Below are positions 1-64,000 of a stretch of DNA of 64,000 nt, one piece after another. Numbering within the stretch: position 1 is the first letter of the stretch; the number at the start of each line of letters is the position of its first letter. The notes beneath the pieces were generated by a model, which was given only the letters and a program-made list of their open reading frames with translations, made no database searches and had not been told where the DNA came from. Source of the stretch: Mytilus californianus (lineage: Eukaryota); assembly GCF_021869535.1 (NCBI RefSeq), contig NW_026262582.1, positions 3,224,001 through 3,288,000 on the forward strand, given 5' to 3'. The translations under genes were made by a program, and so were the position numbers.

Positions 1-493
1 ATCTAATATTTTCGACTATTAGGTCATGTCCATGATATATACAAATATCAAGGAATAAGAACAAGGCCATAATGCAAAAATTGCCGATATTATCTATTTC
101 ACAATATGTACATTGATATGTTTTGATGTAGAATGATTGGTTTTTCATATATATCTAAAATTAGGGATTGTAACTTTAAAGTTACAAACACAGTTCCAAC
201 AGTGTATATATTTTGAAAAGTGCCATTCTGTTTAATATACATCTTTCAAATGAAAATTGTATCTACTTTTATTGATACACTCCAAACAGTGTTTCCTTGT
301 CTTATTAAGTGGTACTAAATGAATTATTTTGGGTTACGGACGTTAATGACGTTTTAAATGAAGTGTTAAAAATATGATGCATGCTGAAAGCTTAAATGAA
401 ATAAAATAGAGGACAGTACTAATCAATTATCAAACATTTGATATCAATATTAATTCGTTTGGTACATATGAAAAATTGATATTAACGTATTAC

Positions 494-790
494 CTCTATC
501 GTTTATGAGAACTGTTCCTTTCTGGTATAGGTTTCCATTTGTGCCATATATACCGTTGGAAGTTCTGCATTTGTAAATGCCATCATTTTCATGTAACTTG
601 TTGATATTGTTGGATTCCACCAAAGTAAATGTACCGTCAGGTGTCCCTTGAACATTTCGAATATGTTCATTGAATTCAGACCAGTGCTCCCAATCGGCAA
701 AAGTATAATTTTCAGGATTTCCGTTTGGATTGCAGATAAGTTTTTGCATTTTCCTAGATGCTTCCTTTATTATTCTTACAACTGGTGAAT
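494..790 (-). CDS. Gene A coding exon 3: Ig domain (homologue of gene B Ig3); gene continues beyond left edge
   Basis: 297 nt, ttccacag| acceptor and |gtaata donor, phase 1-1. YSPVV...LICNP...W...DGIYKC; 67 of 99 residues identical to exon 44296-44589. Confidence 0.92.
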
Positions 791-1582
791 CTGTGGAACA
801 AAACACAAATCATTGGTTATATTGTAAATATCCATTTGACAGTATTTATAAAAAAAAGTGGTATACTTTATAAAGATGATAAATGTAAACCTCGTCATTA
901 AATGGAAAGATATAGCTTTCTATTTCCCTTTTATATACCAAAGATTATATAGCTTTTCCAATACCCCATAGAATGAAATAAAACCTAATCTTAGCCTTTC
1001 AAAATTGTGTTACTTATATATTTATTAAATGAAATGCTTGAAATTCTTGTCTTTTTGTGAACATATGTGTTTGTCATCTTTCTGTCGGTCATAGTATCTC
1101 TGCAGTTCATGACTAAAAGTTATTGATTGCAGTGTTTGTATCATGAGACCATTTGCATATACATGTATACCATGTATACATGCGACAAGAAAAAACATTA
1201 ATCATTATTACACGCAAACAATTTACAAATAGTAATAAATTCTCGCTTGAAAAACTTCAGGAAACAGTATGAATGACAAACACGGAATGGTCAATCAGGG
1301 GCTCATTTTTATAAGAACTATCATTTACGCTACTGAAAACAATAGTTGCAGACGACCTATATCATACATATAAAACCTACTGGAAACTGCACAATGCGAC
1401 CTATACTAAGTCAGAAATATGAAATTTGTTTTCGGATCGATCCGTTCGTTGATATATTTAATGTTTGATTTTGTCAGGTTTTATGGACTTCCCGCATTTG
1501 AAATTACTTTGGAGATCAATTTTTTTTTGTTCATACTTTTTTGTTTACTGCTGCCCAAAATCGGAAGGACAGATAATTTGAC

Positions 1583-1835
1583 AATTATAGTTCAAAGTAC
1601 GGCTTTCAACAAGGATCCTTGGCTCACATCGAACAGTAAGCTATACAGGGCCCCAAAATGACTAGCGAAAAAACAATTCAAACAGGAAAACCAACGGTCT
1701 AATCTATATAAAAAGTCAGAAACGAGAAACACTTATGAACCACACCAAAAAACGACAACCACTGAACAACAGAATCATGACTTAGGACAGGTGCATAAAA
1801 ATGCACCGGGTTTAAACGTTTGAACAGGCGTTAAC
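1583..1835 (+). repeat. Interspersed repeat family 1, partial copy
   Basis: Matches 8447-8820 directly and 29638-30066 in reverse (caaagtacggc...gacttaggacaggtgc...gggtttaaacgttt). Confidence 0.8.
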
Positions 1836-2275
1836 TAACCGTTTTTATCTTAAATACTTTTTTTTTTGCTTTTTGTAAAAACACTGTATTGTTGTTAATG
1901 TGACCCTTTTTTCTTTCTTTCGTAAAGCGTTCATGTTTCAGTTTCTTCATTAAATGTCTCTACCAAATCAGCCTTTTTCCATTGGTTGATATAGTAGACC
2001 GCTAGACTATTTTTATTTAGGTTTTATAGATTTGTTTTAAATTAACCTTAATTAACAAATTTGATTGAACAAAATCCCGTTTAAACAGAATCTGAAAAGA
2101 TTTTGTAAATAATGTATGTACACATGTGGATAAATAGTGTGCAAAATTAAAGTAATAACATTGGAAACCAAATTATGAAAATTATGGAAGAAAGTCACTA
2201 TGCATGAGGTAAAATCGTTATCAATTTGTCCTTGGTGCAAACGGTATAACGTCAATATCTAAATTCTTTACTTAC

Positions 2276-2575
2276 ACTGAATATCCAACAATACTTCACA
2301 AGACCGTGGATCAGCTAGAAATGCATTGTAGACAGAACATCTAAATGATTGCATGTTGTCTAATTTTGATGGTATGAAGGAAAACGTTAAATTTCCACTT
2401 CCAGCTCTCTTCAGTTTTAATCCTTTTATACGCATAACGAACTTTTCTGCTGGTTTATCACTTTTGACATTACAGACGATAGTGAGATTATTTCCGTCGA
2501 CTCCGCGTACTACTGTTTTTCCATTCATTATAATTGTTCCCTGTACTTTTGCCTTTGGGCATGTTGAAGTTGAAC
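2276..2575 (-). CDS. Gene A coding exon 2: Ig domain (homologue of gene B Ig2)
   Basis: 300 nt, gattag| and |gtaagt, phase 1-1. GSTSTCPKAKVQG...LTIVC...DNMQSFRC...DIQ; aligns with exon 48860-49153. Confidence 0.9.
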
Positions 2576-3707
2576 CTAATCAATACAGCATAATTATAAT
2601 CATTTGAAAAAAAAATGAGTTTGAGTAGCAAATAACCAAACGCTTAACCAATAGAAGGTAGTGTTCAACTTATTTAGAACGACAAAAGGATTAAAGCATG
2701 TTTAGAGAAGATTTATAAGTACCGGAATCGATAAGTGATGACAAATTTGCTATACTTGATTCATATAAGTCACTGCTTTAAAAAAAAGGGCAGCCATTCG
2801 TTCATTTAAATAGTGATCGTAAGCAAATTTTGACTACATTGCTCATACATTTGCAACAATTATGTAGAGAAAAATCATCACAGATACCAGGCATATGATT
2901 TGGTATGACACCGGTCGGCCAATAAAATATTCGCCATGGACATGGATTATGTAGTTATCTATAAACTCGCAAAACATATTTTTCTTGCTATACGCACGTG
3001 CTCTATGCTAATAAGCCAGCATATTACGTAACTTAGATATTTTTTTTTTTAAAGATCTGAAAAAAAACAACCTTAGTTATGTCACATTTGAAATGTGTCA
3101 TCGAGGCATGCGTATAGTAAATATTTCATTTCACTGAATACATAACAAATAATATTTGTTAGTAATTTCACCATACGATTGTTTACGGTAGATTGACATG
3201 GTGATTTTAATATATTCAGTAAAAGAAGTTATAGTAACAACCAGAACCAGCTGTTTTGTTAATGCGTCATATTATGGTGGCGAATGTTTTCTGAATGAAT
3301 CACGAATTGAAGGTTACGGTTTGTGTTTAAATGACATTCAAGTGTGAGTAGTTAATAGAGCGAGTCAACATGTATGTGTGTGTGTGTAAATGATTGTTTT
3401 GAGGTTCTGAACTATTTATTAATACGTTTATTGCGGCTCAATTGTTATGTTGTTTTATTATACGAAAACACTACATAATTTAACTCGTCGTATCAAATAA
3501 AGATATTCATAGAACAAATGTAGAATAACTAATCCAACAATTCAAATATAGAAAAAATATTTAACGAGTAACCGAACAACACATTGATTTACGAATGCAC
3601 GTAGAGCATGAGTTAATTTTCAGTGTTGTTCGTTCACGAGTTGAATATTTTTCGATATTTTAATTCTTGTATTAGTTATTCTTTTTATTACATTAACCAT
3701 GGAGTTT

Positions 3708-4113
3708 TTAATGGAAATAAAGTAGAAAAGGGAAGAAACTATTTTTTCTACTATTTCTTAATTTGTGTTGATGCAACGTCATCGATATCGTCTTGATAAC
3801 ACCCATTGTTGTATGACGTCAAAGGAGTGAAATTAACGCATTTAATTCACATGTGAAATTATCGGTTTTTACTTCACTTGAAAAGCACGGTAATTCATTA
3901 CAACCAATATTTTTAATGAAATTAAGTAGAAAAGGGAAAGAACTATTTTTTTTTACTATTTCTTAATTTGTGTTGATGCAACGTCATCGATATCGTCTCG
4001 ATAACACCCATTGTTGTATGACGTCAAAGGGGTGAAATTATCGCATTTAATGCTCATGTGAAGTTATCGGTTTTTACTTCATTTGAGAGTCACGGTAATT
4101 CATTGCAACCAAT
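3708..4113. repeat. Two tandem copies of a ~205-bp unit in gene A intron 1
   Basis: ttaatg(g)aa..taagtagaaaaggg...gcaacgtcatcgatatcgtc...cggtaattcatt(a/g)caaccaat occurs at 3708 and 3913. Confidence 0.85.
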
Positions 4114-4553
4114 GTTATGAATATATATATATTTTAGATAAAGGTGTAGTTATATCTCCCTATACACCTAGATGGGATTTTTTTTAAAAAGAACTCTATT
4201 GTTCTATCGCCATACTTCGCCTTGTAGAATGTTCTGTTGAATAAAAACTGTTATAGTGATGTGTCTATTTGTCAGATATTTTTGCCTTTCAAAAAGTCCG
4301 TTCAATCTAGGATTGTTTGGCCATCTTCTATTTGCAACATTTGGGAATAAACATCTATCAACTTTGTATATTATCAATAAACTTCAATGGTATGACATAA
4401 CGATGGATGTCAAAATGTCTATATCTATTCAACTGTTCATCTCACCATGAAAACAAATCTTAAAGATATGCACTGATATATGACCGCATATGTCAGTATG
4501 GTACGGATACGCTAAGGGTTAAAATCAGTCTATTCACACACAGTACAACTTAC

Positions 4554-4611
4554 CTAAGGAACAAAGTAAACATATTACTAGAATCTTTAAAGCACAGCTA
4601 CCAAAAGACAT
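4554..4611 (-). CDS. Gene A coding exon 1: signal peptide MSFGSCALKILVICLLCSL(G)
   Basis: cattacag|aaATG...TTAG|gtaagt, phase-1 exit, in frame with the 2575 exon. Homologous to the gene B signal exon 60459-60516. Confidence 0.85.
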
Positions 4612-5974
4612 TTCTGTAATGAAATTATATATAGTAGTGATGGGATATAAGTTTTGAGTGTTCCAGATGCGTGTGGATTCAGATGTTCAAGTCGGACGCA
4701 TGTGTTTTTTAAAGTGTTGTTTTAGTTTTACATACTCTTGTATATATGTTGTATTAAATTAGTCCTTTTTCGGGAAAGTGTATATGTCATTATGTTTTAC
4801 TATACTTTATGTACTATCAACTTCAAAAACAAATTGTTGTCTTCACTGTAGATTTATTTGTATGTTTGTTTGTATTCTTAAGGTCAATTATGTTGTATGT
4901 CTCTCATGTATGTCAATACAGTTTGACTGCTGAGTCATAATTATTACTCCGTTAACCAATTGTGTCTAGAGTAAGTGTGGTTGCTTTTGTCTGAATCAAA
5001 ATTATAAACAATTGCCATACAAGTGGCAGGTTTAGCAAACTACAGAACTATGTTGAAACCACCAGTTGATTTTGCCAGTACCAAATCAGGCATATCGACT
5101 TCTCCCTTTTCGAATATATCTAGAATTTTGATATTTTTGTTATCACCCTTTTTATGTTTATTCAGTAAAAATTTAAAATACAAAACAAATATAGTGTATA
5201 CTTGAAACATTAATTTAAACAGACCTCATTCCAACATTTTCATTGGATTTTCTGATAATCACGTACCCGATTTAAATTGTCTGTGTTCTCAGACTTCAGT
5301 ACTTAAATAATTACGTGTAACAAAACATAATATGATATTAAGACCACATATAATGCTGTCGACAACGAAATAAATGAAGAAATACCTGATGCTATGGTGT
5401 TTACTTTATCTTCCTGATTTGTTATTTAGGGATGTACAAAAATAATTCATAAAACAATTTCCAACCTATCCAATCAAATAATATTTCCGTAATTCAATTA
5501 TAAAAAAAAACAATTGATATCGGAAATTATTAATCGATGTTTAAGTGTTCCGTGCGGAACAAAATAGAAAACGATAACGACGTATCCATGGTTAAATACA
5601 TCATTTCCTAAACACCAAAAATATAATTTGAAATATGTATCTGAATGAAAGTATTACAACTTAGGATTGCTTAATTTGTGTAATTTTCAATAACATGAAT
5701 AATGTACTTTATATACATTAAGATAGTGCATACCCATTGTTTGTCAGCATATTGTCATAAGTACATAGTATTACTAACATACTATACCTTTACCAAATTG
5801 AATACTTTGACCAGTGGCCAATTTGGTGTTGTGATTATCCGAAAAATATACGGTTGCATACTGCATGTAACTAATAAACTTTATATTTTTAATTGTTCGT
5901 ATTTCTTACTGAAAATAACGTGTCGTTATTGTTTGATTTCGAAATAGTGCATTGCATATAGTAAAAAAAGCAAA

Positions 5975-6200
5975 AATAACTCCAAGGAAAATTCAAAACT
6001 GAAAGTCTTTAATCAAATGGCAAAATCAAAAGCTCAAGCACTTTACACGAATGGAAACAACTATCACAATCCTGACTTTGTACAGGCCTTTCATGATGTA
6101 AAAAAATGGTTGATTAAACCTGGTTTTATAGCTAGATAAACCTATCATTTATAGATAATTCCATCATATTGACAACAATGGGTTAGCAAACGTGAACCTA
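5975..6200 (+). repeat. Interspersed repeat family 2 (cctgacttggtacagg type)
   Basis: Similar to 41295-41525, 61610-61945, 22990-23235, 51075-51390 and 53225-53530. Confidence 0.75.
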
Positions 6201-6387
6201 TATTGGTGAATATTTAGGAAATGCATTATACACTTAAGCAATATTTAAACACAAATAAAACAGACAGTCAAAATATAAAAAAAGGCACATTAAACTCATA
6301 AGTCAAAAAAATACTGACAACGCAGTGGCGAAAATAAAAGGAAAGAAAAGAACCAAAAGACAAACAACAAATACAAAATACAACACA

Positions 6388-6727
6388 GCTAAATCTTTAG
6401 TTTTGTATGTTGTGTTTTGTAAACTGTTATTTTTCTTTTAAAAGTGATTAGTTTTTGACATGGCATTGTCAGTTTGTTTTCTAATTATTAATTGAAAATA
6501 TCCTTGTGGTATACCTTCGCCTCTCTTAGCTACAATCGGCTGGAGTAATGAGTGTGTAGATATAAGAAGATGTGGTATGAGTGCCAATGAGACAACTCTC
6601 CATCCAAGTTCATTTAATTGTAACTGTTTATAAGTTGTTACATAGCATTTTCTCATATCACACCTCATATCAGTTAGACATAGATAGATATAAGATGATG
6701 TGCTATGAGTGCCAATGAGACAGCTGC
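6388..6727. repeat. Local duplicated composite segment, copy 1 (copy 2 at 8214-8500)
   Basis: Shared unique junction gctaaatctttagttttgtatg...acaatcggct...gtaatgagtgtg...tcagttagacatagatagatataag. Confidence 0.85.
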
Positions 6728-8446
6728 GTAATTCGTAAAAATGTAACATTCATATGTATTTCTAATTGAGGTCTGATTTTAAATTAAATCGAGAGGCTGA
6801 ACGCAATACGCATTTTTTAAGTCAAACTGTCTATTGCACAATGTAAAACAATTTGAATTGGGCAAATTTGACAATGTAATATATCAAACGTAAAATTTGA
6901 AGGCCGAGAGATTCGTTTACAGATTTTCAAAATGTCATCGTCGACATTTTATTTTGTAGGTCTTATTATTAACCAATGTTCTCTATTTTTCTCGATTTTA
7001 TCATGGCAATTAGTAACACGTGGACATCGGTTAGAATTCTTAATGCTGTTAAATTGATGTTTACCATTTCATGAAAATACAAATTAGACATCTACCAAGT
7101 TTTCTATATACAGGATACATAAAGATCAGAAAAAATCATTATTTCGAAAAAATAAAACTAACGAAATCTGAAGCCAGATGATATTCTTTTTTTTGTTTTA
7201 ATAAGTTGTAAGGTGAAAAGGTGAGTTTCCAAACATGCCGAACGTAAAAGGTATATACGCCATACTTCTTTAACAAATTGCATTTACAATTACAATAGAC
7301 ATTTGTCTGAGGTAGAAATTAACATTACTGATGATTCTATCAGATAGTATACTTTTCGATTTTTTTCGAGGGATTTTAGAGAATAGAATTTATGAAGATG
7401 AAAATTAATTACACGTTACCTAATCAATAGTTGTTTTACTTTTTAAACGGGTTCATTGGACAGTCTTTATGTATACATTAATGACATTACTCACATTGTT
7501 TTAATGACATATTTGACGTTTAACTTAGAACTTTGAACACCGGAATACTACTGTTGCCTTTGTTTATATGAATACGTCTAACATATACTTGAATAAACTA
7601 TTTCATTACAGGCTTGTCAAGCAGGATCATTTTAGTTGTATATCAAGTTGATGGACATGTCTAAAAATATACATTTATAGAATATTCCATTGCAGTTGTT
7701 GTAAGCAGGATGAAAAATAGAAGGATTCAAGGAACATCCGATAAAGAAGAAAATAATAAGCATGTGAAATGTAGAATAATTGTCAGAATTACCCAAATCA
7801 TTCGTTCAATAGGTAAGGGTTCCCTATGTATAAAATCGAGATCTTATGACACAGAACATTTAGACAGGAATCTGGAGTAACCACGTAATACATAAAAAAA
7901 TATTTCCTTTCACATCGCGTAATAATTATTTTATATGAACGAAAATGCCAATGTTTGGTTTAAACAGTCTTGGAATACTTTGTTTAAACTTGAGCAACGT
8001 ATTTAACCAAATTCAATGGTTGGCAATAATTAGTCCCATTAGGTGCATACGTCGCGTTACATGTTAAATTACGTACGTATGTCATTTTATTGGAACAAAT
8101 TTCAGCATAGTTTATAGAAGTAATACGTAGGGCGTTAAATAATGAGCATAGTTTTCTTCCTCTTCTGGAACACACAAAAACAAAATGTTTTTTTTTTTGG
8201 TTTGGTTTGTTTTGCTAAATCTTTAGTTTTGTATGTTGTGTTTTGTAAACTGTTATTTTTCTTTTAAGGGTGATTAGGTTTTGACATGGCATTGTCAGTT
8301 TGTTTCTAGTTATTAATTGAAAATATCCTTGTGGTATCCCTTCGCCTCTTTTAGCAACAATCGGCTACAGTAATGAGTGTGTAACTGTTTATAAGTTGTT
8401 ACATAGCATTTTCTCATATCACACCTCATATCAGTTAGACATAGAT

Positions 8447-8820
8447 AGATATAAGAAGATGTGGTATGAGTGCCAATGAGACAACTATCCATCCAAGTCA
8501 CAATTTGTAATAGTTAACCGTTATAGGTCAAAGTACGGCCTTCAACGCGGAGCCTTGGCTCACACCGAACAGCAAGCTATAAAGGGCCCCAAAAATTACT
8601 AGTGTAAAACCATTCAAACAGGAAAACCAACGGTCTAATGTATATAAAAAACGAGAAACGAAAAACGCTTATAAACCACATCAACAAATCACAACCACTG
8701 AACATCAGGTTCCTGACTTAGGACAAGTGCAAACAAATGCAGCGGGTTTAAACGTTTTAATAGGTGCTAACCTTCAACCTACCTGAAACAATAGTGTAAC
8801 ATCACAACATAGACAGACAC
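8447..8820 (+). repeat. Interspersed repeat family 1
   Basis: agatgtggtatgagtgccaatgagacaac... head; other copies at 1583, 28005(-), 29638(-), related subfamily at 39757. Confidence 0.85.
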
Positions 8821-11479
8821 ATTGGACACAGGGCCTTTGAACAGAATGCTGTTATGGGTCGTTAAGGGTTGACACAAGGTTTAATTTAGAGAATATTAAA
8901 TAGCAACCTATTTATCATATACTTCAATAAGGATATGGTAACAGCTCATACATGATTTCATTTCGTTATTTTAATTCAGCAATATTTATTAATACCCAGT
9001 TGAACAACAAACACGTTTCATTGTATAGAGATGAAAAAGTTGACTACATTTGCATCTGCTTTTATTTCTTTCTTAATTATCCATACACACGCTATCAAAA
9101 GAAATATTTTAGGATGTTCCAGGAATGTTAAAAACATAGACGTCCCATGCAGAAATTAAGCACTTCAAATTAGCAAACATACAAATTGCTTTTTTCATGA
9201 TGTGGGTGGTGTTATCTGAGTTCATGTTTTACTATTCTTTAGTTGCATGTGGTAGTCAGATTTTTTGAATTGAAGCTTATCCAACAGTTTTATAGTTGAT
9301 AAATCTTTAGTTTTTTATGTGATCGTTTGTGAAATTGTTTGATTTTTCGTCATCAGTATCTTTTCGACTTGTTAGTGTTTAATGTCTCTATGGTTACTTC
9401 CGGGAATGCATATCCTTTTCATTAATTGTATATTCGTTATGATTGTTCTGCTTACTGTTTCAAATTGACCTTTGTCGTAGAGCATGTATATTTGATCAGA
9501 TGGTAATTCGCGAGTCTTGTATTGTTTGTTGCATTTTCCCTACACCTTTAGTTTCCTACGTTTTGCAGCTAAAATCTCTCTAGAAAGGTAGAATTCAATA
9601 CCAATAAACTATTGTTTTCAGTAATTCTTGTGGAACAGGTACATTCTTAAGCTCGACTAGTGCCAAGATTTACAGTTAGAAGCAAAGGAGTCTCTTGTTC
9701 ACGATGATTATAAAAGGTGACCGACACTCAGACGATTTCCGACGAGATTTCATTACCTTTGGAGTGAAGACCAAGTTAATGTTTCCTGTTTTGTGCTGGC
9801 CTCATAGATTGTAATAAGACCTCCAATTTTAAATTCTAAATGGCAGAGGAGTGTTCCTTTTGATGTTAACTACGACAATAAAAGGTGTAAAAATCAAAGC
9901 TATATATCTACTAGAAATTGTGTAAATACAGGGTTGAATAGGCTAGTTGGTGAAACTAAGATTGAAAGGCAAAAGAAACCACAGGGATTTTCAAATTCAA
10001 AAGTCAATAACTAACTGACGGAGCAAACAACTACAAAACGACAAACAGTACACACAACTAAGACTGGGTAAAATTGGTCTAGCCAAAATGCGGAATGGGA
10101 ATTGTTAAATTGCCCAGTCACATTTAGGAGAGTGTAAAACTGATGTAACCGTTCCAACTCTCTCAGCTAAAAATTACCGTATATAGATTTTGCTTTTTAT
10201 AAAGATGTTTGGATAAAACTGATCTCAATTAAGAATAACGTAAAAAACATATAAAAATAATGGTAGCCATTGTGTAAATTAATTTAAAATCGACAACAAA
10301 CATGTTTAACGGGGTTTTGTTTTGTAGCATAACATCTCTGTCCCAAGTCAAAGCGGGTTTCAGAGTTCATCGATATGTTTGACCCAGCCACATCTTTCAA
10401 GTGCCTATTTCGAAAAGGAACCTGTAGTTCAGTATTAGTGTATTAAAACGACTGTCAGAATTACTTGCACATTATGAATGTATGGTCTTAAACCTGATCT
10501 TTGATTTGTGATATATTGATAAAGTACTGTGGTATGAAAGGAGGGGAGGATTACGTCGAATTGCAAATAATCTATTAAACCAATTTTTCTTTTAACCTTA
10601 AAAAACATATGGGATAAACAAATGTAAAATTTGACGCTTTCAAAGAGTAGAATGAAAAGAAAGAAAAACTGTATTGAAATAACTATATAAAAAAATACAA
10701 ATGAAAACGGAGTACCATTTGTTCTTATGTTATATCTTATAAAATAAAAATTCCTGAAACTCTAATAAAAAATACTGAACTCCGATTAACAGATTCATCT
10801 TCAATGTACACGAAAAGAGTATGATTGCTAGTTGGTAAAGATTCTCCAAAAATACATCTGGTCTGGATATTCAGTTAATTTAACAGTTTTTCCTAATATT
10901 TATATTTTATGATAAATTGAAGTTCAAACTTTTTTATCCTTCCTTTTGTTGACCAGTATATAATGTGTGACTTTATCGTGACATTTGACCTCTTAATTGA
11001 TATTATCACCTAACATTTTTTTCTTATCCTTGTTTTTTCGTTAGTCTGTTATGATTGGATAAGGTAAAGTGAAAGTTAGACAAAGTTCGGCATTGTAAAA
11101 CACGAAAACAAATTACAACAACAAATCAATTTTTCTATAAATGCGTATTTACGTCAGGAGGAGGTAAAGCATTTTCGTGGTAACACTGTGCCTGCCCACA
11201 CTATTTAGGAGATTTGTTTTGTCTCTAAAATACAAAACTACCGAATTGTCTAAAGAAAGATTTACATTCAAAAACCGTAAAAAAAATAATAATTATTGAA
11301 GAACGGACACACAGAACTTAAAAACATACAATACACAGCAACTGAAGAATGTTAAAAAAGAATCCAACCCAAGATCTAGTTCTACGGATATGTAAGTGGT
11401 CAGTGATGTATCATTGTTCCTAATTTAGTTAACATCATACATTCGATTGTGTTTTGTTCAAATTTACATGATTCTTAGA

Positions 11480-11745
11480 TTCCAAAGTAATAAACTTAAA
11501 GCATATGTTGAAAAGCATTGTGGATTATTTCCACTAGACGATTTTCCATTTGACAATGGGAATGGTGGTATACAGGGTTGAAAAATCAAAGTTTTAATAG
11601 AACTAATTTCAGAGAAAGATCGTGATTTAAAATCATCCATAACTTCTTGAGAGCTTGTTAGAATCCACATATGGTTAATACCACTTCGCCAGTTAACAGT
11701 TTCGCCGTATTTTTTACGACTCTCTTCACTGCGGGAAAGCTCTAG
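11480..11745 (-). mobile_element. Degenerate Penelope-like RT fragment
   Basis: KYGETVNWRSGINHMWILTSSQEVMDDFKSRSFSEISSIKTL matches YCETAYARGGVNQM.IL of the 28215-29345 element. Confidence 0.7.
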
Positions 11746-13384
11746 CATTATTTGATTTCATATATTTATTGACGAAACAGGTAAAACATTACAATATTAT
11801 AACATGGAATTAGTCTGTGTACAATAAATTGAAGTGAAGTTTTATCCTAAATTATGACTTTTTATGTATTTTTTCATAAGATATTTAGGATTACAAAAGA
11901 ATCTTTTATATTTGAAAAATATACAAAAGTGTAGCTGGTCAGAATAACATAACTAAGAGGTATCAAGAATATTGCGACTATAATCTATCGAAGTTGTAAT
12001 AACCATGTTTTTCTAAAGAGATCAAATTAAATGTCCTTTATTTCGCCATTATAAAGTTTTATATAACAGAAACACAGAAAAAAAAAAAGATAAATAAGTA
12101 CGAAACCTTTATCAATTTGGAACTACCGTCTCATCTTTTTTAAAAGGTCTGTTTTATAGTTTCTTTCCTTCATTCAACACTGTCACTGGTGTTTGTTGTC
12201 TTGTTAGGCAATGCAATATTATTTCAAAGAGTATTTAAGTTGTTGCTAAGTCTTGGTTTTTTTTTATTATTACGATTACGGAAAATGTATAATGTTCATA
12301 TTATCATCAACAAGATGTAACCTTTAAAATATACATTTTCGCAGCTACGTCAACACTTCTAGTAAGAAAAAGATTAAGTCATTTGTTACTTCCGATATTT
12401 GTTCAGAATAATTCAACATGTGGACGAACTAAAGCGATTTTAAACGAAAATAGAAAACCAATGGGTCGAAGATATGTTAAGATTTCACAGTTAAATATAT
12501 TCATGCTGGCCTCATATATATTAATCAAACCTCGAATTTGTACAGTCTACAATGGCAAAAGGGTGCAAATTAAAGTGTTAACTAAGGCAATCAAGAGTGC
12601 CTAAATAAATGCTTAATATCTGATGAAATTTGTAAATGAAGGGTTGAATAGGTAGTTTCGTAGAATTAAAAAGGAGAAGCGAAAAAATAATGGTTTATTC
12701 AAACTCATAGTTTTAATGTTTACTTACAGTGCAATGGTAAAACAAACACTAAAAATGATGAATAGAAAAACGACAATTTATAAAACAGAACATAATAACT
12801 GATGACTGAGCAACAAAAATCCAACCGAAAGATAAAAACAAACACAAATTGGTTTCATTTGTTTTGGGATTATTACAATGATTTAACACGGAATTAACCT
12901 ATGTACAAAAAATAAAAGGGAATTATCATCATAACATATGACTTTTCAAATGGCGGGTATGCGTCAATCAAACAGCAATCTAACATAAACACGAGTAAGT
13001 TATCTGACATCTAGAATTAAGAGGTTTAAGCATAACCTGTGCTGGTATCAACTTTAAGAGTTCTGGGTAAAATTCTATATACGCATGTAGGACTTTGAAC
13101 CGTGAAATAAACGCATTCCCTGGACACATTCGGGTCCACAGACTCTTCTTATTATAATATAACGGTAAACGAGGATCTCAATGAGAGGAACAAGTTAAAG
13201 AAAAATCTTAACGCAGAATTATTACCACATCCAGAAAATCAAAGAGGACGATCTCTCATTTAGTATGCAACTGTAACTAATAGATAAATAGACAATAACA
13301 CTAGTGAATGCAAATGTATGTACTGAATTTGAAACATTTATACTGCACATCTGTAGATTGTAATCTAGCTTTCACGCGTCATAT

Positions 13385-13417
13385 CTGAGACTACTATATG
13401 TGTTATAGTAGTCTCAG
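13385..13417. repeat. Perfect 14-bp inverted repeat with 5-nt loop
   Basis: ctgagactactata-tgtgt-tatagtagtctcag. Confidence 0.85.
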
Positions 13418-15137
13418 GTCATACAGACCATCGCACACCATCGAACGGCCCACTGCACTTCGGCGCAGACCATCCAACTTTAGGGTCCCCATTGCACCTC
13501 CGACTGATACATGTATAAATACACATCTTTTTACTTGATTTAAATTATTGCAAACACTTTTCATACCGATTTCCTGATAATGGTTTTTATTGTACTAAAG
13601 TATAAATTGTTATTAAAGCGGATATTGCCCGAGGAACATATGAGTTTATTTAAGGGTTTAAAAATCTTCATAGCTGATATATTTTGATGCTTATGTCACA
13701 AACAGAAATATATAACAAACATTTCGTAAATTGTCAGTATATAAATTTAGAAAAAATATTAAGAAATGAAGGTTTCAGCTCCCTCAGACTAAGTTGGCCT
13801 TTGATGAATTTAGCTCTTATGTAAAAAATAAGGAGATGTGGTATAATTGCCAATGAGACAACTATTCAAGTAAGTTCAATCAAGAGGATGTATAAGCAGT
13901 TACATATATATAAAGGCAACCGTGTTTAAAGTGTTGTTTTGCGAGGGGATCAAGACATAGGGATGTGAATGAGTGGTTTATGTGTGCAATAATTTCGGCC
14001 TCCTAATTATAGTGTAAATCAGCAGTTGTTTCATGTAGTTGATATACAAATTATCACAAACCTAAAAGGATAAGAGGAATGGATTAATAGTTGGTTGTTT
14101 AACGTCCATTGACAACTATTAGATGCATTATTAGGGGAGAACATTAATCGTGATATAATTATGAACATTGGCAATCATATCACATCTTCTTTTTTATAAG
14201 AACATACATGCATGTGTAGATTTTCGTCTTAACTGTAAACGACAGTGTCCTCGGGCGTCAAAACCGAATTTAGACTTGTGTAAATTTCTGAAACATAAAT
14301 TTCATTAATGTAAAGTGTTCCAAATTCACTCCAGATTTCTGAATTTAATCTCATTATGAAATCAAGAAGAAAGAATCATCAAATGCTCAGGCAAAACAAA
14401 TAATACCGTTTTGAGCTATAAAACCACAGCGATCCTTACGTTAGGATACCCACAAGACATTACGTACTACATTTTTATTTGATTTGCCATAAAACGTATC
14501 TAGCTTAGTTTAAATTAAAATAAAGAACAGAGAATAAAAAAGTTGCTAAAGAAAACATACATATCCGTGTTACTTTCGCCTGAGTTTTTGTATTCAAGTT
14601 TGACATCCAACTTCTAATCCGCAATCCACATTCACCCGACAACCTTGTATATTGTATATTCTTGATGGAATACCCTCATGTACATGCATGTGATCACCAG
14701 GAACTGAGATAAATCTGATATCTTTTATGGTTTTCATCAAAACCTAAATGATTTAAAATATCTAAATAGAATATGAATTTGCCAAATAAGCGTCCAGAAT
14801 TATAATCTAGCATAGTTCAACATTGGAGAAATGATTTAAGTTGAACGTTATTTATAAGATGTCCAAAATATATATATACATGCACATTGCGATTGGTGCT
14901 GCAGTGTATTAAAGGTGTGAGATCAACTCCCGTTGAAAGACAAAAAATTGTCAGCTTTTAAACCAAAATCGAGAACAAGAGATTTTATATTTGCTGTTTC
15001 AAATATATTGCAATTGAATAAAGATAAAGTAACATAATAGTAAACCCATTTCTATAACATCATAATACAAGACTGTAAAGTCATCTTACAAAATGCATTA
15101 AAGACTGAATGAATAGCATCCGATTTAGAATTAACAC

Positions 15138-15365
15138 ACGTTGAGCGCGCTTTACACGATTAAGAATGAATGAACGTTGAGCGCACTTAACACGATTAAG
15201 AATGAATGAACGTTGAACGCACTTTACACGATTAAGAATGAATGAACGTTGAGCGCACGTTGAATGGAAAACACACAGAATGATGAACGATGAGCGCACG
15301 CACGTTGAATGCACGATGAATGAACGATGCACGCACGCAGAACGGACGATGCACGATGAATGCAC
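15138..15365. repeat. 36-bp minisatellite (about 3.4 units) grading into degenerate gcacgatgaatgaac units
   Basis: acgttgagcgcactttacacgattaagaatgaatga occurs at 15138, 15174, 15210 and partially at 15246. Confidence 0.9.
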
Positions 15366-16807
15366 GGAAAATAGGTCAGTTTGAATTTTAGAAGGTCTGT
15401 ATATATACATGTTTTATTCCACGAGTTTCCCCGATGCAAGAATATTTTATTAAATTTCATATTTGTTTTTTCTTCGTTCAGCATGAATGGAGAATTAAGA
15501 AATAAAGTAGGAAAATAGATTATAGCCTAGCGTGCTGTCGAAATATACCTTGTGCGCTAAATTGTAGAAAAGGGAATTTGGTCCTTTAAAAATTACAAAT
15601 ACAAAAATGAAGAATTTTTCATAGTGGCGGGAAGTTGTGTTCGATCTCTATAAAAATACAAGGCACTTATTTTTGCTAATATTTCTTTAGTTAACATGTA
15701 AAAATCATTGCAATTTATACTAGTAAAAGAATATTTTGTTCATACAACCTTGACCATAACAGGTCTCATTTAATCATTTTCGTTGCTGCATAGTAAGCCA
15801 ATAAAACGTTTTTTTGGTGGTTTTTTTTTTGAACTGATAAATGAAACAATTCCAATATTGATAATTTCGTATCAACTAAAATGTTTTCCCGAATAAAAAC
15901 TGAAACTCAATTTAATGAATAAAAAAAAAACCGAGTATTTGATTTATGTTCATGTCGTACGAAATAAGTCCACCGGATTTAGATTTTTGGAAAGGGGGAG
16001 GGGTATTTTTTTCGAGACAAACATTGTCTTTACTTAAAAATAAACTAAAAACATTTCTATTTTTTATCATTAAATTAGCAGATGTATACTCAAGTTAGAT
16101 TGCAACTATAGATGTTGAATTAAAAAAAGTGTTTTTATGGTAAACATATATAATGTCTGGTAATTTTCTTATGTGAATAATCAATTTTTCATGTTTTAAA
16201 AGATAATAGTGTAATCAGTTATGTTATTTGACAAGTATCTAACGATTCACTGATTTTTGAAAATAACAAAGAAAAATCGGCACGTGCCTAAATATTGTTT
16301 AAATACTAATTTATTTATGATTCTTTTTCGCTAAAATTTGGAATTTATGCATTAAATATCAATCTCTACCATGAAATGAAATGTGTTTACATGTTATATC
16401 ACCCCTTCTTGTCCTTAGTGGCACATTACATGTATAAGTTCTTAGTGCACTAACGAGTCCTGAGCATTGTTTAGACGCACCCGAACCTTCATTTACATGG
16501 ATAATTGACAATGTTAAGTTTAAGTGATTCTTGTGTTAAACTTTCATATTACAGACTTTTAACATAAATTTAGTCATAATAAGTAAAGCAGGCGGATATT
16601 TTAGCAAGTGCACTTTTGTTTATCACGTTTATTCATAGTTTTTATTATGGTTGGTTGGCCTATTGTGACACTAGCTTAATATACATCTTCGGCTCATATG
16701 GGGAGCACAAAAAACATCAAAAGACTTGACTTTTAATAGGGAATATTATTATGTTAGTTTCTTATTATCAAGCTTTCTTATAAGTTTCATAGACATGACA
16801 GAACAAC

Positions 16808-16912
16808 ATAGCTTGTTTCTTACTTGTGATTATGATTACACAAATACCTTGTATTTAACTTGTGATTATGATTACACAAATAGCTTGTATTTAACTTGTG
16901 ATTATGATTTCA
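16808..16912. repeat. 36-bp tandem repeat, 3 units
   Basis: atagcttgtatttaacttgtgattatgattacacaa occurs at 16808, 16844 and 16880. Confidence 0.9.
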
Positions 16913-17018
16913 CTAGGACAGAAAGTCTCAGGACAAAAAATCACAGACAAAATGTCACAGACAAACATTCACAATTCAATTTTAAGATTATTTTCAACTA
17001 TATCAAAAACAAATTAAT

Positions 17019-17020
<2 letters not shown>

Positions 17021-17072
<52 letters not shown>
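17021..17072. repeat. (AG)26 microsatellite
   Basis: Direct reading. Confidence 0.97.
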
Positions 17073-17075
<3 letters not shown>

Positions 17076-18821
17076 CAATAAAACGACGAAAAATACGCAT
17101 TTTTACCTTAAGATTCGATTCTCCATATTCTATCCGCAATTAAAGTTATTGAGCAAGCAAATTGGTGTATGTCATTTAATCTGTATGGTTCGGGTGACCC
17201 TAACTTCTGTTTAAACACATGACGCCATCAATCTACACGACCGTTTGGGAAATATGCGGACGATATAATCCATAATTCTCTTGTGGGTTCAAGAAAAGGA
17301 AAAGTATGCCTTGAAGTAGTTAAATATTGTTACATTTCAAATTGTTATTTTTATTTTTATATTCAGATCTTTGATTGTGTTGGTTTTATGTATTCACAAT
17401 ATTTATAGAAACTCGTGACAATTTAGAACTTGACATATTGTGTAAACACCTGTTTCTTGTTGAAGACTATACATGTACATGTTGCCCTCTTGATGTTCTT
17501 ATGTTGTTTTTGTCGTTCAATTGCTGTCATATTGACGTGTAACCCACATCTCAAACAGTTTGAGGTCCGTTTGATTACTTTTTAACTCAACTTTTCAATC
17601 AGTTTATGATAATCTGAAAGGGTTATCGAGTTAATTAATTGCTTTCTTTCCCTCAAGCCATGCATATACTCAATGGAAGGTATATATATAAAGCGTTGTC
17701 TATTTTTATATGACAAGACCACAGTACCAACAATACACTTTTTATGTAGAATTCATTTTAAAAAAAACTATGCCGACAATGTTCAAACATCATCGCATAC
17801 GGGTTTGTTTTATAAGACACCTGATTGAATACAAGTGATACATTCCCACGCCTACATTAATCTGATGTCCTCTTAGATGCCTCCAGAAACCTGTCAATAA
17901 AACAATTACTGCAAAAATTGATAAGTTAGAGATTTGATTGTGTATTCGATATTTGGAAAAAGTAAGATAGTTTCTATTCGTTCAACATTAAATTGCGAAG
18001 AACGTGTCTTGTAACAACCCTCCCCTTTCATGTTTACACCTTCTTATTTTAACACCTTCTTTTTAAACGGAGAAAATATAGAATATAACCGTACTGCAAG
18101 TTTCTGAATTTTGCAAATTCTTGTAGCAACGTGTGATTCACGGAATTGTCATATTTTCAAGATTGAACAGACCTCTGAAAGAAGTTAGATCATACAATTT
18201 TCATCAACCATGTGCCAAAAAAACCCACCGAATTATATTTGCAAATTGGAAAAGATTACGAATTGTTTTATATCCGTACTAAAAATCGTCTGCAATTATT
18301 TAAAATAAAACAAAAAAAAATGTATCTCTCTGCCTGAATGCAATGGAAAACAAATTTTCATTTTTATTCTTTATCTATAATTTGCAAAAGAGGAAAAAAT
18401 GATCAAATTATTAAAAGAAAGACTAACGATAATATTACCATCCAGGTAAATGAGTTTTCCATAAAGTAACTAATCCTTAATTCACAACCGTCAATGTACT
18501 TGCAAAACTCTGGATTCATTTTTGATATTTACCTGACAGATAGATAAAAAAAAACATATCTATCAGGAATTTCGATAGCAAAAATGAAATAATAAATGTG
18601 TTTTTTTTTTTTGTAGACGAGAAGCAAATCAAAGAAGGAAATTTTGTTGAAACAAAATTAAAATATATTCACATCTTTCTGAGTAAAGTGTCAAAAGTGC
18701 AACAGTATAATTGTATTAATAGTATTTATGACTATTTTATAGAGTAAAGGATTATAAGTCGAACACGACACTCGCACAATGTACATAATTTAAAACTGTT
18801 TTATTATATTTTTTTCTATAG

Positions 18822-19100
18822 ATTGCATTCCGAAGTGCACATGCTTGGCTAAGATAGTTGAATGTTCAGCGAACAATATTACATGATATCCAAATGATAT
18901 CAATCGAAAGCAACAGAGGAAGATTTAAGTTTTAAAATCAGAGCATTCCTTAAATTAAACATTTGAAACATGTTTTTTTAAGCACCAGCATGCATATTTT
19001 GATTATATAAATATAAAATTGAGAATTACTGATGTACTTATTATTCTATCTAACAATTAGCATTGGTAGTCCCGGCAGCTTTCTCTCCCTAAGGTCCTTT
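18822..19100 (+). pseudogene. Decayed leucine-rich-repeat exon (LRRNT cap plus LRR remnants)
   Basis: tttctatag| then xCIPKCTCLAKIVECSANNIT*YPNDI. After frameshifts: ATEEDLSF.I, AFLKL and LSNN..ISIGSPGSFLSLRS. Confidence 0.5.
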
Positions 19101-20316
19101 TTAACGGACAGCGGACAAAAAGTCACAGGACAGAAAGTTACAAATTTGATAGGACTAAAAGTCACTACTAATTTGTTGACAATTGATTGAATATATAAGA
19201 GACAAATCTTGAAATAATTACTTTTTATTACATATTTTCTTTTTACAGTTTGGGAAATTGTTCATTAGCCTTGATAAATGAAGATTTATTAAATTTTAAT
19301 CACTAGAAGGATATATTTTTTGAAGCACCATGAAGCCGTTTAGGCACCAAGCCACTTTGACATTTTGTTTTTAAAATGAGAAGTGATACGGGTGCTATAT
19401 AAAACAAATTTGCTACGAAACAGAAATAAAAACCGTAAACAAGATTTATAATAATGTACATTTTCTTTTTACCAATCGTTTCATAACTTATTCCATTTTA
19501 TATTTTTCTATAATATAATTCTTGCTAAAAAAGACTTGATGCTAAGAAAAGGTCAGAGAAGTATCAAAATCGGGTTTTATAGGTACCTATACTTAATATA
19601 AACTGTTACCTAGATTTTTGAAATATGCTCACATTCTTGTTGTATTTATTTTGAAATATTTCTTTATAATTTGTAAATGTAATAATTTTATCAGGTGTAT
19701 CCTTATATATGATAAAACATGGCAACATTTTTCACATAACTTCCATGGATAAAACAGTCACAGCGATGCACGGGTATTCATAAATATTAAGATAGTGTTT
19801 GACAGTCCGTTTCGGTTGAATGCTCAGATAATCCGTATATTGAAATGTAAATAACTTTCAGCAAACATCTGTCATTTGTCACAAATTAGAAAAATATAAA
19901 GTAAATAAGATATTCAGAATATATTTTCCCTGACTAATTTTATATGGGTAAGAACAATTATTTTAAATCACAGACGAAAATGTGTGTAAGAACATTTTTA
20001 ATATTTATTACTAATTATTATATCTTTACAGACGGAACGAATAAATACTAAACTACTTAATGTCAGAAAGCACGACTGCAAAGTTTTTATGACTAACACA
20101 TTTCCGGTTACACCAGTTATTCTTTTCTTATATAACCAATTAAATGTTTACGTGAAATAACATCGGAAAAAATGAATTGCAACTTTGCAAACGTTATTTA
20201 ATTAATAGACATACAACAGAACATTAAAAGACCACAAAAGAATACCCTCCATTCTTTTCCGATTTTATTCATGAAAGGGAAACAACTCCTAATCAACTCA
20301 GAGAAAGTGTAGCACG

Positions 20317-20586
20317 TTTTGCATCCGAATATTTAAAATCTTAACACGACTGATCACGATCTTACAAAGTCTGAACAGCATTTTTACCTTTGGTCTGATT
20401 TGATCTGAACATGGTCTGATCAAGTCTTAATCGGATGCAAAAACAATCTGTCTTGTTTATCTTGATATGACTAAAAAACATTTTATCATTTGAAAAAAAT
20501 ATCTCGTGATAGCGTCTGAAAGTCCGAAAAGTCTTGACGTTTTTCTCTAGCAGTAAATCCAGTCGATTAAGACTTGATCAGACCAA
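20317..20586. repeat. Foldback/MITE-like segment with overlapping inverted repeats
   Basis: tggtctgatcaagtcttaatcg (~20411) vs cgattaagacttgatcagacca (~20565); ttttgcatccga (20317) vs tcggatgcaaaa (20430). Confidence 0.7.
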
Positions 20587-23329
20587 AATGACCGTTTCAG
20601 ACTTGAATGTTGCTACTAGTGAAAATACAGTCGAATTGATAAGCCAATCATCATTTTTGAAAGCTTCTCTCATCAACGTTCAAATTATCGACGTCCTTTT
20701 ACGGACTTCACTGAACTTTATTAAATGGTGTGTTGAACCTAAAATTGAAAATATTGGTGATAAATTAAAGAATTTTAATCTCGCAGTGACAAACTTATAG
20801 TATATTTTTTCAAACAATTAGTTGTTCTGTTTTATCATCTCACTTGTTTGATACTGTATATTGGCATCTAAATGTCTTTTTGTTGTCTTTATCGCGTAAT
20901 TGCTTGTTTTCTCGTTGTCGTATATCAACATGTCATTTATGTATATGAAAATGAATGGAATACGACATGATAGATCGATAAACGTCAGTCAACAAGACAT
21001 TAATATACATATACACTTAATATGATGTCGGTGGTTGTCTTATTGTCATTATCTAATGTCTGCCATTTTATTTTGATAAAAGTACAAGAAAACATTTAGT
21101 TTCTTTAATAGGCACTACACAAAGTCTAAACGATACCGATAATTTAAACAAGGACCGAAATGAAAATGAATGCATGAATTGAGGAAATAGTACTGGACAT
21201 GGATGAGAGGTTATACCGATCGATTGTAGGTTGTTTTGATATCGTATGACGTCACATTAGACTTTGGTTAAAGTGTGATAATATCGGGCAAAAATTTGAA
21301 GCACGTGACGTTACATTACCTTTGATCAGAGATCTGACGTCGATTTGAGTCTAACTTATATAACGAAAGATATTTATTCTTTTTTACTTTGGAAAAGCAA
21401 GACTATATCATGCATGTACGTTCTTGTATGTAATGGATTCCCTATTATATCCGTTGATATAGATCTTATATTGTGAATATCATTAATTCATTGTAATAAC
21501 AGTAGTTTGACGATGTTCAAATTTCGTAATTCATAAAGAAGATATAAACATAGGAAGACACAAACACGAAAACTTGGGAAATCTAAAGAACACCGAAATG
21601 ATATAAACCATGACTGACGACATCGAAATCCGTGTATGCAACAATTGCATCACCGAATATAAATCCACACTCAGTCATAAATGTCTTTTTAAATCTTTTT
21701 AAAGTCAATTTAGTAAATATCGTGCTGTTTCGTGACTTAATTGCACTAAGTATATTTTCTAGAATAGAATGCCTCTTTTTTAATTGTATCCGGATGATAA
21801 AGTGTTGACCGACGTGTTCCCGTTGAATGTAAATCCAGTGCATTTGACACATGCAATTAATTACATTTTGTTTTCAATTTGTATGCCCTATTCCTAATCG
21901 CTACATTTGATTGAGTAAAGAATTTTATGGCGGTTAATGCATAAATAAATTTATTGGTAGCATTGGATTGTTTTCTGCTTTTGTGTCGTGTTGTTGTCTC
22001 TTTGACACACTACCCTTTTCCAGTCTCAATTTTACAGCTGAAGACGCTTACTCACGCGTTGACATGAAATACCACTGAAATTGAGATATTTATATAATAT
22101 ACACTGGTTACAAATTGTAAAATATATCGAAATACACAGGATTTTATAGCTTTCTTTATTACCTGAGATGCAAAATCTATCAAAATGTATGCCCCTTCTC
22201 GTAAATTTTATGTAGTATTTTATCCTTGTCAATTCGAACGTCACTAATGATTTTTTTTAAGACGAAATGAACATGAACCAAAACAATAGGTGTCGTCAAT
22301 TAACCACTACAGTAAAATGTAGTTCTATTTACGGGCAGCATTTATAAATATAGTAAGCACTGTTTACAAAAGGAGTTCACAGTGACTACCAAATAAGCTG
22401 ATCAAAAGGTTGTATTTTAGTATAAACTAATCTAAGATAAAAGAATTACAATTGTTTGACACTAAAGACTCATCAGTTATGCTCGACTAAAACAAAAGAT
22501 AAAAAAACCAAATAAAATTAAAAGTTGAAGAGTATTGAGTACCCATAATTCCGAAAAAAAATTATAGGATATTTATGTTTTTGGATTGTTTGACACTGTT
22601 TGAACAACAGTATATCATGTATATTGCTGTTGCATTTATTTATAATCTATACAAAGAGTAGAAAACAAGTAAAAAAATATGAACCTTCCGAAAGATTTAG
22701 TCTCACAATCGGCACTGAAAAGGAGACGAAGAAGTGTTCTATCGCTTCAACAGTAAAAGAGAAGTGGAAGCCACTTAATGGATATCAACAATGTCGATGA
22801 CAAACTTACAACGTAATAGCAAGTTTCAAACCGCCTAAAAGACAAACAAATTCAGAACGAAACGTGCATGACATAGAAAACTAAAATATAACCAACAATA
22901 ACCCCATCAATACCGTGGCTATGCTATGTCAATGGTTGATGAATCAAATATATCTCTTAAAACAATCTTAAGCCCCTTTTATTGCATGTCGAAGATGATG
23001 GATTAAACCTGGTTTTATGGCTAGATAAACCTCTCACTTGTATGACAGTTGCACAAAACTCTAATATATTGACTAAAATGTGTGGACAAAACAAACAGAC
23101 ATAATAGGCAAAAAAGTCAAACATAAGGGTACATAGTCAACATTGTGTTATTATCTTGGTCACTATAAAAACAAACAAATATGTCATCAAAGAAAACGCA
23201 ATGGCATATAGACAAAGCACATAAACAAAAAACGAAAGACAAGAATACAAAAAATGACCATAGCACAATAACACAATGACGGGAAGTACCGTGCACCGAA
23301 AAATGATACAAGTATTACTCAAAAAGGAT

Positions 23330-24170
23330 TAAACAGGAAAGGTTAATAATTAACAAAGACTTATACAAAAAATGATTTAGTAAACGATGAGGAAAAACAA
23401 ATGACTTTTTAACAATTCCAAAACATTTATAAATAACCAAACTTTCTTACTTATAATTGGGTAATTTCATCAATAAAATCATATAAAAAAGCTCTAAAGA
23501 ACAATGTTTCCATAAGCAATATTTGTAAAACACAAGGACCAATTATTCCAAATGATATAAGAATAATTTTTTTTATCAAAAAAAGGCTCGAAAGATATGT
23601 TTAATGTTTTATTAGAAAAAAGCAGTACTAAACTTAAATGTGTAGAAAAATGGTCCTTAACACTGAACAAAAAATTTGATGGGAAAGCCGTACATAAAAT
23701 GTCTTTTTACGCCACAAAAAGCTCAAAATTTCACTGGTTCCAATATAGAATAATACACAGTATATTGGGCACAAATAAATTTTTTATTCAAAATAAAAAT
23801 AAAACAAAGCAATAACTGTTCTTTCTGCAATGAAGTTAACGAAGATATTGAACACATATTTTGGACATGCCACAAAAAAGCAGATTTGTGGATAAGACTC
23901 GGTGACTGGATTTATAACCAAACACAAATAATTATTCCATTTAACATGGATACAATTTTATTCGTTAATTTAGGAAAACAGAAAATAATAAAATACAAAA
24001 ATTAATAATACTGTATCTAAAGAACAAAACTGCGTGAAATTCAAGTTAATGTTGCAGGGCTGAAAAAACTATTTTAGAGAAAATCTAATACTAGAAAATA
24101 ATGTATTTTTTAAAACAAACCCTCTTCACATTGCCAACCTCTACTGGGACCCCTGGCTTCCATTACTAGA
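23330..24170 (+). mobile_element. L1/Tx1-clade non-LTR retrotransposon 3' fragment (zf-RVT CCHC), degenerate
   Basis: KFHWFQYRIIHSILGTN followed, after a frameshift, by NNCSFCNEVNEDIEHIFWTC. Confidence 0.8.
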
Positions 24171-25639
24171 ATGATGTACACTTAAGCAACTTAGCATTAC
24201 TCTATGTAATGGTACTGTGAATATCATTTTAGCCTTCTCCACACCACCATATATGTTTTATATAATATATTGTCATATGTTATTTATTGTTTTTTGTCTT
24301 GTTTTGTGCTTAAAATAACGTGTACATTTTTTAATATCTGTTTTGTGTTTGTATGAATTATTTACAATGGAAAACCAACTTTGGCAAATTTATTTAATGT
24401 TGTATCTTACGACAAAAATACTGCTGCCAAAAATCCAAATTTCAAGGATTTTTTTCTTTTTTTATAGTTTTTCTTTTTTTGTTTTTATTTTGCTTTTGTT
24501 TTTCATTTATTTATTATTTTCTCTCCTCTTCCCTGTTTCTCTCTGAAATAAAATTCTCTTTTTATCGAACGATTTTGAAATAATGGAAAGATAATAATAT
24601 ATTGTATATATTTCATAATTTAGAATACTAACAATTACTAACTAGTTTCTATATAAATATACAATCTAATGTTTAACAAGGCCGGGATAATGTATCGGCA
24701 CTTTCTGTATCAAACTAACAAATGTGAAAGTTTTCAATACAGTATGTATAATTGGGGAAAAAAAAGACTAGTACAAAACACGATAACACGCAATTAAGAT
24801 GATAATCAACTTCAGTACCGAGAATCTATTCAAAACCAACATTTATTATTTGTAAAGTTGATACGTAATATTTATCAACACAGTCTTTGTATCTTCAGAT
24901 GAATTCCTTTTAGAAAAAGGACGTTCTTTGAAATAACACTGGTTCGTCAACGTTCTGCGCAGACAGCAGTACGTGTTATAAAGTCTTAGTAGCAGCTACA
25001 TGCCCTTGAATGTGAATGGGTTGGGAAATAAATATTTCACATGTAGGTGAAGTTGGTTAATTGGTCCTAAGGTGGGGGATATTGATAATTTCAAATCAAA
25101 ATCGTCTCAATTGTCATAGATACTGGTACTTAGATGTCAGCTTATGTCAAATTCGATGTACAGATGGGTGCAGTAATAACCTGTACAGCAAGTTCCTAAC
25201 TTGCTAACCAGTAAATTTGAATGGTCAAATGTAATCTGTGACAGAATATTGGATTACCCTAACTAGTCTTAGGACCAAAATCAAGTTAACTTGAAAAGCG
25301 GGCTAGCTCCTAGGTTCTGTATTTATGACTGGATACAGGTTCGCGCTAATTATAAGTTACTTCGAAACCAGTCCTGTCATAAGTTAACTTTGATGTTGAC
25401 AGCTCTGATCGAACAAGACCTGATCACAAGTTAACTGTTTGCTGGTCTGCCCAACACTAAGTTAACTTGTAACTTTTTAAACGTCTTTATATAAACAACC
25501 CAGATTAAATACATATTTTTGTAAAAAAAGCACGCATAAAACTTTGCTTGTTATACAAATTTCTCCTTGATCTGCCTTTTTTTATAGATTGAAAACTATA
25601 TTGGTTACAATGCTAACGTGCATTGAATATAAAATTTGT

Positions 25640-27130
25640 ATATACATGTAAAGGCAATGGACAGACAACTTAATTGACGAAGTAGAAAACGCAGCAAGCA
25701 ATGGTTTGATGAAAACGGTATATGAAGTTACAAAACTAATTTGTAATGAAAAACAGAAACCACCTCAAGTCATCAAAGACAAGTCAGGAAATCTTAAAAG
25801 ATGGAAAGAACACTCTAAAGAAGTCTTGAACAGACCAGAACCGGATTTACCATTTGACATGAATTTAAACTATGAAATCCAGGAAAGAGAAATATATACT
25901 GGTCCAATCGGAAAAGAGAAAATTACAAAAGCCTTGAAAAGATTGAAAAATGGGAAGTTAGGAGGCATAGATGTCATCACAGCTGATATACTAAAAGCAG
26001 ATACAATAACAACCACCAAGTATATTTGCTTAAGCTTTACAATATGGTAAGGATTGGAGGATTGAAAATACCAAAAAGAGTGGAGTAAAGGTCTCATTGT
26101 TAAAATAGTAAAAAAAGGAGATCGAATATGTTGCGATGACTACTGAGGCGTAACACTACTTTCTGAGCCAAGTAAGGTAATCACAAAAATTATCATCCAA
26201 AGAATACAGGAAGGAATAGATGAAGATAAGACAAGAACAATCTTGCTTCAGAAGGGGAAAAGCACTACCGAACAACTTGTCACTAAAAAACATCATAGAA
26301 CAATGTTCTAAATGGAATCCTCCTTTGTACATCAACTTTGTAAACTTTGAAAAGGCGTTTGATTTCATCCACAGGGAAAGCCTATGGTCCATCTTAAAAG
26401 CTTACCACATCTTTAACAAACTAATAACATTTATAAAACTCTTTTATAATTCATTTGAGTGTGCTGTCATAGACGAAGGAATACAATTGGAATGATTTAA
26501 AGTAAAAACAGGAGTAAAACAAGGATGCATGATGTCTGGCTTCCTATTTCTCTTAGCCATTGACTATTGTGTGAAGCAAACAATTAAAGATCATGAAACA
26601 GGAATTAGATGGAAATTTACCACCAAAATAGAAGATTTTGCTGATGACCTAGCACTACTATCTTACAAATTCCAACAGATACAACTCTACACAAGTAAAC
26701 GTCAAGAAAATGCCAGCACAATAGGAATACAATTAAACACCTCTAAAACAAAAGTAATGCGAATGAACACCACAAATAACAACCCGGTGAAGTTAAACGA
26801 GAATGTCCTAGAGGATGTCGATACCTCCACATACCTAGAAAGGATAGTTACAACAAAAAGTAGATGTGACAATGACATGGAAAAACGGTTCAAGAAGCTA
26901 AAGGCCAATTCAGCAGGCCAAGAAAAATATTTAGATCATCAGTACAATCATGTAAAACAAAAATCATCAAAAGCTTAGTCATATCAGTCCTACTGTATAG
27001 TTGTTTAACCTGGAAAACAACTGAACAAGACAAAAAGAAATTGAACACAGTACAAAATAGATGCTGAAAATAAGATGGCCCAGTACTATATCAAACGAAA
27101 GCCTCCACATAAGAGCTGGAACAAAGGAGC
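25640..27130 (+). mobile_element. RTE-clade LINE reverse transcriptase, frameshifted and 5'-truncated
   Basis: LKNGKLGGID.I.ADILK, RQEQSCFRRG, YINFVNFEKAFDFIHRESLW, GVKQGCMMSGFLF, EDFADDLALLS and N.SKTKVM spread across broken ORFs 25706-26978. Confidence 0.92.
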
Positions 27131-27136
27131 TAAATA

Positions 27137-27765
27137 AAGGCAACAGTAGTATACCGCTGTTCAAAAGTCATCAATCGATTGAGAGAAAACAAATCCGGGT
27201 TACAAACTCAAACCTAGGGGAGCACATCAACTTTAAGAGGAAAACAACGAAACAACAGAAACTCTAAAGTGCAACAAAAAACCAAAGGACAATGTAACAC
27301 ACACAGAAACGAACTATAATATAACAACTGCCATTTTCCTGACTTGGTACAGGACATTTAAAAAAAAATGGTGGGTTGAATCTGGTTTTGTGTCTAGCCA
27401 AACCTCGCGCTTTTATGGCAATGTTAAATATAACACTAAAAGGACAACATTACATGACAGGACTACAGTACAAATAAATGTAAGATCATTCAGGACAGAG
27501 AAATACACAAATAAACAATCTAATAATAATTGACGCTCAGATCAAAATAGTCAGAAAGCCAAACAAGTATAAAGTTAAAGAGCATTGATGACCCAAAAAT
27601 CCAAAAAGTTGTGCCAAATACGGCTAAAGTTATCTATGCCTGGAATAAGAAAATCCTTAGTAGCTAGAATAATTCATACTATAGCAAACAGTCAATTTAC
27701 AAAAAAAATTACCATATAATTGATATTCATGTCAACACCGAAGTGCTGAATAACCACAGAATAAA
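27137..27765 (+). repeat. Interspersed repeat family 3 (hammerhead-bearing family); this copy has lost the ribozyme
   Basis: Colinear with 59380-59965 (gcaacagtagtataccgc...gaagaaaatccttagta) except for a deletion before tgacgctcagat. Confidence 0.85.
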
Positions 27766-28004
27766 AATTAACACGTGAAACAACCTAAGGCAGCACATAA
27801 AAACAGCATAACATAACCACGCATTGTTTATCACACGACTGGATTGACGCTACAGAATGACGTAACAGGTAAATTTCTAAAAATTTTCGTATAAGATGTA
27901 TTTTATAACAATTACAAGACTTAATATAGAATTGTGTTAGAAATTAGATAATTAATTGTTTTATCTAGGTATGTCGGTATTTCTTCTGAATTAAACTGTA
28001 AAAC

Positions 28005-28207
28005 AAATGTTTGTGTTAATATGTCTTTTGATTGAGTTAAGCCGTTTCAATTGATATTTTATAGTGTGTCACTCTATGTTATGATGGTACACTATTGTTT
28101 CAGGTAGGGGTAAAGGTTGGTACCTATTAACACGTTTAAACCCGCTGCATTTGTTTGCACCTGTTCTCAGTCAGTAACCTTATGTTCAGTGGTTGTCGTT
28201 TGTTGAT
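28005..28207 (-). repeat. Interspersed repeat family 1, partial
   Basis: Near-identical to 29638-29835. Confidence 0.8.
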
Positions 28208-28214
28208 TTGTCAA

Positions 28215-29345
28215 TTTCTAGATATAATTCAAGATATGAGGCAGACTTAACTGTTTCTGTTGTTTCCTTTATTTCTAGTTCGATGGGATAGATGCGTTCA
28301 ACATAGTCACCAAATTTTGAATTATTTAGTGAGAGAACATCATCTATATAGCGGAAAGTAAAGTTAAAGGATATTGCTAACTTCTTATCTTTCTTGATAA
28401 GAAGTTCCTGTATGAAGACAGCTTCATAATAATAAAGGAACAAGTCGGCAAGAAGAGTGGCACCATTGGTTTCCATTGGAATACCTACAGTCGGTTGAAT
28501 AACACGTCCTCCAAACGTTACAAATATGTTGTCAATTAAGAAATCAAGCATCTTGATAATGTCAGTTTCAGAGAATTTTTTGTTTGAATGAGAGTGATTC
28601 TTTACAAAGTAGGATTTATCCCTCCCTAAGACAAGATACTTGTATCAACGTTGGCCATTTTATTTTCCGAAACAACGCAATACCAACTCTTTTAATTTGT
28701 CTTTTAGTTTGGAATTGGGAATACTTCTGTAAAGTGTAGAAAAGTCAAATGTTTTGATACTATTGCAAGATGAAAGAGTCTTAGATTGTACGTACTTACT
28801 CTAAAAGATCTTTGGAATTTTTTAGTATCTACATCTGATTCACGCCACCTCTAGCATAGGCAGTTTCACAATAACTTTGAAGCCCGGTTTTAATTGCTGA
28901 TAAATTAGATGTTGATAGTTTAGAAAGAGGTTTCGTGGAGCACTTGGAAGACCCAGCAATATACCGATGTTTGTAAGGACACTTATGTAGTTTAGGTATC
29001 CAGTACAGTGATGGAAGATCCAGTTCTTCATGTTTGGTTGAAATTCCAAAGGAACATATAACAGACCTATGATCATCCAGGATTTCCTCTTTGGTAAGTG
29101 TCGTGAGGTTATATGTTTTCAAGTGAATCGTTAATACTTTATTCAATTATTAAGCAGTATATGTAATGAGATTTACACACACGAACGATGTTGTTTTGGG
29201 CTTTATCTGCGGGAACAACAACATATTTGTCATGGAGGTAGGACAAGTCTTTTGCAACATTTGGGTCTTTAAAGATCGACGCAACATGGGTATTGATAGA
29301 CCCATTCAGTTTCTTAATTCTGATTTGTATCAACGACCTCACAGC
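28215..29345 (-). mobile_element. Penelope-like element reverse transcriptase, degenerate 1.1-kb fragment
   Basis: VVVPADKAQNNIV, LPSLYWIPKLHK, GIPMETNGATLLADLFLYYYE, FRYIDDVLSLNN and ASYLELYLEI; several stops and frameshifts. Confidence 0.88.
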
Positions 29346-29637
29346 ATTAAGATGGGTTGTATAATACAGATGACAGCAAAACTGAAATTGTCCGCATCAG
29401 TTAAGAGTACTAGCTGTATTCTTTTTATTCAAAATATTGACAACGTATAATGATCAACATTACTGTTTACCTTGCAACAAAATTATTTTCATTTACCTGT
29501 GTACATTATTTTATTTGGTGACATGTTTTCCAAGGTTATAATTGTCTTTCTGATATCGTTTAACATCTCACCCCTTATTTTATTGATTTTGTTTTACATT
29601 GTGTCATAGATCAAATTTATTCGAACAGTGTATGTTC

Positions 29638-30066
29638 ACTTGTTTGTGTTAATATGTCTTTTGATTGAGTTAATCCATTTCAATTGATATTTTATAGTGT
29701 GGTACTCTATGTTGTGATGTTACACTATTGTTTCAGGTAAGGGTGAATGTTGGCGCCTATTTAAACGTTTAAACCCGCTGCATTTGTTTGCACCTATTCT
29801 AAGTCAGTAACCGGATGTTCATTGGTTGTCGTTTGTTGATGTGGTTCTTTAGTGTTTCTCGTTTTTATATAGATTAGACCGTTAATTTTCCTGTTTGAAT
29901 GGTTCTACACTAGTCATTTTTGGAGCCATTTATAGCTTGCTGTTCGGTGTGATCCAAGACTCCGTGTTGAAGACCGTACTTTGATCTATGATGGTTCACT
30001 TTTACACATTGTGATTTGGATGGAGAGTTGTCTCATCGGCACTCATACCACATCTTCTTATATCTA
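29638..30066 (-). repeat. Interspersed repeat family 1, near-complete copy
   Basis: Reverse complement of 8447-8820, ending ...gcactcataccacatcttctt. Confidence 0.85.
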
Positions 30067-32378
30067 TGATACAAGTATGACATGTATGAGGTGGCATCAT
30101 CTGGGAATTGTTTACTCGAACTGACCATAATATTCATGAGCATTTGCTATTATATAGCCGCATCATAAATCATACATTTTTTTAACTCAAGATGGCTTGT
30201 GTAAAACAAAAGACAGCAATATTGGTACACAATGGGCATGATGATTACACAATATAGCATACATTCCGAGTGCCAGCAATTCCTCTTCGTATTCATAATA
30301 TTGAACATTATATCGTAACTTAAGTCAGTAATTCAGGAAGGTTTTTTATAACAAACCTATCGACTGCATCATCGAGCAATAAGTTACATGAATGATCATA
30401 TTTGTACTTTATAATGAAAGTTATGCTCAGTTCTCTTCTGGAATAGTTTAATGTTAGTATATTATGTAAGTTTATTGATTTTAGTGGTAGCTAAACATCC
30501 AGGGGCAAATATTGCATTCATGTTCAGAATGAGTATTTTTTTCGGACGTCCCCGATATCATTTATAATCTGTAAAGAAATTGACGAGATTGTTCTTACTT
30601 ATAGAACATTTACACAACATCTTATATATCCGGACACTATACAATTTTCGCTTGAACCTTTTTGCAAAACAAATTTCGTAAAACCAAGGCAAACAAGATG
30701 AAATACGATGAATAATCCATGTAATGCAAAGAGTTATATATAGGAAGAGACTGTAAAAATGGGGAACGACGCAACGTAAACAATTATATTGATATACCAT
30801 CATATACAATTATTTTCGCGATGCGTTAGTTAACCTTTCTATCCGCCTTCTTATTAAAAAAAATATCATTTCTATTATGAAATCTGCATGTATATTTGTC
30901 GATCACAAGTGAGTACTTCTACAAAGCGTCTGCTCCAAGTTAAGTTTTGTACAGGCTAGGACTGCACCCATCTGTAAAAGTATAAGAATGAGGCGGACGA
31001 AGCCGTCTATGTTATGTTTTAGGACAAAGTGGTCCTCATCGAGGAAATCTCTTAAAGTTTGTCATAAAATAAGGACACACGAGAGGTGTCTTATGATATC
31101 CACAAAGAGATTGGAACTCCCATTCAATTCTGTGAAATTCGGAACCCTTTTCCCACTCATAACTTAATCTTAATAAGTTGAAAGATAATAAAAATGATTT
31201 ATCAATAGTGAACATTCGATGTTCATATAGCATGAATGCACGGTTTTATACTTTATTCTTATTATAACTGATACAGTGTCAAATAGAGTTTGTACAAAAA
31301 AAATAAAATAATGCCATCACTTCATTCTTTCTTTCTCATTTTGTATTTGAATTTTCATATGCATATTGGTGTAGTAATAATATATTGTTATTTATGAATA
31401 ACACCCAGTACTTGGGAAACACATACTTCATTCAAATGATTTTTTAAATAAATCCATGTTAATATTATTTTTAGGATATCTATGCTAAGATCATTCTAAG
31501 ACAACTTGGAGGCGAGGTTTGATATATGTCTTAACATAGTTATGAGAGGATCACTAGACATGTCCTCAGATATATCTAATTACAGGTATTTGGATGGATT
31601 TATCAAACCTGCCCCTGTAGTTGTATGTTCTCTTAACTTACAATAACTAAAAAGAGGTCATGAGGAACAAATTTAAGCATTGATCAATGCAATTATGATC
31701 AAACGAATTCGTTTAGAGCAAAGAATCAATTTAAAGAAATGTATAATTCTAAACTTTGTTCAATGCGCAGGTATTTGCATCGACATCAACTTGTTATGAA
31801 CGTCTATATTTCATTAATAAAAAAACTTTAAAAGTGTCATAGTTATTGAATATTGTTTCTCGATTCATATAATGTCGGAAATGTAAATGAAGATATTTTA
31901 TCATGCATCTGGCCTGAAAATGTACCTATAATTCGCACTGGCGTGACTCATTCGGTCATAAATTCATCCAACCTCTCTTAAAAAAACATTAATACATTAC
32001 AAAAACAACATTTCTTTAAAAACTATTAAGAAACGAAAGAAAAAAAAAAAAAAACACTTCTTTAAGCCTTGAAGCACTCCAGGTAATTAAGACAGAGAAG
32101 CAGTTTCCGGACTACCTGCGATATTTGTCATACTACTCCTGTTTAAATTGGTTGAATAGGCCTTTTAAATCATGATGCATGACACAGATGCGGCAATATA
32201 AATTACTTTTATACTTTATCAAGTTCATAGACCATTGGCCATGAAAAAATCACTTTAAAGAAATATACCGCATGCAAGTGTTGAATTGTATTTAGTACAA
32301 GGAACACATTTAATAGCACTTGTATGTTTAGATGTACAATTGTACATGTACAAAAAAGTCCGAATTCTAAATCTTATC

Positions 32379-32827
32379 CTATTGTTTCAGCACCATGTTA
32401 ATGTATTCTGCCTTACTATTTTGTGGATTAATGTGTAAACGGTGAAAATCATTGTCGATGTCGTTACATGTAGCAATGTAGTTCAGGTAAGCTTTCTCTT
32501 GAACGACATTTTCATAAACAGGTAGGTTGGGTTCCCCCGGTGAAGTATCATGTAAGAACCCACAAGAAATTTCACTAGCTGAATTATCCAAAGTAGTTTC
32601 ATTCTCATAGATTGAGTTCTGTTTTGTAATTAGATACACATTTTCGTCGTCAGCACGATTTTGTACCACCAGTGTTGTGTATGGTTGTTCATATATACCA
32701 TCATAATTGTCTACATCATTGATATTATTGTCTGACGCTACTGATGCATTTTCTGATGACAAGGTAGCTTCATCTCTATTTTCAACACCAATTATGTTGA
32801 CTGTTGACAGGGTCGGACTTCCGTTTT
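32379..32827 (-). CDS. Gene B terminal exon: acidic Tyr-rich tail ending AEYINMVLKQ*
   Basis: ttcatttcag| acceptor, 150 codons including the stop, within ORF 32379-32852. Motifs IYEQPYTTL, IYEN, VYENV and YINM. Confidence 0.75.
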
Positions 32828-35800
32828 CTGAAATGAATTTAAGCGACATCAATTATGTTGACGGTTGACAAAATTGGATTTTCGTTTTCTGAATACATTG
32901 ACATTTTGCATCATTACATTAATCAGATATCGTCATTTAATCATATTTTATCATTATTGAATAAATGACATACAGTTTTTCCCCTAAATATTCGGTTTTA
33001 TTAAAAAGTTATCAACTTGGATCGATGAAATGCCGTGATTTCCCAGAAATAAGAACTGATAACAGCACATTATTTAATTTCTCTGATGTCATAGAACAAA
33101 ATTTGTTATCCAGACATTATTGACAACTTTTAGGGACGAATTTTTAGTGAGAACTGGAACAGATTTACAGTTAGCAAAATCAAATTTGGATGTTACCATT
33201 TCATTGGATTGTTTTTGGTCATTTGTGTACCTTGTGATGATGTCTGGTTGTTTTCGTCTTCCGTTATATCTGCATAATTAGCACTGTCGACATTACTCGC
33301 TTCTGATGTTCGGACATTTACTGCTGTCATCACCCTAAAGATGAAAGCATGCGTAAAACTAAAAAAACATTAGAGGGAGGCAAGCAAAATTTGTGAAATT
33401 TTTGTTTACATTTTTATGCAAGTAAAGTTTTAATATGTTGCCTATTAGTTGGGTTTGAAGTGATTGTAGCAATCTGATGTGTTAAGTTTTTTTTTTTTTT
33501 TTTTTTTTTTAAGTTTGTTCTTATGCTGTTCTGTTACACCACTGTCATAGATTAGAGGAGGGTTTGCCGCCAGCAAAATTGTTTGATCCTGCAATAGTTT
33601 TTATGTGCCGGACCCTAGTCTGGAGCTTGTAAATCAGTGGTTGTTGTTTGTTGCTATATAGCATATTTGTTTTTCGTTTATAGCTTTGCACTTAAATCAG
33701 TCGTTTTCTCGTCTGATTTATTTATTTTGTTTTTGATTTCGGTGATTTTTATAGTTTGCTTTGCGGTATGGGTTTTGCTCATCCTCTTAAGTTTGAACAT
33801 CCTTTTGATATCTTTTGCCTCTTTTTTATACTATTTGGTGTCTGGTAGAGAGTTTAATTGGCACTCATACCACATCGTCTTATCTTTGTATTTATTTAAG
33901 GATGCTATCAACGCTGCAATATGGTTTAAATCGATTTTTAATCGGAACTAACGCAGGTTACATTGATTGGTTCGTTTTTGTACCAATTGATTTTAAAGTC
34001 AGGCAAACTTTATTCAAAATATTGTAACTTACTTTAAACTAACATTCAATACCAATGAGTATCATATGACTCGCGTCTTGCGTATCTACGTTATTTGTTT
34101 TGACATAACCAAGTCATATTCTGTATGTGTCTTTCACAAGTCAGAAGCCTGTTAATAGTGATTTGTTGCTGGTTGCTGTCAACACTGTGTTTTTGTACAT
34201 ACAAGAATTGCAAGACATTTTACCATGTCGCAGTATTTTATAGCTTACTATATTGTATGGGTTCTGTATTATTGATGACCGTACAACGACTTATAGCAGC
34301 TAACATGAACGTAATTTGATCTCCAGCGGATAGGTGTCTAACTGGTATTTATACAACATAGTCTTCTTTTTTCATGGTTTTATATTATTCACATTTTATA
34401 AAACAAAACTGAGCCACTGGCTTTTTATAGTATGGCCTATTTAAAATACTCGAACACGATTAAAGAAAAAAAAGGATTAAAGAAAATGTAGGTGCTGCGG
34501 TACTGCCTTGAGTTTTAACAATCATTTTGAAGCATTTCTTTAATGAAAGTCTGAACTTTCTAAGAAACGAAACTAAGTTTTCAACTCTCCGAGATGAAGT
34601 TAAACTTTGACTAATTTGAAATTTTCAAGTCCGTTTTGGTCATATAGCTTTTTGCGCGTTTAGACATGATATTAGTTTAGCTTTCAAATGATTGGATTTG
34701 AGCCTTCCTGTTGAACTCAAATAAAAACGATAATTCCGGACTTCACGATACTGGTGATGTTTTATTTTATTTTCTAGCACTAGGTCGACAAAACGGATTC
34801 TGGGCTATTTGTCACTGAAGGAATCACTGATTCAATAGTAAATGCTTTGGTACTTAAACGGTGTTACCAAGTGTACTAAAATTATCCATTTCAATTTAAA
34901 AAGCTAAAATTTACAATCCCTCACGCAAATTGGACCTTGGATAGATATAAACATGATGGCAGTACGTTTTAGCACAGACAATTAATCTAAAAGTGGTGGG
35001 TTGAACAAATGCGTTGCAGAAATGTCTTTGCTTAAAATACAACTTAAGCCTTCGTTTTTTTTACGATACAGATAGACCGAAATGAATCATAATGTCTGTT
35101 CTGAGTAATATGTAGGCATTTGTAATTTGACTTCATTTTCAGAAAAAGGCCTCATCGGGGCCAGCATTTTTTCATGAACCTTCTTTGAAACAAATTCATG
35201 GAATCTGGTCCTATCTCTTTCTTTTCATATGAACCTTTGTGCAATTATTTTTATTGATATACATTTTGTTTTTAATCCATATCTCAATTGTGCACCTATA
35301 CCCGAAAATATTTTTTTACGGTTTTTTCCTTGAATAATTGTTTATGTTTGGTGCACATTTCGTATGGTATTTCTGAAAACGAAAACGAAACAATTTCATA
35401 TTTGAGGAACATGCAATAATCTGAAAACAAGTGTCATATTCTTCTCGTGAAATCGACCTTTTAAAACGATTATTTTGTGTGTACACATTTCTAATGTTTT
35501 CCAAATTGTGTTTTATGTTGTTTCCCGAAATTGGAAACATGCAAAACATTTTCCTAATAGAGGGACACGCCAATAATCAGAAAACAAGTTTGTATGTTTT
35601 TATAGAAAACCTTCAAAGACCTTCTGCTTCATCTGACCAAAGAGGAATAACTGACATACACGTCATCAGTTCGCAGAAATAGCGACGTCATGCATCGTTG
35701 ATGGCATGATATTGTTGCATTGACAATAAAATGATTTATCAAAATTCCAGTATAACCCATGTTATTATCCCTCTGATTCGTGCATATGCTTCATTGCTTG

Positions 35801-38800
35801 ATCGTTTGCTGACAGCGGTAACTTTCGCACATAATCTACACATAAATCAAATACGAAATGAGTTATGAATTGTTCAACAATTTGCAACCGATTATAGGTT
35901 ACTGAAGATACTATAAAAACAAGACATTTTTAAAAACAAAGCATTGCTTTAGAAAGTCTGTTTTGACCGTACAACCATCATATATTTTGTTTATATTTTC
36001 AATGCCGAATGTTAATTATAACAACCTAATTGGAGAGTTTTGTGACCAAAACGAATCAAATAAACAATCTTAGACTTTATAAGGTCCGTTTTGCTAAAAC
36101 ACGTGATATCCTAAACATTTTTGAAATTGAACATTCATTACACAGACAAATTTTTATCAAGTGATTTTCACATGAATCTTGCGAAAAGTTCATGTAAAAT
36201 ATCTCAAATTTACAACTTCCAACTAAAACTAGATTGGAAGTGAATATTGTTATGTGCATTTTACACGAATTGAGGTTCACATTAATCGAATGTAACATTT
36301 TTTACGTGTATTGCACATGAACTTTTCCAAAATATTGTATTTTGTATGATTCTAACTAAACGTTCCTAATATCGTAACTACAACACCGTTCCCTTTTCAC
36401 GAATTTGACCTACCGAAAAAGACTTGTTACCGGTTTTGTACTAACAGGAGAAAAACGATGGATGCACATGTGGAGCAGGATCGGCTTTCCTACCCTTCCG
36501 GAACACCTGAGATCACCCCCAATTTTTGGTGGGGTTTGTGTTGCTTTTTCTTTAGTTTTTTTATGTTGTGTTTTGTATACTATTGTTTGTCTGTTTGTCT
36601 TTTTTCTTTTTAAGCCATGGCGTTGTCAGTTTGTTTTCGATTTATGAGTTTAAATGTCCCTCTGGTATTTTTCGCCCTTCTTGAATTACTTTGTTTGAAA
36701 ATTCATGTTATTTTCTCGTGAAATTTACGTGAGTTTCATATGATATGCAAGTGAACAAAACGTAAATGAAAAACCATTAGTATCGGCTTGAATTTTATTG
36801 AAATATAATAATTTTGTCTAAAAATAAGAAACAAACCTCTTCTTGATCTTCTGTTTAAAGTAACCTACAATTTGAAATATAAACAACAAAAGTTCTTCTT
36901 TTTTATTAATCTTTCACATTTGATTAAAGTCAAACTTATATCTTTTTTCTTTATTATACAGTGCTCATTCCAAACCATTTTTAAAGCCTTGTCTTAATGC
37001 GATTACAACTTTATGTTCAATAATTATGCAATGAACAATTGAAAATTGTATTGTTAAGTTGTAAAGACACGTGGACAGTTTCATATTATAATGTAATAAG
37101 TAAGCTAATTTCATTGTACATTTAGTCGACTATCGTGACAATCCTGAAAACAAATTGTATAAAGCATGGTCATATATTTTGCATATGCATTGTAATGTTT
37201 ATATTGTCGGTGTTACGTTTTGATTTTTCTGGTAGATATGTCGTCACTATGATAACTAAGACTTACGAACAAATAATCCGATCCCTACTCCCATGATTAT
37301 ATTAACAAACACTAGTACTACAATGACGATGCTTTGGACAGATAGTGATTTTTCACCTGATGAATGAATGGCTGAAAAATGTAATACATTTTTTTTAAAT
37401 CATATATTGGTACAACTATACTGTTATTAGTACAACAACAATATGTAAAACAGTAATTTACGTATTCATAAATAGAGAGTTCTCATGAAAGAACCACTAG
37501 AAATATCACTTTTTATACTGCACCATTATTTGTCTGTTTGTCTTTTTATTTTTGGCCATAACGTTGTCAGTTTGTTTTCGATCTATGAGTTTGACTGTCC
37601 CTCTGATATCTTTCGTCCCTCTTTTTTATACTTAGTTCACAAATCAATAAACACTTTTTATCAATTATACTAACATTCAAAACACGTTGTGTTAATCATT
37701 CACATATAATATGTCAACTTATAACACAATTTTTAGCATAGTATATCTATAATGATTATAGAATATGCATATACGAAGATGTGATTATTAGCTAAGAATC
37801 GGGTAAACTTATCAATACTTTAAATAGACTTATTATAAAAGGCTTCCAATCAAACACTGTAATTTAATCTTAGAATATTGTGTTTTTTGTATATACATAA
37901 CATATAAAAAATATTTGAATTTTTTATGACTTTCACATAAACCTCTTTGGGATGGTATGACTACCATAACACTGTTTTGTTTAAATAGGTTGGTATGAAA
38001 AAAGAAAATACTTCGTTCTATCCTTAGTGCAAACTTATAGAATTATAGGTATCTTGCTTCAACATCAATGATTCAGAAATGAACAAAAAAACAACTCAGC
38101 ACAAGATGACTCATCAGACCCATAAGTATAGAAAGTAACAACAAAATACGCAAAAGCGGGATATTAAAATACCGAAATAGGTCGTATCCAACAGACAACA
38201 TAAGACATAAAACATTTCCAACCGTGCTTACAAAAGAAACACCATTACTGAATACCTTAATGTTGCGTATATAAATACCGAGACACGTCGCATAGCAATG
38301 CAAATTCACACTCGACAAAACAGTCATGTGGGGGAAAGGTCACGTCGGAACTACGCCGACCAGACGACGTAGATGGTAAACCGCAATTAAGGACGTGGTA
38401 AATATGTTGTTAATTGGTTTAGATACAGACACATCATACAGATGCCAAATTCATGATGGTGTCCATGAAATTAACGGACTGTCATTTCCTCCTCATAACT
38501 CTGTTAGAGCAGTTTCTGCGTAAGGAACACGCCACTGTATATGAAGGCTACATTGTCTAAACATCACTAGTATAACGTTTCAATTGAGATATGTAAACAG
38601 CATACAACGGAGCAGAGGTTATGACACTGGTGAGCAATGAGAAATTGTTAATTGAGGAGTTGAAATCATCGCGTTTTTAGTCCAAAGTCGTCTGTCTGAA
38701 TCAATATTGATTTACTATAACAATATGCAACATATATTTGTAATGCTACCACCTCCGTGTTAAACAGTTATTTTAAGTCGTTGTAATGGACATGCAGCAT

Positions 38801-41800
38801 ATTTGATTTATATTCTGACATTATTTGAAGAAAAATTAATAAGAGTAAACATGTGACAACAGCTGCTAAAATAAAACAAGTATAAAATATAGTTTGATAT
38901 TAATATTTCTACTTAAATGAATAATTTACAATATTTCTACACTCAAAATATTTAAAGTTTTAATTTCTAAGATTGTAAAAGTCGAAAAATTAAGATATTT
39001 AGATTGCAGAAAGAGTTTCAGAAACTACAAGTAAGCTCGAAAAACTGTTTTTTCAATTCCAAATATTAGTATACACATTCATTTCATTTCAATATGTTGC
39101 CTTTTTGGTTCAGCTATTGACGCTATAGCTACCATAAGAAACAGAAAGAGTACACGTGTGATGTTACAAAAATTGATAGGAAATTACCTTCAAGTTTATA
39201 TTGGTCAGATATTTCAAATAGACCACATATAAAGTTCAATAATGAGTTTGCCTGCAATTATTTGTTTGTTGTTTCTATCTATGATCATATATATACGCAA
39301 ACATTAAAACAAATTATGAAACTAGTTATATACAACTTTTATTGGTCTCTGTTTTAAGCAGTTTTTCGGAAATCGATAAGACAAATAAAATGACATATTG
39401 GTTAAATCACATATAATTGTTTTGGATGTTGCGTTACTAGTTTTAACATTCATGCAATTTCTCTGCTAAACCATGTTTTGTATAGTAATGATAGCCTTAC
39501 ATGTGTTTAGATAATCTAGCTGAATAATTTGTTCATTACATAAAGTTATATGATACAGCTCAAACAGAATAACCTTAGATATGTTTTTATGTCAGAACAG
39601 TTTGTGTTTTTTTTTTCATTTCAATTCATTTTTATTTCAGAAACACATCATCAGTCAGCAAAAAACGCAATAATGCTATATTCGAATGTTACAACATTAT
39701 TTTTAAAAAACTATTACAGAAAAGTCAATATTATTTCATCTGTACAAATAAAACAAGAAGATGTGGTATGATTGCCAATGATACAACTCTCCCCACGAGA
39801 CCAAATGACACAGAACTTAACAACTATAGGTCACCGTACGGCCTTCAACAATGAGCAAAGCCCATACCGCACAATCAGCTATAAAAGGCCCCGAAATGAC
39901 AATTCATACTAGAAAAACTAACGGCCTAATTTTTGCACAGAAAATGATCAAAAAACAAATATGCAACACATAAACAAACGACAACCACTGAATTACAGGC
40001 TCCTGACTTGAGACGGGCACATACATACAGAATCAAGTTTGTTAGATATATTAGAAAAATGAAGAAAAAAAAATCAGCCTACAATAAAAATCTCTTTAGT
40101 TGAGGTCATGTTAAAGGTCGGTTATAATTAATCTCTTATCCCTCAATGTTCTTTTACTTTCAATAATAGTTTTAAAAATTATTTTGTAAAATGATAAAAT
40201 TGATTTATAGATAAAAAAATAAAATATACTTTTGTGTTCCTATAGCAACTGTCCTAGCACCAAACATCTCAAACACTTTGTTCTAGTTTATTAATAAGGA
40301 ACATGAAACGTTTACGTTCAAAAGCTCAATTTTAACGAGTGTTGATGCGAAAGTGGGTTTTTGGTCAAAGGAAAATGTAAATAAATTGCCAACTCTATTT
40401 CAAAGAAATATAACCGCTACACTTTTAGTTGTTTCTATGTTAAGGTGAAAAGCTAAATTACAGGTAATGCAAGTAGCGTTGTAACCAGCAAAGAGTTTAA
40501 GCCTTTTTTCATTTGATCGTTCTTTTTCTCTTTTTCTATAGTTTCACCCTTGCCGTTCAATGAACTAAATAGATTTATGAATTATGATCTTCCATCTATT
40601 ATCTTCTTTATTTGTCTTATATTAGCTTTTGACTAAAGGCGGTTTTCCCCCTAATAATTAATTCAAAGATAAAAAAACATAGGATCTCCTGTTGGTAACC
40701 TCCACGTAAACACAGTTCTATATATTAAAACATAGAATCAAAATGAATATTAAAATTTTGCCACTATATATTGTATATTAACTCACCTAAAGTCATTATA
40801 GGAGTGAGAGACGTCTTTTTGCTTTCTCCAATTTCATTTGTTGACAATACCCGAACAAGATATCGAGTTTGTGGACTCATGTTAAACAGGACATTTGACA
40901 TTCTAGCCTGCATGTTATCGATTACAGGTTTTGACCGTCTCCATATTTCCTTTGCCTCTTGTTTGTATTCTATGAAAAATGTCTGTGGAAAGCCCCCGTT
41001 GTATCCAAGATACCATAATACTGTCAAATATCTGTCAAATGGAATTACTGACATATTTGTGGGAGGCTCTGGTCGATCTGTTTTGTTGAAAAATTTACAT
41101 GTTAAAGAAGTTTGATCAAATATAACAGATCACCATGTTAATATCAGTTACCAATTAGTTAAGTCAAATTAATATCACTACCAAGTATGTACTGTTATTT
41201 TAGTTTCATTCATAATTGCACAATGTTATCATTTGAAGTAAGTTGTTGCACTGCATACTCATGATGAAGATTTTAAAAATTAAGTAAAATGATACAAATA
41301 ACAAACTCCGAAGAAAATTCAAACCGGAACGTTCCTAATCAAATGGCAAAATAAAAACCTATATCTTTATCAAACGATTGGAAAACAGCTGTCATATTCC
41401 TGATTTGGTGCATGCATTTTCTTATGCATAAAATTGTGGATTAAACCTTGGTTTTATAGCTAGCTTAATCTCTCAATTCAATAATATTGACAACGATGTG
41501 GGAATAAAACAAACAGACATAATAGACAGGTTTTTTTTTTTATTTCTTATGGAAAATTGTTCTTTACAGGGTTGAAAAACAAAAGTTTTGATAGAAATAA
41601 ATTAAAAGAAAGATCTAATTTTTAAATTATCCAGAAGTTCTTTAGAGTTCTTTAGAGTTCACATATGTGTAATACTACACCTAATTAAATGAGCATCTAC
41701 AAATTCTGAATGTGAATAAATATGTCAATTGGACCTGCTTTGATATGATAACTGCACTTGATTTTATGCTTGATAACATTTTATTCGTTATGGAGATTAT

Positions 41801-44800
41801 GTATATCGTCAAGTTTTCGGAATTCAAATGGGAACTAACTGTGTACAACTAATTGCGGGCCTGTTTCTGTATCGATTTACAATCAATCACTAAATTCAGC
41901 AAATACCCATCGAAACATAATTTGATAAAATAATTTAATAACACTGTTAGATGTTTGGATGATATATCATGCCTCATTCAGGACGACTCTTCATGCTATA
42001 GTATGTACACTAAATATATTCATCCTGCTGAACTGAATTCAAATAAAGTTCATACGAACAATGAACACTGAACATTTTTTATCTTTATATTTACATCCAT
42101 TACGGCAACATTAATTATTATTACACCATAAATTTAAGATAAAATAAATCTCACTAAACCTGTTTAACCCCGCGCATTTATGGCTTGTACTACGCCATAA
42201 GCCTCTGGCCTTTTTAAGTCTTGAATTTTTTTTAAATTTTTGTTCAATTATATTTCGGAGTTAATGTGACGTCCATTTTCGTTGAAGTGGTACACATTTT
42301 GTAGAAGGGCTATCTGAGGTGCGCCTCCGGATGCAGGATTTTCTCGCTGGGTTGAGGATCCTTTGGTGACCTAAGACTGTAAATGTGCTCTTTTGTCGAG
42401 CTGTTGTCTTCTCAACACATTCCGCGTTTCGATTCTCAAATTTGTTAACTCATTCTAGAGTTAACTTTATTTAAGGGCCTGTCATAAAGTAAACATTCCG
42501 GGCTGTCGTTAGATCGAATCTGCTTACATATAAGGTATCCGGCTTTTTATAGATATCCTATCTTGAATGGTACTTGTGAGATTTTGATATCGCTTGATGT
42601 ATTCTATCTTGGTATAATAAAATACTCGCCATTGACAATTTGATTATTACTATAATCATTATTATTATTTTTTTTTTTATTATTACTATCATCATTATCA
42701 TTGTTAGTGCTATTATCATCACTATTCACGAGTATCTACTGCGCTCAATTCTGTACTATTTAGACAATACGCTTGCAGTCAATGAAGGTCTGTTCGGTTT
42801 ATATTCAGATTGTTAAGTACTTCTTATTTACATGTACACATCAACAGCATACGGGATTGTCTGAAACACAACTGGACAGTAATGAATTGACTATAAGCAA
42901 ATGTTTTGCACTGATATTAATCGCAGTGAATAAGTCTGCAAATTAAATGAAAAACAAAAACTATATGACTAAATGACTTAATATTCACACTTCCTGGATG
43001 AAGTTTCAATTTCAAAATTATTGTTAAAGACACAAATGTATTTCACTTATTTGTATAGAATTCCGTTTAGTGATATTCATGTGCGAAATTGGTAAGATAC
43101 ACCTATACATTTGTAAGAGTGTAAGATTTCCAAAATGAAATTGATACTTTTATAAAGGTGTCGTCAAGGCGTAAACAGATAAAAAAAAACTAAAAAGTTA
43201 TTTAACTTACTTTCCGATTTTATCTTCACCGTTAGTTCATTACACCCTTTTTTGTTGCAAGCTTCTATTGTATAATCTGTAAAGTCTTCTATTTTATCAA
43301 ATGTCAGTTGGAATGTTATCTTTATACAAGCCACTGTTATGTTTACACCATAGACAATGTCCTGTATTCGAATCATCTCCTGTATTTCATGTGCATTTAG
43401 ATACTTAATCCGTTTTGATAGGTTTGTTTTTAATTTGCCATACTTATTGTAAACTAGCACTGTCAAGTTAATTTCTTTACCATAACGACCGATTTGAGTT
43501 TGCTTATTTGAGTTCACAAATGACGGTGGAACTAAAATAAAATTAATAGAGAAGATTACCATTTTATTATTTTAAACTGACATTTTTCCTGCTATTTGGT
43601 CGGGTTGTTGTTTTTTTGACTCCGTACCCGTTTCCATTCTCAATCTTATTTGTCAGAAATAATATGAAACAAGCTCGCCATGGCAAGCTGATATTCGAGT
43701 TGGGGAAGTCAGTATAATTAACTGAAAGGCTATTATTTGTTGCATCGGCAATTATTCTTAACTCTATGAAATGTCTTTTGAGAAAACAAAATGAACAGCA
43801 ATGCTGTCAATAGAACTATGTAACGCGTAAACACGTGATGATAATTGTTCGGTTGTATGACTGAATTCGGCAGCACATCGTTTCATCCACTATTTCCTAT
43901 AATTATACCATTTAATTGTTTTATGGTGTGATATTCAATAAATACATTTGATATTGGGTGATAAAGCTGTACGACTTGAATATTAACTGCAAGCATGTTA
44001 TCATCAGTTTCATCACGGAAGACCTTACTGTGACGTTGAGTTGAAGAACAAACACAAGGAATTGATTCTTCGCAAACTTTATATTTCAAGTACTTCATGA
44101 CAGTTTGTATTATTTTCACATGTTTCATGTAACACAATACATTTTTGTAACGGCATATATTCATTGAAAGTTTATATTGATGCATGCTGAAGACCTAGTA
44201 GGGAATAACATGAATGACATTTCAAAACAACTAACAAACATTTAAAAGAAATATAAGTTCGTTTGATTCATATAAAAATGTTTTCCATACGTTACCTTTA
44301 TTGTTTATGAGAACTGATCCTTTCTGATATAAGCGTCCATTTGTACCATTTATACCGTTGGAAGTTTTGCATTTGTAAATGCCGTCAATTTCGTTTAACC
44401 GGTTGTCAGTGGTGTATTTCATTCTAAGCGTACCGTCAGGTGTCCCCTGAACATTTCGAATATGTTCTTTGAATTCAGACCAGTGTTCCCAATCCCCAAA
44501 AGTATAATTTTCAGGGTTTCCGCTCGGATTGCAGATAAGTGTTAATTTGTTTTTCGTTAGTTTGCGTCTTATTTCAACAACTGGAGAATCTGTAAAAAAA
44601 ATCTTAAGTAATTGTTCAGGTAAATATCTTTATGACAGCAACTATTTAAAGTTATATTTTACCTTTCATGCTTAAAATAAAATATCAAAAAAAAAGTAGT
44701 TGCAATGATATCGAGAAATATTTTGATGCTTTGAATTTAGAAATTTAAATTTTCTGTGGAAAAGAACCAAACATAATGCAAGGTATGGTGATTTTATGTT

Positions 44801-47800
44801 TGGAAAAAAAGAAGTAATATACAGAACATCGTCTCAGTCGAGCTGCACTTCAAACGTTAGATATGAACCCTCACCCAACGAAAAGCTAGAAAAATTTATA
44901 TACAGAGAAAACTAAAGATGTGTCTGTTAATCAGTTACGGCATTCATCGTTATCTGTGAAAATCTGCTGTTTTGTCAAAGCATTTGATAAACTAGCATGT
45001 TAAACTGATGACAGAGAATTTTATCCAAATAAAAAAAGAATGCAACGATGTTATATCACGACTTTGATTGGATGACAATATCGTAAAATTCTTCCTGTCT
45101 GTAACTAAGAAAGCCGATATTTTGAATTCCGAAATGTATTGACATATAATTTCTCCAATAAAGAGCAAAAAACTCACATTTTAAACCTAGACATCATCTG
45201 TTTACCAATTAATATTACAATCATGAAGCTTACAAGTAGCCAGAAAACTCCAGATGTTTACGTTTGAAGCCGGAAGCATACCTATGACGTCACATAGTTT
45301 AGGCGCCAACGAAGATAACATTAGTTCGCGGAATTTTCGTTTCATGAAGATTGTACGCTGAAATAATGACTAAATTCATTGATTTGTTTATTTTGCATCA
45401 GAATAGAGATACGCGTCGCCAGGTAAACTCAAACCTTTAAATACAATACAGTTATTTCTAAATTCTCTTGAATTGTTTTAAAATAACCTAGTATCAAAGT
45501 CATTTCTTCACTTACACACCCTCATGCAATGTTGACCCGTGATGAATTGTGCTATTCTTTGTTTGTCTCTTTTGATAATTTATGCCCTTATGTATTCATG
45601 AATTTATACATGCTTGAATTTCATTTTTTTTCGTATGAGCGTCTTGATGAACCTAATTTCAGGAAATTTCTCACGCACTAAATTTATAAAGTGCTTTATT
45701 GTGTTTTACACTAATGAAATTCTTAACAAAACACCTTCCATTTTAAGATAGGTAATTCGTATTTTTTTGCAATAATTTTTTTTAAGAAGTGACACGTATT
45801 TTCTTAAATAAATGTACATCTTCAAAAGACACTTTTCATTTAGAACCGTAAAATAATCTTGGAAACGTTTGGCAAACAAACGACGGCTAAACATGGCTTA
45901 CTTGTCTATTATACTTGTATCTCTTTATTTAAAGCATAATAGGTGGTCTTATACAATATATATTTATCTTGCATCTGATTTTTATTTAATGAACCATGTG
46001 ATTTCTTTACACCATTTGAACAATCTTGAGGCATAAGTTGACAAGGGACAGATACACCATGAAGAAAAGAAAAATGGTGAGAAAATCAACAGTTCAAAAT
46101 TAACATAGCGTAAACTTATCCTTTCAACAGAAAAACCTGAAAGAAAATCTCTAGAGAGCAGATTCTTCTGACCAAGTGAAGTAGCTACACATTTTACCTG
46201 TGTTAGTATAAACCTATAAGCATGATTACATATATATACTATTACATATATTATGCTATTACATACGATTAACGTTTTTGTCGGTTTGTGATACATAAGA
46301 AAATGATAAAAATAATTTATTCTTTCGACTATCGATAACAATTACATATTTAACCATGTCTTACAGACTCTTAAAAAAGACAGCATAAAATTATATCTGT
46401 TTTGTTGTTTAAATGCAAATAACAATTTAGGCTGACAAACTCAGTATTTCAAACATGACTACAAAATGAAAAACCTCGATAAAACATAGTTTCGCTGTAT
46501 ATAACTAGCTCACTCACATTTATTACAAATTCGTTCAATTATTGAAAATTATTTTCTACGAACAATAGAATTGTATATACCTTATATATCCATACAAAAA
46601 CAAAATATACTTATTTTGAGCCACTGTGAAAGCTTCTATATATGAATTTTGACCGTGACAAGAGGTATGGCTTGCTTTTTAAATGATTACAAAAATGACT
46701 ACGGCGTTTATGTTATTCTAATAACGGTACCAACTATACTGTATTACATGCATAAGACCACAATATTTTAAAATCTCAAACAATACAAACATTGAAGAGC
46801 TAACAAAAGCAATAAAGGACCTAAACTATAGCCAAATGTGGACAAGGATTCAGAGTTTTGCATAAAGGAATTATATTCCTTTATATTACAAGATTTCCAA
46901 AAAATTCAACAGAAAATTAGATTGAAACAATATTTGTTTTTATGCAGGTATCCAAGTCCTGGCTGTCAATATTTTTTTACCAACATGCAGTTTGGTCAAC
47001 AGAAATTATTTCGCTTTGTCACAAATATTATAATTTTGAATGATGTTTAAGAATTGAATTGTTTTGCGAAACACTATGCATGATTGACGATTTTGTTTCT
47101 GTTCGATAAAGAAGTTTATATTGCACATGTTTCATATGTTTTATGGAATCATTTTATCAGACGAGGGCTACAAAATACCATGTTTTCTTAATGTTTGCTG
47201 AAAATACGAACGGTCATTGTTAAAATTTGCATTTGAGTTGACGGTAAATACACAGAATTCCATTTCTGAAGACCTTGCAAAACTAAAATTACTGACAATA
47301 AGTTATCGTCCTTTGTAATTGATTTTCGTTGTCCACGAATATAGTCCCTAGTGTGGACAGTGAGTTACTAGCACATTTTTTTTATATCCCTTCCAGTTGA
47401 GTAGGTCCGGAAAGGTCCGATTTTGGCCTCAAAATTCAGGTTCATCTGATGAAAGATTTTGGACACTTTTTAAACACTTAAGTGTCTACTTCAGTCGATT
47501 CAATTAGTTAATGTGAGAAAGATTTGAACTGATTAAGTCATTAGAGACGGTCAAATCCAAGCATAAATATGAAAAATCTATCAAATATGTTATAATATAT
47601 CACTTTTCAGACAGTTTTTGTCAAAAATGAAAGTGGCCGCATCCGTGTTCAGCCTCAACCTTTATATATGTTATGTATTATCTTCAAATACAACTTACAT
47701 TTAGATATTAAGAATGAACACAAATGCGGCCACTTCCATATTTTGGGACCAAAAAGGGGTCGTAGTGGACCTACTCCTTTATTTTGTCATGTTTGATGCC

Positions 47801-50800
47801 TCAAAAAGCGAGTAGGGGGATAAAATTACACTGTAAAAAAATTGGGTCATGAATTTAAAAGTGAAGAAGTGATTTTGGTCCAGCTGAAAAAGGTTAAAAA
47901 TTAGCACTCCGATAGCTGTCAAAAGATTTCAAAACCCCCTTAACATAAAATTGTCCATATTTTGAGTTAGAGCAGATGAAGTTTTCTATAATTTTGATAT
48001 AATTTGTCCCAAAAGTAGTACAATACACTGTAAAAATATTATTGAAAAAGCGCAGGTGTGATTTTTTTAATTTACATTTATTGTCTAAAAGAAATGCACT
48101 ACGAAATAACTGTGGTCTCGGACCATAGAGGCTTCATGTTTTTTCTTTTCTGCATAGTGTGTGCTAGTTTAAGTATTCAATTTGACAAAATAACGTTAAA
48201 CAATCGAAAAAAGATACCTTTATTAATTATTTCAATACTAGTATGTATAATGCAGATTGCAACATGAAGGAAATACAACTTTTATTTATATTACTAACCA
48301 GATTTTGATTTAAAAGTTGTTAAATTCTAATAGGAGTTGAACGAAAAAAAGGGTCTCTATCTTTTACTTAAAGGTTTTTAATAATAATTTATATTTCCAT
48401 TCACCAAAAATGAAATTCTTCGCAACAGGTTACCGTTAACAAATGTCTTTTTTTTTAACTAAACTGCAAATGCTTCATATTTTATCAATTTTTGCATTAA
48501 ATGTCCTCGCTTGCCAACAATTTTGTATCCGAAAACTTCACCTGAAAATGTATACTTCCAATATAGATTTGGGTTTGGTTATCTATATCATTGTTGTACG
48601 TATTTAGGATTAAGAATTGAGGCATTGTATTATAATTAAAACCCAACAATACATATTGCTCTGTGATAATGTGAATTGTGGTTTAAATTTAGAGAAATTT
48701 TGAAAAAGACCCTCGTGCAAATTTGGGGAAGACTAGCTTGATCTCTTTATAACAGACACCAAACTATTCAAACTATGAAAATGTATATTCTCGATTCGTT
48801 TCAAAACAATACTTTAAAAAGTATTCATTTTAACTTTAATAACTAAACAATTAACTTACACTGAATATTCAAACGTACTTCACATGATAATGGATTCACT
48901 AGTAATGAACTGTAGGCAGAACAAGTAAATAATTGCATGTTGTCCAGTTTTGTTGGAATGAAGGAATATGTGATACGATCACTGCCCTTATTCGTAATAT
49001 TTGATCCATTTATACTCAAAACGAGTGTTTCTACAGGTGGTCTTCCACTTTTGACAACACAGACGATCGTTAGAATGTTTCCTTCGACTCCACGAACTAC
49101 TTTCGTTCCCTTTATCATTATTGATCCTTGTACTATTAAGTTAGAAGGTAAACCTAATGAATATAGAATGAATTATATTTAAAATAAAACAGCTAAATGT
49201 AATAAATGACGACATGCTTGTATATAATTCTTTAAATCCATTACAATTGATCCATGATGAATAGTTGGCTCATTGGCAATCATACCACATCTCTTTTTTT
49301 TTTTAATAAACCTAAATAAGGAAAGGTTCCAACCTACATGTACTTAGAATCAAAATGCGGACTTAAATCAGTATCCGAATTGATCACTTTGGCTTGATTG
49401 TCACGTTTTTATTTTTATTTCTCTGTCGCCACATTAGGGAAACTTATAACGGATTCAAGTGTGGGTAGTGATCCACCTAAATGTTTCACAAAGAAAAAAA
49501 AGACAACAACAAAAAAATAACGCATTGGTGGAAATCTATGTAAGTCATGTATTGGATTTTTCTACACAGAAAGAACTATGGTAAGTATGAGTAGCAATAC
49601 TCTGAAGATCTATTATGATTCGGTAAAAATCACCAAATTTGTGTTGCGTTTTTATAATTCGTCAATATAATACAAGTCATCTTATGTAATTATTTTGCCC
49701 TTTCTTATGACGGTTTGTCATACTTTACTCTCTACTTTTAAATGAACTCCTTCATGAAAATTCGATGTTGTTACTCTTTCTATATCCCTTTTGGTAATAA
49801 AAATAGAAAAACAAACAAAGGATATGAGAGTATCCCTCTATGATACAGCATCAGAACATGATCAGCAAAAACAATGGAAAGGAACGCCGCTTTTATTGCT
49901 GTTCTTCATATCAAATCACAGTTAGGCCTTCAACACGGAGCAAAAAAGTTCACCTTAGTAGAAGTTTAAGATTGCTAAAGGGCTGGTTGAGCGGAATTCT
50001 TTGCAAAATGATTTGAATAGACTTTTTGAAGATATATCACCACCAAATCGAGCCCGATCATCAAGAACATAATTACTGGAAAGGAGTACACATTTGAAAC
50101 AAATCATTCCTACGCATAGGTGTTCATATACAGCTATGTCGAATATGTTTTAGTTACAAAAGTATCAAACGAAAGGTGGAGGACACTGGTGATCCTTGTT
50201 CATGTTGTTGAAAACATATTTACTGATACTCTTGAATAATTCAAAAATGTATGAATAATTTTTTTAATAAAGGTCATATATTAATAATTCACCTGTATAT
50301 CAACATGTACATGGGGTATAAATTTCGTAACTTATTCGGAAATTCATGAATTTGCAGCTGCCACCCAGACTTTATAATACGTCTGAGCAGAAAGTTGGTT
50401 AACTAGGGTTATGTCAACGAACATCTCTTCCTTCTTCCTAAAAAGATCATCGGAGGATACCAAGACCTTGTTGAAAAATATTCCGTATCAACTTCAAAAT
50501 AATACATGATGGTCTTGAAGTATAGATTATATGTACGGACGTTGTTTATCATAATAAGGACGTGTCACAGTGCTCTTGTATTTGTCATTGTAAATTAATA
50601 ACCTTTACTCTTTTGTCCATTTTTGGTAATATCCTTATGACGTGGCTTGGAACTTATGCATCCCGCCAATGTGCTGTTGTACTTTGGTTTTTTTTTTGTA
50701 TTCTTGTCTTTCATGTTTGCTTATGTGCTTTGTCTATATTGTGTTTCTTTGTTGACATATCAGTTGTTTTTACAATGATTAAGATTATAACACAATGTTG

Positions 50801-53800
50801 ATGCTGTACCCCTATTTTTGACATTTTTTTACCTATTATGTCTGTTTGTTTTGTTCACACATTGTTTCCAATATAATGAAATTATATGTGACTGTCATTC
50901 AATTAACAGATTTAACTAGATATAAATACAGGTTAAATCAACCATGTTCTACATCAGAAAATGCATGTACCAAGTCAGCAATATTACTTTCCATTTGTTT
51001 GATGTGTTTGAAAAATTGGAAAGTCCCTTTGAGTACGTTTTCGTTTTATTTTACTTCTTTTTTTTCTTCGTTTTCCTGACTTGGTACAGGTATATCCGTA
51101 TTTAGAATATGGTAGATTAAACCTGGCTTTAAAGCTAGCAAATCTCTCAGTTGTATGACAGTTGCATAGAACCCCATTATATTGACAAAAAAGTGTGAAC
51201 AAAATAAACAAACATAATAGGTGAACATTTTAAAAATTAGTATACACCAGTCAACATTGTGTTATAATCTTAATCACTATAAACCAAACAACAATGTCAA
51301 CACAGAATTTCTAACTGGCATATAGACACTCTATAGACAAAACACACAAGCAAAAATGAAAGACATGAACACAAAGAATGACAATCAAGTGATGTATAAA
51401 TACATACCTATAGTCTACTTTATTATAACCTTTAATTCAAAACACTTGTATGAAATACGCAGATGTGGTTTAATTGACAATTAGACAACTATGCAGCAGA
51501 GTAAAAATGAAATTGGTGTACGATATCATGGACAACCGAACGGCCATCAAAGAGAAAAAAAAATCATATATTAAGCAGGTACAAAATGCAGCCGTATGAA
51601 AAAGATAAAACAATTCCAACGAGAAAAATTAACGGCTTTTCTAGGAACAAAACAGTTTAAGAAAAAAAAACAAAATTAACAGATATGAACCAACTACAAC
51701 CACTACACTACGAATTCCTGACTTAGAACAGATACATAAAGAATGTGGCGGGGCTTAACATGTGTGTGAGCACTAAAATTTCCGCATAACATGAGACAGT
51801 AATAGTACAACATGAGAACACACTGTAGAAATAAGTAGCAATGGATCAAAAGATTGGTAATTATTAGAAGAGAGTAAGGTAAATTATTACTATTTTAAAA
51901 AAACATCAGGTTAAAATGATAACGGAAATAGAATTTAAATAAAATCTGATCAATGTTTTCCCCCTGAAAATATGGCGTTATTTGGTACAAGGTAATCTAG
52001 TAGTCGTCTTGTTAAATTGCTCAATAAAGGCGTTGCGTATATTATATTTTGACAGAGTATCAAAAAAACAAATATCAAGAAACATAACTTCTTAGCATTT
52101 TAAGATCCATTTTATACATACACATTTGAAGCTTCTAACATTTCGCCGTATGTATTTATCACCTGACCTCCAAAGTTTTACTCTGTTTTTCTAAAATAAA
52201 ATTACGTAGTCTACATCAGGGGTTCCATTGTATCCTGTCCAGTAAACCTAGGACGATGTGGTGATCCGAAGCAAATTATTCATCGAGTGGCTATAACTCA
52301 TATATTGACACATTTGCTGTGTCAATTTATATATATATATATCTGGTATAGTTTTTACAAAAGCAAAAAATTGATAAAAAAAAAGTTGGCAACAATGTAT
52401 GTATGAGTAACTATTCAACTTATTTTGGCTGTTTCGTTGTTTTTTTTAAGTCATAAATTAAAACTCATAACAATACAAAAACAGGTTCGCAATAAGTGAT
52501 GCACAGTTAGTCCCCACTGTAATTCCGATAACTTGACAATATACGGAATCTCCAAAGCAAACAAAAATGTTATCAAGTAAAAATTCAAGGTCATTTATAG
52601 TATCAAAGCATGTTCAATTGACATAGCTCTATAGTTTGTTGCTACTAAAAAATGACCTGAAAGAGTCTTGAAGTATAGATTCTAGGTACTGACGTTGTTT
52701 ATCATAATAAGTACGTGTCACAGTGCTCTTGTATTTGTCATTGTAAATTAATAACTCTTACTGTTTTGTCCATTTTTGGTAATATCCTTATGACGTGGCT
52801 TGGTACGTATGCATCCTGCCAACGTGCTGTTGTACTTTGGTTTTTTTTTGTATTCTTGTCTTTCATGTTTGCTTATGTACTTTGTCTATTTTGTGTTTCT
52901 TTGTTGACATATCGGTTGTTTTTATAATGATTAAGATTATAAGACAATGTTGATGCTGTACCCCTATTTTTGACATTTTTTTACCTATTATGTCTGTTTG
53001 TTTTGTTCACACATTGTTCCAATATAATGAAATTATAAGTGACTGCCATGCAATTAACAGATTTAGCTAGATATAAATCCAGGTTAAATCAACCATGTTC
53101 TACATCAGAAAATGCCTGTACCAAATCAGCAATATGACAGTTACTTTCCATTCGTTTGATGTGTTTGAAAAATTGGAAAGTCCCTTTGAGTTCGTTTTTG
53201 TTTGATTTAACTTTTCTTTCTTCGTTTTCCTGACTTGGTACAGGTATATCCGTATTTAGAATATGATAGATTGCACCTGACTTTAAAACTAGCTAAATCT
53301 CTCAGCTGTATGACAGTTGCATAGAACTCTATTATATTGACAAAAAAGTGTGAACAAAACGAACAAACATAAAGGTAAAAATTTTAAAATTTAGTATACA
53401 CAAGTCAACATTATGTTATAATCTTAATCACTATAAAACAAACAACAATATCAACACAGAATTACTAACTGGCATATAGACACTCTATAGACAAAACACA
53501 CAAGCAAAAATGAAAGACATGAACACAAAGAATGACCATATTACAATTACACAATCACGTGATGTATAAACACATACCTATAATCTACTTTATTATAACA
53601 TTTATTTTAAAAAACTTGTATGAAATACGGAGATGTGGTTTAATTGTCAATTAGACAACTATGCAGCAGAGTAAAAATGAGATTGGTGTACGATATCATG
53701 GACAACCTAACGGCCATCAAAGAGAAAAAAAAATCATATATTAAGCAGGTACAAAATGCAGCCGTATGAAAAAAGTAAAACAATTCCAACGAGAAAAATT

Positions 53801-56800
53801 GATGGCTTTTCTAAGAACAAAACAGTTTAAGAAAAAAATAGAATTAACAGACATGAACCAACTACAACCACTACACTACGGGTTCCTGACTTAGAACAGA
53901 TACATAAAGAATGTGTCGGGGCTTAACATGTGTGTGAGCACTAAAATTTCCGCATAACATGAGACAGTAATAGTACAACATGAGAACACACTGTAGAAAT
54001 AAGTAGCAATGGATCAAAAGATTGGTAATTATTAGAAGAGAGTAAGGTAAATTATTACTATTTAAAAAAACATCAGGTTAAAATGATAACGGAAATAGAA
54101 TTTAAATAAAATCTGATCAATGTTTTCCCCCTGAAAATATGGCGTTATTTGGTACAAGTTAATCTAGTAGTCGACTTGTTAAATTGATCAATAAAGGCGT
54201 TGCGTATATTATATTTTGACAGAGTATCTGTATACTTCAAATGTACTTTATTTCAATTGTACAATTTTAATTTGTATGCAGAATTACTTACGTTGTAATT
54301 GCAAATTGAAAACTTTTTGATGTAAAGCACCAGCTTCCCAAACATTGCATTTGTATGTTCCTACATCTAAAGCGGTGAATTTTGTTATTCTAAGGTTGTA
54401 TTTACCATTTTCCGTATCAATGTTGATAAAACTGCGAAAAACTTCCCGATCTGGTGTTTGCCATGAACATTGAATGTGATGAAAACAATCACATGTAAGT
54501 TCAATGTTTCCATTCATGCCAACATAAACATTTGTAATATTTAAACCATGCCCTGAAATAGAAGTAATGGTCCTTTGCAAATGATATAAGACGATATTGA
54601 TAAGTTTAACGTCGTTATATTCTTAAGGGAGTCGTCTAGAAAATTCATTCACATGGTAGATTTGTATTACCTTCTTCTTCCAGTTATAGTTGATATGTCT
54701 TTACATATGAACAGTATTTTCTGTTTGTGGCTTTTTGCAATAATTTTTTTTAAATAATCAAGTTTTGAATAGAAGACGGAAAGTAAAAGTTAAGATATTG
54801 CTCAATTATAAAGTTATTTTCACACTATTTCAAAATTTGCAACGTGAAGTGCTAAATGTATGCACTTTTAAAATATAATAGTTTTAGTTGCAATGTCACG
54901 TTGTCACGTGTTTTACAGCAAATACATGACAGCTTCACTAATTTTGTAATTAAAATATTATTGTAACGTCATTCTATTGTTATACCCGTTCTTTATTTCA
55001 GTGATTGGACTATCATTTACCTGTTAGAAACCATTATATTAACGTTAACTGCCTAATATATTTAAGAATAACTCTCTCCTTTGATTATAGTCTAATCACT
55101 GAAAATAATGCATCTATTCACACAATTTCGTGTCTCCTGTCAAAATAAATTTACAACGAAAGAACAAATGAAGGCAGTTTGACAAACACATTTTTATTAT
55201 TAAGATAACCTTCCAAAACATTTTTTTTTGTCGACAGTTTCATACAAAATCTTAGAATTTCAAAGTAAGTTTCACATTTCTAGCATCAATGCTTATTTCA
55301 CGGCCATTTTTATATTTCGGCTCGTCTTCCTTAGCATCAACGTTGACAATGCTCGTTGTAAGTGTCTTGATATGTATACGTAACTTTGGCGTTAACATCG
55401 CTATCCACCATTTTTAGCTGCTCTTCGCATGTCCTCTTGTACGCACTCACTGCCGATGAACGACGACCAGTTTTTTTCTGCGATTAGTTGCTCATCTACA
55501 CCTACTACGTATAACCTTGCTGCTGCCGCCGTCGCGCGTAGAAAATGATTTGTACAGTTTCTAGAGATTTCATCACCTTTGCACAATTCCAACACCGTAG
55601 TTTATAGCTGAAGAACCCTTATTGGACAATCGTCGTACTATTCATCTCTTGTTGGATAAGTTTTAGATCTCAGGTAAAAAATATTCTGTTCGCCAGTTGA
55701 AAAAAAATCATGATACCTTATAGTGGTAAATTTTGAAGGAAACAATAATAATTTGATTGAAAGCGTCGGAAAACTTAAAAAAAAACCCACTCTGACTGAA
55801 GACAAAAAACATAACTCCCCCCCCCCCCCCCCCCCCCCCCTTAGAGTTGAATGGTTGCTCCCTAAAACCAGTATAATGCGTCATTCAAATATGGATGATC
55901 CGCAATCAGACCATTCGTTAATGGTTGTTCAACTTGAAATCATAATAACAAAAAAGATGAATTGTGTCGTCAAATATTATTAATAGTGCTAGATTGGTTT
56001 TAGATTTTATTGCAGGAAACAAAACAAATGTATTTTGCATCGAATATATTTTAAAAATTTCTATGGTAAACGTGCTCTTCAAAAAGGCACCCAACCAATT
56101 ATTGAAACAATTTAAGAGTTTCAAATACGGTTGTTTACTTATTTACCATCATCCACTTGCTAGTCAACCGAAATGGGGACCAAACCAAACAACAAAGAAA
56201 AGAGAAAATTGTTATGAATACATATGAGCTTAAGGATGTACTTAAATTAAAAAATCTAGAATTTAAAATTGATACCTTAAGTCAAAAGAGCATTGTTTAA
56301 GGAACAAAATAAGCCAAACATATTGATAGGTTAAAGACCGTAAATCCCCAGTTTTAAATAACGGCAGGGAAAGGCTGACTCGGACTTTTACCTTATATTT
56401 ACATTGGTATTATTTGGTTCTCAAATCGAAAGAAAGAAATATACAGTCTTAAAATTTGGTAAATGACCTTTTATGAGCTATTGAAGTCTTATTTGAAAAG
56501 AAGAAAAGTAGCATATTTACATGACGATATCGGTATATTGGTATTAAGTCAAATCTCCTGAATTTGTGATATTATTATAATTACTACATTGACAAAATGT
56601 AAACAATATGTCAAAATGTTTAGGCTTTAAATAAATATCTATTTGGGTAAGTTAATGAAAGCACACGAGGTGTATTGTTTCTTATACTGTTAGAGGTTTA
56701 TAATGTTTAACAACCATATCATATCAATGTGTAAACACGTTAATTATGAGCTATGAGAATCAAGTAGTTCGCATTTTTCCAAGTAGGTTTGAAGAAATTT

Positions 56801-59800
56801 CAAACAAATATATTTCACTGTGGGTTAGCATTCATTAGTTGTCACTATCCTATAGATTTACAACTGTTGGTTATATTGATAATTCATAATCGTCACTGAA
56901 GGTGGAGCACGAATTCTGTATTAATTAATTATTTTCTTGTGCCAATTGTATGTAAGAGTTACATTCCTTTGAACTATGTTCGATCCAATAAGTCAATATG
57001 TTGATTGTCTACCTTGAACAGGATTATAATTTCATCTTTACATATAGTTATTCTTTTGAATTTAAAATCGTTACAAAATCTATAAATGTACTAGATCTTT
57101 GTATTTTTATTGGTTTATTAAAGACATTTAAGTATATGTATAATTTCATTTATTTGTTATGAAATGTTCAAAATTAATATATACCAACATAAAGAATTAT
57201 TTTATTATCTAATAAATATTACTTTTAAATATTCCGGCCGTGCCATACCGTCAACGATGTGCAAGGTCAAATCTACCCTCATCATCATTTAGTTGCCTAG
57301 TATGATGATATAAATTACTCTGAAAAGATAGAGCATCTTCTTCCAAGTAATCTTGAAATTGCTCTCTCTTTAAAGCCGTATTCTGGTAATAATTCAAAAC
57401 AAAGTACCCCTACTTTTAATTTGAGGTACAATATGCCTGTGAATAACACATGGTTGATTCTGCTGTCAAGAATACAATGTATCAAGTTGTGGTACGCATC
57501 ATATAATCTCCAACAGCATTCATCTTGCTACTTTTAAAGGTTTTTGTTGCTTAAATATGGTGAATACAATTATGTCAGAACTCAAATGAAGCAGACAGGC
57601 TGTCTTAATATAGCTGCATTACTCGATCCCTAAAAACAAATACATAAAAGAAGTGTAATACCCCCGTACACAAACACACATACGCAAAAACGGAACACCT
57701 AGCCACCACTTTATTCCAGAAACTTCAAACTTATGCCGAATGCTTTAGTGAAAATTATAATCAGAACCTACACAAAACATTTTTAACTTTTTTGAAAAAG
57801 ATGAAGTATGAAAACAGAATTATATTATCTCCCCATTATGATAGAATGTTGGGAAAATTGAACATTAATCACAGAGACGGGCTAGCAAACAATTTTTAAT
57901 TTAAGCTTAATTACCGTTAAAAAATTTCCACTAAAAACAAAAACGAATGTTACTTATTCAAATATAAGGACTTTGTTAGCTAAATCTACTAATTTTATAA
58001 GTTATTATAACAATAGATAAACATGCTAAAAAAATGAACATCTTACCGCAGGTTAAAGGGATCAATCATGTTTTCGATTCGCACATTGTTCTTGGTGATC
58101 GTTCAAAAGCAGATGTATTTGAATCTGACAGATTTAATCATATGTGTGTTTAATCAGTTTTAGACGGTTTGCAATTGTGTTGTATAATTAAGGTCAAAAA
58201 GAAAACCCGTTTCTGCATTGAATTGATTGAAAAAAGGGGGTATTGATAAATGTATCTTACTATAAAACACAATAATATGTGTAACGTTTGTTTTTTTGAA
58301 ATGTATCTAATAACAATTTCAAACATATCACTTAGTTTTGATCTCAAAAGTCAAATTGATTGAATACAATAATTATACATTACACACACAAACAAGGATG
58401 TGCACACTTACAATGCTTTGTTTTGTTTGTGTCATTTGCCAAGTGAAATCGAGGGACAAAACAGTTCGGTATACACAGAAGAAAGAAATACACAAAATTA
58501 ACTAATAAAAAGAGCTACACAAAACTTGAAGAACACAAAACTTGAAGGAAAACCGTGTGTGTGTGTGTTTTTTTTCTTTTTAGACTTATAAAAGGGGTTA
58601 TAAATTCTAAGAAATGAGGATTCAGAAAATAAGAAGACTACATTTTAAGATATATTCAAAACTTGCCATTATTAGCTCCCATTACTAATTCATCATTGGT
58701 GTCCGCACTGGGTTTATCTGAATATAGATCCAATTTTGATTCAAAGTTAAAACAATATCATCACTATCTTCAGCGTCACTTTCTTCTTGTCGGAAAGTGT
58801 TCTGCGTTAAGAAAATACTGTCACGGTCGTCTATATTCATTTCCTAACATTAATTGCATTAGAAAGTATTCACGGAAATATATATGTAATCCTAGAACAC
58901 GCACAAATCGTGATACACATGCACTGTATATTCATGTACCTAACCATGTAGTTAAACTGTAACTGTACTTCATTATTGTTTTCCATTGTTTAAGGTTGAG
59001 CTACTGATAAAGGGGCCAACATGTAGGATAATATTGATAAGGTTTATGCAAAACTATCTATAAATATCTTAACAAACCCTTTGTTTGTATGCTTTGTTCA
59101 TCGACTTTGAAAAAGTTAAACAATGTTTTGAGTAAGATATAAGCCTCTTACAGTCCATTCTGTAAAATATTGTACAGAATCGACTGTTATCGGCTTGTAT
59201 CCCGTACCGAATGACAATGCATTATGTAGAGCATAGCCGTCGTCCGAAATATTATCACAGGGAGTGGGTTTTATGGATATCTTTACAAAACCTATTTTTT
59301 CGATGCATGTGAATCATGCTAATAAGCCACAATATTTTAACTAACGCACTTTTTGTCTTAAAATCCCCTCTAAAGAATAAAAGCAACAGTAGTATACCGC
59401 AATTCGAAATTCATAAATCGATTGAGAAAAAAAAACAAATCCGGGTTACAAACTAAAACTAAGAGAAACACATCAAATATAGGAGGAGAACAACGACAAA
59501 AAAGAAACACAACACTAAAATGCAACACACACAGAAACGAACTATAATATAACAATGGCCATTTTCCTGACTTGGTACAGGACATTTTAAGAAAAATCGG
59601 TGGGTTGAACCTGGTTTTGTGGCTAGCCAAACCTCCCGCTTTTATGGCAATGTTAAATATAACATTAAAATGACAAGGTAACATGACAGGACTACAATAC
59701 GAATACATGGGAGAATATACAGGACAGAGACACACATAAATAATAGCTATCAAAAGGTACCAGGCTTATAATTTAATACGCCAGACGCGCGTTTCGTCTA

Positions 59801-60516
59801 CATAAGACCCATCAATGACGCTCAGATAAAAAAAGTTCGAAAGCCAAAACAAGTACAAAGTTGAAGAGCATTGAGGACCAAAAGTTCCAAAAAGTTGTGC
59901 CAGATACGGCTAAGGTTATATGCCTGGGATAAGAAAATCCTTAGTATTTAGAATAATTCATACTTGAGGCTGTTTTTATTCAACTCTAGTGCACATTTAG
60001 GGGTTCATGATATTTACATGCACATCTCTTGACCAAACATGACTTACATGTTAGCATGTCAAGGGCTAGAAGAGCTTCTCATATATATATATATATATTG
60101 ATATACTTAGCTGTTAATAAGTCTAATTGATATTTTTAGAATTCCCGATAGTTAAATCAATGATTGGTATGTAAAAATTTGAATTGCTCAAATTGTAAAG
60201 GATTTACTATCCTTGGGATAGATAACCTTAGCTGTTTTTTTTTATAAAATCTTTGAGATTGATTTTATGGAGTGTATTCATGTCTGATGTGCTTTGTTGT
60301 TGCAAAGGTTGTTAAGATATCTGGATTGAAACCGTCTTACCACTTTGATATGCTTATTTGAAATTTATCACAAAAATTGAAAAATGAAAAACATAACTTT
60401 CTTTAATTAGTTCAAGTACTTATGAATTTATACAATGTCAAGATACTGTACACATTACCTGAGGAACATATTTCTAATATCACTAACAGCTTCAAAATAC
60501 AGCTACAAATAGTCAT
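32379..60516 (-). CDS. Gene B (whole model): nephrin/Sidestep-like IgSF type I membrane receptor, SP-4xIg-FN3-TM-Tyr-rich tail, 734 aa
   Basis: Exons 60459-60516, 54292-54552, 48860-49153, 44296-44589, 43211-43531, 40787-41077, 37267-37371, 36837-36864, 33231-33334 and 32379-32827 join in frame (2205 nt) with GT-AG junctions. The last intron has a weak donor. Confidence 0.8.
33231..33334 (-). CDS. Gene B exon 9: proximal cytoplasmic segment VMTAVNVRTSEASNVDSANYADITEDENNQTSSQ
   Basis: catctttag| acceptor; only the phase-2 frame is open. The donor G|gtacac is weak, and read-through stops at 33193. Confidence 0.65.
36360..36682 (+). repeat. Interspersed repeat (acccttccggaacacctgagatcacccc tail family)
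   Basis: The 3' part (ttgtcagtttgttttcgat.tatgagttt..tgtccctctg) recurs at 37510-37625, 6395-6525 and 8218-8352. Confidence 0.7.
36837..36864 (-). CDS. Gene B exon 8: 28-nt mini-exon, basic stop-transfer segment (R)YFKQKIKK(R)
   Basis: ttgtag| and AG|gtttgt. Converts phase 1 to phase 2, exactly bridging the TM exon and the 33334 exon. Confidence 0.75.
37267..37371 (-). CDS. Gene B exon 7: transmembrane helix
   Basis: 105 nt, tttttcag| and |gtaagt, phase 1-1. AIHSSGEKSLSVQSIVIVVLVFVNIIMGVGIGLFV. Confidence 0.9.
38565..38695 (-). mobile_element. Penelope-like RT C-terminal fragment
   Basis: KRDDFNSSINNFSLLTSVITSAPLYAVYISQLKRYTS resembles the DKRDDF...APAYGVYISQL.RY motif of this RT family. 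Confidence 0.65.
39757..40030 (+). repeat. Interspersed repeat related to family 1
   Basis: gaagatgtggtatgattgccaatga..caactctcc...aactataggtcaccgtacggccttcaac...cctgactt. Confidence 0.8.
40787..41077 (-). CDS. Gene B exon 6: fibronectin type III domain
   Basis: 291 nt, phase 1-1, |gtgagt donor. RPEPP...W..GYNGGFPQTF.IEY...W...L.PQTRY.VRV...NEIG; the GYNGG.PQTF motif is typical of nephrin/Sidestep-type FN3. Confidence 0.93.
41565..41690 (-). mobile_element. Penelope-like RT fragment (same segment as 11570-11690)
   Basis: acagggttgaaaaa.caaaagtttt.atagaa...agatc...tttaaa.tatcca.aa shared with 11573 onward. Confidence 0.55.
41768..42110 (+). mobile_element. Penelope-like RT core fragment
   Basis: FIRYGDYVYRQVFGIQMGTNCVQLIAGLFLY ... 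NNTVRCLDDI. Confidence 0.75.
42175..42450 (+). repeat. Interspersed repeat family 4 (gggccagctgaa...ccattctcaatttt)
   Basis: Matches 62600-62785; short 3' pieces at ~21960-22035 and ~43590-43630. Confidence 0.7.
43211..43531 (-). CDS. Gene B exon 5: Ig4 (atypical, lacks B-strand Cys)
   Basis: 321 nt, attttag| and |gtaagt, phase 1-1. VPPSF...EINLTV...EDFTDYTIEACNKKG. Confidence 0.88.
44296..44589 (-). CDS. Gene B exon 4: Ig3
   Basis: 294 nt, ttttacag| and |gtaacg, phase 1-1. YSPVV...LICNPSGNP...W...DGIYKC. Confidence 0.92.
48860..49153 (-). CDS. Gene B exon 3: Ig2
   Basis: 294 nt, cattag| and |gtaagt, phase 1-1. LTIVC...SGRPP...DNMQLFTC. Confidence 0.92.
50512..52061. repeat. Direct repeat X (1.55 kb), copy 1
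   Basis: Colinear over its whole length with 52665-54228, from gtcttgaagtatagatt to ttttgacagagtatc. Confidence 0.95.
52062..52452. repeat. Segment Y, direct copy of 63067-63474
   Basis: acataacttcttagcattttaagatccatt...tacgtagtctacatcagggg...gagtaactattcaacttattttggctgtttc shared. Confidence 0.9.
52665..54228. repeat. Direct repeat X, copy 2 (ends 63 bp from the V-exon donor)
   Basis: See 50512-52061. Confidence 0.95.
54292..54552 (-). CDS. Gene B exon 2: N-terminal V-like Ig domain (Ig1)
   Basis: 261 nt, tatttcag| and |gtaagt, phase 1-1. ELTCDC...CSW...YNLRI...DVGTYKC. Confidence 0.9.
55395..55695 (-). mobile_element. Crypton-type tyrosine recombinase (DUF3504-like) fossil
   Basis: FYLRSKTYP...*YDDCPI...TNHFLRATAAARLYVVGVDEQLIAE, then a 1-nt frameshift restores KTGRRSSAVSAYKRTCEEQLK (H-x-x-R box and catalytic Tyr region). 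Confidence 0.8.
55817..55840. repeat. C24 homopolymer
   Basis: Direct reading. Confidence 0.9.
59380..59965 (+). repeat. Interspersed repeat family 3, carrying a hammerhead ribozyme motif on the minus strand
   Basis: Colinear with 27137-27765; 3' piece also at ~22460-22560. Confidence 0.85.
59778..59822 (-). ncRNA. Minimal type I hammerhead ribozyme, catalytic core mutated (probably inactive)
   Basis: GCGUCA-UUGAUGG-GUC(UUAUGUA)GAC-GAAA-C(GCGC)G-UC-UGGCGU. Helices I, II and III are present; the core CUGAUGA reads UUGAUGG. Confidence 0.7.
60459..60516 (-). CDS. Gene B exon 1: signal peptide MTICSCILKLLVILEICSS(G)
   Basis: cattacag|acatcATG...TCAG|gtaatg; same coding length, phase and acceptor context as the gene A signal exon. 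Confidence 0.85.
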
Positions 60517-60903
60517 GATGTCTGTAATGAAAAAGTATATGACAGTAAAAATAAAGGTTATATGGTATTATCTGGAATATCGCAATGCAAAAGATGTTGC
60601 ATTGATTCAGTAAACACTTTAATTATGAAGACTAATAGATTTACTTAAAACATGCATATACATCCTTTTTCCAAACACTTGAATTAAATTGTTTTTTTTT
60701 TTTCTTCAGATGTCTGATTTTAATGTTGTGAGTTTTAGACTACAGTTAAATAATTACATGAAGCAATTACAAATATGATTTGAAAAAATAAATGCCTTAT
60801 AAGAATATGACAACGAAATGAGTCACATGATATAAATACCTGATGATATGATGTTAGCTTTTTCTTCCTTGTGTGTCATTGCGGAGTATACATATACAGT
60901 CCA

Positions 60904-60965
60904 TACAAATGTTTCCGTATTTACAATATGTTTCCGTATTTACAATATGTTTCCGTATTTACAAT
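60904..60965. repeat. 19-bp tandem repeat x3
   Basis: atgtttccgtatttacaat occurs at 60909, 60928 and 60947. Confidence 0.9.
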
Positions 60966-61609
60966 TGTTACAATGGCATCATATTTGTTAATTATTCATT
61001 TCTGAAAATAATTGCAGTCGTGAATAAACTGTCATTATTTATTGTCTATGAAGTGTTTTGTGCAAGTACGTGATTACATTTACATGTATCACAAAATAGA
61101 TGGATGACCAGGAAGAAGCAATAATGTTAGATATAATTTTAACACCAAATACATCATAGTAAATATCTCTATATATCAGTTTCGAAATTAGTTGTAGTTT
61201 TTATGTGAATTTTTGGTCAATACAGAATAAATCGACTTTCAATTGTTCAGGATAGTAATTAATATCAAAATAAAATGCGATTCCAATAAAGTTGTATTTG
61301 TTATATAAAATGGTTGGCTACATGATTTTGCATTTTTAATTTCCATAAACTTCAGTCCTTTTTGTTATTATACTATCCATTTATGAACCACATTGAAGGC
61401 ATACTAAAAATAGTGAAAAAGAATAAATGAGCATCTTAAATTTGTTAGGGTCTTACAATTTCAAACCAATGACATATAATCCTAGTAACTACATAAAAAT
61501 GTAGTTAAATCGATTAGAACCTCATAATAATTTTGTCTGACCATTGTAAAATCAAAGTACATACAATTCCTTCACAAAACAAACATTATCAAAAAGAAAA
61601 GTAACACAA

Positions 61610-61945
61610 ATTCCAAACTACGAGGAAAATTCAAAACGGACAGTCCGTAATGAAATCGTATAATCAAAAGCACAAACATATTACACGAATGGATAACGAC
61701 TGTCATATTCCTGACTTGGTACAGGCATTTTCTTATGTAGAAAAAGGTGGTTTAAACCTGATTTTATAGCTAGATAAACCTCTCACTTGTATGACTTCGC
61801 ATAAAATTCCATTATATTGACAACGATTTATGAAGAAAATAAACAGATATAATAGGTAAAAATGTCAAACTTGGGGCACAGCAGTCAACACTATGTTATA
61901 GTCTTAATCACTACAAAAAAACAAGCAAACATATCAACAAAGACA
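61610..61945 (+). repeat. Interspersed repeat family 2, near-complete copy
   Basis: gaaaattcaaaacgga...cctgacttggtacaggcatttt...gtcaacactatgttatagtcttaatcac. Confidence 0.8.
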
Positions 61946-62029
61946 AACAAAAAAGATCTAAATCCGAAAAAAAACCTTTTCCTATTGAGGAACGACACTG
62001 CGACACATTATAGCTTTCAACAATTTATG

Positions 62030-62260
62030 ATCTGTTAAGTGTCGATCTCAGTCGTACTCTGTTGAAGCAGTTTTTGTGAAAGAAGCACACAGATGTTAAC
62101 AACGTCCGTAGAGTGTGAACATGCACAAGTGTATTTATTGAGTTATGCAAACGCCATACAATGGAGCATAGGGTAAATAACTGTTGCGAAAGTTGAAATA
62201 TTCCGGTTTTAAATAAAGAATAGCGACCGACGCTTGACATTTATAAAAAATAATTTTCTT
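62030..62260 (-). mobile_element. Penelope-like RT C-terminal fragment
   Basis: LPYAPLYGVCITQ, then a shifted YTCACSHSTDVVNICVLLSQKLLQQ. Confidence 0.55.
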
Positions 62261-62599
62261 TTTATCCTCGGTAGCCAGTGCTACAGTATTGCTATAATTT
62301 ATATCCTTCTTGTTTCTAAAATCAAACCGCTATTGATACAAAAACAATGATTACGAAACTAAACTCCAATTGCCAGAAGCCCTTCAATAAAATTGCTATT
62401 TTAAGCTCCTTCCGTCATTTAGCTTGCACGGTTTTTTTTTACGTACCTATACCATTGGGCTTTCTGTTTGTTGGTATATCCAGGAAAAATACTGACGACC
62501 TATGGAAGTATTTCTATAACAAACACGCGAAGAATTATAACACTGCTTGTTAACTTTTAATCACCAAAGGTATCATCCGCAGAGTAACAAGTATTTCGG

Positions 62600-62785
62600 A
62601 ATGGACATAATTGGTGACATACATTTGACATTTTTGTTTAAGGGCCAGCTGAAATCCGCCTCCGGAAGCGGGATTTTCTCACTGTGTTGAAGACTTTTTG
62701 GTGGCCTCCGGCTGTTTGTTTTTTTACTCTTTGGTAGGGTTGTTGTCTCTTTGGCACATTCCCCATATCCATTCTCAATTTTATT
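62600..62785 (+). repeat. Interspersed repeat family 4
   Basis: Matches 42175-42450. Confidence 0.7.
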
Positions 62786-63066
62786 TCTTCAGATTTTCCA
62801 TTTAAAAAATTAAGAAATTATGTAAAACTAAAGGTTCAAACTACTTTTGTCAAAGTTGACCTATGGTGAGTTTGGATAAGCAGTGTATGTCCTATTGGTA
62901 ATGCAGCTCTAAACATTTCTACGATTGTGTACATACCTGGCTTTACATATGTTTAACTCTGTTAGGATGTTAGTTTCCGGTGTTATTATCAGCTCAGTAG
63001 TCAGTACTTCGTTATTGACATGATTTGTAACATATATATTTGTTTTCATATTCGTCGTTAAGAAAT

Positions 63067-63474
63067 AAAAAAAACAAATATCATAACTTCTTAGCATTTT
63101 AAGATCCATTTTATACATACACATTTGAAACTCCTAATATTTCACCGTATGTACTTATCACCTGACCTCCAAAGTTTTACTTTGTTTTTCTAACATTTAA
63201 TTACGTAGTCTACATCAGGGGTTTCATTGTATCCTGTCCAGTAAACATAGGACGATGTGGTGATCAGAAACAAATTATTCATTGAATGTCTTTAACTCAT
63301 ATATTGAGACATTCTCGTCTAGGTGACAACATTTGCAGTGCCAATTTAAGTATATATATATATATCTGGTATAGTTTTTACAAAAGCAAAAAATCGACAA
63401 AAAAAAATGTTGGCAACAATTTATGTATGAGTAACTATTCAACTTATTTTGGCTGTTTCCTTGTTTTTTAAGTC
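63067..63474. repeat. Segment Y', upstream of the gene B signal exon; direct copy of 52062-52452
   Basis: See 52062-52452. Confidence 0.9.
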
Positions 63475-64000
63475 TAACTGATCGGTTTCGTTATCAATTT
63501 TATTTCATCTACAACCTTCCTTGCAAAAGGCGCTAAAAAATGTTAAAATCAGCCATGCGAATTATTTGAAGATTTAGCTTACCTTTGTGTTGTTTAGATA
63601 TTTGAATCGTTCAACTTGTGCATAGACCGTTTTTCCCCCGTCTTAGAGTTATTCAAATGTATTTTAAACGTATCAATAGCATGAAACTAGCACTACACTA
63701 GGCAGCAGTTATACGACATTTCAATTTCGACCGGACAAAGGCTGCGTATTTATACATCCGTATAGGTAAACGTGGAAGCTGTTGCAAGGCTAATTTTCTG
63801 TCCTTATATATAAGTTAAATGTTTTGTGTTCTCGTCATAAAATTACATGAAATATTCACCACTGGACGTAAAGCAAACAACAAACAATCAACGTCATACA
63901 TTATTCAAAATACACAGTACACGAAGACAATGCTATATATAAAATTCCCATTTAAATCATTCAATAAGAAGTGCAAATTAAGAATTGTTTTATCTTATTT

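Follow-up and report, generated by a model that had tools for sequence, protein, structure and literature searches.

In vertebrates, the KIR, LILR, Siglec, SIRP and CEACAM receptors are encoded by tandem Ig clusters in which the activating forms are short-tailed and combine a charged transmembrane (TM) segment with an ITAM adaptor. Comparable clusters are already known in the pearl oyster and in Hydractinia. Those of the pearl oyster consist of tandem genes encoding a variable number of Ig domains, FN3 and a TM segment; they differ in copy number between haplotypes and have been proposed to provide a larger immune repertoire (PMC9646362). The Alr genes of Hydractinia are likewise tandem IgSF genes; their Ig domains are missed by Pfam, the membrane-proximal fold is FN3-like, the tails bear ITAM or ITIM motifs, and pseudogenes are numerous (PMC9546547). 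CgNCAM1 of the oyster Crassostrea gigas is a haemocyte-expressed, microbe-binding inhibitory IgSF receptor that recruits SHIP2, a type-I protein that consists of a signal peptide (SP), 3 Ig domains, 1 FN3 domain, a TM segment and a tail with two ITIM-type motifs (PMC11841013).

The locus described here, in the mussel Mytilus californianus, looks like an immune-style receptor cluster, judging from the layout of its genes, and is a candidate for such a role. The window, that is, the whole analysed stretch of 64,000 nucleotides, contains LOC127717468 (gene A) in full and the head of LOC127717467 (gene B); as classified from their sequences, the two are members of a family of single-pass IgSF receptors that is restricted to Mytilus. 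They form part of a series of ~11 co-oriented units that spans ~445 kb (chromosome piece C2, 3.118-3.561 Mb). Our main reading, to which we assign a probability of about 0.55, is that this series of ~11 co-oriented units is a Mytilus IgSF receptor cluster whose alternating tails would set an activating/inhibitory recognition threshold.

Gene A, on the minus strand of C2, comprises 10 phase-compatible exons that sum to 2205 nt, or 734 aa and a stop codon, in exact agreement with the 734-aa SP-4Ig-FN3-TM model proposed in the sequence-only reading. All described exons of genes A and B lie on the minus strand and have AG/GT borders, and the RefSeq protein XP_052079067.1 (P0184, 616 aa) reproduces all gene A junctions from Ig2 through the stop. 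The SP exon (60459..60516), with the ATG at 60516, encodes MTICSCILKLLVILEICSS+G and ends in a phase-1 donor. It is followed by the I-set/V-like Ig1 exon (54292..54552, phase 1-1), which scores 27.2 bits against Pfam I-set (gathering cutoff, 23.7). These two exons are missing from P0184, which is 5'-truncated, and no RNA supporting them was found; the M. coruscus model P0181 splices Ig1 onto Ig2 at a junction identical to that of gene A. Besides gene A, only two Ig1 copies were found genome-wide, in A' (88%) and at C2:31.795 Mb (45%), and the orthologous locus of M. edulis has no Ig1 exon. The C2-like Ig2 exon (48860..49153), present in P0184, and the Ig3 exon (44296..44589), with the motif NPSGNPENYTFGDWEHWSEF, precede the exon for a cysteine-less, I-set-like fourth domain (43211..43531) with the family-defining motif DYTIxACNxxGCN. 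Then come the FN3 exon (40787..41077), recognized by Pfam fn3 and FN3_DSCAM; the TM exon (37267..37371), also in P0184, which encodes a single 22-aa helix without a charged residue; a 28-nt mini-exon (36837..36864), (R)YFKQKIKK(R), that passes from phase 1 to phase 2 and is confirmed by P0184 and P0157; and a juxtamembrane cytoplasmic exon (33231..33334; VMTAVNVRTSEASNVDSANYADITEDENNQTSSQ) with an exon-junction match to P0184. The last exon (32379..32827) carries the tail1 module, with YEQP, YTTL, YLIT, YENE, YENV, YLNY and YINM, and the stop codon. The tail, predicted earlier at about 195 aa with many Tyr, comes to 193 aa with 11 Tyr. With its Ig and FN3 folds, SP and single TM helix, gene A has the makeup of a type-I IgSF protein of the Ig+FN3 kind.

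The count of four Ig domains holds for Ig1-Ig3 and is qualified for the fourth, which has no Pfam match in gene A. For the orthologue P0154, AlphaFold predicts beta-sandwiches for Ig2, Ig3 (pLDDT 57-82) and FN3, and the model of the fourth domain is of middling confidence (pLDDT 63). Foldseek places this domain next to Ig domains of titin, twitchin and RPTP (TM 0.5-0.63), and the Atlas language-model features put it with Ig clusters. The fourth domain of gene A is thus, with intermediate confidence, predicted to be Ig-like. It is also the most conserved domain: the alignment of the ectodomains has 14 invariant columns, and all of them lie in it. The best PDB matches of the gene A FN3 domain are titin, contactin (contactin-1) and Dscam, and it also falls in Atlas fn3 clusters.

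Gene B lies downstream of gene A, with 27.8 kb between the stop codon of A and the ATG of B; the intergenic region includes retroelement debris (25706..29396), with RVT_1 fragments on the plus strand (26220-26978) and a YIDD-type reverse-transcriptase-like run of ORFs on the minus strand (28189-29396). Gene B is the 5' end of LOC127717467, in which the SP exon (4554..4611) is spliced straight to Ig2 (2276..2575), followed by Ig3 (494..790); no Ig1-like exon was found in the 2-kb SP-Ig2 intron. The protein XP_052079065.1 (P0185), which starts with MSFGSCALKILVICLLCSLG, reproduces SP-Ig2-Ig3. The gene continues past the window start with the fourth domain, FN3, TM and tail1 (C2 3223.9-3178.9 kb) and contains a duplicated four-exon cassette, served by a single SP exon; the Ig2 copy of the second cassette, at C2:3217558, is 95% identical to the first. 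The identity between A and B varies along the protein (SP 51%, Ig2 54-56%, Ig3 63-67%; tblastn E 1e-31 to 1e-45), and at the sequence level is far above chance. The two co-oriented paralogues about 28 kb apart, with homologous signal, Ig2 and Ig3 exons and patchy divergence, thus stand as first reported, although counting two understates the case given the ~11-unit array and the cassette duplication headed by B.

Array exons on C2 3.126-3.561 Mb, all on the minus strand, include 24 FN3 (close copies of the gene A FN3 exon, C2 3.126-3.559 Mb), 11 Ig3 and 11 fourth-domain exons. Genome-wide, there are 132 matches to the Ig3 exon, at least 62 fourth-domain exons and 29 exons related to the gene A tail exon. 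Each domain of the array genes resides on its own phase-1 exon, so that variation among members is by entire domains: the N-terminal V- or I-set Ig is optional and is followed by Ig2, Ig3 and the fourth domain, for a total of 3-4 Ig, and then by 1-3 FN3 and TM. Several units are broken: the tail of D contains a TAG, g2 is truncated, and there are pseudo-FN3 exons as well as orphan tail2 exons. Searches with single sequences, with the tail only and with a profile all returned family matches in Mytilus only; the profile search retrieved 36 Mytilus proteins, and the next match was a clam contactin-like protein with 25% identity. The family proteins are already in the databases, as uncharacterised. 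The homology search and family count therefore bear out the earlier proposal of a clustered, tandem, lineage-specific family, rather than a conserved single-copy adhesion gene, whose members differ in domain content and have tails with conserved Tyr motifs.

The last exons of the array fall into two interleaved classes, 4 tail1 (A, A', B, g1) and 6 tail2 (E, D, g3, g2, X, Y). The conserved sites of tail1 are three YxN, one YxxP and one YxxL; in the motif alignment, YENx, YENx and YINL/M are kept across Mytilus tail1. These are types of docking sites for the SH2 domains of Grb2/Drk, Crk/Nck and Src-family proteins. A DAP10/CD28-type tail, whose conserved YxNM site binds Grb2 as well as PI3K p85, was considered and rejected: YINM is confined to gene A, with YINL in orthologues and paralogues and DINM in A', and the conserved feature is YxN. 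In tail2, an ITIM (L[NQ]Y[STA][ED][IV]) and an ITSM (TIYS[ED]I) lie 25-28 aa apart, and both tyrosines are invariant in seven of the seven tail2 proteins, including the distant P0084. ITIM/ITSM motifs at this spacing serve tandem-SH2 phosphatases (SHP) and SHIP; inhibitory receptors of this class combine [SIVL]xYxx[IVL] with TxYxx[VI] at a distance of about 20-30 aa. The tails of A and B contain no ITIM, ITSM or ITAM, and their TM segments no charged residue; the ITIM and ITSM are carried invariantly by six neighbouring array genes, and no ITAM was found in the mussel family tails checked. These ITIM+ITSM-tailed neighbours, which the sequence-only reading did not foresee, favour an immune-receptor-like layout, to the extent that motifs can indicate one. 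The hydrophobic region of tail2 genes is 43-45 aa long and in two parts; in the case of two membrane passes, the tail with ITIM and ITSM would be extracellular.

Under our main reading, the membrane-distal Ig domains would bind a ligand and a Src-type kinase would phosphorylate the tail; tail1 receptors would then recruit adaptors and be activating or co-stimulatory, and tail2 receptors would recruit phosphatases and be inhibitory. The array would thereby set a threshold for recognition, with haemocytes or barrier epithelia as the most plausible site. The role in haemocyte recognition or allorecognition that the sequence-only reading raised as a possibility is likewise conjectural. Paired-receptor clusters combine related ectodomains with two opposed tail classes; the mussel array interleaves two tail classes, and the motifs suggest that these would be opposed in function. 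As in the vertebrate clusters, ITIM/ITSM-tailed members of a tandem Ig array stand beside members with non-inhibitory tails, the distal domains diverge fastest, pseudogenes are common and domain number varies. Homology to the vertebrate receptors is limited, however, to the Ig fold; the mussel proteins contain FN3, and their non-inhibitory members have long tails with their own YxN, YxxP and YxxL in place of the short tail, charged TM and ITAM adaptor. Gene A, with an uncharged TM, a 193-aa tail with Tyr motifs and no ITAM, is accordingly not an activating member of the vertebrate style.

CgNCAM1, compared by architecture alone, shares its layout with the tail2 genes adjoining A and B and offers a possible functional precedent for the proposed role, although it was described as a single gene and the tails of A and B have YxN rather than ITIM. 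The pearl oyster clusters are similar as bivalve tandem Ig-FN3-TM genes with variable Ig number; the paper describing them treats neither tails nor a two-class layout, and the mussel family is not detectably shared beyond Mytilus. The Alr genes resemble the mussel array as invertebrate tandem IgSF genes with atypical, Pfam-missed Ig domains, Tyr-motif tails and pseudogenes, but they belong to another phylum and are unrelated in sequence, and their tails include ITAM, which the mussel tails lack. The role of Alr1 and Alr2 in fusion/rejection is demonstrated, whereas the mussel array is known from its genes.

The evolution of the family shows a gradient along the ectodomain. The pN/pS ratio is ~0.8-1.2 in the distal Ig domains (1.16 in Ig2) vs 0.5-0.6 in the proximal domains, and Ig1 is 66% identical to that of M. 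coruscus vs 83-90% in the other domains. In no domain was pN/pS significantly above 1, nor do the domains differ significantly from one another (Fisher p ~0.10); the faster divergence of the distal Ig domains is thus a trend, suggestive of near-neutral evolution. Purifying selection acts on Ig3, on the fourth domain (pN/pS 0.50 in sister pairs, p=0.016) and on FN3. For each of the two tail classes, orthologous clades are retained in 4-5 Mytilus species, and tail type follows the clades, with 1-3 changes on the tree. As judged from this phylogeny, the tail classes are two old subfamilies rather than freshly swapped pairs, in contrast to the recent swaps in vertebrate paired receptors. Between the B lineage (tail1) and tail2 genes, ectodomain exons share ~80% identity. 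Gene order is conserved at the M. edulis locus, where a tail2 gene is followed by the gene A orthologue and then by the next gene. Of the characterization as rapidly diversifying, the trend in the distal domains stands; a significant non-synonymous excess is lacking, and 4-5 Mytilus species share orthologues of the main lineages, which are correspondingly old.

The strongest competing explanation, which we consider unlikely but worth weighing, is that these are cell-adhesion or wiring molecules of the nephrin/SYG-2, Sidestep, NCAM or CADM type that expanded in mussels, with homophilic or heterophilic binding in nerve, muscle or epithelium and Tyr motifs for ordinary adhesion signalling. The Ig-FN3-TM layout is typical of such molecules, and purifying selection on Ig3, the fourth domain and FN3 would fit. 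Insects provide examples of tandem expansion in neuronal IgSF families (Beat, Side, Dpr), and ITIMs are found in adhesion molecules such as PECAM-1 and SHPS-1. The best solved relative of gene A Ig2 is SYG-2 Ig3 (E 4.5e-4, 23 bits), a weak match of one domain; CADM4 is another weak match in the PDB search, and the whole protein P0156 has no SYG or nephrin match in the PDB at E<=0.01. The RefSeq auto-names in the family (nephrin-like, DSCAM-like, turtle-like, NCAM, CADM4) point the same way, but 'nephrin-like', 'DSCAM-like' and 'CADM4' on these genes should not be taken as orthology.

Nephrin has 8-9 C2-type Ig domains and one FN3; Side has 5 Ig, one FN3 and a TM segment and is found throughout the protostomes; Kirre/Neph/SYG-1 proteins have 5 Ig, no FN3 and a PDZ-binding motif at the C-terminus. 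Nephrin and Side are conserved bilaterian orthologues present in one to few copies. Like nephrin/SYG-2/Sns and Sidestep, the mussel proteins are type-I IgSF proteins in which C2-type Ig domains precede one FN3 and the tail contains Tyr, but they differ in Ig number (3-4 against 8-9 or 5) and in having at least 62 Mytilus-only copies rather than few-copy orthologues. Orthology to nephrin/SYG-2/Sns is rejected on both counts, the domains being 4 Ig-like and 1 FN3 in A and 3-4 Ig and 1-3 FN3 in the array. A cytoplasmic YDxV (Nck-binding) motif was sought in tail1 and not found, the motifs there being YEQP, YTTL, YENx, YENx and YINL/M. Sidestep is rejected given the 3-4 Ig, the lack of relatives outside Mytilus and the lack of Side or Beat among the PDB matches, and Kirre/Neph/SYG-1 given the presence of FN3 and C-termini (-NMVLKQ in gene A; acidic and Ser-rich in tail2) without a PDZ-binding motif. 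The label 'nephrin/Sidestep-like' thus reduces to generic IgSF resemblance: the Ig2 match to SYG-2 is the one just given, and FN3 is nearest to titin, contactin and Dscam rather than to a nephrin-specific profile. The FN3 motif GYNGG.PQ.F, named in the sequence-only reading as common to nephrin and Sidestep, is a putative marker of those families, and the matches of the FN3 exon are generic. The lack of an orthologue outside Mytilus in the profile search, an Ig count that suits none of the named families, the number of copies, with pseudogenes and with gain and loss of domains, and the invariant ITIM+ITSM pair in half of the array also argue against the adhesion explanation.

Less probable still is a self/non-self locus, for allorecognition or surveillance of transmissible neoplasia, or a gamete-recognition locus, in which individuals would be matched by their polymorphic distal Ig domains, in the manner of Hydractinia Alr or the Botryllus fuhc-linked genes. 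The fastest divergence, observed in the distal Ig1 and Ig2, is in keeping with this. In X6, a DNA-like run from another sample, the Ig2 exon combines A and A' states as a mosaic, in one low-depth contig, and no X6 contig covers gene A Ig1 at >=96%. Copy-number variation between haplotypes in the pearl oyster clusters (PMC9646362) and the mix of ITAM and ITIM tails in Alr (PMC9546547) provide parallels. Against it, the polymorphism comes from that single contig, and the orthologous clades are stable between species. Solitary mussels are not known to fuse, which leaves classical allorecognition without an obvious setting.

That the array is mostly decaying by birth and death, with gene A a silent or dying copy in this assembly and its motifs inherited but not used, is similarly improbable: no RNA was found on the gene A Ig1 or Ig2 exons (no read from ~6% of run X8, no X1/X2 contig), the RefSeq model of gene A is 5'-truncated, many neighbours have stops or truncations and repeat-swollen introns extend the gene to 28 kb vs 10.9 kb in M. 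edulis, but the RNA sampling amounts to ~6% of one run, 10 of the 10 gene A exons are open with consensus splice sites, the A clade is kept in four species with 100/100 support, and the A vs A' ectodomain has a pN/pS of 0.52 (p=0.045) with introns 6-8% diverged.

Returning to the receptor cluster with a recognition threshold, the array is a concrete candidate for an activating/inhibitory balance in a mollusc, half of it with ITIM+ITSM and half with the YxN docking tail, and a clean example of receptor diversification via phase-1 exon shuffling and cassette duplication. Bivalves have no antibodies, yet withstand dense microbial exposure and contagious cancers, and how their haemocytes are restrained or triggered is poorly known. 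A more ambitious and rather doubtful extension would make the array the equivalent, in a protostome, of the paired-receptor complexes of vertebrates, in which interleaved ITIM/ITSM receptors and YxN-docking receptors, whose distal Ig domains are related and change rapidly, jointly set the haemocyte threshold toward microbes or foreign cells, including those of transmissible cancers, and the LOC127717467 cassette adds alternative heads to one tail. Transcriptome papers list 'nephrin' among the response genes of mussel haemocytes (PMC6697025), and this 'nephrin' may correspond to genes of the kind found in the mussel array.

Genes A and B, the two co-oriented receptor genes of the window, are best described, judging from sequence comparison, as members of a Mytilus-only, domain-shuffling array of immunoglobulin superfamily (IgSF) receptors, in which tails with ITIM and ITSM motifs are interleaved with tails carrying YxN docking motifs. 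Exons were placed from six-frame ORFs and a tblastn search of the window against itself, in an N-free, 1.65-Gb genome of 175 contigs that has a GC content of about 31%. Gene A (LOC127717468) consists of ten exons with AG/GT borders, all on the minus strand, that encode the signal peptide (SP; 60459-60516), Ig1 (54292-54552), Ig2 (48860-49153), Ig3 (44296-44589), a fourth, beta-rich domain (Ig4; 43211-43531), FN3 (40787-41077), the transmembrane segment (TM; 37267-37371), a 28-nt mini-exon (36837-36864), a juxtamembrane exon (33231-33334) and the tail (32379-32827). The domain exons are in phase 1-1 throughout, and the tail comprises 193 aa, including 11 Tyr. The 734-aa model that the sequence-only reading had offered for the complete copy is borne out, the exon lengths totalling exactly 734 codons. 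Gene B starts 27.8 kb downstream of gene A, likewise on the minus strand, with exons for SP (4554-4611), Ig2 (2276-2575) and Ig3 (494-790) that are, respectively, 51%, 54-56% and 63-67% identical to those of gene A; an Ig1-like exon is absent from gene B in the comparison of the window with itself. Each of the two genes encodes one 22-aa TM.

The RefSeq products of both genes, reached via the 90% cluster of a paralogue, agree with this reading of a co-oriented pair, all pieces of which are on the minus strand. XP_052079067.1 (P0184, 616 aa) matches all the junctions of gene A from Ig2 through the stop and starts at a Met inside Ig2, so that the RefSeq model of gene A is devoid of SP and Ig1. 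In XP_052079065.1 (P0185, isoform X1 of LOC127717467, 734 aa), the N-terminal SP, Ig2 and Ig3 are those of gene B. Whole-protein steps were run on the database proteins P0184, P0154 and P0156, and the window exons were searched singly.

DNA comparison reveals, within LOC127717467, an 8.7-kb tandem duplication of the four-exon cassette Ig2-Ig3-Ig4-FN3 (window 494-4611; C2:3219251-3227971 vs 3185887-3219252 on C2, the contig containing the window), with 96-98% identity between the copies and the junction at C2:3219251/2; the gene's single SP exon is upstream of this junction. The RefSeq isoform X1 joins SP, Ig2 and Ig3 of B to Ig4 of the second copy, B', the distal FN3, TM and a tail of the first class (tail1), and isoform X2 starts in Ig3 of B'. 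Given the duplicated cassette behind a single SP and the splicing of the isoforms, gene B is the head of an entire gene whose two Ig2-Ig3 cassettes are alternatives, which suggests alternative heads on one tail. The tandem pair of paralogues that had been proposed is thus real and correctly read, with the amendment that its second member is the head of a duplicated-cassette gene in a large array.

The extent of this array emerges from genome-wide searches with the individual exons, which returned 24 close copies of FN3 (55-97% identity), 11 copies of Ig3 at 69% identity or more and 11 copies of the fourth domain, all of them in minus orientation on C2 at 3.126-3.561 Mb. At the level of the whole genome, there are 132 matches to Ig3 and, with a family-specific profile of the fourth domain, 62 matches at E<=1e-5, which fall into roughly ten clusters, including those at 26-28, 31.8, 32-33.7 and 43 Mb of C2 and on contigs C104, C152, C110, C121 and C158. 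The array units were mapped from DNA over C2:3,104,001-3,368,000 and, above C2:3,368,000, from exon matches and five short loci only. From low to high coordinate, they are E (LOC127717466; SP, Ig2, Ig3, Ig4, three FN3, TM and a tail of the second class, tail2); D (V-set Ig, Ig2, Ig3, Ig4, FN3 and a tail2 with a TAG); B'/C plus B (LOC127717467; tail1); A (tail1); two orphan tail2 exons directly upstream of A (C2:3289478-3290695); g3 (three FN3, tail2); g2 (LOC127717472; SP, V-set Ig, Ig2 and a truncated Ig3); and g1 (tail1). Above C2:3,368,000, exon matches place X (tail2), A' (LOC127717470; tail1) and Y (tail2). The array comprises six tail2 and four tail1 last exons in interleaved order. It also includes a duplication of a block of about 190 kb, the counterparts being E and g3, D and g2, C and g1, and A and A'. 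A haplotig artefact as the source of this duplication is rejected on intron divergence, which is 12-18% for E vs g3 and D vs g2 and 6-8% for A vs A', where the intron sizes differ as well.

Several units carry additional peculiarities. The V-set Ig that heads D and g2 (C2:3168724-3169077 and 3354792-3355169, respectively; about 125 aa, Pfam V-set 28.8 bits) is unrelated to Ig1 of gene A, and a fragment of it is left in E (3139476-3139589). The orphan tail2 exons are 92% and 74% identical to those of LOC127717466, with neither a last exon nor an ectodomain exon within 14 kb; they are what remains of a lost ITIM/ITSM gene, and the corresponding place in M. edulis is occupied by an intact tail2 gene. 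The RefSeq protein P0164 (LOC127717469) is 98-100% identical to unit g3 (C2:3304910-3323253) in the tail exons and only 82-90% identical in Ig3, Ig4, FN3 and TM, so this model may be a chimera of paralogues or may include exons outside the mapped DNA.

Among the domains of gene A, Ig1 exceeds the Pfam I-set cutoff (27.2 bits vs 23.7), and this I-set type Ig1 is found elsewhere in the genome only in A' and in one gene at C2:31.795 Mb. Ig2 and Ig3 yield only sub-threshold matches to Pfam Ig_3 or C2-set_2; against solved structures, Ig2 is the only domain with a specific match, a weak one to the nematode nephrin SYG-2 (E 4.5e-4). The FN3 exon matches Pfam fn3 and FN3_DSCAM, and its best solved structures are titin, contactin and Dscam. 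For the ectodomain of the M. galloprovincialis orthologue, AlphaFold (25-sequence alignment) predicts beta-sandwiches for Ig2, Ig3 and FN3, with pLDDT of about 60-83, and the fourth domain in the same four-domain model has pLDDT below 50.

The fourth domain has no match in Pfam, and a search for kinship with the family's own Ig or FN3 domains found no link by hhalign. Modelled alone from the window exon and 28 relatives, it reaches pLDDT 63 and pTM 0.57, and Foldseek aligns this single-domain model, the only one of the structure models to support an Ig fold, with I-set Ig domains of titin, twitchin, RPTP-sigma/delta/LAR, NCAM2 and DIPs (TM 0.5-0.63, E about 3e-4). Its language-model neighbours belong to Ig clusters only (scores 0.89-0.93). 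We read it as a probable cysteine-less I-set-like Ig, with 'LTVLLYN' in place of LxC and 'DYTIxACN' in place of DxGxYxC. This domain is also the signature of the family and contains each of the 14 columns that are invariant in the ectodomain alignment.

The two classes of last exon differ in their tyrosine motifs. Tail1 is present in A, A', B and g1 and in orthologues from M. coruscus, M. edulis and M. galloprovincialis, and its conserved motifs are YE(Q/K)P, YTTL, YL(I/T)T, two YENx motifs and YIN(L/M). The 'DAP10-like' YINM is confined to gene A, with YINL in the relatives and DINM in A'. Tail2 contains L[NQ]Y[STA][ED][IV] and TIYS[ED]I, spaced 25-28 residues apart and followed by an acidic, Ser-rich end; both tyrosines are invariant in all 7 proteins compared, the distant P0084 included. 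These motifs fit the ITIM and ITSM consensus (PMC9546547, PMC7078208), and their spacing is like that of Y223 and Y248 in PD-1 (PMC7078208). There is no ITAM in the mussel tails compared and no charged residue in the TM of gene A. The tail2 genes encode a hydrophobic stretch of 43-45 aa (C2:3124678-3124839 and C2:3312821-3312982; P0156:620-671 and P0164:351-402), divided by K or SKE into parts of about 15-17 aa and about 24 aa. This region may be a single long helix, combine a helix with a segment embedded in the membrane, or fold as a hairpin; a hairpin, crossing the membrane twice, would make the ITIM/ITSM motifs extracellular.

A maximum-likelihood tree of the fourth domain recovers the A lineage as a clade of four species with 100/100 support, the E and D lineages as well-supported clades, and A and A' as sisters. 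Frequent swapping of tails among near-identical ectodomains is ruled out by this tree, on which 1-3 changes of tail type suffice. From the well-supported, multi-species clades, together with so few tail changes, the tail classes are old, co-resident subfamilies kept through the radiation of the genus, with recent species-specific duplications on top.

Between gene A and its M. coruscus orthologue, identity is 66% in Ig1, 87% in Ig2, 90% in Ig3, 83% in the fourth domain, 90% in FN3 and 80% in the tail. Pairwise Nei-Gojobori estimates pooled over three independent sister pairs (E-g3, D-g2 and B-B') give pN/pS of 1.16 for Ig2, not distinguishable from neutrality, 0.60 for Ig3 and 0.50 for the fourth domain (constraint, p=0.016), the differences between domains being not significant (Fisher p about 0.10). 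For A vs A', pN/pS is 0.81 in Ig1, 0.20 in Ig2 and 0.52 over the whole ectodomain (p=0.045). Positive selection is not claimed, the single pairs above 1 (E-g3 Ig2, 1.99; E1-g3_1 FN3, 3.35) depending on few synonymous changes. Taken together, these identities and pN/pS values point to a distal-to-proximal gradient with clear constraint, positive selection being unproven.

Three queries, a full-length orthologue, only the tail2 region, and the 25-sequence ectodomain profile, all returned the family from Mytilus only, namely M. californianus, M. coruscus, M. edulis, M. galloprovincialis and M. trossulus. The first match outside the genus is a clam 'contactin-1-like' protein with 25% identity, and no relatives of tail1 or tail2 beyond Mytilus were found in these word-seeded searches, which distant kin could escape. 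The orthologous locus of M. edulis retains the order of the tail2 gene, the A orthologue and the next gene, and its 1.1-kb SP-Ig2 intron contains no Ig1 exon; in the M. coruscus model P0181, Ig1 is spliced to Ig2 at the predicted junction. The automatic RefSeq names are inconsistent (nephrin-like, DSCAM-like, turtle-like, NCAM1-like, CADM4). In its numbers of domains and copies, its phyletic range and its tail motifs, the family departs from the definitions of nephrin, Sidestep and Kirre, and the nephrin/Sidestep label of the sequence-only reading is not supported.

As far as architecture and motifs go, an analogy with immune receptors is reasonable. Clustered Ig-FN3-TM genes vary between pearl-oyster haplotypes (PMC9646362); oyster CgNCAM1, with three Ig, FN3, TM and two ITIM, is an inhibitory haemocyte receptor that binds SHIP2 (PMC11841013); and in Hydractinia, the Alr genes make up an IgSF array whose tails include ITAM and ITIM types (PMC9546547). 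In M. galloprovincialis haemocytes after Vibrio, 'nephrin'-annotated contigs, which may or may not belong to the Mytilus array family, are among the strongly changing transcripts (PMC6697025). Our literature search found no paper on this Mytilus family or on the two-tail layout.

Reads were mapped on window 48800-54600 (5,801 letters) from the RNA run X8 (about 6% sampled), the tiny, presumed-RNA runs X1 and X2, and the DNA-like run X6, which comes from another sample. The Ig1 and Ig2 exons of gene A received 0 RNA reads from about 6% of X8 and the tiny X1 and X2, every mapped RNA read falling on intronic high-copy repeats. Over Ig1, X6 gives no contig at 96% identity or more, and over Ig2 (window 48861-49151) it gives one low-depth contig with 8 base differences and 4 amino acid changes. 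Of the 8 differences, six are the A' state and the other two are found in neither paralogue, and the contig lacks four states specific to A'; it is thus a mosaic, thin evidence that hints at gene conversion, variation or a third allele.

The SP-Ig2 introns of gene A are packed with very high-copy repeats (window 49188-49381, 49770-49963, 50352-51321 and 52486-53261; in X6, their summed word depth reaches about 2.5e5) and include a direct duplication of about 2.16 kb, with near-identical ORFs at 50562-50801 and 52715-52927. Between A and B lie retroelement remains, namely two RVT_1 fragments on the plus strand (25706-26978) and a minus-strand run of ORFs with a YIDD box and no Pfam match (28189-29396). 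The plus-strand ORF at 16726-17214, which spans a (GAGA/RE)n microsatellite and three 'LYLTCDYDYTN' units, is intergenic simple-repeat DNA rather than a gene.
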